Notes under the pieces: generated by a model
What the model saw: only the letters and a program-made list of their open reading frames with translations
Database searches by the model: none
What the model was told of the DNA's origin: nothing
Assembly (NCBI GenBank): GCA_963705255.1
Contig: OY970061.1
Coordinates: 736,001 to 800,000, forward strand
Direction of reading: 5' to 3'
Length of the DNA: 64,000 bases
From: an uncultured Methanoregulaceae archaeon
GTDB lineage: Archaea; Halobacteriota; Methanomicrobia; Methanomicrobiales; Methanospirillaceae
Made by a program: the position numbers and the translations under genes
In this document: piece by piece, positions 1 through 64,000 of the stretch
Position numbering within the stretch: position 1 is the stretch's first letter
How the letters are laid out: each line of letters begins with the position of its first letter

Positions 1-470
1 AGGGCGGCGATGGAGTCCGTTTCGAGAGTCTTTCCTGCAGGGCGCGTGATGATCAGCGTATCCGAGACGCCTTTTGGCGTGAACTCAGTACCGAGCGCCG
101 CAGCAGCGGCAAAGACCGAGGAGACCCCCGGGACGATCCTGACCGCCAGGCCCCTGCGTTCCAGTTCCGCGATCTGCTCGACGATCGAACCGTACAGGGC
201 AGGGTCGCCGGAGTGGAGCCGCACAACGGTCTTTCCCTGCATCGCCCGCTCCGCCATGAGGGAGACGATGGCATCGAGCTGCATGCCCCAGCTGTCCACC
301 TTTTCCGCTGCCGGGCTTGCAGCGACAAGGGCCGGGTTAACGAGGGAACCCGCGTAGACAAGAAGATCGGCCCTGTCAAGCAGTGTCCTGCCCCGGACCG
401 TGATGAGTTCGGGGTCGCCCGGGCCTGCCCCTACGAACCAGATGACCGGTTTATCGTCATTTCCGGGCAT
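1..470 (-). CDS. cbiF: Cobalt-precorrin-4 C11-methyltransferase (partial, runs off window start)
   Basis: Not in the ORF track. Manual translation from ATG at 470 gives MPGNDDKPVIWFVGAGPGDPELITVRG...VYAGSLV...VRLHSGDPALYG, which are tetrapyrrole methylase/CbiF motifs. Overlaps the cbiL stop. Confidence 0.9.
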   Translation of the reverse strand, partial: MPGNDDKPVIWFVGAGPGDPELITVRGRTLLDRADLLVYAGSLVNPALVAASPAAEKVDSWGMQLDAIVSLMAERAMQGKTVVRLHSGDPALYGSIVEQIAELERRGLAVRIVPGVSSVFAAAAALGTEFTPKGVSDTLIITRPAGKTLETDSIAA

Positions 471-1062
471 ACATCACGCTCATGTAATCGCTTTCCGCCG
501 GGAGTTCCTCGTTCCGGTAGACCTTCATGTCCGGGAAATACATCCGTTCCACGAGCACGAAATCGCGGTAGCCCTCGGCCCGGAGCCCGGCCGCCATCTC
601 CTGCGGCCTGCGCACTTTCAGTACAACCCTCGACCCGCCTTCGGTACCGTCAGAGACGGAGAACCCGGCGTTGACCGGGACCCCGGCAGCAGCGGCAAAC
701 GCCGTGATCGAGCTGATGCCCGGTTCGGTCCTGAAGCCTATACCTGGGTGCTTTTCCGCGATCACGGCGCAGAGGCGCGAGAAGGTGGAGAAGAAGTTCG
801 GGTCCCCGAGGATGCCGAATACGGCGAGGCCCGACGAGGCCACCGGCGCGATCTTCTCCGCATTCTCCTCGAGGCACGTCCGTATCCGCCCTTCATCCTC
901 CGTCATCGGGAACTTGAGGAGGACGACCTCCCGGTACGGGGCTACGAGCTCGGCGGCGATCCTGCCGGGTACGAAGACGGCGTCCGCCTCCTTCAGGAGA
1001 CGCACGGCCCGCAACGTCAGGAGCTCGGGGTTTCCCGGCCCGAGACCGAGGCCTACGAGCAT
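457..1062 (-). CDS. cbiL: Cobalt-precorrin-2 (factor II) C20-methyltransferase
   Basis: GLGLGPGNPELLTLRA, GILGDPNFFSTF, PGISS and C-terminal YMS motifs; lies between cbiT and cbiF. Confidence 0.88.
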   Translation of the reverse strand: MLVGLGLGPGNPELLTLRAVRLLKEADAVFVPGRIAAELVAPYREVVLLKFPMTEDEGRIRTCLEENAEKIAPVASSGLAVFGILGDPNFFSTFSRLCAVIAEKHPGIGFRTEPGISSITAFAAAAGVPVNAGFSVSDGTEGGSRVVLKVRRPQEMAAGLRAEGYRDFVLVERMYFPDMKVYRNEELPAESDYMSVMYARK

Positions 1063-1604
1063 GCAGCACCCCGGGCGATGATCACGTACACGGGATCGAT
1101 GGGCCGGAACATGATGCTGCCTCCAATTCCGTGCGAGCGGGCGACCTGCAGCTGGACAACTTCGGTAAATATTCCCAGTTCCTGCAGTTTCGACACCGCT
1201 TCCGCGAGCGTGCTCACGAGGACGGCGTTGATGACAATCGTCCCCCTCACCTTTTTTGCGAGCAGCGGAAGGACCCCGGCGAGCTGTTTCGTGCCACCGA
1301 CAAATGCACAGTCATACACCGTGTCCCGTGCAAGAAACTCCGTGGCACCGGTGCAGAAAAATTCGATATTTTTTACCCCGGCTCGTTCCGCTGTATCCCG
1401 TGCCGTGGCCACCGCTTCCGGCCGCAGGTCAAGGGAATAAACTTTCCCAGCACGTTGTGCGAGCGCAACCGAGACCTTGCCGGTCCCGCACCCGATCTCG
1501 AGGACTATCTCCCTGCCGCTCAGGCCCAGCTTGAAGAGAGCGACGGCCATGACCTCGTCCTGGGTCGGGCCAGCCGGCAAGCTTCGGTTCGGACATCTTC
1601 TCAA
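1053..1604 (-). CDS. cbiT: Cobalt-precorrin-6B C15-methyltransferase (decarboxylating)
   Basis: GPTQDEVMAV and SAM motif EIGCGTGKVS. The true start is probably the ATG near 1596 (MSEPKLAG), with a 1-nt insertion just downstream. Confidence 0.88.
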   Translation of the reverse strand: MRRCPNRSLPAGPTQDEVMAVALFKLGLSGREIVLEIGCGTGKVSVALAQRAGKVYSLDLRPEAVATARDTAERAGVKNIEFFCTGATEFLARDTVYDCAFVGGTKQLAGVLPLLAKKVRGTIVINAVLVSTLAEAVSKLQELGIFTEVVQLQVARSHGIGGSIMFRPIDPVYVIIARGAACS

Positions 1605-2161
1605 ATTTTGTTGCGTTAAGGTATTAATGCTTGTTTTACAGGAGCATTCTCTTTATCTCTTTTAATTCGTGATTTGCCGCAATACCAAAAAAATAATTGA
1701 TATCAGGAGTGTTACATCCCTGAATTTTTTAGTCTAGACTGGATAACCTAAAGATCCGAGAAGGTTTGATGCTAAAATACTCATTTCAAACAGTGAAATG
1801 ATAACAAAAATTATCGCAAGATAAAAAGTATCATTGCAAGATTATTAAAAACATCTGTGGCAAAATAACTGAAAAATTGAGCACCAATCCCCATAAAAGG
1901 GCCATGTATTGAAAAAAGAGGATATATCAATCGATTTAAATGTTTTAAAAAGATCGTTATACTTTCTTAAAATAGATTGAAGGATAATTCCTGCAAATCA
2001 TTACGTCGTGAAAATTCGTATTTCCTCAAATTTTTTCCACAAAGTCCCGTCAATCTAATAGAACCCTGGAATGATACTCTACCCATAAAAAAGTCTGGAT
2101 TCACCTCGCTTCCAAATATCTGTTAACTTAGCTAAGGGGTCTGGATGGCAGTCCTTTTACA

Positions 2162-2458
2162 TTAAATTTTGTAAGGTGAGTCCGTTTTACGTCCTTCTGA
2201 AGTGATATGGAACTCATTATAGTCATCTTTGAGGTTTTTCGGTGTAAAAATGATATCATTATTAGTACACACGATAAGTTTATCCCCTTCATAGGTAATC
2301 AGACATCCGAGAATCGTTTCCGGAGGACAGGTACCCGATAACCTCTGGAGGTCTTGTCTTGTCATTTTATTTGCGGGATTGCCACCTACTTGCCTATATA
2401 TTAAATGAAATACTTTGTTCAGATTTTCAACTGATAGCCCTGATGCTCCTGGAGTCAT
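2162..2458 (-). CDS. Small hypothetical protein (possible winged-helix) in AT-rich insert
   Basis: 98-aa ORF preceded by GGAG; no recognised family. Confidence 0.45.
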   Translation of the reverse strand: MTPGASGLSVENLNKVFHLIYRQVGGNPANKMTRQDLQRLSGTCPPETILGCLITYEGDKLIVCTNNDIIFTPKNLKDDYNEFHITSEGRKTDSPYKI

Positions 2459-2600
2459 GCATAGTTCTACTCCGTTTTTATTATAAAAATGTTTTTAATA
2501 ATTGTTCTGTTAACCTGTCAGGAGGCTAGAAAATTTTTGACATATTGAAAGAATCAATTACCCAATCTCAGACGCGATAGCATCGCCATTTCCTTTCTTT

Positions 2601-3806
2601 CTATTTATCAGCGAAATCACTCATTTTTATATCATTCATCTGCATCCATTGTGATATTGAGGATTCATCGGGGATTATTTTTCGTATATCTACGTCTGCA
2701 GCAGCAGATTGGAGGTCTTTTAAAATTTTTTCTTTCACACTAGATGGTGATTTTTGTTGTTTTTTGAACCCTTCATCATCATTATTAATCGCGCAAACAG
2801 CACGATTGAATTCATATATCAGACCACCTCTTTCCTTCCATGGACCCCGAATTTCGATTGCTTGGGTAAGCTGAGTTTCGGCTTCTTTCCATTGCGGTAC
2901 TCGTGAATCTTTTAATGCAAAACCTAATTGTCCACGAGTGGTATGATAAGCGTTTTTCGTATCGGCTGCAATAAGTGCACGGAAAATGGGGATTGTCCGC
3001 TCCATGGCAGGTTTATCATCATCATCCCGCCAGTTATCCCTTCGTGTCTTTTGAGCCTTGTAGTAAATCGTCTCCCTTATTGAATTAGACGCTTCAGAGA
3101 TAGCCTCTATAAGCTCATTAAGTTCAACATCCTTAAGTCCAGGTGGTGGATTGAGAACGCGATCTACTAAATGCAATGCATCAGTATCTTTCTTACTTTG
3201 ATCTTCTTTTTTGCTCAAATCTTCCACCTGCTTCTCAATCTTTTGTCGTGAAGCTTCCGATTGTTCCAGCTCACCCGCAAAATAGACCCGCGTCCACAGG
3301 TAACCGATGAGAAAACCATCGACAGAAAAGAAAATAAAAATTGCAATTATAAACGCACTACTACCTGAAAATCCACCCAACGCCGGTGCGATCCCTGTTG
3401 CATATTTTTCAAGTGTTGAGGGAATATTTGTTAGTTGAGTCAGGCCAACACCTACAAGGATTTTGGTCAACCAATCGGAGATTTGTTCCAGATTTGTGTT
3501 ATCTTGGAACCGAACAATACCCTGTGAATCTTTAGTATTATCTGAGCCAGACGCCGAACGCGATTCTTGGAGTGCCCGGGGGATCCCAAACAGGAACCCG
3601 AGCAATCCCCCACACATGAAAATACCGCCGGCTAAGAGCCATCCTGCGCCAATAACCGATAAGCCTTGGTTGATCGATGAAGACTGAAATGCGAAAAGTA
3701 TGATAATCAATAGACCGATGAAGAAAAAAGATACGAGACCACGGATGGCCCAATGAGTTCTACTCATTTCTTTTGGGGGGTTTACCCCCTCTTTCTGAGG
3801 AGTCAT
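2601..3806 (-). CDS. Hypothetical membrane protein: N-terminal 3-4 TM domain plus helical, TPR-like C-terminus
   Basis: 401-aa ORF in AT-rich DNA; GGLLGFLFGIPR and NTNLEQISDWLTKILVGVGL segments, a coiled coil, then helical repeats. Confidence 0.8.
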   Translation of the reverse strand: MTPQKEGVNPPKEMSRTHWAIRGLVSFFFIGLLIIILFAFQSSSINQGLSVIGAGWLLAGGIFMCGGLLGFLFGIPRALQESRSASGSDNTKDSQGIVRFQDNTNLEQISDWLTKILVGVGLTQLTNIPSTLEKYATGIAPALGGFSGSSAFIIAIFIFFSVDGFLIGYLWTRVYFAGELEQSEASRQKIEKQVEDLSKKEDQSKKDTDALHLVDRVLNPPPGLKDVELNELIEAISEASNSIRETIYYKAQKTRRDNWRDDDDKPAMERTIPIFRALIAADTKNAYHTTRGQLGFALKDSRVPQWKEAETQLTQAIEIRGPWKERGGLIYEFNRAVCAINNDDEGFKKQQKSPSSVKEKILKDLQSAAADVDIRKIIPDESSISQWMQMNDIKMSDFADK

Positions 3807-4288
3807 ATTATATCAAATACCGAATAAGATCATTCAATATATATTATTTTTGATAAGTATGTAAAAATTTTTTTCACCAACTCAAATATTCTTCACTATC
3901 GCTCTCCAGTTTGTTTTCAACGTAATATTTTTCCTGACCTTGTTTTTAACAAAAATATTTCACGCTCACTTAGAACTATAGTTTATCTCCACAATCAGGA
4001 GCATCGTGATACGTGGAAAATGCTTGGCAGCGGGCAGCGTACCGGCCCATATATCATACGGTTCGAATTCGTCTGACTTCTCTAACGATTGACCATAACC
4101 TGATTATGCTTCCCTGTGGTGCATTGAGAAAAATCCGGAATCTGATAGGGTGAAGGATCCGGAGATTCTCGATACATTGCCTGTACCCTGCCGCAGTCCG
4201 GGAAGTGTACCTCCCGTGGCAGATGATGCCGAAAAAACGGAGTGGACTGGAGAGATGATGAAAAACAGAGACGATATAAAAAAATTTC

Positions 4289-5914
4289 CTATCCTGCGCT
4301 GGTCCGGACAAATGTCGCGTTCCGGTTGTACCCCTGCTCGAGGAAGAGCGTGGTGGTCAGCTGGCGGACGGTGCCATCCGGACCAGTCCCGAACACGACC
4401 CTGCCATCGTAATCCGGTCCCCACTGGGGGCAGCTCGCGGCGAAGGTGTTCCCGTCCCAGGGCGACAGGAAGAGGGTCTGCGGGTTCTTCCCGAATGTCA
4501 GGGTCAGGTTCCCGTCCTTTTCTGCAACTGTCGCCTTGCCGTAAAGGTCATCCGTGTACGACCCGGTATATCGTGTAAGGGGGAGCGGCGGGGCCGCGTC
4601 CGCCGGGCGGACGGGCTTCGGGGCAAGGAGTGCAGCATTGGTCTCCTGGAACTGTTTCAGGGACAGGGCAGTGATATCCGTAGTATCGATGCCGAAATAC
4701 TGCTGGTAAAACGAGAGCGCAAGGGCATCGGGAAGGCTCGGCCCGGCCTCGTTTGCCAGAACCACGATGCCCATGTTCTCGCTCGGGACGAACAGGATCA
4801 TCGCATGGTTGCCGAGGGTCTCGCCGTTGTGCCAGTAAAAGGGCGGCGACCCGTTCATCTCCTCGTAGAACCAGCCCTGGCAGTAATACATCTTCGGAAA
4901 GGTCATCACGTTCGCGGCGGGGGTCCTCGGGGTGTGCATGTAGGCCATGTTCTCCGGGCTGATGATCTCTCTCCCTTCAAAGGTCCCGTTGCCCAGCTGG
5001 AAGATCGTCCAGGTCGCCATATCCTTCACATCGGCATTGATGCCGCCGGCCGGTCCGAATTCATAGGCAAAATTGTTCAGCTCCCAGCCGGGATCCGTGA
5101 CGATCGGCCCGGTCGTGTTGCCAGGCAGGACGCCGACCGTGTGGAGAGATACGTGGTCGGGCGAGGACCGGAATGCCGCGTAACTCGTGGAAGCGCTGGT
5201 CATATCCAGCGGCGTAAAGATGCGGGACTGCAGGTCCTCCTCCCAGCTCTTCCCGCTGGTGTTCTCGATCGCCGCTCCCGTCACCACAAAGGGTACGTTC
5301 TGGTACATGAACTGGCTCCGGAAGCTGGATACCGGCACAGCATAGCGGAGGGCATGGATCATCTCGCTCCGGTTGTACCCGACCGTGGCGAGGTCCATCC
5401 CCCAGTGGTCGGCAAGGCCGCTCCTCTGTGCGAGGGAATCGGTGATGGTGAACTCTTGTGTCACCCACGGGTCGTCCATCCGGAAATCCGGGACGTACCG
5501 GACCACCGGATCGTTCCAGTTCATCCTCCCGCTGTCCACTTCCATCGCGGCGAGGGCGGCCGTGAATGCTTTCGACGTGGAACCGATCTGGAAGACCGTG
5601 TCCGGTGTGACGGGGTCGGTTCCCCCGGCGGTCTTCACGCCGTACCCTTTTGCAAAGATAATTTTGCCGCCTTTCACGATCGCGACAGCCATACCCGGGA
5701 CGTTCCATTCCTGCCTCGCGTTCTCCGCGTACGTGTCGAAGTGTGCGATCGTAGTATTGAGTTCCGCAGCGGTCGGCGAACGGGGTGCCTGTTGTGCCGG
5801 AGGAGGAGACGCTGATATACCTGTCCCGGGAGCCGGGGCTGTCGTGCATCCGGCAAAGCATATTCCGACAGCAAGGATTATGCCGAGGATAACGATGAGA
5901 AGAGATCTCTTCAT
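4289..5914 (-). CDS. Lipoprotein serine hydrolase, beta-lactamase class C/PBP fold with DUF3471-like C-terminus
   Basis: Lipobox FAGC; SxxK (GSTSK), YxN (YQN) and HxG (WHNG) motifs; YTGSY...YG C-terminal domain. Confidence 0.9.
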   Translation of the reverse strand: MKRSLLIVILGIILAVGICFAGCTTAPAPGTGISASPPPAQQAPRSPTAAELNTTIAHFDTYAENARQEWNVPGMAVAIVKGGKIIFAKGYGVKTAGGTDPVTPDTVFQIGSTSKAFTAALAAMEVDSGRMNWNDPVVRYVPDFRMDDPWVTQEFTITDSLAQRSGLADHWGMDLATVGYNRSEMIHALRYAVPVSSFRSQFMYQNVPFVVTGAAIENTSGKSWEEDLQSRIFTPLDMTSASTSYAAFRSSPDHVSLHTVGVLPGNTTGPIVTDPGWELNNFAYEFGPAGGINADVKDMATWTIFQLGNGTFEGREIISPENMAYMHTPRTPAANVMTFPKMYYCQGWFYEEMNGSPPFYWHNGETLGNHAMILFVPSENMGIVVLANEAGPSLPDALALSFYQQYFGIDTTDITALSLKQFQETNAALLAPKPVRPADAAPPLPLTRYTGSYTDDLYGKATVAEKDGNLTLTFGKNPQTLFLSPWDGNTFAASCPQWGPDYDGRVVFGTGPDGTVRQLTTTLFLEQGYNRNATFVRTSAG

Positions 5915-6236
5915 ACCCTTTTAAACGGTGTTTTTTATCCTAAACGTTTCGAATCGTAACGGGAATCCCCACCATCTCTTTGGATACAATAGGCGATGTC
6001 CGGACCGGACCGGCTGTCGGCCCTGCGGACTGCGGATATCACGATCCATTGCATAAAATCCATCGGTGTGTTCAGATGCGAACGGAACTGCAGAAAACCA
6101 GGGCACCCGGATGGAATTTGCGCAGGAAGGCAACAGTATGCTGAACTCCATCGAAAGCAGCTGCCCTGATGGGGGTTTTCCCATGGAAATATTCTACCCG
6201 ACAGGGCAAATTAATTATAAATAGCATCGTGCAGTA

Positions 6237-6461
6237 ATGCATGAAGCAATGAAGACTATCACCCTCCGCGATGAAACGTATCACTCGCTGCTCGTCCTCA
6301 AGGAAGGCGATGACAGTTTTTCCGATGTCATCGACCGCCTCATCAGCAGGAAGAACCGCGACATCCGGGAGTATGCCGGGGCGCTCCGTGACTCAAACGT
6401 ACTGGATGAACTGCATGCGTTCACAAAAAAGATGCGCAGTTCCGGCAGGGCGAGAATGTGA
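6237..6461 (+). CDS. vapB: Archaeal VapB-type antitoxin (DUF217-like)
   Basis: MKTITLRDETY...LK...SFSDVI.RL pattern; 4-nt overlap with the PIN toxin gene. Start may be 6249. Confidence 0.85.
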   Translation: MHEAMKTITLRDETYHSLLVLKEGDDSFSDVIDRLISRKNRDIREYAGALRDSNVLDELHAFTKKMRSSGRARM

Positions 6462-6865
6462 TCATCCTCGACACCTCGTTTCTGATCGATTACTTCCGGG
6501 ACGAGAATCTTTCCCGTTTTATCCCTCAGGGTGAGAAGGCTTCGGTGACGGTGATATCCTACTACGAGATCATGGCAGGTATCCAGCGGATGAAATCCCC
6601 CAGAGAGGAGAAGTTTTTCCGGCACTTTTTTTCCGAGGTGGAGATTCTGGATTTTGATCTTACGGCTGCAGAGATTGCCAGTGGCATCGGTGCCCGGATG
6701 GCAAGAGCGGGGAACAGGGTGAACGCATTCGATATCCTGATCACCGGCATAGCGCTCGCACATCATGCGGGAGCCATCGTCACCGCAGATACGGACTTTC
6801 ATGAGATTGCGAAGTATGCGGGGATCGAAATACGGAATTATAACCGGGCAACCATGAACAAATAA
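6458..6865 (+). CDS. vapC: PIN-domain ribonuclease toxin VapC
   Basis: IILDTSFLID, ISYYE, FDILI and VTADTDF PIN acidic motifs. Confidence 0.92.
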   Translation: MIILDTSFLIDYFRDENLSRFIPQGEKASVTVISYYEIMAGIQRMKSPREEKFFRHFFSEVEILDFDLTAAEIASGIGARMARAGNRVNAFDILITGIALAHHAGAIVTADTDFHEIAKYAGIEIRNYNRATMNK

Positions 6866-7173
6866 TTCCCCATCATCTACTCAACAACACTGCAGTCAGC
6901 AGTACGACCCCTCCACCCGATCCCCCGCGTCGCTGCGAACTCCCTGCGTGAGCGTACCCGATTGCCGGCAGCGAAAAATATCATATAACCGTGCGGGTAT
7001 ATTCTCAATCAGAATAAATCAGAGCAATATTTAACTGATCATATCTTATCTTTTCTCAACACAATGTTGCCATATCTCTTCACCAATTTCATGAGCCGCA
7101 CGCAGCCGGTTGAGCGCGAGCGGCAGACGGGTGTGAGACTGACCTGGATACCGGAAGATGGCGGGGCGGGATC

Positions 7174-7587
7174 ATGAGCCGGGGACCGCCGCCCGAAAAA
7201 GCGATCCGTCTCGCATTGCCGATCGCCAAAGCCCGGGGATTCATCACCTTCTGCCGGAGGGAACGCGGCAGCATCTGCGACTTCATCATCCTCTGCCCCG
7301 GTCTGACCGCGGTCGTGCGCCTGGGGCGGACGAAGAGGCTTCACGGCTCGCTTGCCGACATGGAGTTCCAGTTTGCCGGGGCTGCTGCCGGCCTCCGGAC
7401 GGTTCCACCCGACCCCGCCCGCTCCTGCGAGATCTGGGCCTGCGATTATTATGACAATATCCGGTTCTTCCGCGTCGAACGTACCGGCCTCACCGAGATG
7501 GGTATCAACGGGAAGCCTCTCGACGGTACAGGGGCCACGGAAGTAGCCCCTCCGAAAGTTCCCGTCGGAGGTGTGGGATCTGCCTGA
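7174..7587 (+). CDS. Hypothetical protein, possible degenerate PD-(D/E)XK/Hjc-like fold
   Basis: 137-aa ORF with helix-GF-strand-D-hydrophobic-strand pattern; the fold assignment is inference. Confidence 0.6.
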   Translation: MSRGPPPEKAIRLALPIAKARGFITFCRRERGSICDFIILCPGLTAVVRLGRTKRLHGSLADMEFQFAGAAAGLRTVPPDPARSCEIWACDYYDNIRFFRVERTGLTEMGINGKPLDGTGATEVAPPKVPVGGVGSA

Positions 7588-7998
7588 CCTCTCCGTCGGA
7601 GAAAACCCCATTTTTGGGATGGTCGGAAATAAGCCCGCAAAATGCCCCGTTTCCCTGTTTCATATGTTAAAATAAGACAGTTATGCGAAAATGCAGGAGT
7701 GTTTCAATGATTTTGAGGTAACAGGGACCCAGATTTACGTCGTTAAATGGCCCTTTCCAAGATGGGAGAATATGGGAGAGTTGGGGCGGTGGAAAAACGG
7801 AGAAACGGGTTTCAGGTCGTCCCGCCCCCGGAGGGGGTTCCCGTAGATCACCCCATAAAACGATGCGAAGTGCCGGCAACTAATATTTTTTTAATTCATT
7901 TGATTAAAAAAAATTTGAAATTACAGATTCAATTTCTTGCAAAGGAAGTGCCCGAAAGCAAATCTATTAAAAAAATTGTCGCTCGTATTTGCGGGCTA

Positions 7999-8487
7999 TT
8001 ATCCTTCTTCACCCTCCGCCACTTCCTCCGCCACCAGCTCCCCCAGCTCGTCTTCCGTGCACCAGACCTCGACCGAGGCATCGACCCCGGCGTACTCCTG
8101 CTGGTACTCCCCGACCGTGGAGCCGGGCGACATGATGAGGTTGGTGATCAGCTTTCCCTCCCGGAAGCCGTAGAGCCTGCGGTGCGGCCACGACGGGCCG
8201 AGCACTGCTGTCCGCTCGTAATAGACGTCCTGCGCCAGCTGGTGGGTGAACCAGATCCCGTTCTCCCACTCAAAGAGCGCCTCCCGCATGTAGCGGCGGA
8301 TGTACCAGCGCAGCTCGGAGACGAGCGAGAGGGCGCTCCCGAGCGTTGCGCAGGAGATGGAGACCCCGCAGGGCTTCTTCCTCGGCCGGTAAAACCGGAG
8401 GATCATCCGGCTCGTCTCGGATGCAAAAAGGGTATGGTGGAGGTCGATGCCGTCCCGCTGGATCAAGAGGATGTTCATCCATGTCAC
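7999..8487 (-). CDS. Conserved methanogen hypothetical protein (DUF5804-like)
   Basis: DL..TL..SETSR..LRFY and SLVSELRWYIRRY motifs; directly downstream of pan. Confidence 0.7.
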   Translation of the reverse strand: MTWMNILLIQRDGIDLHHTLFASETSRMILRFYRPRKKPCGVSISCATLGSALSLVSELRWYIRRYMREALFEWENGIWFTHQLAQDVYYERTAVLGPSWPHRRLYGFREGKLITNLIMSPGSTVGEYQQEYAGVDASVEVWCTEDELGELVAEEVAEGEEG

Positions 8488-8521
8488 CCTGAAACGGGAT
8501 ACCTGGCCTGCGCCGGGGCGA

Positions 8522-9682
8522 TCAGGTATACATGCGGTTGTCGGTCACGGCCTCGTTCTTCACCTTGTGGACCGCCTCGGTGAAATCCTTCATCCCGACC
8601 AGTTCGGCTTCCCTGCGCACGGCCATCATGCCGGCCTCGCGGCAGACCGCTTCCAGCTCGGCACCGGTGGCGTTCTCGGTCATGAACGCGATCTCTTCCA
8701 TGTCGACGACGTCGAGGTGCATCTTCCGGGAATGGATCTTCAGGATCTGGAGCCGGGCGTCACGGTCCGGCAACGGGATCTCGATCAGGCGGTCGAACCG
8801 CCCGGGCCGCAGGAGTGCCGGGTCGAGCATGTCGGCGCGGTTCGTGGCCGCCATGATCCGCACGTCCCCCCGGGTGTCGAACCCGTCCATCTCGGCGAGG
8901 AGCTGCATCAGCGTCCGCTGGACCTCGGCGCTGCCGGAAGTCCCGTCATTGGTCCGCATGCTGCCCACCGCATCGATCTCGTCGATGAAGACGATGGCAG
9001 GGGCGCGTTCCCGCGCGAGCTGGAAGAGTTCGCGGACAAGGCCGGCACCCTCGCCGATGAACTTGTGGACGAGCTCGCTGCCCGACATCCGGATGAAGGT
9101 GGCCTTTGCCTCGTGCGCCACGGCTTTTGCGATCAGGGTCTTGCCGGTCCCCGGGGCCCCGTAGAGCAGGATGCCCTTCGGGGGTTCGACCCCCACGCGC
9201 CGGAATATCTCCGGTTTCGTCAGCGGGTATTCCACCGCCTCCCGCACTTCCTTGATCTCGTTGGCGAGCCCGCCGATCTGGGCGTAGCTGATCCCGGGCG
9301 ACTCCTCGAGTTCCATCACCCGGACCCGCGAGTCGTAGATATTGCCGATCACTTTCACGATCGAGAGCGCATTATTGACCGCGACCTTGGCGCCGGGCTT
9401 TAAGAGCGGGCGGATCTCTTCGGGGGCATTGGTCAGGTATTCCTGGTTGTTCCCCTGCTGGCGGAGGTAGATCTCGCCGTTCTCCAGGATGTCCACGACA
9501 ACGGCGACGAAGAGCGGCATGCGCTTGAGCTGGTTGTTCTCGCGCTTGAGCTGGCCGTTCTCTTTCTGGAGCTCGTCGGCCTTCACCTTCAGGTCGAGGA
9601 GTGCTGCCTCGAGCTCGTTGACCTGGATCTGGTACTTGAGCTCGTGTGAGGGGGCGGTAGTATTGACGGCAGTCTCTTCCAT
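8522..9682 (-). CDS. pan: Proteasome-activating nucleotidase (short paralog)
   Basis: Coiled coil and OB N-domain, Walker A GAPGTGKT, pore loop KFIGEG, Walker B FIDEID, RPGRFDR, C-terminal HbYX (MYT). Confidence 0.95.
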   Translation of the reverse strand: MEETAVNTTAPSHELKYQIQVNELEAALLDLKVKADELQKENGQLKRENNQLKRMPLFVAVVVDILENGEIYLRQQGNNQEYLTNAPEEIRPLLKPGAKVAVNNALSIVKVIGNIYDSRVRVMELEESPGISYAQIGGLANEIKEVREAVEYPLTKPEIFRRVGVEPPKGILLYGAPGTGKTLIAKAVAHEAKATFIRMSGSELVHKFIGEGAGLVRELFQLARERAPAIVFIDEIDAVGSMRTNDGTSGSAEVQRTLMQLLAEMDGFDTRGDVRIMAATNRADMLDPALLRPGRFDRLIEIPLPDRDARLQILKIHSRKMHLDVVDMEEIAFMTENATGAELEAVCREAGMMAVRREAELVGMKDFTEAVHKVKNEAVTDNRMYT

Positions 9683-9726
9683 ACTACTCTTATATGTTCA
9701 TCTTCAACCATTTATGTGGTGTTATT

Positions 9727-10140
9727 TTGCACATCAGCGGAAGAGGGATATCACGGGGGAGAGGCAGCGGGCCGCTCCTCGTCAGTCCGGCGCCGATCTC
9801 GTTCCTGTCGGGAGTAGACCCGGAGACGGGAGTCATTGTCGAGAAAGGGCACCCGCTCCGGGGTACCGGCATCGCCGGCCGCGTCCTCGCGTTCCCGTAC
9901 GGCAAGGGTTCGACGGTCGGCTCCTATGTCCTCTATGCCCTGAGCCGGAACGGGCATGCCCCGGCTGCCATCGTCAACACGGAGGCAGAAGCGATCATCG
10001 CCACCGGCGCCATCATCGGCAGGATCCCCATGATCGACCGGATCGGGGTCCCGCTCACCCGGCTGAAAACCGGGACACCGGTCACGGTCGACGGCGACCG
10101 TGGCGGGCTGGACTACGACGGCCCGCTGAATGACGAATGA
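9727..10140 (+). CDS. DUF126/aconitase X swivel-domain protein (phosphomevalonate dehydratase small subunit-like)
   Basis: ISFLSGVDPETG...HPL.G...GKGSTVGSYVLY motif; probable TTG start at 9727. Confidence 0.85.
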   Translation: MHISGRGISRGRGSGPLLVSPAPISFLSGVDPETGVIVEKGHPLRGTGIAGRVLAFPYGKGSTVGSYVLYALSRNGHAPAAIVNTEAEAIIATGAIIGRIPMIDRIGVPLTRLKTGTPVTVDGDRGGLDYDGPLNDE

Positions 10141-10395
10141 TACATGCCCCCTTGCGGGTTCCGGTAACCGGGTGAGGTATCATGAAACGTGGTACCTGCA
10201 GGGGGGTAAGAAAGATCCGAAGAATCTCTCCGGTAATTTGCGGCAATCAGGGCACTCCAGCCTATGGCGTCCCTGTTCCTCTTCAGTATTTTTACTCTCA
10301 GGAGATGGGGATACCGGTACCGGGATCATTGTCGTTTCAGGAATGCAATCCTCACCTGTACCTTTGAGAAACGTATCATAATCCTGATAAAAATG

Positions 10396-10920
10396 TCAGA
10401 TAGTCTGATCAAAAATCACTTTTGTTGTCCCATCGCTAAAATGCCCGACTGCAACGAGATGGTTATCTGAACCCGTTACCGGGAACGTTTCATGGGTTCC
10501 GACGGGCAAGGAGGTCTGTCCGCTTCCCCGGGGGATGCTCATCTCGCCTGCATTCGCACCGTTGATGGACAGGGTGACCGCTACAAGGTAGGCAGCGTCC
10601 TGCCCGCCCTGGTATGTCGCAGTGATTGCCGTGCCGTTATCGGTTGCGGTCATCGCTACCACGTACGTTCTCCGGGATCCTCCCGTTCGCGGGGGGTTAT
10701 TATTTTGCCGGGCATTCGAGTTCGTGGCCGAGAGTGCAATGGATAATGGCGACCCTCCGCTGCCGGATTGCTCCGGGGTCTGGGCAGGTGTTACAGCAGT
10801 TCCGGTCGGTTGGGCCTGACTACTGCCCGGATATTGTGTGCATCCGGCGAGAGCTATCCCCAACAGAAGAACCAACGAAATGACGATTACAGCGAGACAA
10901 GACTTTTTCATAGAGTTCAT
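10396..10920 (-). CDS. Lipoprotein with archaeal type IV pilin-like globular domain
   Basis: Lipobox LAGC and Ser/Pro/Thr linker; the C-terminal ~90 aa align by eye with the pilin at 46047-46445 (QGGQDA, QTS.PVG, G.F.DG.T.VI.D). Confidence 0.8.
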   Translation of the reverse strand: MNSMKKSCLAVIVISLVLLLGIALAGCTQYPGSSQAQPTGTAVTPAQTPEQSGSGGSPLSIALSATNSNARQNNNPPRTGGSRRTYVVAMTATDNGTAITATYQGGQDAAYLVAVTLSINGANAGEMSIPRGSGQTSLPVGTHETFPVTGSDNHLVAVGHFSDGTTKVIFDQTI

Positions 10921-11070
10921 CTTTCTATCCGGGAATAATAAAAAATGGGTTACCGGTATTATTTCAAAAGTCCCGCTCCGCACCACGCCACGATCCAGGC
11001 CACAAAGTCACCGAGATGCACCGGAACCCCAAGCGCAAGCATCATATAACACCGGCTCGCACGTTCTGGT

Positions 11071-11526
11071 ATGCAGGATACCATGGCGCTGCCCTTGATA
11101 TTACTTCTCTGTGCAGCAATTCTTTTTGCCGGATGTACTGGTTCACCGGGCCCGGCAGGCACGTCATCGCCCGTGACAGGCACCGCTTCCGGAACGGCCC
11201 AGGCCGGGTGGAGCCTTACGACATCCCCGACCGACGCAATGCCGTCGAACATCGCAGAGACCGTGACCGTGCAGGAGAAAGTGTACGACGGCACGATCCC
11301 GGTTATATTCAATGGAGGGATGGCGCAGAACCTGGTAAAGTCCATCGATGTGACACTCTATCGGGCAGACGGGCAGACCGTTACGGCAGCGATCGGAACG
11401 AACAAAGGCGCCGAGGCGGATTTGCAGGGCACCAAACAGACCGACCGCGTTGTCGTGTACGTAACCATGATGAACGGCGTGACCTACAAAGTTGCCGATG
11501 TCCTCAGCCCGTATACGGTTCATTGA
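11071..11526 (+). CDS. Hypothetical lipoprotein
   Basis: Lipobox FAGC, Thr/Pro linker and a beta-rich domain (IPVIFNGG...DRVVVYVTMMNG). Confidence 0.8.
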   Translation: MQDTMALPLILLLCAAILFAGCTGSPGPAGTSSPVTGTASGTAQAGWSLTTSPTDAMPSNIAETVTVQEKVYDGTIPVIFNGGMAQNLVKSIDVTLYRADGQTVTAAIGTNKGAEADLQGTKQTDRVVVYVTMMNGVTYKVADVLSPYTVH

Positions 11527-11589
11527 GTGATGTCGGACCCGTGAACACACTTTTTTTATCAATCCCGCAAGTACACTCCTTCGTTCATC

Positions 11590-12709
11590 ATGCAGGTCAA
11601 CTGGCGGGTCATCCACGCAGCCCGGAATTCCCAAGCGGTCCTGAGCGCTGCCTGTGAACGTGACGGGATCCGGCTGGAGCCCGTCGATACGCCTGCCGGG
11701 GATATTACCTGCTACAGCCTCAACTCGATCAATGCACCCTGGTACCGGGACGAGATCGCTGGTGCCGGCTGCATCACCATCGCGGGAGGGCCGCATGCCA
11801 CGGCCTGCCCCCGGGAAGTGGCGGAGTACGCCGGGTATGTGGTCACCGGAGAAGGGGAATATACGCTCCCCCGCCTTCTCAGGGACCTCGAAAACGGGGG
11901 CGACGGCCATATTCCGGGGGTCGTCACCGGGAATCATGCGGAGCCGGCCGATACCTGCGTGAACCTCAACGCGTATCCGGCATTTTCCGGGATGAAAGGG
12001 TATGTCGAGATCTCCCGGGGCTGCCCGTTCTCCTGCGGCTACTGCCAGACCCCGCAGATCTTCGGCCACTGCATGCGGCACCGCTCCATAGATGAAATTG
12101 CCCGGTACGCGAACCGGTACGGGCAGGCCCGGTTCGTCTCTCCCAACGCGTTTGCGTACGGCTCCGACGGGGTCCATCCCCGCTGGGACAAGATTGAGCA
12201 TCTCCTCAAATCCCTCCGGCACGAGATCTATTTCGGCACGTTCCCAAGCGAGGTTCGCCCGGAATTTGTCTGCGATGAGTCGCTCTCCCTCGTAAGCCGG
12301 GTACTGCACCAATACGAAGCTCCACTTCGGGGCCCAGTCCGGCAGCGACCGGGTCCTGGATCTCCTCGGGCGGGGTCATTCGGTCCGGGATGTCGTCCAT
12401 GCAGTCGAGCGGTGCCGGGATTACGGTATCCAGCCGGTCGTGGACTTCATTGTCGGGCTCCCTTTTGAGACTGACGAAGACCAGCGAGCGACTGCCGATC
12501 TGATAGCCTGGACGGCCCGGTCCGGGAAGATCCATGTCCACCGCTTCCTCCCCCTGCCCGGGACATATCTTGCCGGGACAACCGCGCGTCCACTCCTGAA
12601 GGATGTGGAAAAACTCTGCGGAAAACTGGCATTATCGGGCAGGCTCACCGGTTCGTGGAACGATCCTGAGATAAGGTTTTTTAGACACCCTTCAAATGAT
12701 ATACCATGA
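11590..12709 (+). CDS. B12-binding/radical SAM protein (TIGR04013-like), frameshifted at ~12300
   Basis: IAGGPHA B12-binding motif and CPFSCGYC radical SAM motif. Removing one G at ~12300 joins ORF 11590 to ORF 12440-12709 via ...YCTNTKLHFGAQSGSD. Confidence 0.85.
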
Positions 12710-13347
12710 AAGATGTGCTTCTGATAGCAGATCTCCATGGTCAATTCGGTAAAATTGATTCATTTCTGGAGTTGAGTCCAGAAGCGGTATTTATTGCAGG
12801 CGATATCACCAATATGGGTCCCGTTGACGCGGTCGATGACGTGCTCTCACGTATCGACGTGCCGTGTTTTGCAGTGCCCGGCAACTGCGACCCGCGTGAG
12901 ATCCTCGATACGCTCGAACACTCGGACACCGTGTGCATGCATGGGGCCCAGATCAACCTCGGGAAGATGACTATCGTCGGGGTCGGGGGATCCAACCCGA
13001 CGCCGTTCAATACGCCGTTCGAGCTCACCGACAAGCAGATAGACGACACGCTGCACAGCGCGATGAGGAAGATGGAGAAGACGGTCCACAACATCCTCCT
13101 CACCCACGCACCGCCGTTCGAGACCCTCGACCGGATCAACGGCGACCACGTCGGCAGCCACAGTATCCGGAAGCATATCAAATCCTTCGACCTGGTCTGC
13201 TGCGCCCACATCCACGAGCAGCGGGGTGTGATGGACATCGACGGGGTAAAGATCATCAACCCCGGCCCGGCAATGGACGGCTACTGTGCCATGCTCCACT
13301 TCGGCACCGAGGCCCGGGACATCAGGGTCGAACTGCTGACCGTATAG
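12706..13347 (+). CDS. Calcineurin-like metallophosphoesterase
   Basis: ADLHG, AGDIT, PGNCD, THAPP and AHIHE motifs. Confidence 0.92.
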   Translation: MKDVLLIADLHGQFGKIDSFLELSPEAVFIAGDITNMGPVDAVDDVLSRIDVPCFAVPGNCDPREILDTLEHSDTVCMHGAQINLGKMTIVGVGGSNPTPFNTPFELTDKQIDDTLHSAMRKMEKTVHNILLTHAPPFETLDRINGDHVGSHSIRKHIKSFDLVCCAHIHEQRGVMDIDGVKIINPGPAMDGYCAMLHFGTEARDIRVELLTV

Positions 13348-13531
13348 AGAGCCGTCCGGGGCAGGAGGCGGACAGCGATTCGCACTCTGTTAAAGTCTCT
13401 TTTTAAATTTTTAAGAGTTGAGCAAAGCGGGATTCGGGAGGGAGAATTCATCGGAGTTCCTTGCTATTATCCTGTGAGAATTATGTTCCCGGAACATGAC
13501 AATGGGGGCTGAAGCCCCCATACCCCAATAA

Positions 13532-13692
13532 GGATAGTTGCCGCCGCCCCGGAGGACGCCCCGCGGCGGCCTCAATTACTTGTTTAATTCGGTAATCTGC
13601 CCCGCCGTACTCGAAGTTCCTACGGACTTCTCGACTTCGTGGTCCAAATGAACCTCTCAGTCCTCGGAGAGGCCCTGAGGCGGGGAACCCTC
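13532..13692 (+). repeat. GC-rich intergenic repeat (motif A + motif B) carrying a 52-bp two-hairpin insert
   Basis: Similar to 57636-57783: GCCGCCGCCCC...GCCCCGCGGCGG and TGCCCCGCCGT...AGAGGCCCTGAGGCGGGGAACCCTC. Extra sequence occupies 13611-13662. Confidence 0.85.
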
Positions 13693-13786
13693 ATATATAT
13701 GCGATTTTCGTTATTCAAGTTTGAACTCTTGTTCATGTCCATTTCATTGAAGAAGAATGTGTACACCGGGATTCAGAAAAAAGAGA

Positions 13787-14329
13787 TCAGTCCCGGACTG
13801 CTGACCGCTTAGCGAGCAGGAGTTCTAGGTATGAGGCGAGAATCGGCTCGCCCTCAACCCCAATATCTTTTGCAATCTCCTCGATCGTTGCCGTTGGGTT
13901 ATCGTTCTCGTTCCCGGCGATCACTTCAATCTCGGCAAAGGTCCCGAGCTCCTCGACCGTATCGAGCGAGATCGACGCAGTACCAAGGGTATAGTTCTCG
14001 CGCCACTTGTTCACTTCGGTTGTCCTCGTAAACCCGAGCCGGGCGAGCATCGTCTCGAAAGCTTCCCCGGACTCCACGGCGAAGTTCAGTTCCTCCCGGG
14101 CTTTAAGCCCGTATTTCCTGATCTTCGGGCCCTTGTACGTGACAACCGCACGGTCGTCCGTGTACCGCACCCGGACGGCTTCATCGGTCAGGGCGAAATC
14201 CCGGTGGGGGGCATTATAATAGATATCGTGTTCATGAACCCTGCCACGGAATTGTGCATTTTTTCTGGTGAGCTCTTCACGAACCGGATCGAGCGACGGT
14301 ATCCTTACCTTGAGTTCCACTTCGAGCAT
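13787..14329 (-). CDS. cyaB: CYTH-domain protein (class IV adenylate cyclase family)
   Basis: EVELK, DIYY, RVR, TYKGP, K.RE and FAEIE CYTH motifs. Confidence 0.92.
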   Translation of the reverse strand: MLEVELKVRIPSLDPVREELTRKNAQFRGRVHEHDIYYNAPHRDFALTDEAVRVRYTDDRAVVTYKGPKIRKYGLKAREELNFAVESGEAFETMLARLGFTRTTEVNKWRENYTLGTASISLDTVEELGTFAEIEVIAGNENDNPTATIEEIAKDIGVEGEPILASYLELLLAKRSAVRD

Positions 14330-14397
14330 GGATGTGCCACACGTTTATCTGTCTTCATTGCGATTTAATATAGTCACGTACTATAGTCAGGTGAACC

Positions 14398-15078
14398 ATG
14401 GCAATACGAGAAGGAGATTTTATCAGGCTGAGTTATACGGGCACCGTCAATGGCAATGTTTTTGATACCACTGACGAGGAAGAGGCAAAAAAAGCAGGCA
14501 TCCACAGCGAGAATGCGGTGTACGGCCCGGTCACGATCTGTGTCGGCCAGAAGCACGTCATCGCCGGTCTCGACGAAGAACTCGTTGGCAAGGAAGCCGG
14601 TACCGAAGGCGAAGTCACCGTCCAGCCCGAGAAGGCATTCGGGGAGCGCGACCCGAAGAAGATCCAGTCGTTCCCCAAGAGCAAGTTTACCGAGAAACCG
14701 GTCCGCGGGATGCCGGTGAAGATCGATGAGCAGGGCGAGGGCACGGTCGTCGATGTCATCGGTTCGCGGGTCATCGTGGACTTCAACCCGGCCCTTGCCG
14801 GGCAGGCCCTCACCTACCAGTACAAGATCGAGGAAGATGTGCCCGAACCTCTCGACCAGTTGAAAGGCCTCATCCGCCTCTATGCGGGCAGGGAGATGGA
14901 GGTAACGATCGACGGCGACAAGGCAACGGTCACCCTCCCGCCCGGGATCAACTATGACCGCCGCTGGCTTCTCTGGCGCGGGCGGATACTCCACGAAGGT
15001 TTCGAACTGATCGCGGGGATCTCGGAGATCACCCTTGTCGAGACCTACAAGAGACCGGAGAAGAAAGAAGCAGCATAA
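14398..15078 (+). CDS. Long-type archaeal FKBP peptidyl-prolyl isomerase (SlyD-like)
   Basis: FDTT, GLDEEL, PEKAFGERD and VDFNPALAG motifs. Confidence 0.92.
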   Translation: MAIREGDFIRLSYTGTVNGNVFDTTDEEEAKKAGIHSENAVYGPVTICVGQKHVIAGLDEELVGKEAGTEGEVTVQPEKAFGERDPKKIQSFPKSKFTEKPVRGMPVKIDEQGEGTVVDVIGSRVIVDFNPALAGQALTYQYKIEEDVPEPLDQLKGLIRLYAGREMEVTIDGDKATVTLPPGINYDRRWLLWRGRILHEGFELIAGISEITLVETYKRPEKKEAA

Positions 15079-15241
15079 CTGTCCTGAATTCTTTTTCCCA
15101 TTTTTTCGGATCTGGTCAGGTATCCGGCATTCATTCCGGTGAATCACTGCGCACATTCGTGGGACCAAAAACCTGCCGACCGGTATACGGGCATATCATG
15201 GAAATACCGGTTTTTTATAGTGCCTGCTCGAAATACTCATT

Positions 15242-16325
15242 ATGAACAACAATCATCTCATCGCAACCCTGGCGGTTCTCTTCCTCGTACTGGCCGTCTT
15301 CCTGTCGGGATGCTCCGGTTCCCAGTCTTCCTCCGGCACGGCATCGCAGGCGGGAGTGTCCGGCGCTGCGACGACAGCAGCGTCATCGTCGCCCCTGTAC
15401 CAGGCCGGGGATATTCTCAAAAACCCGAAATCGAGTTCCACGAGCGGAGTCCTCATCGTCAGCTACGATGCAGGGACTGACACCTATGCCCGGGCGTTTG
15501 TCTCTCTCATCGGCAGCAGTTGGTTCCGCATGGATTCCAGTTCGGAACCCATGGACCGGTCGAGCACTCGAGAAAATATACACGGAGAAAATAACGAACA
15601 TCCCCGTCTCGCAGGTGCCGATAGGCACCCCCGTTCCGACAGCAACGCCGGTGCCGGTGACCACGGTCCCGGTATATTCCCCCCTCCCGACAACCGCAAC
15701 TACGGCGACGACTACCACATCCGGCGCAGCCCCCACGATACAGAGCATCTCCCCGTATTACGGATATGCGGGTACCTCGGTCTCGATAACTTCACTGGCA
15801 GGCTACAACTTCATTTCCGGGGCAACGGTGCAGCTGGCAAACTCCGCTGGCCAGAATATCTCGGCGACCGGTGTATCCGTTGTGTCCGGCAGCACCATCA
15901 CCTGTACCTTTGCCATCCCGTCGAACGCGACCGTTGGGGCCTGGGACGTGTACGTCACCAACCCGAACGGGTATGTCGGAAAATACAGCAACGGGTTCGT
16001 AGTCCATCAGAACACCGCGGCCACAGCGACCACCACGACGTCATCGTCCGGACCGACTATCACAGGTATCAGTCCTACTTTTATGATTTCGCCAAGTCAC
16101 ACCTCATACACGATAACCGGGACGAATTTCATAGGTCTTCCTGCCGTCAGCCTGACAAACGGTGGCCAGACCATCCCTCAGTATACCGTTGCGTCGACTT
16201 CTTCCACCCAGATCGTCGTATACTTCGATATCCCGCAAAATATTGGCGGTACCTGGAACGTGGTCGTCACCAATCCTGACGGCACAACAGCCACCCTTAC
16301 CGGTGGGATTACGATCCACAGCTGA
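15242..16325 (+). CDS. Cell-surface lipoprotein with two IPT/TIG-like domains, frameshifted at ~15570
   Basis: Lipobox LSGC in ORF 15242; continues in ORF 15468-16325 with two PTI.SISP...G.NF...W.V.VTNP.G domains. Confidence 0.8.
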
Positions 16326-16408
16326 TAAAAATAACGCGAATTTTTTTTCACAGGCCGGACGGCAATAATCATTTTTAAAAATTACTCGCGCAGGCCCGGT
16401 TGCAGGAA

Positions 16409-17437
16409 TCAGGCACCCGGGCGGTAGCGGAGAAGAGCGGCAATTCCCCCGAGCGCAGCAAGCCGCTCGCCGGGTTCGAACGAGGACGAGAGCACAACGA
16501 TGGTCGCCTTCATCGCCTCGGCTTTTTCTATCAGCTGCGTGATCCCGGGATCCCGCAGGAGGGTGTCTGCTACCAGGACCTGCTCTGCCGCGCCGTACCC
16601 GATCGCCTCTTCCACTTCCCGGCGGCCGTAGGCGACTGCACCTTCCCGCGAGATCCTCAGGAGCACTTCGTCCATCATCTTCACTTCGCGGGAGAGCTGG
16701 AGGTCGCCCATCAGCCGGTCGAGGGCCCCGTTCCCGATGACATCCTGGACCGCGCCGCGCCCGATGCGCCGCGTTTCGACGACGATTGCCCGTCCGGCTG
16801 CCGGGGAATTTTTGCTCCGTGCGAACTGAACGAAATCATCCTTGACAAACCCGGGCCCGGCAATGATGAGCGGGCCGGAGATGTCTGCAATGAGGGGGAG
16901 GAGCTGGTCGAACAGGCCGGTCCGAGACCCGCCCTCCGCACCTTTGCTGCTGCCGGCCATCAGGGTGATGACACTCTCCGGCCCGTACTGCCGGAGCCGG
17001 AAGAGTTCAGCCTCACCCTCCTCGAGGGTCAGGATATGGATGACGCCATAGACCGACGCCTTTACCGCCCGTTCGATCCGCTCGAGATCGATCGGGCGCC
17101 ACGGTTTTATGACCGAGATCTCGTACCCGGTCTCGACGTTGATCGTGTGGTACGCCCCGACATCGACACCGTGTTCGATGAGGCCCGAGAGCCGGAGCCT
17201 GACCCCATGCTCCGAGAACTCCTCCCGCTCCACCCGCAGGCCGAGACGGACCGGGCGTTTCTCCACCTTCTCGGGGCGGAGCTTGTCGCTTGCCGCGTCC
17301 ACGCTCCGGAAGCTCGTGGCGAAGACAAGGTCCCCGGGACCGATGAGGTGGCGGAGGTGCCAGAGGTCGTCGATGCTCTCCGGCAGGAGCCGGATCTCGC
17401 CGTAATTGTTCCGGATCTCCCCGTATTCAGCCTTCAT
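16409..17437 (-). CDS. pelA: mRNA surveillance protein aPelota (Dom34)
   Basis: PESIDDLWHL, YHTINVE, AGPGFVK, AYG and LGGIAALLRY motifs. Confidence 0.95.
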   Translation of the reverse strand: MKAEYGEIRNNYGEIRLLPESIDDLWHLRHLIGPGDLVFATSFRSVDAASDKLRPEKVEKRPVRLGLRVEREEFSEHGVRLRLSGLIEHGVDVGAYHTINVETGYEISVIKPWRPIDLERIERAVKASVYGVIHILTLEEGEAELFRLRQYGPESVITLMAGSSKGAEGGSRTGLFDQLLPLIADISGPLIIAGPGFVKDDFVQFARSKNSPAAGRAIVVETRRIGRGAVQDVIGNGALDRLMGDLQLSREVKMMDEVLLRISREGAVAYGRREVEEAIGYGAAEQVLVADTLLRDPGITQLIEKAEAMKATIVVLSSSFEPGERLAALGGIAALLRYRPGA

Positions 17438-19320
17438 GGTGCCCCACGATGTCGGAACCGCCCGGGGGCACGAATGCTGCCACCTGTTCGGTGTTCAGGA
17501 TACCCCTCAGGGCTTTTCCGTCTTCCTCGGTCAGTTTTCCTTTGAGGTCCCTCAGGACTTTTTTTGCCACATCATTGGGTTCGAACTGCCCGGGCCTGAG
17601 TTCCGCGTACGCCGCTACTCTCTCCCGTATCGCGGAAGGCGGGCCGCCGATGACCGCGGCCTGGGGTTCAAGCATGAGTCCGATACCGACCGCCAGGGGA
17701 ACATTCCGGTAGGTACGTGCGTTCTCCCCGGACTATGAACGACCCGCGGGAGACGTACTCCCCGGACTCTGGTGTCTTGCTGACCTGCGCGGGAAGCGCG
17801 CTGTAGACATCGGCGGAGAAATGGCCGCTCCGCCATGCCCCGGAATAGGAGGCTGCAAACTGCGCAACCTCGTCCATCCGCTCCGTCCTCCCCTTGACGA
17901 TGACGACGCTCGCCCCGTGGACGTCGGCATGCACGAAGAGGTCGCCTCCGGCCAGGTATTTTTTGACCAGTTCCTCGTTCTGGGAGGCGTCGCGCCCGCC
18001 AAGGACCACGATGCCGTCGCTGGTCACGAACCAGCGGAAGCGGTGGTACCACTGTTTTTTCAGGGGGATAAAATCCCGTTTCTGCACCTTCTTCTTCGGG
18101 CGGACGGTCGCCATGGCGGCGAGCGCCCCCGCTTTCTTCCTCTTGAATTTTTTTATGAGATCGTGATACCGCCCGGCGTTCTGCTCCACGCTCTCGTGGA
18201 CATGGATCTTCACCCGTCTCCCGATATCGACTTCCACGGCCGCTTCGCCCGGGTAAAATGCCGTGATCTTTTTCGCATCGTCCGAGACGGTGTCCCTGAG
18301 GTGCTTCTCGATCTCCTGCCACGACAGCTGCCTGCTCGCGATATCGAGAGCGGTGATGAGCTGCCGGATGAAGGCATAGTTCTCGTAGATCGCGTTGACA
18401 ATCTCCCCGTTCTTTTGAATAGTGGCGTCAAATTTCTTTACCGCTGCTTCCTGGTGCAGGCGGATACGGTCTTCCTTTGCTATCTTCGGGCGGGCTGCTG
18501 ACTTTTTCTCGGTTTTCGTAAGAGGGAAGAATGCTTCGAGCGCTTCGGAGAACGTGGGAAAGGACTGCCCGTCGTTCCCTTCCCCAAGATCGACGGGCTC
18601 GCAGTGCTTTGCCGAGATCACCGGTGAGCGGTCGTGCAGCACCCGGGAGAAGAGGTCCTGTATCGCGGCAAAAATAACGTCCGGGTCTGCGGAAGCCGCG
18701 GCAGCGGACTTGTCGATGCCGGTCATCCTGCAGATATATTCCGCGTACATCCCGCCGAGCATGCAGCCGGTCGCGAGGGCCCGGACAAGGTCGCGGCTGT
18801 CCTTTTTGAGGGCCGCAGCAAGATTTTCACGGGATCCGGTGGGATCGGTGCTGCCGAGGACGTACGGGACGTTCGGGACGACCTCCCGGTCCCTGAACCG
18901 GTGGTGCCAGAGCGGTTTTATGATAGTGTACGTATCGTCGGCAAGGATGACATTCCCCTCATCGAACAGTTCGATGATGAGGTGGTACGTGAGGTTGCCT
19001 TTCCCGATATCGAAGATGAGGATCCGTTCGAGGCCGTGCTGGCGGATGGCCAGCACTTTTCCCCCGGAGATGTACTTGCGCAGGAGCATGGCAAACTGCG
19101 GGGGGTTCTTCGGGGGTTCCGGCAGATCCTTCACCAGGTGGGCCCGCCTGCCGGCCTCGATGATCAGCTGGTACTTTGCCTTGTTCCCGCCATTGAGCCG
19201 GACCGCGAGCGTACGGGTGTCGAACTGGTAGACCTTGTCTACCCAGAGCGGGAGCTTCCCGGACAACTCGGACGCCATTGCCATCACGTCGATCCCGCTC
19301 ATGCCCTGTTCGGATGCCAT
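17427..19320 (-). CDS. rqcH: Ribosome quality-control factor RqcH/NEMF (FbpA/DUF814), frameshifted at ~17712
   Basis: FAMLLRK, IIELFDEGN, WYHRFRWF, GGRDA.QNE, HADVHGA and SKTPESGEY motifs. Removing one C links it to ORF 17427-17675. Confidence 0.92.
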
Positions 19321-19383
19321 GGTGGTTTATACCAAATTACATATGGCTTGCGCACTAAAAAATAAGACTACTGGTGTTGCGGG

Positions 19384-19746
19384 ATGAGCGAAAATACCAT
19401 CGAAGAAAAGCCTGTCCAGGCAAAAAAAGCTAAAACCAAGGCTGACAAGCAGGCCGAACATATCGCCCGCATCAAGCGGACGCTTGTCGCCTCCGTCCTG
19501 GGCATCCTGACCGGGATCATCTCCTATTATGCGGGTGGCATCCCGGGAACAACCGGCCTCCAGAATGACGGGGTTCTCGGGTTCATGCTCATGCTGGCCG
19601 GGGTCGTCCTCCAGAAACACATCTTCATCCTCTCCGGCATGGATACTTCCAGGCTCGGCGCAAAAGACTGGTTCTACCAGGGATTCATGACATTCGCGTT
19701 CTGGTTTATGACCTGGACGATCATGCTGACCGCCATCCCCCGGTAA
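19384..19746 (+). CDS. Archaeal EMC6-like small membrane protein
   Basis: Three TM helices, C-terminal KDWFYQGFMTFAFWFMTWTI; immediately upstream of ABCE1. Confidence 0.75.
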   Translation: MSENTIEEKPVQAKKAKTKADKQAEHIARIKRTLVASVLGILTGIISYYAGGIPGTTGLQNDGVLGFMLMLAGVVLQKHIFILSGMDTSRLGAKDWFYQGFMTFAFWFMTWTIMLTAIPR

Positions 19747-19765
19747 TTCCTCTTCTGGGGTTTCC

Positions 19766-21538
19766 ATGAGAATTGCCATCGTCCATAAAGACCGCTGTCA
19801 CGCCCGGAAATGCGGTACCGAATGCATCCTCTACTGCCCCCGTGTCCGGACCGGGGACGAGACCGTTGCGATCGGACCTGACGGGAAAGCCCTCATCTCC
19901 GAGGAACTCTGCGTGGGGTGCGGCATCTGCATCAAGAAATGCCCGTTCGATGCCATCGATATTGTGAGCCTTCCCGAAGAACTCGAGCACCCCACCCACC
20001 GCTACGGCAGAAACGGGTTTGCGCTCTACGGGCTTCCGATCCCGGTGGAAGGGAAAGTCACCGGTATCCTCGGTGCCAATGGCATCGGCAAGAGCACGGC
20101 CATCAAGATCCTGTCCGGCCAGCTCCGCCCCAACCTGGGAAATTTCGATACCGAAGTGGCATGGGATGAGATCCTCAGGCAGTATACCGGCACCGAGCTC
20201 TACGATTATCTCCAGACCGTATCGAAAAAGACCCTGAAGATCGCAAGCAAGCCCCAGTATATCGATTATATCCCGAAAGTCTTCTCCGGGACGGTCAGGA
20301 CACTCCTGAAGACCACGGACGAACGGGGCGCACTCGCCGGCATCCTGCCGGCCCTCAAGCTCGACGCACTCCTCGACCACGAGATCGGCTCCCTGAGCGG
20401 CGGGGAACTCCAGCGGGTCGCCATCGCCGCCTGCCTTGCCCGGGAAGCCGACCTCTACTTCCTCGATGAGATCACCCCCTTCCTGGACATTTACCAGCGG
20501 ATCTCTGCCGCGAAGCTCATCCGCGAGCTTGCGGCGTCCCGCCCGGTCGTCATCGTCGAGCACGACCTCGCCATCCTCGACATGCTCGCGGACACCGTCC
20601 ACGTCGGTTACGGCAAACCGGCCGTATTCGGCATCATCACCCGCCCCAAGGGGGTCAGGGTGGGCATCAACCAGTACCTCGAGGGCTACCTTGCCGAAGA
20701 GAACGTCCGGTTCCGGGACACCCAGGTGGTCTTCGAGAAGCGGGCGCACGAGAAAGGTTCCGACCGCGAAGACCTCTTCATCATACCCCCGATGTCCAGA
20801 CAGTACGATACGTTCCGCCTCGAGGTCACCGGGGGTACGGTCAGGACGGGTGAAGTGCTGGGCGTCGTCGGGGCAAATGGCATGGGCAAGAGCACGTTTG
20901 CCAAACTCCTGGCCGGTGTCGAGACCCCGACGACCGGGACGATCGAGACCTCGCTGCGGATTTCCTACAAGCCCCAGTACATCAAGGCAGATACCTCCGA
21001 CAGCGTAGAGATGCACCTCCGCCGCTGCACGACAAAATTCGATTCCTCGCTCTACCAGCACGAGATCATCGATGCGCTCTCCCTTACCCCCATCCTCCGG
21101 TCGCCCGTCGACTCCCTGAGCGGCGGGGAACTCCAGCGGGTGGCGATCGCCGGCTGCCTCTCGCGGGACGCCGACCTGTACATTCTCGATGAACCCAGCG
21201 CACACCTCGATGTGGAGCAGCGGGTAAGGGTGACGAGGATGATCAAGCACCATGCCGAGGGCAGGGAAGCCGGCATCATGGTGATCGACCACGACATCTA
21301 CCTTATCGATATGATCAGTGAACGTATCCTGGTGTTTGAAGGAGTACCGGGAATTGCCGGCACTGCCGCGGGGCCGTTCCGGATGCGCGAGGGCATGAAC
21401 CGTTTCCTCGAAGCGCTGGACGTGACGTTCCGGCGGGACCAGAGCGGCCGCCCGCGGATCAACAAGCCCGGCTCGTTTCTTGACCGGGAACAGAAGGGTC
21501 TGGGTGAATTCTATTATTATGTTCAGGACGAAAACTAA
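19766..21538 (+). CDS. rli1: Ribosome recycling ATPase ABCE1/Rli1
   Basis: N-terminal Fe-S motifs (C...C...C...CP; CVGCGIC..KCP), two ABC domains with LSGGELQR, and RPRINK. Confidence 0.97.
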   Translation: MRIAIVHKDRCHARKCGTECILYCPRVRTGDETVAIGPDGKALISEELCVGCGICIKKCPFDAIDIVSLPEELEHPTHRYGRNGFALYGLPIPVEGKVTGILGANGIGKSTAIKILSGQLRPNLGNFDTEVAWDEILRQYTGTELYDYLQTVSKKTLKIASKPQYIDYIPKVFSGTVRTLLKTTDERGALAGILPALKLDALLDHEIGSLSGGELQRVAIAACLAREADLYFLDEITPFLDIYQRISAAKLIRELAASRPVVIVEHDLAILDMLADTVHVGYGKPAVFGIITRPKGVRVGINQYLEGYLAEENVRFRDTQVVFEKRAHEKGSDREDLFIIPPMSRQYDTFRLEVTGGTVRTGEVLGVVGANGMGKSTFAKLLAGVETPTTGTIETSLRISYKPQYIKADTSDSVEMHLRRCTTKFDSSLYQHEIIDALSLTPILRSPVDSLSGGELQRVAIAGCLSRDADLYILDEPSAHLDVEQRVRVTRMIKHHAEGREAGIMVIDHDIYLIDMISERILVFEGVPGIAGTAAGPFRMREGMNRFLEALDVTFRRDQSGRPRINKPGSFLDREQKGLGEFYYYVQDEN

Positions 21539-21585
21539 AACCGCTTATTATACCTTTTAATATTTTAACATGCCATTCTCACTAT

Positions 21586-22779
21586 ATGCGGGAGGAGAAG
21601 CTTTCGGATGCCATTGTCTACGATAAGCTGCACCTGTTGAAGAAGGACTTTTACGGCTATATTGAACGCAACTCCCCCAAAGTAGACACCAACCTCCCGG
21701 TCTTTTTCGGATATGTCATATCCGCGCTCGAGAACTCCTTCCCCCATATATCGGATGCCGCCCACGATGATTTCATCGACAGCATCACCTTCAAAGTCCT
21801 CGATTCCAGTGCAAACATCAGCGATTTTGAGTATGTCAGGAAGGTGATGGTCAACGCGGTGCGGTTCAAGAAGAAGAAAGATGCAGAGACCGGCGTCAAG
21901 ATCGTCATCGGCCTCAAGCTGCTGAAGAGCGGTGACTACGGGCACGCCCTCGACTTCCTCAAGGAGTACGCGACCCTCGACTCGAAACTCGGTACCGCAG
22001 TAGCCTACTGCTATCATCTCCTCTCGCTGCGCGAGTTCAAGGACAGTGACGATGCTGCCAGAAAACACCGCCCTGGCGAGATGGAACTCCTTGCACGGGA
22101 ACTGATGATGAGACTGGCCAGGGAACAGCCGCCGGTAAACCAGCTTCGCCAGCTGGAGATCGACGACCCGTCGTTCCTTGAGAAGATCTTCTGGCAGATG
22201 ATCTTTACCGGGCTGGAATGGTTCCCGAACGAGCGATGGTTCGTTGAGGTCGGGCTGAAGAATGCGGCGATCACCAATGATCCGGCCATGCGCAAGCGCC
22301 TGCTGGATATCGGGTCCGAACGTTTTTATACCGACAGCCACTTCCTGCGCGAGATGTACTATTACAAGCTCGAGAACCGCGATGCACCCGGGGCTGCAGG
22401 GGTTGTCAACCAGCTCCTGAAACAGTACCCGGACGATCTCGAACCTATCTACCTCGGTCTCAAACTGAGCCTCCTCACCACCAAGAAGATCACCTACCAC
22501 AGTTTCCGGAAACTGGCGATCACCAAAGGCATGCCGGTCCAGATCCTCGCACTGTTCGATTTTGCCTTTGACCTGCTCAGCAGGGACCAGAACGATGCTG
22601 CCAAATGTATTGCAGACTTTGAGAAGGAGTTCCCGAACATGCAGTACTATGCAACCGTCCTCCGGTATATCGCAAGCGATATCATGTCCGCCGATGAGAC
22701 GAGGAGTAAAAAGGCAAAAAAAGCGCTCCTGGATTCGGTCGAGCAATACTGCCTGGAAGCACTGAAGAACAGGAAATAA
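21586..22779 (+). CDS. Hypothetical alpha-helical (TPR-like) protein
   Basis: 397-aa ORF with host-like codon usage and helical-repeat character. Confidence 0.75.
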   Translation: MREEKLSDAIVYDKLHLLKKDFYGYIERNSPKVDTNLPVFFGYVISALENSFPHISDAAHDDFIDSITFKVLDSSANISDFEYVRKVMVNAVRFKKKKDAETGVKIVIGLKLLKSGDYGHALDFLKEYATLDSKLGTAVAYCYHLLSLREFKDSDDAARKHRPGEMELLARELMMRLAREQPPVNQLRQLEIDDPSFLEKIFWQMIFTGLEWFPNERWFVEVGLKNAAITNDPAMRKRLLDIGSERFYTDSHFLREMYYYKLENRDAPGAAGVVNQLLKQYPDDLEPIYLGLKLSLLTTKKITYHSFRKLAITKGMPVQILALFDFAFDLLSRDQNDAAKCIADFEKEFPNMQYYATVLRYIASDIMSADETRSKKAKKALLDSVEQYCLEALKNRK

Positions 22780-22824
22780 GGCTCTGGTTAAACCCTCAGA
22801 GAAACATGCGGTCGCTCTTGGGGA

Positions 22825-22944
22825 TGTCGACATGACAAAGTCATGGAGACAGGAGAAGAACGCATCAGCGTTCTTCGAATCGCAAAAGACTGCTGTTCCC
22901 GAAGGGAAGAGCAGGATGGAGAAGAACTCGTCAGAGTTCTGCGA
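22825..22944 (+). repeat. Tandem two-hairpin (GA-junction) elements: one complete, one variant
   Basis: TGTC-GA-CATGAC(aaa)GTCATG-GA-GACA-G-GA-GAAGAACGC(atca)GCGTTCTTC-GA at 22825-22878; variant at 22888-22944. Confidence 0.85.
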
Positions 22945-23286
22945 CCTGAGAGAGGGGGTCACTCTACTAAACCGCAGCAGAATATAAGCAAATGATCAGA
23001 AAAATAGGGTTTTAACATAGCCGGAAATGAGGGTTGTACCCGGCTCCCCGCCTCAATCCTGCCGTGTGTTTACCCGGTTGAGTTGCCGGGAGATCCCGGC
23101 CGGACGCTCATATTTTTCAACCGGGAACGGACAGGACGGTTCTGATCGCCTGGATCAGGGGATCGGCGACCGGGCTTAAAATCCCTGTCGCAGGAAGCGG
23201 GACAAAGAATGCCGGATATACCGGTATCATTGGCGAGCGGAGCAGAAACCGGGCTTGCCAGGAACATGACGATGCAGAGAAGAAGT

Positions 23287-23779
23287 TCAGATATCCCGGA
23301 TCGTACCGTCCGCTCTCCTGACCGATACTTTCCCCTCATGGGCCGGCAGGAATGTGACCGATCTTCCGACTTTGCCCCCGGTATCCTCCGCGACCAGCTT
23401 GATATGCTCCGTGAGGAGGAATTCCCGTACCTTTTCAGCATTCCGTTCACCGATATTGAGGTTGGCACCGAAATATTCAAACATGCTCGCCCCCCCGGCC
23501 ATCTTCGCAACGATGTTCCGGTTCTTGCAACCGAGAGCACCGAGCTCCTGCAGCAACAGCGGGATCGCGGTATCGGCATATTTCCCGGGGCGGTCCTTCC
23601 TCCCGGCGCTGTCTGGTAACATGATATGGACCATCGCACCAACCCTCAGCCGGTCATCGTAGAGCGTCAGGCTCGATGCATGAACCCAGACCGATCGTCA
23701 CCATCTGGAATGAACCGACACGATATTCTCCGATGCCTATCATCGCCATCTGTGCGTTCACGGCGGCCGGGTCAGACAT
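23287..23779 (-). CDS. cheD: Chemoreceptor glutamine deamidase CheD, frameshifted at ~23670
   Basis: TIGLGSC in the 5' part; HIMLP, KYADTA, AGGA.MF, IGERN and EDTGG..GR in ORF 23287-23634. Confidence 0.9.
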
Positions 23780-23795
23780 GGTATTCACGGGCAGA

Positions 23796-24413
23796 TCATG
23801 TCGATTTCATCATGTTTTCAAGGAGCACGACGATCTTCTGCAGGGTTTTGTGTTCCGGCATCAGGATGATGTCGCTGTCGATCTTATGCTCTGAGCAGAC
23901 GAGTTCGGTGGAGAAGAGCATGACTTCGTCCACATCATCGGTCGACTGGGCGATAAGCGACTGCATCGCTGCATGGGCCATGTCGATACTGAGGGCAGGT
24001 GGCGAGGGGAGCATGACAAACCCGAGGAGTTCTGCAGTTGCATCGAGAAACGCAGAGACCATGATATTCCCCACTTCGAGGAGGGCACTCTGGTCCATCT
24101 CGTTCATCGGGCGGTCCATCTCCGTCAGTCCCAGCATGGTGTTGGTCAGGCGGATCGCAGATTCGCGGGTGATGTAAAAGATGATGAATCCCCCGTGGGG
24201 GATATCGCCCTGGAGTTCGAAGGCTACCATGGCTGCTGACTCTTCTCCCATGTACTCCCCAAGACGGGCGATATCCACGATTGATATTCCTGGCACGCTC
24301 ATCTCGACACTGCTTCCCAGCATCTGGGAAAGGGTGGTTGCGGCATGGGCAGCCCCGATATTCCCCAATTCCTGAATTGCATCCTTCTGAACCGTCGATA
24401 AATTCATGAACAA
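23796..24413 (-). CDS. cheC: Chemotaxis phosphatase CheC
   Basis: Two D/S-xxx-E-xx-N motifs (DAIQELGNIG, SALLEVGNI). Confidence 0.93.
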   Translation of the reverse strand: MFMNLSTVQKDAIQELGNIGAAHAATTLSQMLGSSVEMSVPGISIVDIARLGEYMGEESAAMVAFELQGDIPHGGFIIFYITRESAIRLTNTMLGLTEMDRPMNEMDQSALLEVGNIMVSAFLDATAELLGFVMLPSPPALSIDMAHAAMQSLIAQSTDDVDEVMLFSTELVCSEHKIDSDIILMPEHKTLQKIVVLLENMMKST

Positions 24414-24416
24414 CTC

Positions 24417-26377
24417 CTACACCATCGTATTAACATCAAGGACGGGGACTACATCCCCGTCGCCAAGTATGGTAACCCCGCTGATACCCCGCGTGTTGCC
24501 GATCAGGGAACTGAGCGGCTTGACGACAACCTCCTGTTTTCCTTCAACAATATCGACCGGGATGCAGGCCTTCCTCTTCTGGTACTGGACGACAATCAGG
24601 ATGTCACATGCATCCGACATGCCGACCATGTCGTCCAGCCGGAAGATCTGGATCACTTCTTCCCGCAGGAGGATGGTCTCGCTCTTCCCGATACGGTGGG
24701 TTGCATCCCTCCGGAACGATGCAACTTCAACGATCGAGCTGATGGGAATGGCCAGTCTCCTGCCGTTGATCCTGACGATCATGACATCGACAATTGCCAT
24801 CGTTGGCGGGAGCAGCAGCTCGAACCGCGATCCCTTACCGGGGGTCGTCTCCACCCGTATGGTCCCCTTAAGCGATTCGATGGACCTTCGTACAACGTCG
24901 AGGCCGACTCCCCTTCCGCTGATATCCGTAATTTTGTCGGCAGTGGAAAAACCGGGCTGGAAGAGCAGATCGATTGCCTGATCGGTGGTCAGGCTTTCCG
25001 CAGCTTCTTGGGTGATGAGCCCTTTTTCCACGGCTTTTTTCCTGACCTTCTCGACATTGATCCCGGCACCATCGTCGATCAGTTCGATGATGACGTTGTC
25101 ACGGTCCCGGTGGGCGCTGAGCCTGACAGCCCCTTTGCGGGGTTTTCCGGCTTTTTCCCTCTCGTCAGGGTTCTCAATACCGTGGTTGACCGCATTCCGG
25201 ATCAGGTGGAGGAGGGGGTCGTTCAGCCCGTCCATCACGCTGCGGTCCAGTTCCGTCTCTCCCCCATCCATGACGAAATCGACTTCTTTTCCGTCATACT
25301 GGGCCACGTCCCTGACAACCCGGGGGAGGCGGTTGAATATGTGGTTTAAGGGGATCATCCGGATATTCATCATCAGGTTCTGGAGATCCGATACCGAACG
25401 ATCGACCATGCCGAGGGCTTCGTCCATCTCCTTGAGTTTCTGCCGCTCGGCAATCTGCTTGAGCCTGCCCCGGTTGATCACCAGGTCCTCGACGAGGTTC
25501 ATGATGTGATCGAGCTGGGTGATGTCCACTCTCAGGTGCTTGACTTCCCTGCTCTTGTCAGAGGCTGCCGGCTGCCCTCTCTCGGCAGCCTCGGCTCCCG
25601 GTGCGGGAGAGGGTGCCGGGATGATCTCAGCAACCGCGCCGGCCTTGATCTCTACGGACTGGATCTCCGAAGCCGTCGCTGCGGTCCGGAGAGCGTCCTC
25701 CCCGGCATCGCTCGCGATCTTCACCACGAGCATGCCATCGAACTGGCCCTCATCCACGAGCTCTTTGAGGGGATGGACAGGATGATCGTCCCGATGGCTT
25801 CGAGGTTGTTGAGAACGATGAGCGCCCGGACATCTTTCATCATGGATTCCGGGGCAACGGTGATGGTGAGGTCATAGATCGGGCGCGTATCGCCGGGAGC
25901 AAGGGACACGGCCGGTCCTGCGACCGGGGGCGCAGCTGCCCGGTTTAACGGGCCCGCTGCTGCTGCGGATGGCCTGGCTTCCTTCCCGCCACCCTCGGTT
26001 GCGAGCCATGATTTCAACGAGCTGACCAGTTCATCCGGGTTCTTGGATGATGTATCGCCACCGGCATCGACATCGTCGAGCATCTCCTCTATCATGTCAG
26101 AGCAGCGCAGGAGGAGGTTGGTAAGGGCGGGGGTCATGACCGCAACACCGCTCCGGATAAGCTGGAACACGTCCTCCATGGTGTGGCAGAGGTGCTCCAG
26201 CTGCATGAACCCCATCGAGGCGGAAGCCCCTTTGAGCGTATGGATGGACCGGAAGATCTCTCCTATCGCTTCCGCATCGGAACCTTTCTCGATGATCAGG
26301 AGATTTTTCACCAGATTCTCGTGGTTATCCCGCGATTCCGCAACAAAAAGGGTGCGGTACGCATCCATTTCAGACAC
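24417..26377 (-). CDS. cheA: Chemotaxis histidine kinase CheA, frameshifted at ~25765
   Basis: HPt domain FRSIHTLKG in ORF 25721-26377; HLIRNAVNHG, DDGAG, SGRGVGLDVV and a CheW domain in ORF 24417-25757. One A is missing in an A-run. Confidence 0.93.
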
Positions 26378-27424
26378 AGGTATCCTCCATTTTCAGCACG
26401 GCACGTGAAATTTCCATGGCCATCCGGTTCAGCGGGAGCACCTTGTCTACTGCATTGTGCGTGATAGCCGACCGGGCCATCCCATAGACAAGACAGTCCT
26501 TCTCATCGCAGACGAAACTTCTGCCACCGGCATTTTTTACTGCAAGGGCCCCTTCTCCGGCATCGTTCCCCATCCCGCTCAGGACGGCGACAATGCTGTT
26601 TTTGCCGTAGACCTGTGCCGCCGAGACCAGCGTCTTGTCCACTGCAGGCCGGACCCCGTGGACGGGAGGGGCTGAAGAGTGGACGATCTTACCGGCTGTG
26701 CATCCCTTGTCCGTGACAAACCTGGTTATGATCGTATGGACCCCGGCTTTGGAGATGATGATCCTTCCTTTTTCTATAATATCCCCGTTCTCGGATTCCT
26801 TCACCGGCATGGACGATATCCGGTTGAACCTGGCCGCGAGCGCCGCAGTAAACCCGACCGGCATGTGCTGGGTCACGACAACCCCCGCGGGAAGTTCTGC
26901 AGGAAGTTGTGCAAGCAGTTCGTCGAGCATCTGGGGACCCCGGCCGACGACCCGATCAGGATGACGCGTTCCGCAGGTTCAGCATGGGCAGCGGGGGCAG
27001 GTTTCTTCTGCCGGACTTCTGAGGATACTGTTGGCAGAGTGAGAATATGCTTGATCTTCCGTACCAGTTCGTCGCCAATGTCCCGGACGCGGGGAAGATC
27101 CGCCGGCTTGAGCATGAAATCATCCGCCCCAAGCTCGATTGCCCGTCGGGTCATCTCCGCATCTTTTTCCGTAAGTGAACTGAGCATGAGAATCCGGGGT
27201 CTGGATGGCTGTTTTCCGATCTTTTCGAGGAGTTCGATTCCTGACATCCGGGGCATCTCGATATCCAGTGTCATGACATCGGGGGAAAGAGATTCTATCT
27301 TCTTGAGTGCGTCCAGGCCATCTGTCGCTGTCCCGACAACTTCCAGTGACGGATCCTTTGCTATCATGTCCCTGATTACCGTACGCATGAATACGGAATC
27401 ATCAACAACCAGAACCTTCGTCAT
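26370..27424 (-). CDS. cheB: Chemotaxis methylesterase CheB, frameshifted at ~26940
   Basis: Receiver domain plus GSSAGG, QHMP, RPAVD, SGMGND and YGM motifs. One G is missing in a G-run. Confidence 0.93.
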
Positions 27425-27428
27425 AACA

Positions 27429-27791
27429 TCAGGTTGTCAGAACGTTCTTTACTTCTTCGAGCACTTTGGGAGCCTGGAATGGTTTGACGATATACCCCTT
27501 TGCACCACTCTTGATTGCCAGCTTCACCATCTGTTCCTGGCCGACTGCCGTGCACATGATGACCTTCGCAGCGGGATCGATCTGTTTGATGGCCTTGAGA
27601 GCCTCAATACCGTTCTGTTTTGGCATAACGATATCCATGGTCACGAGATCGGGCTTGAGTTCCTTGTATCGAGCGACTGCCTCCTCACCATCACCTGCTT
27701 CGCCGGCGATAGTGTGCCCGCCGGTGAAGAGGATGTTTTTAAGAAGAGTTCTCATGAAGAGCGTATCATCCACGATTAGAATCTTTCCCAT
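27429..27791 (-). CDS. cheY: Chemotaxis response regulator CheY
   Basis: ILIVDD, MDIVMP and YIVKPF motifs; stand-alone receiver domain. Confidence 0.95.
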   Translation of the reverse strand: MGKILIVDDTLFMRTLLKNILFTGGHTIAGEAGDGEEAVARYKELKPDLVTMDIVMPKQNGIEALKAIKQIDPAAKVIMCTAVGQEQMVKLAIKSGAKGYIVKPFQAPKVLEEVKNVLTT

Positions 27792-27858
27792 TGACGATCA
27801 AAGTAAAGATAGGGGGATGAAGATATAAAACAGTATTGGGATACGATTTAAAGGCTAT

Positions 27859-28668
27859 TCAGTTCGTTTGTGATTTTGTGGCGTCAGAAATATACCGTAC
27901 GCCTTTTGTCGTCAGCTGCACCTCTCTGCGTATCGTGACGACTTCGGCAAGGCCCAGTTTCATGATCTTGTCGTAAATGGCATCGAGCTGCTTGTGCGGG
28001 AGGTTGAGCATGTTCTCGATGGCATGCGAGTCCATGCCGGAGTAGATGAGCATGGCTACCTGCTGGTCCACGCCGTCCAGCTCGGTCCCTTTCATGTCCA
28101 TGCTCTTGGTGGTCTCTTTCAGGAAATTGTAGAGCACCTGAAGCGTGGAGAGGGGGCAGAGGACAAGGCTTGAGACAACTTCACCGGATTCAAGGTGGTC
28201 GATCCTCACCACGTCCGTGGGTTTACCCTGAACATCCCGTTTGGTGAGCTCGATAGCGGCAACGTCGTTGACCGGGACGCAGATCTGTTTTACCGGGCTG
28301 ACAAACCAGATGCCGGAATGGACCACGACAACACTGCCTTTCTCCCACTGGGCGTTCTGGACGAGCACCCCGCCCCGGATCGCGGGCGACATAAAGTACG
28401 CCATGAGGCGGTACGCATTGCAGGAGCCGAGTATGAGTTTTTTCAGTACCTCGATAACCTTATCTACGGACAGGATTTTGTAGACCGCTTCGGTATCGGT
28501 TTTTGCAGTAACGATCAAAATATTTTTTCTCTCGGCAACGTCCGAAACCGTCTTGAACAGGACTTCCCTGTTGACCGGTGCCGGGATGACGATCCTGTCC
28601 TCTCCGATACCCAGCTTGACAACGACCCACTGGTTATTATGCTCGACTTTTGCCGGGACTTCCTTCAT
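27859..28668 (-). CDS. cheF: Archaeal chemotaxis adaptor CheF
   Basis: PAIRGGV...WEKG motif and C-terminal winged helix (REVQLT.KG); lies between the arl and che genes. Confidence 0.88.
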   Translation of the reverse strand: MKEVPAKVEHNNQWVVVKLGIGEDRIVIPAPVNREVLFKTVSDVAERKNILIVTAKTDTEAVYKILSVDKVIEVLKKLILGSCNAYRLMAYFMSPAIRGGVLVQNAQWEKGSVVVVHSGIWFVSPVKQICVPVNDVAAIELTKRDVQGKPTDVVRIDHLESGEVVSSLVLCPLSTLQVLYNFLKETTKSMDMKGTELDGVDQQVAMLIYSGMDSHAIENMLNLPHKQLDAIYDKIMKLGLAEVVTIRREVQLTTKGVRYISDATKSQTN

Positions 28669-28742
28669 GCAGCCTCACACGGGATCACAATTCTGAGGTA
28701 AACAGACTTGTTATTGATAGCAATGGTATTCCGGAGGTTATT

Positions 28743-30046
28743 TTATTTTTTGGTGGGATGCGTGGTCTTTTCCTTGGGCGGGTTTGCCGGATTCAGTTTC
28801 GTGTACATGTCACTCAGTTCGCTCTCGATATCGCTGGCAGGCGCCCTGAAATCCTTGAGTTCCCGTAAAAGACTGAGATCATCTTTCTTTTCTACACGTT
28901 TTACATCGGATGAGATGGAACTGAGCAGGTCCTCGTCAGTACCGCTCGCTCCCCCGGCAAACGAGGCCATATCCGACTGGGTGGAGATCTGGTCTGCGGA
29001 AAGGTCTGCATTTTTCGGGGCGTCGGAAGGTATCCAGGCGGTCTTGACGGCCGTTTCTCCCGTCACCACCGGCTCCGCTGTCATTGACACCTTTCCTTCC
29101 TGGGTATCATCGGGCGTAACCGTCTTGACCGGACCTGTCCCGCCTGTTTCAACGTCAAGGTCCACGTCGTCAAGGCTCAGGTTATCGAGTTCCCCGAATT
29201 CAGAATCGAGCGATTCTGCCGAGTCCAGACCACTGAACTCTTCCAGGCCTCCCGGAGCAGGTGCCCCGGCCTCCCCCCGCTCCCGTCCGGCAGGTCAAGC
29301 GATGGCATCGACAGTTCAGCACCGGGTGAGGACGAGGCAGAAGCCTCACCGGGCGCAGGACCTTCAGGGGATGCAACCGGGGCATTGACGTCACCAAGGT
29401 CGTCAAGGAGGCCGGCATCGAATTCATCGCCGGAAAGGGAGAGGAACGGATTTGTTTCACCCGAGGGACCAGGGGCCGCCGCGCCGGCTCCTCCACCGGG
29501 GGCCGCTCCGGCACTGCGCGGGGCGGCAGGGGCCGGGACCGGGACTTTTTCCGTGACCGCCTTGTCAAGCATCCGGTTGATGTCGTCCACTTTTTTCTCA
29601 TGCCTTTTCCGCTGCCTGAGAACCGTGCCAAGAGACCCGATGGATGACAGGAACGAACTGAAGTGGGCCCCGATCCCACCCTCCTGCCCGGGTGTTTTTC
29701 CAGCCTCTTTTTTCTCTGTCTTCGGGGGCCGTTTCTGGTCCGCACCTTCGGGTTTTCCGAAGAATTTCATGTCGCTGAGGCGGTGGATGATCCCGGGCTT
29801 TTTCGGCCCCGTCTTTTTCATTTCCGGTTTTGCTGCCCCCCCCTTCTTCGGTTCCTTTGAACGCGATCTTCCCAGGGCAGTACGGACTTCGGTTATCGTG
29901 ACCAGCCCGAGCAGGAACGGGAGGACAACGGCTACAATGACCATCATGAGAAGGAGCTGCACCAGGGTCACATCGAAAAAGATCAGGATTAACCCGAGGG
30001 TAAGGATGGTGCAAAACATGACGATCCTGCGGACATTTTCTTTCAT
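28743..30046 (-). CDS. Hypothetical protein with N-terminal TM helices and a low-complexity acidic tail, frameshifted at ~29180-29290
   Basis: MKENVRR start at 30046 followed by hydrophobic helices; joins ORF 28743-29165 (DLLSSISSDVK...DLSLLRELKD). Confidence 0.72.
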
Positions 30047-30059
30047 GGGCGAACTCCTC

Positions 30060-31682
30060 CTATTGTCCCGGTGCTGCCATGTTCTGGAGTGCTTCCGGGC
30101 TGAAGAACATCCCGACAAAGATAGGGGCTATCAGAAGCACCAGACCGGTCAATGTACAGAATATTGCTATGTAGAAATAATACATATACCGATCGCCACC
30201 ACCCACAACCCGTGCCGCGATGACATTGGAGGCCGTGATTATCGTGAGGATAATGACGACAAACGTCCCCATCTGCCCTTCCGGAAAATTCGAGAACATG
30301 TTGAGCCCGCCGAGGGCCTGTCCTGCAGAGACCCCCCCGCCCAGGGACGATCCCGCTGATACTGCCGACTGGTTCTGGAACTGCTTCATCATGGTTGCTA
30401 CAGAACCCGTAAGCACGACCATGATACGGTAGAGGGCGACCAGGATCCCCGCCATCGCCAGGTGCATGGGAACCAGTAAGACAATAAAACTCCGGGCATG
30501 CATATCTTTCTTCTCCCGCAGGAGGGTCTGCTCGAGCATGGACGACCCGACAACGGTCCCGATAGGTTCCGGTGGCCCCCCGAGAGTGACCGTGTCCAGG
30601 TAAATATTGAGATATTTGTAGATGAGGTTGCTCCCCGATTCCCCGATGAATTTGTCCCATATCTGCTTGTCATCGAGGCCGAGGTTCATCTTGGAATAGA
30701 CCGAATTTACGAGCGGTTCAAGAGCGGTGAGGGACTTCCTGTCGATGGTCCCAAGAGCGTGCACGGCCGTTGTCCCCTGGCCGCCCATGACTGCCCCGAG
30801 ACTCCTGATGAAGACGGAGAAATCATTGTCGCGCAGGGTTATGTTGGAGTCGTCGATGAAACCGATAATCCCCAGCGGGGCCATCAGGATCCCGATCAGG
30901 AGAAATATCATCCCGGCACTGACGCCCAGGAGGGACAGGACGATAAATGCCGCAATGGTCAGCGGTACGATGACCCGTTCCATGGCATGGATCGTCTGCT
31001 GCTCCTTTGAGGACCGGGTCATGAGCCCGTGGGTTTTTGAATCATCCGGCACGGACTGGTACATGAGCACATTGCCAAATACGCAGATAACGAGTACGAT
31101 GCCATAGGCCATGTCCAGGGTTGATTCCATACCCGTGGGAGAATAAATCGCCACAGAGATCATGATCGTTACCGCGATCACGGTCCCGGAAAGGAGCATG
31201 GCTATGTACGCGTCCCCCCATTTTTTGAGGAGCTCGAGCCCCTGCTCGACCTGGCTCCGGTAGACCGTCCGCACGGTTGCAAGCTCATTTTTAAGGAAAT
31301 CATCGTCCGGCACACCCGATTCGATCGCATTTGCGTACCGGTTGAGCATGCTCTGGAGGATGGTGTTGTTGGTCCTTTCAGCAACGATGCTGAGTGCTTC
31401 GGAATAACTGTAACTCCATTTCTTGACAAACGTGTCGACTTTGCTGATGTACTTGGAAGAGACGTACTCCTTCCTGTTGGCAGCAAAAGAGAAAATTTCC
31501 GGGCGGGACGCATTGGCAAGGGCCAGGGATGCCATGTAGGTGTTCATGAAGAGCAGGTCGGCACCCATTCTCTTGTTCTCGGTGACCTGACCAAGTTTTT
31601 CCTTGAAGCTCTCCACCATTGATGCAAAGGGGAGGTGCCTGCCCTCTTTCTTCTGGTCCTGGTCGTGTCCCGGATCAGCCAT
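30060..31682 (-). CDS. flaJ: Archaellum membrane platform protein
   Basis: Multi-TM T2SSF-like protein (W.YSYSEA, F..ESGS.LI) directly downstream of flaI. Confidence 0.93.
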   Translation of the reverse strand: MADPGHDQDQKKEGRHLPFASMVESFKEKLGQVTENKRMGADLLFMNTYMASLALANASRPEIFSFAANRKEYVSSKYISKVDTFVKKWSYSYSEALSIVAERTNNTILQSMLNRYANAIESGVPDDDFLKNELATVRTVYRSQVEQGLELLKKWGDAYIAMLLSGTVIAVTIMISVAIYSPTGMESTLDMAYGIVLVICVFGNVLMYQSVPDDSKTHGLMTRSSKEQQTIHAMERVIVPLTIAAFIVLSLLGVSAGMIFLLIGILMAPLGIIGFIDDSNITLRDNDFSVFIRSLGAVMGGQGTTAVHALGTIDRKSLTALEPLVNSVYSKMNLGLDDKQIWDKFIGESGSNLIYKYLNIYLDTVTLGGPPEPIGTVVGSSMLEQTLLREKKDMHARSFIVLLVPMHLAMAGILVALYRIMVVLTGSVATMMKQFQNQSAVSAGSSLGGGVSAGQALGGLNMFSNFPEGQMGTFVVIILTIITASNVIAARVVGGGDRYMYYFYIAIFCTLTGLVLLIAPIFVGMFFSPEALQNMAAPGQ

Positions 31683-31683
31683 A

Positions 31684-33561
31684 TCAGGAACCGATGGTCA
31701 GGAGACCCTGTTTCTTGATCTTGGTCATCATGTGGAACAGGTCCCAGAACTTGGTGTAGCCGGCCTTATGGAGCCGTTCAAGAATTTTTGCCCGTTTCTC
31801 GACTTCAAGGTAAATTTCAGACTTCTTGCTGTCCGGCATTCCCAGCATCGTCGCAATCTTGTTCTCCAGCAGATAGGAACTGCCTTTTCCTGACCACGTG
31901 AATGTATCGGTCACCGGCTCCCAACTGAACATCTCGACAAAAGTGAACCCCTGGGTTTCCGGGTTGAAACCCACCAGTTCGTTGCAGCTGATCATCCGGC
32001 GCACCAGCTGGCCGTCAGGACGCTTCACTGCGCTCTGGATGATCACGAGGTTGAGGTTATCGACATAGGTCCTCGGGATATTGATGGGATCCCCGCACAG
32101 GCGCTGGATCAGCTTCTCGACGGAAGCCGCGTGGAAGGTGCTCATGACCGGGTGGCCTGTCTGCATCGCGCCGAATGCCACGCTCCCCTCGACACCACGG
32201 ATTTCACCGACAAGGATCTGGTTGGGGCGCTGACGCAGGGCTGCCTTGAGCAGATCGAACATGGTCACTTCTCCGCCTGCCGCAGCACCTCCCGATCCTT
32301 CGCCTTTTCCCTTTGCAAGTGCAACTTCCCGGATCCAGTTCCGGTGAGGTACATTCAGCTCGGGTGTGTCTTCTATCGTGACAATCTTGTTTTCAGGAGG
32401 GATGAATGCGGTAATTGCATTCAGGAGCGTGGTTTTTCCGCTTGCTGTCTCGCCGGAAACGAAGAGCGACATGCCGTATTCGACGCAGATCCAGATGTAC
32501 GCCGCGGCCAGGTAATCGATACCGTTGCTTTCCACGATATTGAGGATGCTCAGGGGGACCTCGTTCACCTTACGGATGGAAAAGTTGCTGCCATGGCGAC
32601 TGATGGCAGTTCCATAGACAATATTGATACGTGAACCATCCAGCAGTGTGGCATCAACAATGGGACTCCTGTAGGTGATTGGGCGTTTGATCCGTTCCGC
32701 CATCTTGACGACGAACTCGTCCAGTTCGCTCGATACCTTGAATTCGATGACGGATTTTAACCCTTTGAAGATCTTATGTTCGATGAAGATCGGCCCGATA
32801 CCGTCACAGGAGATATCTTCGATATAGGAGTCGGAGAGGAAGGGTTTGAGCACGCCCATATCGATCTTGTCCCGGATGAGCAGGTACTCGATCGCCTGGT
32901 ACTCCTCGTTGGTCAGGATCACCTTCCCATCCGGGGTAAGCGGAACCTGGTGCTTCTTCTTGGTATCCTTCATCTTCTGCTTGGCAGTGAAGTCCGTGCT
33001 CAGGAAGGTCGTGATCTTCGACTTGATATCCTGCTGGCCGGCCCCGCTACCCATATACTGGGAGATATCCTTGTTTTTCTGCTTGATCACGGCGACCGAT
33101 GCCAGCATCTTCTTGATGACTTCCGCCCGTTCCTTGTCGCTGATCGGGTCCTCTTCGAGCCCGTCGATGAGGTCGATGAGCTTGGTCTCGATGACCGGGA
33201 GCATCTGGTTCACGCTGTGGAGGAACGACGGTTCGATGGGGATGTAGAAGTTCCTGACATCATCCGGGTCGGGAAGGATATGGACAAAGGTTGTCTCGTT
33301 CACCGGGTAGATGATGTTCGGGCTCTTCATGGAGCGGAGGTCTTTCTTGAGTTCGGAGAGGAAGAGGGGGATCCCGTACGTATTTACCGGGAATATGTGG
33401 AGGTATTCGAGAAGGTGCGGGCTGGCCTTCACGTACTCCTTGGCATTTGCCGGGAGCATTTTATACAGGGCGCTGGACTCGATATCGGTATAAAAATCAA
33501 TGTTGGAGTCCACCACCTCAGGTTTGAACGGCAGGTTTATGGCTACGGTCGGCGTGCCCAT
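31684..33561 (-). CDS. flaI: Archaellum motor ATPase
   Basis: GETASGKTT, TIEDTPE, LRQRP, VGEIRG and TGHPVMSTFHA motifs. Confidence 0.96.
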   Translation of the reverse strand: MGTPTVAINLPFKPEVVDSNIDFYTDIESSALYKMLPANAKEYVKASPHLLEYLHIFPVNTYGIPLFLSELKKDLRSMKSPNIIYPVNETTFVHILPDPDDVRNFYIPIEPSFLHSVNQMLPVIETKLIDLIDGLEEDPISDKERAEVIKKMLASVAVIKQKNKDISQYMGSGAGQQDIKSKITTFLSTDFTAKQKMKDTKKKHQVPLTPDGKVILTNEEYQAIEYLLIRDKIDMGVLKPFLSDSYIEDISCDGIGPIFIEHKIFKGLKSVIEFKVSSELDEFVVKMAERIKRPITYRSPIVDATLLDGSRINIVYGTAISRHGSNFSIRKVNEVPLSILNIVESNGIDYLAAAYIWICVEYGMSLFVSGETASGKTTLLNAITAFIPPENKIVTIEDTPELNVPHRNWIREVALAKGKGEGSGGAAAGGEVTMFDLLKAALRQRPNQILVGEIRGVEGSVAFGAMQTGHPVMSTFHAASVEKLIQRLCGDPINIPRTYVDNLNLVIIQSAVKRPDGQLVRRMISCNELVGFNPETQGFTFVEMFSWEPVTDTFTWSGKGSSYLLENKIATMLGMPDSKKSEIYLEVEKRAKILERLHKAGYTKFWDLFHMMTKIKKQGLLTIGS

Positions 33562-33562
33562 A

Positions 33563-34294
33563 TCAGACCCTCGCGAAACTCATCGGGATAACCTTCATGC
33601 CATATCCGGGATGGACTTCGAAACTGACAAGGTTTCCGGTTGTCTTGTGAGCACCCCGCACTTTGATAACTTCCATCACCATGACATATTTATCGCCGAC
33701 CAGGGCTTTTTTCATGTTGAGGTGTGCGTCACAGATGGACCGGATCCGGACGAGCGTATCCTCCTCGAACGCATAGGTATGGAGCGTGACAAGGATCGTC
33801 TTGCCATGGTCAACAAGGGACTTGCAGTTGGTGAAGAACGTAAGGATGGTGTCGGTCTTCGCATATTCCGTAAAGAGAGTGAGTGAATCGACAACGATGA
33901 CCTGCGACTTGCTCTTCTGGATGTGGGATATGAGATGGCTCAGTATCCCTTCCATCTCCTCTTTTTTCCATTCGAACCCGACGACGTGCAGGGGAAACAC
34001 TTTCAGGTATCCCCAGGCAAAATATTCGGAGATATCAAGGCTCATCGACTCCATCTGCTTGATGAAACTCTTGCTGGTGCTCTCCGTGGTAAAGAGATCG
34101 ACAGACAACCCCTGTTTCATGGCGCCCCAGATGATCTGCTGGGTGAGGACGCTCTTGCCCGTATCGTTCTCCCCTTCGATGAGCGTGAGCGATTCGAGCG
34201 GCAGGCCGTCAGCTATCTTCTTGTCCAGCTCGCTGTTGCCGGTGGAGATGATCTTCCGGTCCTCGCCCCCCATCAGGTCCGAAATGTTAGCCAC
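33563..34294 (-). CDS. flaH: Archaellum RecA/KaiC-like ATPase
   Basis: EGENDTGKS, VVDSLT and RIRSICDAH motifs. Confidence 0.94.
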   Translation of the reverse strand: MANISDLMGGEDRKIISTGNSELDKKIADGLPLESLTLIEGENDTGKSVLTQQIIWGAMKQGLSVDLFTTESTSKSFIKQMESMSLDISEYFAWGYLKVFPLHVVGFEWKKEEMEGILSHLISHIQKSKSQVIVVDSLTLFTEYAKTDTILTFFTNCKSLVDHGKTILVTLHTYAFEEDTLVRIRSICDAHLNMKKALVGDKYVMVMEVIKVRGAHKTTGNLVSFEVHPGYGMKVIPMSFARV

Positions 34295-34314
34295 AAAGAT
34301 CTCCTGCAGACAGA

Positions 34315-34800
34315 TTATACGATCGTGGAAGCATAAACCCCGTTATTCGTGCAAATCCCGACCCGGAACTGAAACGGTATTGATCCGGGATAGTACGCGT
34401 TCACATACATCGATTCGCCGGGGTCGAGTTCCCCGGGGTGAACATAGGCGTTGATGACGGATCCGCTCCATGAATAGGGTAACGTAGTGACGGTCGCGTT
34501 GTACAGGTATTCCGAGTAGCCGGCTCCCCCGACCGTGTACACGAAGACATCGGTATGGGGAAAATCAGAGATGGTCTCCGTACCGGTATTCGTGATGGTG
34601 AGGTTGATAACACTTCCGGAGACCGTTACATTGGTGATACTGAGATCGGTGTGGAGCCGGGACTCCTGGAGCAGGGTCATGTCTTTCTGGGCGTTCGAGA
34701 CCACCTCCGCTGCGTTGAGCACATTGCCGACAAGGAGGTAAGCGACAATGATGATCAACATTGTACCGATCGCGGTTCCGATAATCTCAGCAACGGCCAT
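34315..34800 (-). CDS. flaF: Archaellum stator protein
   Basis: N-terminal TM helix, TNTG and LDPGE motifs; positioned after flaG. Confidence 0.8.
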   Translation of the reverse strand: MAVAEIIGTAIGTMLIIIVAYLLVGNVLNAAEVVSNAQKDMTLLQESRLHTDLSITNVTVSGSVINLTITNTGTETISDFPHTDVFVYTVGGAGYSEYLYNATVTTLPYSWSGSVINAYVHPGELDPGESMYVNAYYPGSIPFQFRVGICTNNGVYASTIV

Positions 34801-34806
34801 GGCAGA

Positions 34807-35304
34807 TCAAGTCGAGGGGAACTGGCTCGACCGCGAGACACTGTTCGGGAGAATGAACTGGAAGTACATCATGGTTCCTGACCCCCACCCTTGTCCGTAA
34901 TTCGCATCAATCTCGAGCGTCTCACCGGGGTCCCAGTAATTGTTGTTGTTGAGATCGTAGAGCGTGTAGGTCCATTTTCCAGGCGAGGGGGGAGGGGGCA
35001 GGGTCAGGGTCAGATGTTGGACGTTCCCGACCGGGCCAAAGATGACGTCCGAACTCCCGATCTCACTTTTCGAGACCGCCTGGCTGCCGACATTCTTCAC
35101 GAACACCTGCGCAGTCCCCGTGGGACTGGCGAACGTGGCCACGATAACAAAATCGGTACGGAGCCGGACGTCTGTAGCATGCGTGGACGATGAGAAAGTT
35201 CCTGCCATCTGGTAAACGACCGGGAAGATCGCGTTGATGAGCACCGCTGCTGCTACGACAGCAGTTATCAGGAAAATTGCGGTGGTGAATGTGTCCGCAG
35301 ACAT
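34807..35304 (-). CDS. flaG: Archaellum stator protein
   Basis: TAIFLITAVVAA, VKNVG and WDPGET motifs. Confidence 0.85.
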   Translation of the reverse strand: MSADTFTTAIFLITAVVAAAVLINAIFPVVYQMAGTFSSSTHATDVRLRTDFVIVATFASPTGTAQVFVKNVGSQAVSKSEIGSSDVIFGPVGNVQHLTLTLPPPPSPGKWTYTLYDLNNNNYWDPGETLEIDANYGQGWGSGTMMYFQFILPNSVSRSSQFPST

Positions 35305-35307
35305 CGG

Positions 35308-36246
35308 TTAGATCCTGTCGGGAAGATTCATCCACTCTTCGTCTTTCTCTTTCTCGCTTGACTTCTTATCCCGTGCAGGAATGCCGGAGAGGTCGATCTT
35401 CTCTTCGCGCCTCCCGTTCTTTGTCGCCGGGCCCTGCTGCCGCTGCTCCATCATGACCTCGATCATGTCCCGGTCGAGTGACGTGTCGTTCGGCACGAGA
35501 ATGCGGTTCAGGGAATAGAGTTCGGCGACAAACTCGTCGGGGCCCACCTCGTGCTCTTCGCCAAGATTGGCCGGCATAAGCCGGGAAATCTCCCGGATCT
35601 CATCGGAGGATTCTTTCGAGATGTAGCCCATCACCCGGTACGATTCGAGGATGATCTCGAGCCGGTCGTGCCCGTATTTTTTCACCGACTCGTGGGTCCA
35701 CTTGAAGAGTTTGTACACCTTCTGGAGCCGGAGTTTTTCACTTGCAGGGGTCTGGACGAGAGGGGTATTCTTTGACAGAGCCCCCATCTGGGATCTCAGG
35801 GCGGCAAACATCTGCTCGTCCAGCATCTTTCTTTCCTCGTTCGCTGGCGGTGTCACCGCTGGCGCGGCCTGCGGGGAGATCGGTTCTGCCTTTACCGGCT
35901 TTGGCGGCGGGGTCTCGTTCCTGGACTCGGTCTCCATCTTTGCCTGCTCTGCCTCCATCTGGGATTCCCGTGCATCGAGCGCAGCTTCACGGGCCTCGAG
36001 TGCCGATTTTCTGGCTTCACCAGCATCTGTTGATAGAGACTCCGCTCCTGCTCCCGGACTGCCCGATGCTGTAAGGGAGAGGGGGTTCTGCATCTCGTTC
36101 ATCCGTTCCCGTATGTCCATCAGAAGACGTTTGATGGAAGTCTTGATGAGGTCCACCTCGCGCTCGAGATTCTGGAGCTTGACCTCGGGATCGTCCTCAG
36201 ATGCGGCAGTAATAATATGGTCGACCTGAGACTGGTTTACCGCCAT
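35308..36246 (-). CDS. FlaC/D/E-family archaellum switch protein
   Basis: N-terminal coiled coil ending ...NP (FlaC-like) and W...KYG...L..ILE.Y...GYIS (FlaD/E-like); canonical position in the operon. Confidence 0.72.
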   Translation of the reverse strand: MAVNQSQVDHIITAASEDDPEVKLQNLEREVDLIKTSIKRLLMDIRERMNEMQNPLSLTASGSPGAGAESLSTDAGEARKSALEAREAALDARESQMEAEQAKMETESRNETPPPKPVKAEPISPQAAPAVTPPANEERKMLDEQMFAALRSQMGALSKNTPLVQTPASEKLRLQKVYKLFKWTHESVKKYGHDRLEIILESYRVMGYISKESSDEIREISRLMPANLGEEHEVGPDEFVAELYSLNRILVPNDTSLDRDMIEVMMEQRQQGPATKNGRREEKIDLSGIPARDKKSSEKEKDEEWMNLPDRI

Positions 36247-36635
36247 AAGGTATCTATTCGTTATATTACATTTTTAACTAATAAACATTCTTGTACTGAA
36301 ATACGCGGAAATCGGGATGGAGCTAAAAAATATCGCGGATATTCAGAGGTTTCAGATACCCGTTCCTCTGCAGCATGCATCTCCTCCTCAACCGGATCAG
36401 GAATAAACCTGAAACAGGTTCTGATCTGAGGTGCCGGGCAGAATTCATTACCAGTTCTGACCCGTGCGTGCCCGGATTTTCCAGTGATCCGGCATTCCAC
36501 TGAAGGATGTCAACGGTATCAATACTGACGGAGAGATAAAAACCATGTATCAAAGAACTGCGAGATTGTATTTTTGTTCCTGATGTGCAGACGATGGACC
36601 CGGGCAATCCGGATTTCCCGGAAAATAAAAAAAGA

Positions 36636-37257
36636 TTAATAGAGGACGTTTACAGAATCGATTGCCGCAGGAGCGGTCCGTTGAATACTGAATGCTGCAC
36701 CGACCGACGGCCTGACTTCAATGGTAAACTGGTCGTTTGCAATAATTTGGTTAGTCGGTTCGCAACTGATGGTGAACTGCTCGTTTGGCTGAAGCAGCGG
36801 TGAGGCGGTAACAGAGTTACCGTTCGGCGCATTCTGGATCTCGGTAATTGCCCACCCACCAGTACCTGGGTTGGTTTATCGGTACTAGAGCTCGATATCC
36901 GGCGCCGTCAACGTTTCCAGGGTGGTTGCATTACTGAGAACAAAAACCATTTTTGAGAAGTCGATTGGTGTTCCGCCGGGGGCTAATCCCATGCTGAAGT
37001 TGACATACGTAATCGTGTCGCTGACAGTTCCGGTGCCGGAACCTGTGCCATACACGTTCCCGACAATCTCCAGGGTCGAACTTGACTGTTCAACGCTGGT
37101 ATGCACAGTCTGCTGTGCTTTCTGGGTCGTGAAAAATCCGGCGCCGAGCACCACGTATGAGAAACCGGCAGCGACAACAACGAATGCGATCAGCACGATC
37201 GCTGCCTCGAGGCCGGTAAAACCATCTTCGCAGGCTGGAACAGAATCCACGGGTCAT
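36636..37257 (-). CDS. flaB: Second archaellin, disrupted in this sequence (in-frame TAG and TAA at ~36875-36887)
   Basis: GFTGLEAAIVLIAFVVVAA N-terminus. The same frame resumes after the stops (GTGGWAITEIQN...VNVLY*), consistent with three 1-nt insertions. Confidence 0.8.
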
Positions 37258-37644
37258 CCCCCTGTGTGTCCTATGTCAACGGAGTTGTATCTCAGCGATT
37301 AAGGAATAATTGCATATAAATTTATGCGAAACGGCCTCCTCATTTCATACGGACGGTAGGTACAGACCAACCGGTGCTGCCGTGCTCTCATGGTATAGTA
37401 CGTGTCGTTGCACATCGGTTCCAGGAGAGATCAACTCTGTTGCATTTCTGGAGATTATCACGGCCTTGTCAAAGCCGGCCGCTCTCCTGCCGGGAGCCGC
37501 CCTGGCGCTGAAGGAGGCAAAAGACGGGTCCGGGTTGTACCTGGAGATGTCCCAAAGACACAATGGCGATCTCCGGACGTGAGCGTGTTCGCACAGACGA
37601 TGGACCCGGGCAATCCGGATTCCACGAACAGATTAAAAAAAAGG

Positions 37645-38256
37645 TTAGTAGAGGACGTTCACCGCATTGATTGCCGCAGGAGCGGTCCGTGAAATACTGA
37701 ATGCTGCGCCGACTGACGGCCTGACTTCAATGGAAAACACATCGTTTTCCTGAATGGCATTGGTCGGTTCGCAACTGATGGTGAACTGCTCGTTTGGCTG
37801 GAGCAGCGGTGATGCGGTACTGGCATCACCGTTCGGCGAATTCTGGATCTCGGTAATTGCCCACCCACCAGTAGCGGGTTGCTGTATCGTCCCACTGGTC
37901 ATGGTCGGCGGCGCCAAGGTTTCCAGGGTGCTTGAATTACTGTAAACCATGACCACTTTTGAGAAGTCGATCGGTGTTCCGCCGGGGGCTAATCCCATGC
38001 TGAAGTTGACATACGTAATCGTGTCGCCGACAGCTCCGGTGCCGGAACCCGTACCATATACGTTCCCGACAATCTCCAGGGTCGAACTCGACTGTTCAAC
38101 ACTGGTGTGCACGGTCTGCTGTGCCTTCTGGGTCGTGAAGAACCCGGCACCCAATACTACATAGGAGAACACCGCCGCAACGACAACGAATGCGATCAGC
38201 ACAATCGCTGCCTCGAGGCCGGTGAATCCCTCGTCATCTGATCTGAACGATTTCAT
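37645..38256 (-). CDS. flaB: Archaellin
   Basis: Class III signal peptide DEG|FTGLEAAIVLIAFVVVAAVFSY; GAGGTG Shine-Dalgarno before MKSF. Confidence 0.96.
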   Translation of the reverse strand: MKSFRSDDEGFTGLEAAIVLIAFVVVAAVFSYVVLGAGFFTTQKAQQTVHTSVEQSSSTLEIVGNVYGTGSGTGAVGDTITYVNFSMGLAPGGTPIDFSKVVMVYSNSSTLETLAPPTMTSGTIQQPATGGWAITEIQNSPNGDASTASPLLQPNEQFTISCEPTNAIQENDVFSIEVRPSVGAAFSISRTAPAAINAVNVLY

Positions 38257-38591
38257 AAATTCACCTCTATAATTCATAGACGCCAGCAGAATCTAACGTC
38301 TACATGTGATTAAAGAATCTTATTGCATAAATAGTTTGCTACAAAAAATTCGGATAATTATTTCATTCCAGAAATTTTGCTGTAAAAAAATTCCCATATT
38401 CCGCGATCTGGTATACCAGAACGACCGGAATTCCATAACTGTCCAATAACAGCACGATACTTGATTTAACGTTCTGAAAGAAGAGAAAATTCTCATAGGA
38501 TAGCACCCCCGTGGATTTCTGCCGGGGCGGTACGTGAGATCCCCGGCTGCACCCGATAGCCGGTCTGATTTCAAGGCCGGACGGGTCGTTT

Positions 38592-39066
38592 TGTAGACCC
38601 TACCGGTAATTCCTCCTGCACTGCCCGGAACGGTCCGCCACTTTCAAAGAGGCAATTTCGATTTCCTTCCCGGTTCGGCACAGCAGCGATCCTCGACTCC
38701 CCGGCATCTGCAGAGATCCATGAACAGTGGCAGCCGGGGCAGGGGTTTCCAGATGCATGCGCGTTGGTAACGACAAGCGTTCAAAACCGGCTGCAATCCC
38801 GCACGGAGCTAACCCGGAGCTGAAATTCCGGGTTTTGATTGGGTCATCAGCCTGTCCGGTCCCTCGACGCTACCGGCGCCCTCCGGGGCTCAGCCGGCCT
38901 GCCCTCTACCCGAGTGCATGACTTTCCGGCTCTTGCTGGTCGTGAAGAGAACCAGCGCCGCGCACCAGGTACAAGAACCCCGGCGCAACGACAACGGATG
39001 CGATCAGCACGATCGCGACCCCAATGACGATAAATTCTTCATCCTGGTTTCTGAATACGCTGACAA
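38592..39066 (-). pseudogene. Decayed archaellin relic
   Basis: Fragments FRNQDEEFIVIGVAIVLIASVVVAPGFLYLVRGAG / FTTSKS / NFSSGLAPCG / LETPAP / RTVPG are colinear with flaB. AGGTGA SD is retained; no ATG; contains stops and frameshifts. Confidence 0.8.
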
Positions 39067-39301
39067 TTCACCTGACGGTATCCGCGGACGCCAGTATGCA
39101 CAGATGTCCATTAAATGTAAAAAACATGCGTATATATTCAACATTTTTTAAAATCTGAAAATATAGATAGGGAGGTAATGTAATATTTCCCCTTTATACA
39201 CGTCAGGAACTGAATTGTTAATTACCATCAAACAAAACATAAGAGAATGGATAGTAAAACAAGAATTTATGTAGAGAAAACGAACAGGTTACTTACATCT
39301 G

Positions 39302-40174
39302 ATGGATAAAAAAGACATTCTGTATGGTATAATCGCCCTTGCGATTATACTGGTCATTGCCCTTGTTGTCAAACCATTAGCCACCGGCCATCCTGTCAAT
39401 ATGGGAATTCCTGTGCCGACCACACCGGTTCCCCAGTCCACGCAGGCAGTCCCGCTCCAGAATTACAGTCAGGTCAGGCAGGTGGTCGTCTTTTCTACCA
39501 CCGTCCCGACGCCGACCCCGGTCCCGACCTGGAATTCGACGGTTGTCCAGGGAAATTTTGTCAGTCCTTCGACGTATGGAGTTACGTTCAACCAGTCCAT
39601 TTCCCATGGTACAAGGGTCCCAAGTATACCGCAAAATTCGAGTATGATTACCTATGCCAACATATCCGGTCAGTTGAGTGGCACATCCAGTATCATGTAT
39701 ATCCCGTTCCCTTACTGGGAACTCTGGTACACGGTTGATCCGTATCCGGACCAGACACCTCCAACAATAAAGATTGTACCGACAATGGGTGTAGGGATCT
39801 CATACAGCGGGATATCCGGTTCGTATTCAACACTAAATCCCCAGTTTACCATCCAGGTAATGGATGGGAATGACCCCAACCGCATCGTCAGGACAATCTC
39901 CCCCCCGGGGGGAATTAACCTGGATTTATGGACCGGCGTGTATAAAAAACCCCAAGCTGTATCGACCGCTCCCGCGGCGATCTGGACGCCGGTGGTACAA
40001 ACCAATATCAAATACCAGACTCAACCTACCCCTCCTCCTGCATACGACCCGAGGCCGTGGGTTGAGAAGTTTTTCGAAGGACAGAGAGATTATTATTTCA
40101 TCATCACTGCACAGTCTCTGCAATCCTATTCCATCCAGATCCGTGTGCCGACATCCTATATCGGGAAATACTGA
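39302..40174 (+). CDS. Hypothetical membrane-anchored surface protein
   Basis: N-terminal TM helix, Pro/Thr linker, IPFPYWEL and DPRPW.EKFFEG...YYF segments. Confidence 0.78.
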   Translation: MDKKDILYGIIALAIILVIALVVKPLATGHPVNMGIPVPTTPVPQSTQAVPLQNYSQVRQVVVFSTTVPTPTPVPTWNSTVVQGNFVSPSTYGVTFNQSISHGTRVPSIPQNSSMITYANISGQLSGTSSIMYIPFPYWELWYTVDPYPDQTPPTIKIVPTMGVGISYSGISGSYSTLNPQFTIQVMDGNDPNRIVRTISPPGGINLDLWTGVYKKPQAVSTAPAAIWTPVVQTNIKYQTQPTPPPAYDPRPWVEKFFEGQRDYYFIITAQSLQSYSIQIRVPTSYIGKY

Positions 40175-40314
40175 TTGCGCACCGTTTTTTGCTGGAGCGG
40201 GGGGACGACCGATCCCGGATGTCAGGTGAATATCTCTGCAGATTCACGTGATGAACCCCGGATGGGGAACAACCTCGATTGAAAAAGGGTAAGTGATCCG
40301 GTATCTGAAAAAAC

Positions 40315-40692
40315 TTAATCGAATTTTTTCTTGCCCATGGATTCGATATACATGAACTCTTTTCCGACTTCTATCACATTCTTCTTGTCTTCGGGGATGA
40401 CGATCTCGAAGTTTGAATAGTCCTTCATGTCCATGACCTGGGCCATATTCCCTGCAATCGAAAGGACCTGCCCGCTCTTGCGTTCGACCACCGGAATATA
40501 CGTCTTTGCCGAGACCGGCTGGACAATGGACCGTTTGACACCGTCAAAAATCCCCACGGCATCGATCCGGGCTTTTGCTGCCCCATGCTTGCCGGGTTTC
40601 GACGTGGCAATCCCTACCACCTTGCAGGGTTCATCCTCGATAACGATATAGCGGCCTTCCTTGATCTTCCCGATCTCTGTCTGTTCTTTCAT
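40315..40692 (-). CDS. eif5a: Translation factor aIF-5A
   Basis: Hypusine motif SKPGKHGAAK. Confidence 0.97.
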   Translation of the reverse strand: MKEQTEIGKIKEGRYIVIEDEPCKVVGIATSKPGKHGAAKARIDAVGIFDGVKRSIVQPVSAKTYIPVVERKSGQVLSIAGNMAQVMDMKDYSNFEIVIPEDKKNVIEVGKEFMYIESMGKKKFD

Positions 40693-40791
40693 TCCGTTCT
40701 CACCTTAAATGCCATCATATGGTAAACGCGTTAGTAATTTATCTCTATTGCATTACATAAATACAGCGTTGATAAACGAACCGCGGATGTC

Positions 40792-41574
40792 ATGACCATG
40801 GATTTTTTTTCTGCATGTGACCAGATGGCCGAACTGGTGGAAGAGAATATCCGGGACCTCGTCGGCAACCCCCGGGGCGGGGAGACGCTGAAGATCGGTG
40901 CAGACCTGACCCCGACGAAGGTGATCGACCAGGTTGCTGAGGACCAGGTCATCGGTTTCCTGCGGGAGAATCCCCTTTGTTCGCTCCTCATCAGCGAAGA
41001 AGCAGGCAAAGTGGAGTTTGACGGCGATGAAGGAACCCTGTTTCTTGATCCTGTCGATGGTACGTTCAATGCCGTGGCCGGGATCCCGTTTTATGCGCTC
41101 TCCATCGCATATGGCCATGGGAGTACCATCCAGAAAGCGTTCGTCCGGAACCTCTCAAGCGGAGAGACGTTCACTGCGGAAAAAGGAAGATATGCGCGTT
41201 GTGACGACAAGCCTATCCGGGTATCGGACGTCTCCAGTCTCGATGCCTGTGCCATGAGCGTCTATGGCAGGAAATTTGACCCGACCCGGGTGATGCAGCT
41301 CGGCCAGAAGATCCGGCGCTGGCGCCTTCTCGGGGCATCGGCGCTCGAACTCTGTTACGTAGGGTGCGGGAGAATCGACGGGTTCATCGATCTCCGCGGG
41401 ACGCTGAGGGTCACGGATGCCGCAGCCGGCATGCTCGTCTGTACTGAAGCGGGCGGCAAGGTCACGGATCTCAACGGGAAGGCGATTCGCTTCCCCAATG
41501 AAGTCACGGTCGGCCGCTGCATCGTCGCTACCAACGGGGTTCTCCACCACAAAGTAGTCGAATATCTGAGGTGA
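40792..41574 (+). CDS. suhB: Bifunctional fructose-1,6-bisphosphatase/inositol monophosphatase
   Basis: ISEE, LDPVDGT.N, R.LG..ALE and DAAAG motifs. Confidence 0.92.
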
Positions 41575-41578
41575 TGCC

Positions 41579-42392
41579 ATGAAGGTGCTCATCGTTTCAC
41601 GGATTGACAACCGGGATGCGCTTGCATTTGCCGGAAAGATACAGTCTGTCCTGGAAAAGGAAGGATGCGATGCCCTGTTTGACCAGGATACTGCAGCTGC
41701 CCTGGGGACCGGGGGAAGATCCCTTGCCAGTACGGATGCAGATGCAGTCATTGTCGTCGGGGGGGACGGCACCATCCTGCGGACGATCCAGGAGATGCAC
41801 CGGCCTGCACCGGTCCTCGGGATAAACTGGGGGGAGGTCGGGTTCCTTGCAGACCTCGAACCCTCTGAAGCCATCGCGTTCGTCCGGAAGCTTCCGGGGG
41901 GTTTTACCGTCGAGGAGCGGATGAGGATCTCGCTGATAAAAGACGGCGACTGCCTCGGCGTTGCGTTGAATGAAGCCCTGATAGTCACGACCCGGCCTGC
42001 AAAGATGCTGCGGTTCTCGATCGATGTTGACGGGATGACGGCCGAGGAGTTCCGGGCCGATGGCCTGTTGATCAGCACGCCCACCGGTTCGACCGCCTAC
42101 GCGATGAGCGCCGGGGGACCCATTATCGATCCCCGGATCCAGGGCTTTCTTCTCGTACCCCTGGCACCGTACATGCTCTCGTCCCGCCCCCACCTCATAA
42201 GCAGTGACCGGAGTCCTCCGGGTACGGCTTGAGAGTACCAAGCCCGCAAACCTGGTGATAGACGGGCAGCAGACCATTGAACTGGGAACATCGAGTACCA
42301 TCGAAGTGAGGAGGTCCGACCATCCCGCCCGGTTTGTTGATGTGCAGCGGAACTTCTTTGAGAAGGTGGACAACAAACTTCGCAAGCTGTAA
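41579..42392 (+). CDS. nadK: NAD(+) kinase, frameshifted at ~42210
   Basis: GGDGT, LNE, ADG and [13 protein letters not shown] motifs; C-terminus in ORF 42204-42392. Confidence 0.93.
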
Positions 42393-42526
42393 ATGCCAGG
42401 CCGGTCTCCCGACCGTTCCGGCAGGGGACCGCCGATGCCTGTTTTTGCAAAACCCTGGCTGCCCGGCAGACGAGCGGTATATCCATTATCAAAATAGAAG
42501 GCTTATCTTGAAAGCCGATCTACTAC

Positions 42527-43045
42527 ATGACAGGTGGTTTCGTGCAGATCTCCATGAAACTCGAGATGAAGGATTCCCCGGGACAGCTGGTCGCTGCCCT
42601 CAAGCCCATATCCGAGGTGGGAGGAAACATAATCGCCGTCATCCACCAGCGCGAACCGGATCTGGACGGAGATATGCTCAACGTCCAGATCGTGCTCGAG
42701 CTGCCGGAAGGGAGGCTCGAAAACCTTGTTGTCCTCCTCCAGGAACAGGGTGTCCATATCCAGCGGATCGGCGAGGAACGCCTCCTCTATAAAAGGACGG
42801 TCATCATGATCGGTCACCTCATGCACACCGATCTCTCGGATACCGTCGACCAGATCGATACGACCGGGTTTGCCGAAGTGAGCGAACTCGCCATGAGCAT
42901 GCCTGCAGTCAATGCACGTTCGTCATCGAGGATCACGATCAAGGCGGCAAGCAAGAACGACATGGAGGCTGCAATTGCCATCCTGAGGCGGGTCTCAGAA
43001 CAGAAATCCCTGCTCCTCATTGAGCCGCTGGAGGAGATCGCGTGA
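42527..43045 (+). CDS. ACT-domain protein coupled to homoserine dehydrogenase
   Basis: D.PGQL...L.PI...GGNII..IH ACT motif; overlaps the hom start. Confidence 0.88.
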   Translation: MTGGFVQISMKLEMKDSPGQLVAALKPISEVGGNIIAVIHQREPDLDGDMLNVQIVLELPEGRLENLVVLLQEQGVHIQRIGEERLLYKRTVIMIGHLMHTDLSDTVDQIDTTGFAEVSELAMSMPAVNARSSSRITIKAASKNDMEAAIAILRRVSEQKSLLLIEPLEEIA

Positions 43046-44028
43046 AGGTTGCGCTGATCGGGCTGGGTTCGGTTGGCAGGGGCGTTGCCGGAATGATAGC
43101 AAAAAAAGACCTCGGCATCACCATAACGGGTATCGCCGACTCCCGGAGCGGGCTTATCGATGCCGGTGGTGTCGATATTCCGGCTCTCCTCGAGAGAAAG
43201 AAAGAAAGCGGCTTCTGCGGCGACCGCACAATTTCTTCGGCCGACGTGGTCAAAAAAGCTGACTACGATGCGCTCATCGAAGTGACCCCGACCGATGCGC
43301 TCTCCGGCGAACCCGCGACCGGCTATATCCGCTCTGCCATCTCCCGGAAAAAACATGTCGTCACATCAAATAAGGGCCCCATCTCCCTGTCCCTGAAAGA
43401 GCTGAGGATGGCGGCCCGCAAAAACGGTGTCGCCCTCCGGTACGAGGCCACGGTTGCCGGCGCGATCCCGATCATGCACACCCTGGAAGACGGGCTTGCC
43501 GGTAACGAGATCCTCGCCCTGTACGGTGTTCTTAACGGTACCTGCAACTTCATCCTCACCCGCATGGCTGCGGAAGGCCTCACGTATGAACAGGCCCTCA
43601 TGGAAGCCCGGGAGATGGGGTATGCAGAAGCAGATCCGACTTATGATGTCCAGGGTATAGATGCGGCGATCAAACTGGTGATACTTGCAAATACGATCTG
43701 GGGCAACGGGGTGAAACTGGACGATGTTGACCGCACCGGCATCGACCTCCTGACTGCGGATGCACTCCGCCTGGCCGAGGATGAAGGCTGCACCATACGG
43801 CTGATTGCCGAAGCCATTCCCCGGAAAAAGATCCTGCGGGTCTCTCCGCGCATCATCGGGAAAAACCATCCGCTCGTCGTAGACGGCACCCTGAACGCGC
43901 TGACCCTTGAGACCGATATGGCCAGGGAGATCACCCTCATCGGAAGGGGCGCGGGGTCTGTCGAGACGGCGAGTGCCATCATCGGCGATCTCCTCTATAT
44001 CCGCGACCGTTATGTCCAGCGTGCTTGA
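43042..44028 (+). CDS. hom: Homoserine dehydrogenase
   Basis: GLGSVG, VVTSNKG, YEATVAG, NGTCNFIL, GYAEADP and GRGAG motifs. Confidence 0.96.
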   Translation: MKVALIGLGSVGRGVAGMIAKKDLGITITGIADSRSGLIDAGGVDIPALLERKKESGFCGDRTISSADVVKKADYDALIEVTPTDALSGEPATGYIRSAISRKKHVVTSNKGPISLSLKELRMAARKNGVALRYEATVAGAIPIMHTLEDGLAGNEILALYGVLNGTCNFILTRMAAEGLTYEQALMEAREMGYAEADPTYDVQGIDAAIKLVILANTIWGNGVKLDDVDRTGIDLLTADALRLAEDEGCTIRLIAEAIPRKKILRVSPRIIGKNHPLVVDGTLNALTLETDMAREITLIGRGAGSVETASAIIGDLLYIRDRYVQRA

Positions 44029-45139
44029 ACACCGGCGCACCTACCTGCGGCTCATGCGCCAGTACACGCTTGAAAGCGGGTTTTTTACGGTCACGGATAT
44101 CCAGAAAGCAGCCGGGATACCCCGGAGTACCGCACAAGACTGGGTAAACCGCCTGGTGCAGGAAGGATGCGTCCTTTTAAAGGACGGGAAGAGGGGGAGG
44201 AACGCGGCCCGGTTTGCAGCGATCAGCGCGATGCCCTCCAGCACCTGCCGGAGGATATTTACCACGGTTGACGGGGACAGCGTGGGGATCTACCATGACT
44301 GCATGAGCGGTGCATGCGCGGCGTTCTGCGGGTATCATCATGCCCTTGCCGGAGGGGTCATTGAACGTGTCCAGCGGGACGGGACACTCCTCCGGGAGAC
44401 TGCCCGGCTCGGCTCGGATGAAATTTCCGTAGGCCTGTCACCGCTCCCGGCGGTCGGTGTCTGCGGAGTGGACCGGGAAGACGGTACAATTGTCCAGCAT
44501 ATCCGCTGCATCGGCGGACCTGCATACTCCCTCTCGGATATGATGGCGCGGGCGGAAGGGGTGGTCCGGGTCGAGTCGGAGCACGGGCCGCAGATCGTTG
44601 AAGGAAAAGTCTGGACCCGGGCACTGATGCAGGTGACGATCGGCATTGATGACACCGATACCCGCGACGGGGGGGCCACGTTTGCCCTGGCCCTGGCCCT
44701 CCTCAGTTATGTCAGCAGGCAGAAGGGTGTCATTCCCATAAGCCACCATGTCGTGATGCTCAACCCGGACGTTTACTCCAAGACTGCCGGAAATTCAGCC
44801 AGCTATATTGAGATTGCCGTCACACCGGACTCCTACACCCGGCTCCCTGAAAAGATCCGCCGGTTTATTGCCGACGAGTCGCTTTCCAACGAGTGGGGGA
44901 TAGCCATCAGGACCGGGCTCGGTCTTCCCGAAGGCCTGAGGGATTATGGCAGGATGGCCAGGCAGCAGGTCATCGGGCGTGCAATTGCCGAGGTAACTGC
45001 AGAGAGGTTTGGCATCGTGATGTACGGAGGCAACGGGGTGATCGGGGCACTGGGGGCTGTCGCTCTTGCAGGTCTTCCGAACGAGATCCTCCTTGACCCG
45101 AAAAAGAACAATTTCGCAGAACAGGTTACGGCCCGGTAA
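44012..45139 (+). CDS. Winged-HTH protein fused to a methanogenesis-marker-11/TiaS-N-like domain
   Basis: HTH (GIPRSTAQDWVNRL), Cys/His motif, GIDDTDT...GAT, KT..N and G.IGA motifs. Confidence 0.78.
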   Translation: MSSVLEHRRTYLRLMRQYTLESGFFTVTDIQKAAGIPRSTAQDWVNRLVQEGCVLLKDGKRGRNAARFAAISAMPSSTCRRIFTTVDGDSVGIYHDCMSGACAAFCGYHHALAGGVIERVQRDGTLLRETARLGSDEISVGLSPLPAVGVCGVDREDGTIVQHIRCIGGPAYSLSDMMARAEGVVRVESEHGPQIVEGKVWTRALMQVTIGIDDTDTRDGGATFALALALLSYVSRQKGVIPISHHVVMLNPDVYSKTAGNSASYIEIAVTPDSYTRLPEKIRRFIADESLSNEWGIAIRTGLGLPEGLRDYGRMARQQVIGRAIAEVTAERFGIVMYGGNGVIGALGAVALAGLPNEILLDPKKNNFAEQVTAR

Positions 45140-45782
45140 AATCCCCGGCAATCAGCCTGCACAACCGGTTGCTTTCAGGCAGGTACCGGGGTGTTTCACG
45201 GCATATCCTGTCCTGCTGGTGCCGGGAAAGGCCGCGGGACCAGTCGTTTATCATACTCTCCGTCAGTTCCAGGTGGAACTGCAGCCCGAGGGCATTCTTT
45301 ATCCGGAATGCCTGGTTCCTGACCGCATCACCGGAGGCAAGGAGCTTCCCTCCATAAGGGATTTCAAACGTCTCACCATGGAGCTGGAACACGGGGAATA
45401 TCCCGGGGAACCGTGCAAATACCCCGTCCCCGTCATCTTCCTTTCTCAGGGAACGCCAGCCGATCTCCGGGACGAACCGGTAGACTTTTGCGCCGTGAGC
45501 TGACGCAATGAGCTGGGCCCCAAGGCATATGCCCAGGACCTTCTGCTTCTTTTTTACGGATGTGCGGATCAGTTCTTTCTCCTGCTTCAGCCAGGGGTAC
45601 TCGCGTTCGTCGTTCACGCTCATCGGGCCCCCGAGAAAGATGAGATGGGTCGCATCACCGGGCACGACTTCGTTGGTCTCGAAGAGATCGTGATATGCAA
45701 AGGGTATGCCCCGTTCGGCAAAGACCGTCTCAAGGTATCCCAGCGGCTCACTGGGCGCATGGCGGAACGCTGCTATTTTCAT
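45126..45782 (-). CDS. Class I glutamine amidotransferase
   Basis: LGGPMSV, GICLGAQ and GLQFHLE catalytic-triad motifs. Confidence 0.93.
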   Translation of the reverse strand: MKIAAFRHAPSEPLGYLETVFAERGIPFAYHDLFETNEVVPGDATHLIFLGGPMSVNDEREYPWLKQEKELIRTSVKKKQKVLGICLGAQLIASAHGAKVYRFVPEIGWRSLRKEDDGDGVFARFPGIFPVFQLHGETFEIPYGGKLLASGDAVRNQAFRIKNALGLQFHLELTESMINDWSRGLSRHQQDRICRETPRYLPESNRLCRLIAGDFTGP

Positions 45783-46046
45783 GGTAGTTCAGGAGAATTT
45801 TTTCCTTTCCCGGTACAAATGGTTATGGGACAGGATCCTAGTACCTGAACGCAGGGAAATATTTTATATAAAAAAATAATATAACCTGCCCGGTTTGGGC
45901 TCATGACTTCGTTCAAGCGGGTATTTAGATTTACAACAACTACAATCCTTGGAATTCAAATCGCAATATTTATATACTAATATTGAAGATAATCAATTCA
46001 TACAGTGTCATGTCCAGCGTTGGGCATTATCCAGGTGTTTGAAACT

Positions 46047-46445
46047 ATGGCGTTTACCAAGAAGAATGAAGAGGCAGTATCACCGGTCATTGGTGTGATC
46101 CTGATGGTCGCAATCACGGTGATCCTTGCGGCGGTCATCGCCGCGTTCGTGTTTGGAATGGCAGGGAACATCTCGAAGACCAAGGTTGTTGCAGTGACGG
46201 GACAGCGTGTTAATGCTAATACTATCTCCGTTACTTTCCAAGGAGGACAGGATGCAAGCACCCTTGTAAGCATCTGCTGGACAGTAGGGGGAAATAATGC
46301 AGCCATATGGACTACCTCTGGCACTCAGACCTCCATACCTGTGGGGAATACATCTACAATCACGGCTCCAACCTCCAGTCACGTTATTGGTATTGGAACA
46401 TTTACGGATGGTTCAACTCAGGTCATTTATGATTCAACACTCTAA
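46047..46445 (+). CDS. Archaeal type IV pilin (DUF1628/Pilin_N)
   Basis: EEA|VSPVIGVILMVAITVILAAVIAAFVFG class III signal peptide. Confidence 0.95.
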   Translation: MAFTKKNEEAVSPVIGVILMVAITVILAAVIAAFVFGMAGNISKTKVVAVTGQRVNANTISVTFQGGQDASTLVSICWTVGGNNAAIWTTSGTQTSIPVGNTSTITAPTSSHVIGIGTFTDGSTQVIYDSTL

Positions 46446-46613
46446 TCCTTTTTTTCGATTTTAAGCATATCCAATTTATTGAATTATCCTTCATTCCCGG
46501 ATTTTCGCAGGACTGGTATATTTTGCAGATGCCTGCAGAATGACGACTTTTCCCGGGATCGGCCGGGAAAGAGGTCCCCGGATCCATTCGCACTGCAGGA
46601 GAGGAGAGTTGAA

Positions 46614-46653
46614 CCGCCGCGGGGGCGCCCCGTCGGGGGCGGCGGCGTTCATC
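46614..46653 (-). repeat. GC-rich repeat motif A (40 bp)
   Basis: Exact reverse complement of 57636-57675. Confidence 0.92.
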
Positions 46654-46712
46654 GCAAGGGCAAAAGAGAGACGAACTTAAGGAAAAACCCTTTTTTGATA
46701 CGACATGAACCA

Positions 46713-47036
46713 GTGCATTATTGCACCATTCATATTTTTGAGTGGGGGGTCACCGCCCAACCCCCCCTCCATTTTATTTTCAAAACATATCGACCCCCCC
46801 CCCTTTGGCTGGATCCGACCCCCCTGATCAGAATTGAGTAGCCTTAAAGAACGGTCATTGCGTCTGAAACCTGATGCAGTGGACAGGCCCGGGATCCGTG
46901 CATTATTGCACAAATCTCATTTTTGAGTGGGGGGGTCACCCCCCGACCCCCCTCCGTTTTATTTTCAAAACATGTTGACCCCCCTACCATCCGGAAACTG
47001 AAGGGGGGTGACCCCCTCACCCCCTGCTCAAAAATT
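46713..47036. repeat. Two ~88-bp direct repeats plus a partial inverted copy
   Basis: GTGCATTATTGCAC...TTTTTGAGTGGGGGGTCACC...CCCCTCC.TTTTATTTTCAAAACAT at 46713 and 46898; inverted partial copy at ~47003-47036. Confidence 0.85.
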
Positions 47037-47321
47037 TTCAACCGATCCCTGCCATACGGACCTGGGCAGCAACGCCGGACAAAACAAAAAGTTGTTAGTT
47101 GTACATCCGATTGTAGGATAATTATCCGATTATAGCCAGACTAACTAACACCTTTTGATCGCGATTGAAAATTTTTTACCGCACTTTGCCATTCACAAGA
47201 TCAACCGGATCAGGTCAAATTTTTCGGGTATGGGCCTGACAAAGGCATTCGTGGTATGTGGCATTGTGATGTTAGCCGGCACTCATTTCGATAGCCTCAA
47301 TACCCATCCAATAAAATTCCT

Positions 47322-47855
47322 ATGATACGAATGACGCCCCGGTTTAGGCTCCCTCTTATAGTCCAATGCCTTCTCTTCCTCATCCCCATCAATATCTACG
47401 TTTTGGGGGATTGGCTCGCTGCCGGCGTGCAATGGATCTTTTTCCGGTACCAGCAGAGTTATCTTGGGAACAGTTTCCTTCTTTTTACCAAAGATCTCTA
47501 TTACATTCAGGAAGGTATACTCCAGGGGAGAAGTGCAGTTGCATCGGAGGTGGCGTTTGCTGCCGCATTCTGTATGGTGCTTGCGGTTCTCCTTCTCCTG
47601 AATGCATTCGCGGTCGAATCCGGAAAATGGGTAACAGCAGCAGCCATTGTTTCCATGGGTGGGGGATGTCTTTACCTGATTGCCGATATGATCCAGTATG
47701 GAGTCTTTTTCCAGGGCCCAGCCGGGTTCACGATCCCGGTCGGAGTGCCGGCCATTCTGGTGTGCGGGTGGTGGATGTACAGGATGAAGTTCCCGGATAC
47801 CGGCACGGAAAGTCCGGATGAAATACAATGTATCGATGAAGACGAAAATCCATAA
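47322..47855 (+). CDS. Hypothetical multi-TM membrane protein
   Basis: IPINIY...QW..FRYQ...D.IQYG...P.GF..PVG.P; homologous to the N-terminus of 48146-49909. Confidence 0.8.
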   Translation: MIRMTPRFRLPLIVQCLLFLIPINIYVLGDWLAAGVQWIFFRYQQSYLGNSFLLFTKDLYYIQEGILQGRSAVASEVAFAAAFCMVLAVLLLLNAFAVESGKWVTAAAIVSMGGGCLYLIADMIQYGVFFQGPAGFTIPVGVPAILVCGWWMYRMKFPDTGTESPDEIQCIDEDENP

Positions 47856-47947
47856 ATTTTTTTTCCATAGATATTGTATTCCGTCAGGCTCAATATCCCG
47901 TTCATGCAATACTGATTCCTGAATGACATGGCCCGATTCAAAATCCC

Positions 47948-48085
47948 ATGATCATTCCGAGGCTGCTCCTTGTCATCCCCATGAACATGTATCGTATCGG
48001 TGAGGCAATAGGATCAGGCATCCACTGACTCATTTTCCGCTTTGACAGCAGGTACATAAGGGACGGTTTTGTTTCACTGCCAAAA
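47948..48085 (+). pseudogene. Truncated relic of the same membrane domain
   Basis: MIIPRLLLVIPMNMYRIGEAIGSGIH*LIFRF; TGA at 48026 replaces the conserved Trp. Confidence 0.65.
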
Positions 48086-48145
48086 AACCAACTCTCTCTT
48101 CGACAATCTCAAGAAGAATGCGGTCAAACCATAGTATCGTTCACC

Positions 48146-49909
48146 ATGGCGAAGTACCGGAATCCCCTCCTCCTCCTGCCGTACCTCTGTCTCATCATCC
48201 CGCTGAACATCTACGTGGCCGGCAGCCAGGTGGGGGCCGTCATGCAATGGGCATTGTTCCGGTACCAGCAGATCCCCGGCGCTGGTGCAGGTCTTGTCCC
48301 ATTCACCCGGGATATCGCGCTCCTCCTTGCCGGGGCGTTCGCAGGCTGGAGCGCCTTGGGAGTACTGGTCTGGGTTTCCGCCGTATGTCTCCTGGCAGGG
48401 TCATTCATGCTCACCCTTACCGGGCTGCTGGCACGGGACAGCAAAAATACGAAGACAGCTGCACTCCTTTTTATCGGTTCGGCCCTCCTTTTCCTTGTCT
48501 CGGATGTTATCCAGTACGGGGTGACCCTGCAGAGCCCTTACGGGTTCTGCGTGCCGGTCGGTATCCCCCTCATCCTTGTTTCAGGATGGTGGGCGTACCG
48601 CTCCGATCCCTTCCCGGAGATCGTTTCCGGACCAGAAAAGAAGGCCCGCGTTGATGAACCGGTCCGGATTTTTTCCATCACGCTCCCCGGGATAGACCGG
48701 GGCACCCTGAAAAATGACCTCCTCACCCTCGTCCTGGTCTCCCTTATCGTCAAAATGCTGGTACTGACTTCTGCACTGGCGACCCTTCTCTCCATCCTTC
48801 CCGGGGACATGACGCTGTATTACTGGTATGCACATTCCATCATCCTCGGGAAGATACCCTATATCAGTTTCAATGCTGAGTACCCGCAGCTCTTTTTTGT
48901 CCCGGTCGTGCTGGCGATCCTCCCGTTCATGAGCAATCCCGGTTTTATCTCCTACCTGTTCTCATTCGGGGCAATAACCATTGCGTTCGATATCGCCACC
49001 CTGGTATGCGTGTACGTGCTTGCAGCGAAATTTTTCGGCCAGGAGAAAGCATTCCTCTCCGGTCTGCTCTATGCGACGGCCATTTCCGTCGCATTTTTCA
49101 TTCCCATCGTGTATGATATCATCCCCACCTTCTTCCTGGTCTTTTCGCTCTGCTGTTTCATCTATGGCAGGGACGTGACTGCGTATGTTTCAGCCGCGGT
49201 TGGCGTCCTGCTGAAATGGTTTCCGTTCGCCTGTTTCCCGTTTTTTTATCTCTCCACAAAAAAGAACAACCGGGAGTTGAACAGTTTCAGGACCGGGGTC
49301 ATCGTGACAATCCTCCTGGTTGCGGCATGCTCTGTCCCGTTCATACTGATAGATGCCGGGAAGTTTTTCAGGACATACATGTTCCATATCCTGAGGCCGT
49401 CCGAGGCCCACAGCTTCATCTACTATATGGATGCCGTATCGCTCTTTTTGATCAACCTGCAGCCGGTAAGTAAAATTTCCCTTTTCCTGTTCATCCTGGC
49501 TGAATGCGTCCTGGTGTACTGGTATTACCGGCACCTTGACGGGACTGCGCTGACCCTGACCTACGTCCTCTTCCTGAGCGTCTTTGCCTTCGTCCTGTTC
49601 AACAAGGTGCTGGCTACCTATTATATCATCTGGCTGACCCCGTTCCTCGCCCTGCTTCTGGCCCGGTCAACGAAACACATCCTCTTGTTTTATATAGTCC
49701 AGATCATCATGTTCCTGGAGACGCCGGTCCTTCTCGGGATCGTCTACACGCCGTACAAGGATTATTTCGTCATCGAAAATTCCATGCTGTCCGTATCCTT
49801 CCTGTTTTATACCGTCAAGTTCGCGATCTTCTTCATCCTGCTGTATGTTATCGTCCGGGACCTGCGCAGGCTCCAGAATCCCGGGGAACAAATGCATGCC
49901 CGGGTATAA
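48146..49909 (+). CDS. Membrane protein: duplicated TM domain fused to a GT-C (GT87/DUF2029-like) glycosyltransferase
   Basis: D...Y...G.IPY..F..EYP, YD..P, G...KWFP and YIIW..P motifs. Confidence 0.82.
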   Translation: MAKYRNPLLLLPYLCLIIPLNIYVAGSQVGAVMQWALFRYQQIPGAGAGLVPFTRDIALLLAGAFAGWSALGVLVWVSAVCLLAGSFMLTLTGLLARDSKNTKTAALLFIGSALLFLVSDVIQYGVTLQSPYGFCVPVGIPLILVSGWWAYRSDPFPEIVSGPEKKARVDEPVRIFSITLPGIDRGTLKNDLLTLVLVSLIVKMLVLTSALATLLSILPGDMTLYYWYAHSIILGKIPYISFNAEYPQLFFVPVVLAILPFMSNPGFISYLFSFGAITIAFDIATLVCVYVLAAKFFGQEKAFLSGLLYATAISVAFFIPIVYDIIPTFFLVFSLCCFIYGRDVTAYVSAAVGVLLKWFPFACFPFFYLSTKKNNRELNSFRTGVIVTILLVAACSVPFILIDAGKFFRTYMFHILRPSEAHSFIYYMDAVSLFLINLQPVSKISLFLFILAECVLVYWYYRHLDGTALTLTYVLFLSVFAFVLFNKVLATYYIIWLTPFLALLLARSTKHILLFYIVQIIMFLETPVLLGIVYTPYKDYFVIENSMLSVSFLFYTVKFAIFFILLYVIVRDLRRLQNPGEQMHARV

Positions 49910-50041
49910 TCGTGGCGGTGAAAAAACCGGTATGACAGGCCGAAAGGCAGGAAACCAGGCAGACTCCTGATGCCTGCACCGCCGGGTCAGGTGTCATTCG
50001 CTGAATGGAACGGGCTGACTGCTCCTGAACCGTAAAAACAA

Positions 50042-50126
50042 TGCGTGGAGCAGGATTCGAACCTGCGGACCCCTGCGGGAACGGACCCTAAATCCGTCGC
50101 CTTTGACCTGGCTCGGCAATCCACGC
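50042..50126 (-). tRNA. tRNA-Leu(TAG)
   Basis: GCGTGGA/TCCACGC acceptor stem, ACGGA-tttaggg-TCCGT anticodon arm, long variable arm, GTTCGAATC T-loop, discriminator A; CCA not encoded. Confidence 0.96.
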
Positions 50127-50275
50127 CCTGCGTCGAGGTACCCGGGCCGGCTTCCCAAGCCGGCCCCCGACCCGGCACCGCCGGCCGGGCCTGTTTCCCC
50201 CGTTCCGGTATATTGGTTCGGGTGCGATAAGAGCGTATCGCCGGTTCGCATTCCTGACCGGGCCGGGATCCCCGG

Positions 50276-52090
50276 TCACATCTCCACCCGGGTGACGACC
50301 CCATGGATCTTGTCGGAGGGCAGCTTGTAGAACTGCAGGACGGAAGGTGAAAGGCGCTTGAGTGCAGCAAAGATCCTCCAGATGACATTCGTGGTGATGA
50401 TATCTTCCATCCCGTAAAAGATGGTCTTCTCATCGATCTCCGCTTCCCTGAGGATCTTGCCTATATCGACGATCTCCATGTACCCCAGATAAATTTCGAA
50501 GATGGAAAGCCCGGGGGTTATCTCCCGGGTAACACCCCAGGTAACCCCGAACGGCTGCTCGGTCCTGATAATAGAGACAATGATATTGTCATCGTATACG
50601 ATATTGTTCGTGAACATGATCCGTGAGATATACCGGGGAAGCCTGCGGAAGTCACGGGCAAAAAAGAGTGCGGACCCGGAGATGCGGTTGACAGAACCGT
50701 AGACCGCGTTGAACTGGGGGAGGAACTCCTCCAGCGGGATCGGGCTCAGCGCCTTTGCGAGTTTCTTCTGTCCGTTGACATAGATCATGATGATGCAGAA
50801 GGGAATGAACGCTATCAGGAGCGAGACGTACCCCCCATAGGGTATTTTGTTGAGGTTGGAGATGAGGAACAGGACATTTGCCAGCAGCACCCCAAGGGCG
50901 ATGATACTCTTGATGATGGACCCCCTGATGAGGAGTATCCAGAGGATCATGATGCCGGTGATCGCCATGGTTCCGCTGACCGCGAGACCATACGCGTGGG
51001 TGAGGTTGTTGGAGGACCTGAATATGACGATGACGAGGATGACGGCACAGAGGAGCATCCAGTTGACGATATCGATGTAGATCTGGGAGCGGAGCTGGGG
51101 GGAGGTGTATTCGATGTGCAGCAGCGGCATGATGTGGGTGGTGATCCCCTGGTAGACGATCGAGAATATACCGGAGATCATGGCCTGGGATGCGATGATA
51201 GTGGCGGCGATGCTCATGATGAGGAACGGGATATACAGGAGCCTGAACTCGGAGAAGACCATCCCGAAGAGGACGTTCTGGCTTCCGGGATGCATCATGA
51301 CGAACGCGCCCTGGCCGAGATAATTGATGGCGAGGGCAACAAACACGAGATACCAGGCACGGACGATCGGTTCGCGGCCGAGGTGGCCCATATCGGCGTA
51401 CAGGGCTTCCCCGCCGGTAGCGCAGAGGATGACCGAGGAGAGGATGAGAAAACCTGCCAGCCCGTTATGGAGGAGGTACCTGATGCCGAACAGGGGGCTG
51501 AGTGCAAGGAGGACCTGGGGAGCGGCGACGAGGGAGACCAGGCCGGTCCCGGCCAGTGCGACAAACCACAGGACCATGACAGGCCCGAATGCCCACGCCA
51601 CCCTCTCCGAACCCCGTGCCTGCAGGGCGAAGAGACCGACTGCGATGACGGCGGCGATGGTCATGAGAACGATCTGGGTGGTATTCTCAAACCCGGGGAT
51701 GAGAAGGATCCCCTCGACCGCGGAGAGGATGCTGATTGCAGGGGTGATGACCCCGTCACCGATAAAGAGGGAGATCCCGATGATTGCCAGCAGGGAGACA
51801 AAAGCGATCTGGTTTCCCGACTTCAGCAGGGGGAGGAGGATCTCCTTGAGCACGATGGTACCCCCTTCACCTTTCTTGCCGAGCTGCATCGCAAGGTACG
51901 TGTATTCGAGCGTGACAAGAATGGTGAGCGTCCAGATGATCATGGAGAGGATGCCCATGATATTGTCAGGGGTTGGGGGGATGAGGAGAAAAATCGCTGT
52001 CAGCGTATAGATCGGGCTTGTCCCGATATCGCCAAATACCAGTCCCATTGACTTGACAATCCCGGGCATGGCAAAAGAGATATTTGGCAT
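50276..52090 (-). CDS. kup: KUP/HAK/KT potassium transporter
   Basis: FGDIGTSPIY, GEGG, GDGVITPAISILSAVEG and GEALYADMGH motifs. Confidence 0.96.
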   Translation of the reverse strand: MPNISFAMPGIVKSMGLVFGDIGTSPIYTLTAIFLLIPPTPDNIMGILSMIIWTLTILVTLEYTYLAMQLGKKGEGGTIVLKEILLPLLKSGNQIAFVSLLAIIGISLFIGDGVITPAISILSAVEGILLIPGFENTTQIVLMTIAAVIAVGLFALQARGSERVAWAFGPVMVLWFVALAGTGLVSLVAAPQVLLALSPLFGIRYLLHNGLAGFLILSSVILCATGGEALYADMGHLGREPIVRAWYLVFVALAINYLGQGAFVMMHPGSQNVLFGMVFSEFRLLYIPFLIMSIAATIIASQAMISGIFSIVYQGITTHIMPLLHIEYTSPQLRSQIYIDIVNWMLLCAVILVIVIFRSSNNLTHAYGLAVSGTMAITGIMILWILLIRGSIIKSIIALGVLLANVLFLISNLNKIPYGGYVSLLIAFIPFCIIMIYVNGQKKLAKALSPIPLEEFLPQFNAVYGSVNRISGSALFFARDFRRLPRYISRIMFTNNIVYDDNIIVSIIRTEQPFGVTWGVTREITPGLSIFEIYLGYMEIVDIGKILREAEIDEKTIFYGMEDIITTNVIWRIFAALKRLSPSVLQFYKLPSDKIHGVVTRVEM

Positions 52091-52171
52091 TCTTTCATTA
52101 CCTGTCGCCTGAAACGGGGATAATCCTTTCTCTTTTTCCTTCAGAACCCCGGATATATTTCTCCGGATCGT

Positions 52172-53218
52172 TCAACCGGGAACGCCCGCAGTAACGGATT
52201 TTTCTTCCCGGTAAATCCGGTAGCTGGTGATGAGAAGGACGAGGATCAACGGGCCGAGGACAAAACCTGCAATTCCCATCGTGAGTATTCCCCCCATAAA
52301 ACCTGTGAACATGACCACCGGGTGGACATGGGCCCGCCTTCCCATCAATACCGGGCGGATAAAGATTTCAGGGAGGGCAGCCACACCGATGTACCCGAGG
52401 AAAAAAAGGATGAGTACTCCCTGGAGATCTCCCAATGCCAGCGCATATGCGCCGATAAGAATGAACGCAACCGTTGAACCGAAGACCGGGATCAGTTCGC
52501 AGAATGCGGCAAAAAAAGAGTAAAAGAGGATGTTCCCGTATCCCAGAAGATAAAAGACCGGCAGGGAGATGAAGAACGTCAGCACCGCAATGGAAAACTG
52601 TGCAACATAAATGACGTGGAGTGTATCGAACGTTACGGAGCTGAGCCGGGCATCATGCTTCCGGATGGACAGGAAAGGGATCCGGAGAAATACACTCTCC
52701 TTGAGTTTTTCTCCGTACAGCAGCAGGAAGAAGACGGAGATGAAAAAAAGAAGTGCCTGGATGGCTATCCGGGTCCCGTTCAGGATGATCGTGGATTCAA
52801 AATCGACAAAAAATTCCCTGGCAACAGAGAGCCAGTAGATGAACTGTGAGCGGAAAAAGGAAGCCGTTGAGGGAGAGATCTTCTGGTCGACAGCGAGCAG
52901 GGGGTTTGTCGAAGGGTCTGTAAGCCATGAGCGGATGGTATCCAGTATGGCCATCAGAGGTGCCGAATTTTTTGAAAATACGAAGACCATGGTGGCGAGG
53001 ATGGCCAGGAGGATACAACAGACCCCCGCGGTGAGCACAGCAGCGGAAAGCCACGGTTGTACAGAACGGGAAAACCGGTGATGAACCGGGAGGAGTATGA
53101 CCGCTACCGATGCCCCGACAATGACCATGCTGGCAAACGGCCAGAAGAGGACCAGACCAGCGAGCGCTAAAAGGCCCGCGATGATCCATACAGGATAGTC
53201 TGTCCGAGGCTGTTTCAT
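52172..53218 (-). CDS. AI-2E family transporter
   Basis: IPVFG, IRPVLMG, HP and G.VLGP motifs; multiple TM helices. Confidence 0.9.
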   Translation of the reverse strand: MKQPRTDYPVWIIAGLLALAGLVLFWPFASMVIVGASVAVILLPVHHRFSRSVQPWLSAAVLTAGVCCILLAILATMVFVFSKNSAPLMAILDTIRSWLTDPSTNPLLAVDQKISPSTASFFRSQFIYWLSVAREFFVDFESTIILNGTRIAIQALLFFISVFFLLLYGEKLKESVFLRIPFLSIRKHDARLSSVTFDTLHVIYVAQFSIAVLTFFISLPVFYLLGYGNILFYSFFAAFCELIPVFGSTVAFILIGAYALALGDLQGVLILFFLGYIGVAALPEIFIRPVLMGRRAHVHPVVMFTGFMGGILTMGIAGFVLGPLILVLLITSYRIYREEKSVTAGVPG

Positions 53219-53509
53219 GAACCATTACCTAGTTGGATGGTCTCGGATTAATACGTGTGTCCGGAGGTCCGGAAGTACTGGAACGATACCCATTCCATTG
53301 CAGTCTTCCGGTTATGAGATAACGGGACCCGGGCACACTGCAACGGTGCGTTCCTGTCTTCCCCCGGGGGTTGAAACGGGAAGCAGGCCGTCCATGAAGT
53401 CTTCGTCAGAACGGCCTTTCGCATACATTCCGGTAAAAATCCGCGGGTGCCCCTCCCACCTCACTCCTTATCTTGGTGAACGGCAAATAGTAGAGAGAAA
53501 CGATCTTCC

Positions 53510-54715
53510 ATGGCAGAGATAAAAATCGTCGGGACCGCCCACGTCTCGCAGCAGAGTGTTGACGAAGTCCGGCTGGCTATCGAGGAGTTCAGGCCCGATG
53601 TCGTTGCCATCGAACTCGACCCTGCACGGTTCGCGGCACTGAAAAAACAGGGCCGCGATCCGACAGTGAACGATGTCCTCGCGGTCAGCAATTTCAACTC
53701 GCTCCTCGTCCAGTGGCTGCTCGCCTATCTCCAGCGGAAGATCGGGTTCGATGTCGGAGTCGAACCCGGAGCCGAGATGAAAGCCGCGATCGAGGAGGCG
53801 GAGAAGAGGGGCATCGCCATCGGCCTCGTCGACCGCGATATCCGGGTCACGCTCCTCCGCTTCTGGAATTCCCTTGGGTTCATCGAGAAGATCAGGATGT
53901 TCTGGGCCCTCGTTATCTCGATCGCCGAGATTGACAGGGGCCAGGAGATCGATATCGAATCGCTCAAACAGCAGGACGTTATCGACGTCGTGATGGAAGA
54001 GTTCCGGAAATTTTCCCCGAACGGGGCACGGGCCCTCATCGACGAACGCGATGCGTATATCGCCCACCAGCTCGTCCTCCTGAAGGCGCAGAGGCCGGAA
54101 GGCAGGATCCTTGCTGTGGTCGGTGCCGGGCACCGGCACGGGATTGCCGGCTATATCGGGAACCCTTCCACGCTCCCCCCCTTCGATTCCCTGACCCGGG
54201 AACCGAAGTCATTCCCGTGGGCAAAAGTATTCGGGTTTGTCGTCACCTTCCTCTTCGCGTTCCTGCTCGCCGCGATTGCCTTTTCCGGCGTCGGCTGGAA
54301 TGTCCTTCTCTACGCATTCCTCTTCTGGGTGATCATCCACGGCACGCTCGCCGCCATCTTCACCCTCTTTGCCGGGGGGCACCCGTACTCTGCCATCACC
54401 TGCTTCTTTGTCGCATGGATGACCTCGCTCAACCCGCTGCTGCACGCCGGCTGGATCGCCGCGTACGTGGAAGCACGCGTGCGGAAACCACCCCTCTCGG
54501 ACTTCCGGAAGATCTACGAGACCGAGTCGCTCAGCGAGATGGCAAAGATCCCCCTCTTCAAGGTAGTCCTCGTCGCGGCGCTTGCGAACCTCGGCAGCCT
54601 TATCGGGACGGTCCTGTATTTCATCTTCATATTCCCTGTCCTCAATATCGACCCGGGATATGTCATCTCGACCGGGGTCCACAACATGGGGACCTGGCTG
54701 ACCGGTCTTCTCTGA
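53510..54715 (+). CDS. TraB/PrgY (GumN) family protein with C-terminal TM domain
   Basis: GTAHVS, IELD..R, PGAEM, DRDI..TL, LIDERD and VVGAGH motifs. Confidence 0.92.
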   Translation: MAEIKIVGTAHVSQQSVDEVRLAIEEFRPDVVAIELDPARFAALKKQGRDPTVNDVLAVSNFNSLLVQWLLAYLQRKIGFDVGVEPGAEMKAAIEEAEKRGIAIGLVDRDIRVTLLRFWNSLGFIEKIRMFWALVISIAEIDRGQEIDIESLKQQDVIDVVMEEFRKFSPNGARALIDERDAYIAHQLVLLKAQRPEGRILAVVGAGHRHGIAGYIGNPSTLPPFDSLTREPKSFPWAKVFGFVVTFLFAFLLAAIAFSGVGWNVLLYAFLFWVIIHGTLAAIFTLFAGGHPYSAITCFFVAWMTSLNPLLHAGWIAAYVEARVRKPPLSDFRKIYETESLSEMAKIPLFKVVLVAALANLGSLIGTVLYFIFIFPVLNIDPGYVISTGVHNMGTWLTGLL

Positions 54716-54785
54716 ACCTTTTTCCGGGAAGGTGGGTCCAGGAACAATTTTTTAATCAGCGAACACAGACAACCCATCATAGATT

Positions 54786-55430
54786 ATGGACGATTTCCTG
54801 AAAGAAAGACTGATAAAATATGATACGTGGTTGGATCGCGGACTGATTTCATTTTCTTCAAAAATAGTCCCCATCCGTGAATCTCTATCTGGCCAGCAAT
54901 GGGTGTTACCTTCTGAACAGGTCTTGAATATATTATGCAACGCACAATCAATTGCAGTGCAGAAATGTGCCTGCAGAGTATATTTTTCCCGATGCAATAA
55001 ACCACTCGAAGTCTGTTTTTTACTCAACGGGACCGGCGAACATGCTATAGGAAAAGGCCGGGCACGTCCGGTTTCCTTATCAGAGGCTGCGGATATATTA
55101 CGTAAAGCGGATGAATACGGTCTTATCCATCTTACCCTTTACCAGCCTGATCATGAAATTTATGCACTCTGCAACTGTTGTCCCTGTTGCTGCCATGACC
55201 TTCAGCTCATGAAGGAATATAACCGTAGGGATCTGGTGGTCCGCTCTGAATATGTCGCAGTGACTGACAAGGACTCCTGTATCAATTGTGGCAAATGTGT
55301 TGAGAGATGTATTTTTGATGCCCGAATATTTGGTGACGGCCAGATGCTATACAACTCCGGTTTATGTCTGGGCTGTGGGCTCTGCGTTTCTGTCTGCCCG
55401 GAGCATGCGACTGTGATGCGGCAGCGGTGA
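54786..55430 (+). CDS. Cys-rich 4Fe-4S dicluster protein
   Basis: C.CR...C..P.E.C and CNCCPCCC motifs, plus two CxxCxxCxxxC motifs. Confidence 0.88.
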   Translation: MDDFLKERLIKYDTWLDRGLISFSSKIVPIRESLSGQQWVLPSEQVLNILCNAQSIAVQKCACRVYFSRCNKPLEVCFLLNGTGEHAIGKGRARPVSLSEAADILRKADEYGLIHLTLYQPDHEIYALCNCCPCCCHDLQLMKEYNRRDLVVRSEYVAVTDKDSCINCGKCVERCIFDARIFGDGQMLYNSGLCLGCGLCVSVCPEHATVMRQR

Positions 55431-55554
55431 TCGTGACTGCTCGTCCGGTTCTGATACGTCTGCAGTTGGTGACCAATATCTTACGTCGTTAAAATTCCCA
55501 AATCAACCGCCAACGCATCAGCGCCGAAAAATAAGGCCCGTGTTCTCCCCAGGC

Positions 55555-55890
55555 TTACCTCATCGCTGCAATCTCTTTGTCTATCCAGTCCTGGACGAGC
55601 AGTTTCATACCGTTTTTGCCCATCCCGGCGCGGTACCGCATCCGGATCTCGGCTTCCAGCAGGTCAAGGATGGGCGTCACCGTGGTAAAATAGGATTGCG
55701 GACAGGTAAAACCTCCCGCTTTTTCAAGGTGCAGCATGACCAGCTCGTTCAGGTGCGCAAATTCGCCCGTGAGATCGATGATCCTCTCAAGCGTCATGCC
55801 ACACGGGACTTCCGACTGAAATACGTCGCGAGCTGGTCCCCCGCCACCGGTTTCAGGACAAGGGTCTTTGGAGAGATTCTGGTCTGGCAT
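55555..55890 (-). CDS. Hypothetical protein
   Basis: Probable start MPDQ at 55890 within ORF 55555-56094; helical C-terminal part. Confidence 0.6.
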   Translation of the reverse strand: MPDQNLSKDPCPETGGGGPARDVFQSEVPCGMTLERIIDLTGEFAHLNELVMLHLEKAGGFTCPQSYFTTVTPILDLLEAEIRMRYRAGMGKNGMKLLVQDWIDKEIAAMR

Positions 55891-56068
55891 ACGATCCCGC
55901 ACAGGCAGGTAGTCCTGCCCTGGTTTTTTTAAGAGCCCGCAGAGGTGTTGATCAGGAACAGGTTTTCTTCCGGAGAATTTATTGGTTGGGATCGGGCCCT
56001 GCCAAAAAAAGTTTATCGCATGAAGAGCATTCTCCTCACTGAGCCAGCCCGGCAAAAAACGTGATCCC

Positions 56069-56769
56069 ATGTCCAATACCGCGCTCCTTGTCATCGAAGG
56101 CCTCTGGTGGACGCCGGAGGAAAAACCGAAGCGCCCCTCGGTCTTTCACTTTCTCGAGGGCCTTGAGAGTATCCAGGGCGATTTCAATATCTATTATGCC
56201 AATTTTTACGAGAAGACCGGGTTCCGCAGGGCCCTTGAAGACGACCTGACCAATACCAGCGAGGACCGCCTCTTCCTGTACGTGGCGGCGCATGGGACCG
56301 GCAAAAGGATCGGCGACCTCAAGGCGAAGACCGGGATGAAACTGCCCGCGATGTTCAAGGCCGTAAAAAATGCAGCTAATTACTCGAATATCGAGGGCGT
56401 GCTGATCGGTTCCTGCAGCGTGGGCAACAATATCGGCGATTTCATCTCCACGACCAAGAACTCGCATATCGCGTGGATCTTCGGGTATACCTGCGAAATC
56501 GGGTGGATGGCCAGCACCCTCATCGATGTCTCGATCTTCGAGCACCTGATGGCGCTCAGGAAGAGTGACCTGAAGAGCAGGAAGAAGATCCTTGACGCGT
56601 TTGAAAAGGCCCTCGGGCGTTTCAACGGCGGTTATATTTTGTGCAGGGAAAAGGGGAAGAGCATCCCCTTAAAAGACGCCATCACGCTCGTTGTCCAGCC
56701 GAGGAGACCGGGTACAAGGCCCAGGATGAGACACGGGCGCTGCTGCAGACCCTGGGATGGGCAAAGTAA
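56069..56769 (+). CDS. Caspase/CHAT-like fold hypothetical protein (DUF6642-like), frameshifted at ~56705
   Basis: LYVAAHG, LIGSC and FGY...I.W motifs. The true end is probably ...LLQTLGWAK* at 56769; the ORF read-through to 57415 is antisense to the next gene. Confidence 0.72.
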
Positions 56770-56784
56770 CCGGTACCGGGCGAA

Positions 56785-57483
56785 TCAGGCCGGTTTTACC
56801 GTGATCTCCGGCTTCGGCAGGAACGGTATGATGCACGCTGCCAGTTTTGCGATGTCCATCGACTGGAGCACAACGGTACCCGGCCCCGTCAGCGTGGTGA
56901 CGAACAACCCCTCGCCGCCGAACAGGGCCGTGGTTATTCCGCCGGCAACGGCGATATCGAACCTGACCGTGGCATCAAACCCGACCACGAGACCGGTCTG
57001 CACCTTGACGACCTCGCCTCTCTTCAGTTCCATCTCGATAATGTCGCCGCAGCACTGGAGAAATGCCATTCCCTGCCCGCTCAGGCGCTGCAGGACAAAT
57101 CCCTGGCCCCCGAAGAGCCCGGCCCGGATCTTCTCGGTGAAAGCGATATCGAGCTCGACCCCCTCTTCGCAGGCAAGGAAGGAATCTTTCTGGGCGATGA
57201 AGACGTCCCCCTGGGATACGGGAACCGGGACCAGCTTTCCCGGCATGGAACCGGCGAACGAGACGAATGCGGGTTCGCTCCCCGCAGCAAAACGGGTAAG
57301 GAAGATACTCTCACCGCTGACCGCACGTTTCAGTCCCGATATGATACCGCCTTTGAGCTGGCTCTCCATCGCAACGGAGCCGCTCATGTTCACCATCGAT
57401 CCGGCCTCGGCATAGACTCCCTCCCCGGGCTGCAGGCCGATCCTGACCATCTGCAGGTTGTCGCCAATGATCTCGTAGTTCAT
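56785..57483 (-). CDS. TIGR00266/AIM24 family protein
   Basis: AEAGSM, GES.F, GG.GF..Q.L.G and GGEGLF..TL.GPG...LQS motifs. Confidence 0.92.
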   Translation of the reverse strand: MNYEIIGDNLQMVRIGLQPGEGVYAEAGSMVNMSGSVAMESQLKGGIISGLKRAVSGESIFLTRFAAGSEPAFVSFAGSMPGKLVPVPVSQGDVFIAQKDSFLACEEGVELDIAFTEKIRAGLFGGQGFVLQRLSGQGMAFLQCCGDIIEMELKRGEVVKVQTGLVVGFDATVRFDIAVAGGITTALFGGEGLFVTTLTGPGTVVLQSMDIAKLAACIIPFLPKPEITVKPA

Positions 57484-57635
57484 GGAATCCCTAACCACTA
57501 CATTCACCTGAAAAGTTCAAATGTATTTGGCTCTTTCGACCCGGATTCCGAATGGAGAGGGCCGGAACAAAATTAGTTTGAAAATGAGGGAATTCGTATT
57601 TAATCGCGAAATTGGAACTTCATTATTCTCGACAG

Positions 57636-57783
57636 GATGAACGCCGCCGCCCCCGACGGGGCGCCCCCGCGGCGGATTAATTACCGGAAATTAGAGAGAA
57701 ATTTTCACGAAAAAAATGTGGATTTATGAAAAACTCCTTGCCCCGCCGTGCCTCGTAGAGGCCCTGAGGCGGGGAACCCTCTC
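57636..57783 (+). repeat. GC-rich intergenic repeat (motif A + uninterrupted motif B)
   Basis: Motif A is identical to 46614-46653 (reverse). Motif B TGCCCCGCCGTGCCTCGTAGAGGCCCTGAGGCGGGGAACCCTC matches 13598-13692 without the insert. Confidence 0.88.
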
Positions 57784-58315
57784 AAATTCACAGAAAAAAA
57801 AAGATTTTTCCTGTCCTTCTGGTCCACCGGTGGCCGGAAATCCCGGCCGCATCACCGTCAGATCAGTGGTTCGTGCCTGATATACACGGTGATTGCCAGG
57901 AATATCGCCGCCAGGAGAAGGAGCGGCACTCCTTCAATGGCCCGCAGGAAGAGTGCGGAATTCCGGATAAGATCGGTTGTTGTCATGCTGTTTCCTTTTT
58001 TACCATCATTCGTGCCGGAATCCTCCATGGAAAACCCGTCCGGGATCTTCCGGAGGTTCCGGGCCGGTGGATGCCCAAACCACAGAACCTCGCGGCCACC
58101 GGATGGAATGGCGAGCCGGTATAGGTCATGATTTTGTACCACCGTAACTGGTTGTACCAGAATCCGTTGTGGCTGGTTATATAATGCCAAAATAGGGAGA
58201 GTGGTATCCTCTCACCCGGGAGGGGATTATCATAACTCCCGGGTTAGAAAGTCAAAAGATTCAGATCAACGTGAGAACCGGCCGGTGACAAAAGAGGGGG
58301 TCGCGGTGAGGCAAT

Positions 58316-58612
58316 CCTGCTTCATCTCCGAGAGGATTCGACAGGTCGAAGAGCCTGCGGCTCTTCTCCTATCTCATCTCTGATGAGATTCGATAAGTCG
58401 AAGAACGCTGACGCGTTCCGTCGAAGAACCCTTCGGGTTCTTCTCCTGTCTCAAGTCTGATGACTTTCGACAAGAGGGAGTTTTTCCAAACTCCCTCTGC
58501 CACATCTCTTATGAGATGCGGCATTCTCCAGCCTGCCCTTCCCTCCGAGTTCCGAGAGGTTCACCAGAACCTCGAGGACGAGAAGAATTCGATAGAATTC
58601 TTCGAGTACGGC
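58316..58612. repeat. Array of tandem and nested two-hairpin elements downstream of pan
   Basis: Units at 58346-58396, 58398-58418 (interrupted), 58421-58473, and one in opposite orientation at 58549-58605. Confidence 0.88.
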
Positions 58613-58616
58613 AGTC

Positions 58617-59927
58617 TTACGCGAACATTGCGCCCTCGACGTCCACCGGCCCGCGGTGGAAGTCCAGGCCTACTTTTGCTATCGCAGCAAGGAAATCTTC
58701 CTGCATGATGGCCGGCCGCTCCTTGCGGATCGCGAACATGCCGGCTTCCATGCAGATCGCGCGGAGGTCGGCGCCATTCTTCCCGTCCGTCATGCCGGCG
58801 ACCTCCTTGAGGTCCACGTTATCGTCGATGGTCAGTGCCCGGCAATGCACCTTCATGATGGAGAGGCGGCCCCGTTCGTCCGGGAGCGGGATCTCGATGA
58901 TCCGGTCGAACCGCCCGGGCCGCAGGAGGGCCTTGTCGAGGATGTCGATCCGGTTCGTGGCACCGATGATCTTCACATCGCCCCGGTTCTCGAAACCGTC
59001 CATGCCGGCCAGGAGCTGCATGAGCGTGCGCTGGACTTCGCGGTCTCCGGACGTATTTGCTTCCGTGCGGCTCGCACCCACGGCATCGATCTCGTCGATG
59101 AAGATGATGGTCGGGGCTTTCTTCCGGGCCAGGTCGAAGAGCTCGCGGACGAGCCGGGCCCCTTCCCCGATGTATTTCTGGACCAGCTCCGAACCGACAA
59201 CCCTCATGAAGTGGGCGTTGGTCTCGTGGGCGACTGCTTTTGCGAGCAGGGTCTTGCCGGTACCGGGAGGCCCGTGGAGCAGCACGCCCTTCGGGGGGTC
59301 GATGCCGATCCTGAGGAAGAGCTCGGGCCGTTTCAGCGGCAGTTCGACCGCTTCCTTGATCTCGTTGATCTGCTGGTCCAGCCCGCCGATATCGGAGTAC
59401 GTCTCCTGCGGCGAGTCCACCAGCTCCATGCCATAGACCTGCGCATCGAAACTGGTCGGGAGCAGTTCCACGATGGCGAGCGACTGCTGGTTGAGCGTGC
59501 AGCGTGCGCCCGGCTTGAGATCGTCCGCCTTGATCGACGGCGAACTCCGCACGAGGAACCGCGGGCCTGCACTGCTCCGCACAATCACCCGCGATGCGTC
59601 GACCACATCGGTGACCGTGCCGATGATCAGCGGCGGGCTCCTGAGCTGTTCGCTCTCGCTCTTGAGCTTCCGCACTTCGCGCTCGTACCGGATCTTCTGG
59701 GTCTCGATGTACCGCTTGTCCGCCTCCACCTGCCGGAGCTGTTCGCGGAGTTCGAGGTTGCGGGACTCGAGGTTTCCGACACGCTCCATCATCTGGGCCT
59801 CGAGCTCGTGCTTGTCGCTCTCGATCTGGATCAGCTGTTCCCGCAGCTGCTCGGAGAGTGTGCGGTACAGCCGGTACAGTTCTTCGGGAGTCTGCGGATC
59901 AGATGACTGGTGGAGGATGTCGGCCAT
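58617..59927 (-). CDS. pan: Proteasome-activating nucleotidase (long paralog)
   Basis: Long coiled coil, [28 protein letters not shown]-terminus MFA. Confidence 0.96.
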
Positions 59928-60056
59928 TCTCGCTTCAAATCAGCTATATGGTGAAACTGCCTATAAAGTGTTTGCGAGAGGGCATTTTCCCAAAAGCGGC
60001 GTGCCGCATCCAACAGTGAGAATTTATATTCCCGCACCCACCTTCTTTGTGAGATC

Positions 60057-60565
60057 ATGCAGTGTGAGATGTGCGGAGAAACGATTCGCGGCCCCCCAAG
60101 CTGGTCCGGGTAGAGGGGGCCGAACTGCAGGTATGCAGCAAATGCGAAAAATTCGGCACGGAGGTCCAGCAGGTGAGGCGTACCGACCTTGTACGGCCGG
60201 CGGCCCCGCGGCAGGCGGGGGCCAGGGCCCCGGCACCGGTCGCCACGGCATACCGGAAAAAGGACCTGTTCGACTATATGGAGGGGGAGATCGTCGACGA
60301 TTACAGCGAACGGATCCGCCATGCCCGCATGGAAAGAGGGCTCTCCCAGAAAGACCTTGCCATGCAGATGAAGGAGAAAGAGCACCTCATCAAGAAGATC
60401 GAGAACCGCGAGCTGATCCCGGAAGAGGATGTCCGCAAAAAATTCGAAAAGACACTGGGGATACGGCTGATCGATGCCCCGGTCGCCGAATCGGAAAAGA
60501 AAGTGCAGTCTAGACTCGCCCCGACGCTCGGGGATCTCACCACCATCCGGAAAGCAAGAAAATAA
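60057..60565 (+). CDS. mbf1: Archaeal multiprotein bridging factor aMBF1, frameshifted in a C-run at ~60095
   Basis: MQCEMCG...VCSKC Zn ribbon, HTH and TLGD C-terminal motif; divergent from pan. Confidence 0.92.
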
Positions 60566-60830
60566 CGGGGCGACCTGCCCGCTTCATTTTTTATGCAGGC
60601 CCGGGAACCGGATCAGGAAGGTTGCCGGGCGTGTCCTGCAGGCCCCCTCCGTTCGTGGTCAGAGAGAAGCCATCCGGGTCCACAAGCCCTGCCAGGATCA
60701 TCGCTACGGGCGTCGAACCGGCGTAATTTTTCCCCAAACACCGCCTTTATACACTCCCCCACATAATCTATCGCTGGTATCCGGCATCCATGAGATCCTT
60801 TGGAGATACCATCGGTACAGGAGAATGGTG

Positions 60831-61268
60831 ATGTCAACCGTTGAGGAAAATATGCGTCTCATGCAGACGCTGGATGATGCCTGGAACTCCCAGGACTGGG
60901 CAACGTTCGGGAAACGCCATGCGGCACAGGTAGATGTCTTCTGGCCGGGACAGGCACTGCCGACGCACGGCCGCTCCTCCCACAAGGAAGAGGCGATAGC
61001 CTTCTTCAGGATCTTCCCGGACAACAAGGTCGGGAACCGCCCCTACAGGATATTCTTCGGGGAAGGCGATTACACGTGCTCTGTCGCCGAGTTCACCGGG
61101 ACATTCAGGGGCCCGATGACCACTCCCGACGGGAAAGTAATTCCGCCGACCGGGAAGAAGTTCAGGGTCGAGTTCTGCACGGTCGCCCGATGGAAGAACG
61201 GGGAGATCGTTGAAGAGAAGCTCTTCTATGACAAGATCTCCCTGATGCAGCAGGTCGGGCTGATGTAA
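60831..61268 (+). CDS. SnoaL-like/NTF2-fold ester cyclase family protein
   Basis: FPD, GTF.GP...PPTGK.F and W.NG.IVEE...YD motifs. Confidence 0.88.
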   Translation: MSTVEENMRLMQTLDDAWNSQDWATFGKRHAAQVDVFWPGQALPTHGRSSHKEEAIAFFRIFPDNKVGNRPYRIFFGEGDYTCSVAEFTGTFRGPMTTPDGKVIPPTGKKFRVEFCTVARWKNGEIVEEKLFYDKISLMQQVGLM

Positions 61269-61424
61269 GAATGGGAAAAATATCAATTTTTTCATTCCCG
61301 TGAAACGTGAAAGAGAGACAAGAGAGACAAGAAAGAACAAAAAACCTGAGACGACTGTTCTCGTTCCGGAAAAACGATCTACCTGCACGGGTGAGAGCTT
61401 TCCGGTGGGGACACAATCTGCATC

Positions 61425-62127
61425 ATGACACCCAAGAATAAAAAGGCATCAGGGTCCGGACCGGATACCATGAACGTTACGGTAAGCCGGAACGGCCCCT
61501 ATATCGTGACCGGTAGCGTTCCGATCAGGACGATGGAGATCTGCAACGATGCCGAAGGGAACTGCCGCACCTGGAAGACAGTTCACGAGTTCCCGCTGCA
61601 GGAGCAGTACGCCCTCTGCCGCTGCGGCCACTCGAAGAACAAGCCGTTCTGTGACGGGACCCACGCGGAGATCCACTTCGACGGGACCGAGACCGCCGGG
61701 GATGAAGCTTACCTCCGGCACCCGGACTCCACCGAGGGCAGGGACCTGCGTCTGGAAGATGTCGGGAACCTCTGCGTCCATGCCCGGTTCTGCATGCGGG
61801 CCGGCGGGATCTGGAACCTGACCAGGAATTCGGGTATCCCGGAAGCCCGCGATACGGCGATCGAGGAAGCCTGCAACTGCCCGTCGGGGCGGCTCGTTGT
61901 CCGGGACCGGAAGAGCGGCAGGGCAATCGAGCCGGAACTGGAAAAGTCCATCGTGCTGATCGAATACCCTGCCCGGCACGAGCACGGCCCGCTCTGGGTC
62001 CGGGGGCGGCATACCGGTGGTATCTGCCGATGGTAAACCCTACGAGGTCCGGAACCGGGTCACGCTCTGCCGGTGCGGAAAGTCGGGGAACAAGCCGTTC
62101 TGCGACGGCAGCCACATCAGACCCTGA
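61425..62127 (+). CDS. Protein with two CDGSH domains and a central divergent 4Fe-4S domain, frameshifted at ~62005
   Basis: [17 protein letters not shown] and CVHARFC...CPSG; a second [17 protein letters not shown] appears in the shifted frame. Confidence 0.9.
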
Positions 62128-62181
62128 GTACGGTCAGGGTAGACGGAAGAGAGAAAGACTGGAAAGAGGAAGGTTGAGCAT

Positions 62182-62574
62182 ATGAGTTTCATTGAAGCAG
62201 CATCCGTTGACGATCTCCCGGTCGGTACGATGAAGCATGTCGAGATAAAAGGAATCGAGATCGCCCTCGCGAACGTGAACGGGACGGTCTATGCGGTCAG
62301 CGACCGCTGCGGCCACCAGAACGCCCCGCTCTCGAAGGGGACGCTGGACGGGAAGATCGTCACCTGCCCGCTCCATCACGCACAGTTCGATGTCACCACC
62401 GGTAAGATGGTCTCCGGTATGGTCGAGCTCTCGCTGCCCGGGATGGACCGGACGCCAAAAGAGTTCCAGGACGCGCTGAAAGCGATTGGGGAGTTGACAA
62501 GCCACATCAAAACCCATGACCTCCCGCCATTTCCGGTCAAGGTCGCAGGCAACCGCATCTTTGTAAAAGTATAG
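62182..62574 (+). CDS. Rieske [2Fe-2S] ferredoxin
   Basis: CGH...CPLH Rieske ligands and FDV.TG motif. Confidence 0.92.
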   Translation: MSFIEAASVDDLPVGTMKHVEIKGIEIALANVNGTVYAVSDRCGHQNAPLSKGTLDGKIVTCPLHHAQFDVTTGKMVSGMVELSLPGMDRTPKEFQDALKAIGELTSHIKTHDLPPFPVKVAGNRIFVKV

Positions 62575-62732
62575 CGGGTCCGGTGGTGTCGGGCCCGGCC
62601 AGACCAGATCGGCACTGCATGCCTCACAGGATCCTGTACCGGAAAAATATACCGGAAAAAAGAATGTATCTCTCTGTTTTTCTCCGGGTATCAGCTGTCT
62701 CTGCACGCGGGGGGCAGCGGGCAGAAACCTGC

Positions 62733-63231
62733 TCACGCCAGCGGATGGGAGACGGACGGGAAACTGATCTGGCCGTTATAGGTTGCCTGGTAACCGTCAG
62801 GGAACGTTATGGTCGTCACGTCGGGCGAGAGGTCAACCGAGATGAGCGAGGCCCACCAGGACCGTCTGATCGCATTCTGGGCGTCGGCCAACGAGAATGC
62901 CGGTGTCGTTATGATCTCGGTCCCGTTGGACTGGCTGATCGTAGCAAAGGAAGGGATGATCACTTCGGCAGAGGGAGTTGTCCGCCCTGACAACCGTAAC
63001 CTGCCGGTTCAGGTTGTTGTCAAGGGCATTCGCGAGTTCCGCGGAGGGGTTGGCAATATTGAAAAATATCGCAGCCTGTTCCGTGAACGAGAGATCATAC
63101 TGGAAATCCACCTGTGCATTGCCGTTCGTATCAAGGCTGATGGTGAGCGCTTTTGCCGTGAATGCCTGTGCGGGCATCACCGCACATGCAAGGAGGCAGA
63201 TGCATCCGATAAGAAGGTACGCAGACTTCAT
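62733..63231 (-). CDS. Secreted hypothetical protein, frameshifted at ~62975
   Basis: Signal peptide ...PAQA|F; ORF 62833-63231 joins ORF 62733-62993 (D.SP..T.ITFPDGY). Confidence 0.72.
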
Positions 63232-63520
63232 ATGTCAAGTGTATATTACATTTTGTAATATATACTTTATGTGTACTTCCCAAATCCGCACACGTATCGT
63301 ATATAAACCACGAGGCAGGGGACAGAGCAGCCGCCACGAGGTTGCGGAGAACCTGCCTCCCCTGCGACGAGACCGGCGTGCCGTCAACCTCCGTTCCGCT
63401 GATCGTAATTCATGCCGGCCCCCCCCCAATGCCGGTGCCGCCCCCTCTGTCGGATTACCTGACCGGAAAGAGCGGGCTTTTGTTCCTTGTGAAAAATGAA
63501 CGGGGGCTGGTCAGGGAGTA

Positions 63521-64000
63521 CTAGAGCGATGGGTTTTTCTCCTCACCGGTGATCCGGTACGCACCCTTCGGAACCGTCATCTCAAACCGTGCACCTGTGC
63601 CCGGTTCACCGGTCTCTTTGATCGTGATACCGGTGATGTCAAGGATCTCCCGGGAGATGGCCAGGCCGAAACCGGTGTTCTTCCCGAACCCCCGCTCGAA
63701 TATCCTCTCTTTCTCCTCACGGACGACACCGTCGCCATCGTCTTCGCAGACAATGATCCCGTCACCATTCCGTTCCTCGAGAGCGAACCGGATTGCCGTG
63801 ATCCTGCCCCCGTGCCGGAGAGCATTGTCTATCAGGTTGAAGAAGACCTTGACTATCAGCGGGTCGGCGAACACTTCGGTGCCGGCAGGGAGATCGTTTT
63901 TGAGCGCGACCTGTCCGGGCATGACCCCCGTTCCCGCACTCTCCACAAGGGCCCGGAGATCCTGCCAGACAGCAGCGCGTACCCCGATCTCCTCGTATTC
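63521..64000 (-). CDS. Sensor histidine kinase, C-terminal HATPase domain (partial, begins beyond window)
   Basis: N box NLIDNALRHG, DDG.G, F.RGFG and G.GLAI motifs. Confidence 0.92.
   Translation of the reverse strand, partial: EYEEIGVRAAVWQDLRALVESAGTGVMPGQVALKNDLPAGTEVFADPLIVKVFFNLIDNALRHGGRITAIRFALEERNGDGIIVCEDDGDGVVREEKERIFERGFGKNTGFGLAISREILDITGITIKETGEPGTGARFEMTVPKGAYRITGEEKNPSL

Follow-up and report, generated by a model that had tools for sequence, protein, structure and literature searches.

Short intergenic units built of two hairpins are mobile and non-autonomous in the archaeal genome analysed here (G000), which holds at least 149 of them by covariance model and 158 by a strict pattern. 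Single units, in direct order, are gained or lost between strains, and they are most likely selfish DNA. The initial annotation of the window (the whole stretch of 64,000 nucleotides under study) had suggested a non-autonomous mobile element or a structured RNA and proposed a genome-wide scan for more copies; presence and absence at orthologous sites support mobility, and the genome counts show the further copies.

Structure and covariation of the units

A unit is 37 to 64 nt long; it starts at the hairpin-1 base and stops at a constant distance of 4 nt past hairpin 2. Hairpin 1 is variable; it is followed by N-GA-GAAG-stem-CTTC (hairpin 2) and a 4-nt tail, GANN. The fold is made by one strand only, and the feet of both hairpins are GA/GA or G.G, the GA and GAAG letters of the foot N-GA-GAAG being preset by the selection pattern. 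The GA/GA layout described initially was recovered on one strand, but a GA/GA-closed hairpin 1 turned out to be one subtype (56 of the 158 strict units by script count, the others having a G.G mismatch), and the unit ends two bases past the final GA. The foot pair N-GA..GA-N' was Watson-Crick in 65% of the 158 units, compared to 40% after shuffling (maximum 49%).

The earlier claim that structure is kept over sequence was confirmed. Fifteen of 20 stem pairs vary on both sides, and 93.5% of the paired cells could pair, compared to 79% after shuffling (0 of 500 shuffles reached the observed value) and 34 to 52% with slid partners; because the copies are related, these figures are not p-values. 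A chance origin of the GA-closed stems is excluded. Perfect stems of at least 7 bp closed by GA..GA numbered 219 on both strands of the genome, compared to 5 for AG..AG and 5 to 41 for the remaining independent closings tried (TC..TC and CT..CT are these sites read from the opposite strand, and hence not independent). As a control, three element-poor relatives (400 kb in all) gave at most 5 for any closing, compared to 36 in 400 kb of G000.

Loops are nearly all of the form c(N..A)g, for example cGAAg, cGCAg, cGTCAg and cATCAg; d(GNA) and GNNA mini-hairpins are presented as DNA-stable motifs in the sections cited (PMC13037366, PMC3201870). With DNA folding parameters the element strand was the more stable one in 150 of 158 units, and G.T and A.C mismatches in stems occurred in similar numbers.

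Copies in the window

Fifty units of a single length class, 1 of them a window copy, went into the covariance model. Run with filters off, it detected 6 window units at E <= 1e-6 (Table 1), as hits at 58551-58607(+), 22826-22880(+), 58419-58471(-), 13609-13661(-), 22885-22946(+) and 58344-58394(-), each scoring on one strand only; the opposite strand at these places received about 16 bits where it scored at all, compared to 44 to 77 bits on the element strand. All copies named initially are present, their positions agreeing to within 1 to 3 nt, and the one at 13611 is indeed partly degenerate, in its hairpin 1. The 'interrupted copy' at 58398-58418 also exists, but turns out to be half of a hairpin, namely the 3' side of hairpin 2 in a host unit that nested inserts have interrupted. 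Two of the inserts in this host unit follow GAGAA, and a third lies in hairpin 1 on the opposite strand; the same kind of split recurs genome-wide.

Table 1. Two-hairpin units and host repeats in the window. G000, this genome; G143, a relative 95-97% identical; X1 to X4, metagenome runs (contigs); CM, covariance model; '.', no strand assigned
Feature	Position	Strand	Remarks
Host repeat frame B, conserved core (outer ends undefined)	13540..13690	.	
Two-hairpin unit, hairpin 1 partly degenerate, in slot of repeat frame B	13609..13661	-	CM 42 bits; empty frame 57636-57780 reveals slot
Host MITE A, 243 bp, GGCT.. terminal inverted repeats, 8-bp target duplication (7/8 match)	22780..23022	.	
Two-hairpin unit, TGTC/CATGAC type, GANN tail	22825..22880	+	CM 48 bits; absent from orthologous MITE in G143
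Variant unit, G.G mismatch in hairpin 1, CTGC replacing CTTC	22886..22946	+	CM 36 bits
Empty frame B, in-window control	57636..57780	.	Filled by unit at 57751-57755 in contigs of two other samples
Two-hairpin unit, TATC/ATCTC type, tandem behind tail of host unit	58344..58395	-	CM 33 bits
Host unit split by nested inserts; hairpin-2 halves 58524-58528 and 58396-58418	58396..58616	-	Read from sequence
Two-hairpin unit, TGTC/AAGTC type, GACG tail	58419..58472	-	CM 44 bits
Distinct double-hairpin insert of about 49 nt, without GAAG/CTTC core	58473..58522	.	Similar 49-nt indel G143 vs G000 (L261)
Two-hairpin unit, TCC/GAGGTTC type, in hairpin 1 of host unit, opposite strand	58551..58607	+	CM 77 bits

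Units also ride as passengers in two larger repeat frames, A (a true MITE) and B, a situation that the initial annotation had missed. The variant type found at 22886 is a resident part of many copies of MITE A.

Abundance, placement and distribution

A loose core search of G000 gave 194 matches in 122 clusters, some of these matches being spurious, as in a 59-nt tandem repeat around 360 kb. Among the strict units, 157 of 158 lie outside predicted genes, and one unit occupies the 3' end of a coding sequence. Copies had been placed 3' of genes in both orientations: the orientations hold, but besides 58 units in convergent gaps there are 77 in tandem and 22 in divergent ones. Convergent gaps are nevertheless enriched (58/157 units compared to 213/1124 background gaps). 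Relative to transcription, 38 units have the same orientation and 39 the opposite one, and no chromosome-wide strand bias was found, as scored without replichore boundaries. Units form head-to-tail arrays with periods of 41 to 80 nt, and 8 tail-to-tail pairs. MITE motifs are near 94 of the 158 units, compared to 6% of random sites, while 64 units are free of them.

High copy numbers are limited to Methanomicrobiales and are patchy within the order. Within the genus the distribution is bimodal, 11 of 49 genomes having 39 to 168 pattern matches and 38 having 0 to 7. The strict one-strand grammar held across four families of the order. Two exact core patterns had no match in viral contigs, where a loose pattern gave mostly chance matches, and plasmids and phages had no significant unit match. 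As first stated, the units could not be assigned to a family with a name: comparison with Rfam returned only a tRNA in the window at gathering score, and our literature search found no published account of this family.

Presence, absence and junctions

Two of the window units have no counterpart at the orthologous site in G143, and one of these is also absent from two independent metagenomes. The unit at 58551 is present in run X1, whereas G143 and runs X2 and X3 have an empty site; GAGT stands on both sides of the unit where the empty site reads GGGA. At the place of the 58344 unit, G143 and runs X2 to X4 carry other sequence, and the G143 ortholog of the window MITE A has near-identical flanks but different cargo. 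Over 111 unit sites compared between G000 and G143, the two genomes shared the unit at 37, G143 had none at 32, and 10 differed in some other way, the rest lacking usable flanks (23) or being too far apart (9). Seventeen clean indels of 30 to 130 nt separate the two genomes; 12 of these are single units, 9 of them without end ambiguity.

Units nest in one another and in MITEs, in either orientation and mostly without target duplication. Nested insertions at GAGAA^G were collected with tail length left free, and 14 of 15 distinct ones ended exactly 4 nt past CTTC, 12 of these 14 with GANN tails; the insertions start with 8 different tetramers. Junctions are not uniform. Frame-B insertions have tails of 4 nt (5 cases) or 5 nt (4 cases), and several junctions carry 1 or 2 adjoining mismatches. 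Some slots show a 3- to 4-nt direct repeat (7 events of class 0-3 in a genome-wide junction look-up, which contains tandem-array self-matches, at least 4 of 12 events of class 4-4; the indel and nested-insertion sets are preferred). No fixed target tetranucleotide emerged, targets ending in AGAA, GGGG, AAGG, GAGT, GAGG, ATGT and others. In assembled contigs, the sole data type examined, no circular intermediates were found. Given the proximity of so many units to MITE motifs, much of the turnover could be due to conversion rather than fresh insertion.

Search for a mobiliser

HUH transposases of the RAYT kind had been suggested as partners, but this link found no support. PF01797 (Y1) had no match in G000 (89.5% complete; the control matched in 6/14) or in 10 other element-rich genomes of the genus, and a local Y1 profile gave a best E value of 0.065 against G000. 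More widely, a Y1 gene was present in 4 of 43 rich and 5 of 35 poor genomes. The DNA around the TnpA, TnpB, IS110 and integrase matches fetched, about 1.5 kb on each side, contained no GA-GAAG..CTTC-GA core; among transposase genes this covered 3 TnpB-domain and 14 Y1 loci. An HUH-motif scan of predicted genes gave 9 motif matches, none transposase-like by eye.

Other enzymes were no better candidates. IS110 was found in 1 of 24 rich genomes. No IS91-type (Y2) gene tracks the units (1/27; the control matched in 0/14), nor does a small GIY-YIG (Ssn-type) gene flank or track them, short GIY-YIG genes occurring in 3 rich and 3 poor genomes among 47. A resolvase was present in 1 genome of a five-genome check, with no link to units. 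Reverse transcriptase (RT) was found in 4 of 27 rich and 2 of 20 poor genomes; the 23 rich genomes without it include the closest relative. A DUF1424 search matched in no genome, and is hence without bearing on a link. About 300 element-bearing loci were fetched, and no mobile-type neighbour gene recurred among them (Pfam covered 35 of 43 novel neighbours).

Two multicopy families, an Hjc-like one of 130 aa and one of 167 aa, lie near units above background, but were rejected since element-poor genomes have them to the same extent. The structural model of the 167-aa protein (pLDDT 90) gave generic fold matches only (best Z 7.6). An integron-array reading, suggested by units lying on one strand between small genes of toxin-antitoxin type, was abandoned, since units are also found behind core genes and have no attC boxes.

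Possible modes of spread

The favoured reading, at about even odds, is that the family consists of non-autonomous mobile DNA units recognised as folded single-stranded DNA (ssDNA), in the manner of REPs. A trans-acting enzyme would bind hairpin 2 and, while the DNA is transiently single-stranded, cut behind the GANN tail and at the hairpin-1 base; the excised piece would be joined to a purine-rich target with 0 to 4 nt of homology to the tail, a peel-and-paste chemistry as in IS200/IS605 or REP elements. Among the proteins of these genomes the enzyme would not be recognisable as Y1, Y2, IS110, RT or Ssn-type; it may be diverged or of a new family, or else be present only transiently, as seems to hold for the MITE transposases. 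Units that sit in a MITE would travel on when the MITE transposes and when MITE copies convert one another. A more specific version is put forward only tentatively: an unrecognised ssDNA mobilisation system of Methanomicrobiales, whose enzyme lies outside Y1/Y2/IS110/RT/Ssn or is a repurposed host recombinase, may read the tandem-GA-footed hairpin and paste whichever short hairpin lies upstream into new sites, other units among them.

It is rather unlikely that no dedicated enzyme is involved, and that units arise and spread through replication slippage, through template switches at quasi-palindromes and through gene conversion from one MITE copy to another, new loci being reached on the MITEs. 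Template switching would also yield 'compensatory' changes in one step, and the empty mobiliser searches, the proximity to MITE motifs, the head-to-tail arrays and the untidy junctions are all in keeping with an enzyme-free spread. However, this leaves aside the units free of MITE motifs and the insertions that point either way or enter the end of a gene; the 4-nt tail, moreover, is fixed in nested insertions of different units, and a one-strand grammar common to four families implies a reader of the fold. In a further scheme, the host's own single XerA-size tyrosine recombinase would act on the folded strand of gene-less, integron-like cassettes in which hairpin 2 would be attC-like and a few bases of homology would suffice. 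IntI and XerCD act on folded ssDNA substrates, and the scheme fits the conserved feet of the one-strand hairpins, the tandem arrays and the partial junction homology of 0 to 4 nt. A tyrosine recombinase was found in 44 of 44 genomes searched, usually including a frame of 305 to 311 aa, and the sole one of G000 has 307 aa. We nevertheless consider this scheme improbable: the enzyme is equally present in element-poor genomes, no unit lies beside the 20 integrase loci fetched, and the unit consensus has no GTTRRRY/RYYYAAC core, which also sets the units apart from integron attC cassettes.

An even fainter prospect is that units are, or move through, structured RNA, as regulatory or stabilising hairpins or as RT-made retro-copies. 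Tandem GA pairs are stable in RNA too, convergent gaps are enriched, and the one RT of G000 lies about 0.6 kb from a unit. But this gene lies within an AT-rich island and most rich genomes have none, Rfam gave no match, there is no clear G.U excess, and gain and loss between near-identical strains are fast. The structured-RNA alternative raised initially is unsupported, since orientation shows no dependence on transcription, a point in favour of single-stranded DNA over RNA, and since the loops are of a DNA-stable type.

If the ssDNA-mobilisation reading is true, this would be the first archaeal REP-like system, with a new ssDNA editing chemistry; if no enzyme exists, the units are an abundant selfish repeat of modest interest. 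Either way, the hairpin element of this archaeal order moves fast, is strand-specific and has defined ends, but no partner is known for it. The contrast within one genus, 11 rich against 38 poor genomes, makes the enzyme hunt a simple presence/absence comparison. The units remodel intergenic DNA between near-identical strains and could aid strain typing.

Comparison with known systems

According to the portions cited, REP, BIME and REPIN elements share with the units short extragenic palindromes, high copy number, mosaic clusters and a conserved hairpin foot, and are thought to move as ssDNA (PMC3116915, PMC6006769, PMC3733652). REP-like repeats with RAYT enzymes are described there from bacteria, and in Archaea the Y1 proteins listed are only of IS200-type subclass 1.1 (PMC6006769). 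The units, in contrast, are archaeal, carry no GTAG or CGTC tag at the foot (N-GA-GAAG) and have no RAYT; unlike a REPIN, what moves is a pair of unlike hairpins in direct order, not an inverted doublet. IS200/IS605 ends, as outlined in the same source, share asymmetry, a hairpin near each end, a fixed distance from hairpin to 3' end and usually no target duplication (PMC6006769), whereas the units have no fixed target tetra- or pentanucleotide, rich genomes of the genus have no TnpA, and no units adjoin the local TnpA/TnpB genes fetched.

Directional hairpin repeats are also found in CGTC-tagged REPs and in dRS3/NTS with their Ssn GIY-YIG nucleases; in the excerpts cited, these repeats were long believed to lack a transposase and were later linked to an ssDNA-specific enzyme (PMC3733652, PMC11893778). 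The tag of the units differs and, as seen above, no such gene accompanies them, but the precedent indicates that hunts of this kind can uncover new ssDNA-specific enzymes. The double-hairpin or repetitive hairpin elements of Allomyces and sponge mitochondria are, in the part of the account cited, tiny, patchily spread over closely related lineages and without flanking duplication, as are the units (PMC2800124); those elements are organellar, with no evidence of homology.

Frame A shares terminal inverted repeats and an 8-bp duplication with prokaryotic (DDE-type) MITEs, whereas the two-hairpin units themselves have neither terminal inverted repeats nor a fixed target duplication. PATEs, for their part, are non-coding derivatives of IS200/IS605. 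The MITE transposases of G000 are reduced to two DDE_Tnp_1 fragments. Frame A may be of IS5-like origin, and the tables of a MITE survey that reportedly covered 183,232 genomes may include it.

A covarying family of intergenic units

On re-inspection of the window, the copies of the approximately 55-bp two-hairpin family described in the initial annotation proved real and correctly placed. Read on the element strand (the strand that folds), a unit comprises a variable hairpin 1, N-GA, a second hairpin of the form GAAG-stem-loop-CTTC, and GA-NN. Hairpin 1 combines an outer stem, a GA/GA or G.G mismatch and an inner stem, the latter being of 27 distinct sequences among 56 GA/GA units. The bases immediately outside the two GA dinucleotides, 5' of the first and 3' of the last, pair with each other in 65% of 158 units, compared to 40% in shuffled sequences; hairpin 2 therefore rests on a tandem GA foot. 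Nearly all loops are of the c(N..A)g type; GNA and GNNA loops with a C-G closing pair are reported to show exceptional stability as DNA (PMC13037366, PMC3201870). By DNA parameters the element strand forms the more stable fold of the two strands in 150 of 158 units, and by RNA parameters in 139.

Covariation was assessed on 50 of 82 distinct 57-nt units, one length class from the genome under study (G000) and related genomes, picked by a pattern that fixed the GA and GAAG/CTTC letters and did not require pairing. Paired cells amounted to 93.5%, a level reached by 0 of 500 shuffles (slid controls, 34 to 52%), and 15 of 20 pairs changed on both sides; since the aligned copies are related, these figures are not p-values. 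The covariation claimed initially was thus borne out. A covariance model built on this alignment found six units in the window, on one strand only, and at least 149 across G000 (149 of 150 scored candidates), so that the family does extend beyond the window; 455 kb of element-poor relatives gave one match. A simpler script yielded 194 loose cores in 122 clusters and 158 strict units in G000, where 219 stems were closed by GA..GA compared to 5 by AG..AG. Rfam holds no match for the units, which the initial annotation had likewise been unable to assign.

Gene prediction places all strict units but one (157 of 158) in intergenic DNA, and convergent gaps are enriched (58 of 157 units, compared to a background of 213 of 1124). 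Most units are passengers in two larger repeats, frames A and B: for 94 of 158 units a motif of these frames occurs no more than 350 nt away, and 64 are free of them. Frame A is a true MITE. The cluster at 58.3 to 58.6 kb is a nest built on a host unit split after GAGAA; the split is occupied by one unit together with a double hairpin of unrelated type, an opposite-strand unit sits inside the first hairpin of the host, and another stands in tandem behind its tail.

Distribution

We counted matches to the core pattern GAGAAGA-N5-14-TCTTCGA across 301 genomes from the order Methanomicrobiales. In the genus of G000 (49 genomes), 11 genomes had 39 to 168 matches and 38 had 0 to 7. Counts of 10 to 65 were found in five of six genomes of a second genus (g3), in both of a third (g7), and in many of families f3 and f5; family f2 had a few true hairpins. 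Other families keep the architecture, with a shorter hairpin 2 and a GCGAAGC-type hairpin 1. Elsewhere in the phylum, no genome in a sample of 247 exceeded 7 matches, and in a species-collection scan all 80 titled loci among the matches listed were Methanoregula, Methanoregulaceae or Methanomicrobiales. No substitute GA-closed family was found in 400 kb from three poor genomes. We conclude that the family is a real, abundant, mobile and order-restricted repeat of REP-like kind.

Two genomes, G091 and G046, carry long head-to-tail unit arrays, with 41-nt and 68-nt periods, that could pass for CRISPR arrays; in G196, a shorter, different array lies upstream of the same gene as in G091. Two poor genomes share an identical 22-nt AT-rich palindrome, at a guess a dif-like site.

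Gain, loss and junctions

Turnover was observed against a close relative, G143 (91 to 97% identity over neighbouring genes). G143 lacks the unit at 58551. In its MITE orthologous to the one at 22.8 kb, the 22825 unit is likewise missing, and a different, opposite-strand unit occupies another slot. Metagenome contigs from two studies (X2, X3) have an empty site at 58.55 kb and a unit in the 57.75-kb slot that is empty in the window; in a third (X1), where both flanks are near-identical, the 58551 unit is present but the cluster is rearranged. Sixty-nine G143 loci covered 111 unit sites: G000 shares 37 of them, lacks 32 and differs at 10, and 32 were unscorable. Many of the absences are whole-MITE differences.

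Twelve of 17 clean indels were single units of 37 to 64 nt, nine of them free of end ambiguity. Of 15 distinct insertions nested at GAGAA^G, 14 stopped 4 nt past CTTC when no tail length was imposed; other slots show a 3- to 4-nt direct repeat, or one to two junction mismatches. From these junctions we infer a fixed element end and a tolerant preference for tail-like targets.

Mechanism and search for an enzyme

Fold, ends and strand specificity are, like turnover, observed properties. We give an even chance to the units being non-autonomous elements, on which a candidate trans-acting enzyme would act as folded single-stranded DNA, presumably by cutting and through a circular intermediate; MITE hitch-hiking and conversion would provide secondary spread. 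Enzyme-free template switching with conversion is rather unlikely in our view. An attC-like recombination by a host tyrosine recombinase appears improbable; G000 has a single such gene, which we take to be XerA, of a size common to most of 44 genomes searched. An RNA function or intermediate is also improbable: tandem-gene gaps hold 38 sense-strand and 39 antisense-strand units.

Regarding the preferred trans-acting enzyme, the HUH/RAYT link proposed initially did not hold, no Y1 gene being found in G000 (89.5% complete, one contig) or in the ten other rich (many-unit) genomes of its genus; over all genomes searched, Y1 occurred in 4 of 43 rich ones and in 5 of 35 poor ones. Neither IS110 (1 of 24 rich genomes), Y2 (1 of 27 rich), reverse transcriptase (4 of 27 rich, 2 of 20 poor) nor resolvase (1 of 5 genomes) tracked the units, and short GIY-YIG genes occurred in 3 rich and 3 poor among 47 genomes. 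G000 also has two TnpB-like genes, both without units, and two DDE fragments. No mobile-type gene recurred beside units in the fetched element-bearing loci. Two multicopy uncharacterised families near units were rejected as partners, being equally present in poor genomes.

REP/BIME elements and IS200/IS605 ends work in like manner (PMC3116915, PMC6006769, PMC3733652), and Archaea are reported to have Y1 of IS200-type only (PMC6006769). Unlike REP/BIMEs, however, the units lack a GTAG or CGTC tag and a RAYT, and the moving unit is not an inverted doublet; unlike IS200/IS605, they have no fixed target. A precedent exists in CGTC repeats, dRS3 included, which once had no partner (PMC3733652), and in the ssDNA-specific Ssn nucleases (PMC11893778), although no Ssn-like gene was found with the units; a more distant parallel is offered by the double-hairpin elements of mitochondria (PMC2800124). 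Our search found no paper on the unit family; MITE-survey supplements may include frame A.

Other repeats and genes

Coordinates of frames, repeats and genes (L, fetched loci; G, genomes)
Feature	Location	Remarks
Frame A	window 22780-23022	GGCT.. inverted ends, 8-bp duplication
Frame B	window 13.6 kb; 57.6 kb	filled copy; empty copy
Frame-B fragment	window 46609-46653	
Separate hairpin repeat type	window 46713-47035	GGGGGGTCACCCCC-rich pair of 87-nt direct repeats plus an inverted partner; adjoins frame-B fragment
Second double-hairpin insert type	window 58473-58522 (also L261)	about 49 nt
Tandem paralogous genes	window 36627-39043	about 1 kb spacing, 75-87% identity
~130-aa gene	window 7174-7587 (+)	15 further G000 matches
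167-aa gene	L140:9539-10039 (G000:2059538-2060041)	7 further G000 matches; also L583-L612
AT-rich island	L146:459-5548 (G000:312458-317547)	528-aa reverse transcriptase (RVT_1)
Unit array	G091:C1:1580020-1580497 (L172)	
Unit array	G046:C1:211592-212090	
22-nt palindrome	G017, G119 (within L613-L626)	

The second insert type has no GAAG/CTTC core and is also polymorphic between G143 and G000. The tandem paralogues are presumably archaellin-like, judging by an N-terminal motif.

Of the 53 Methanomicrobiales genomes searched, 48 carry the 167-aa family (1305 homologues), with up to 13 copies each; it has no Pfam match, and its confident predicted model gave generic fold matches only. Its 5' leader carries a conserved TGTC-AAAGGG..CCC..GAC motif, resembling one hairpin-1 subtype, then a variable hairpin stack; in rich genomes the stack includes units, and a single variant unit was met there in a poor one. 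Often adjoining it, in partly duplicated modules, is the ~130-aa gene, also without Pfam match and with Hjc/Mrr-like look-alikes in Atlas; 1 to 19 copies were found in 34 of 44 genomes, all within the taxonomic family of G000. The AT-rich island is probably a defence island; the ORFs facing its reverse transcriptase resemble, by motifs judged by eye, a split Argonaute.
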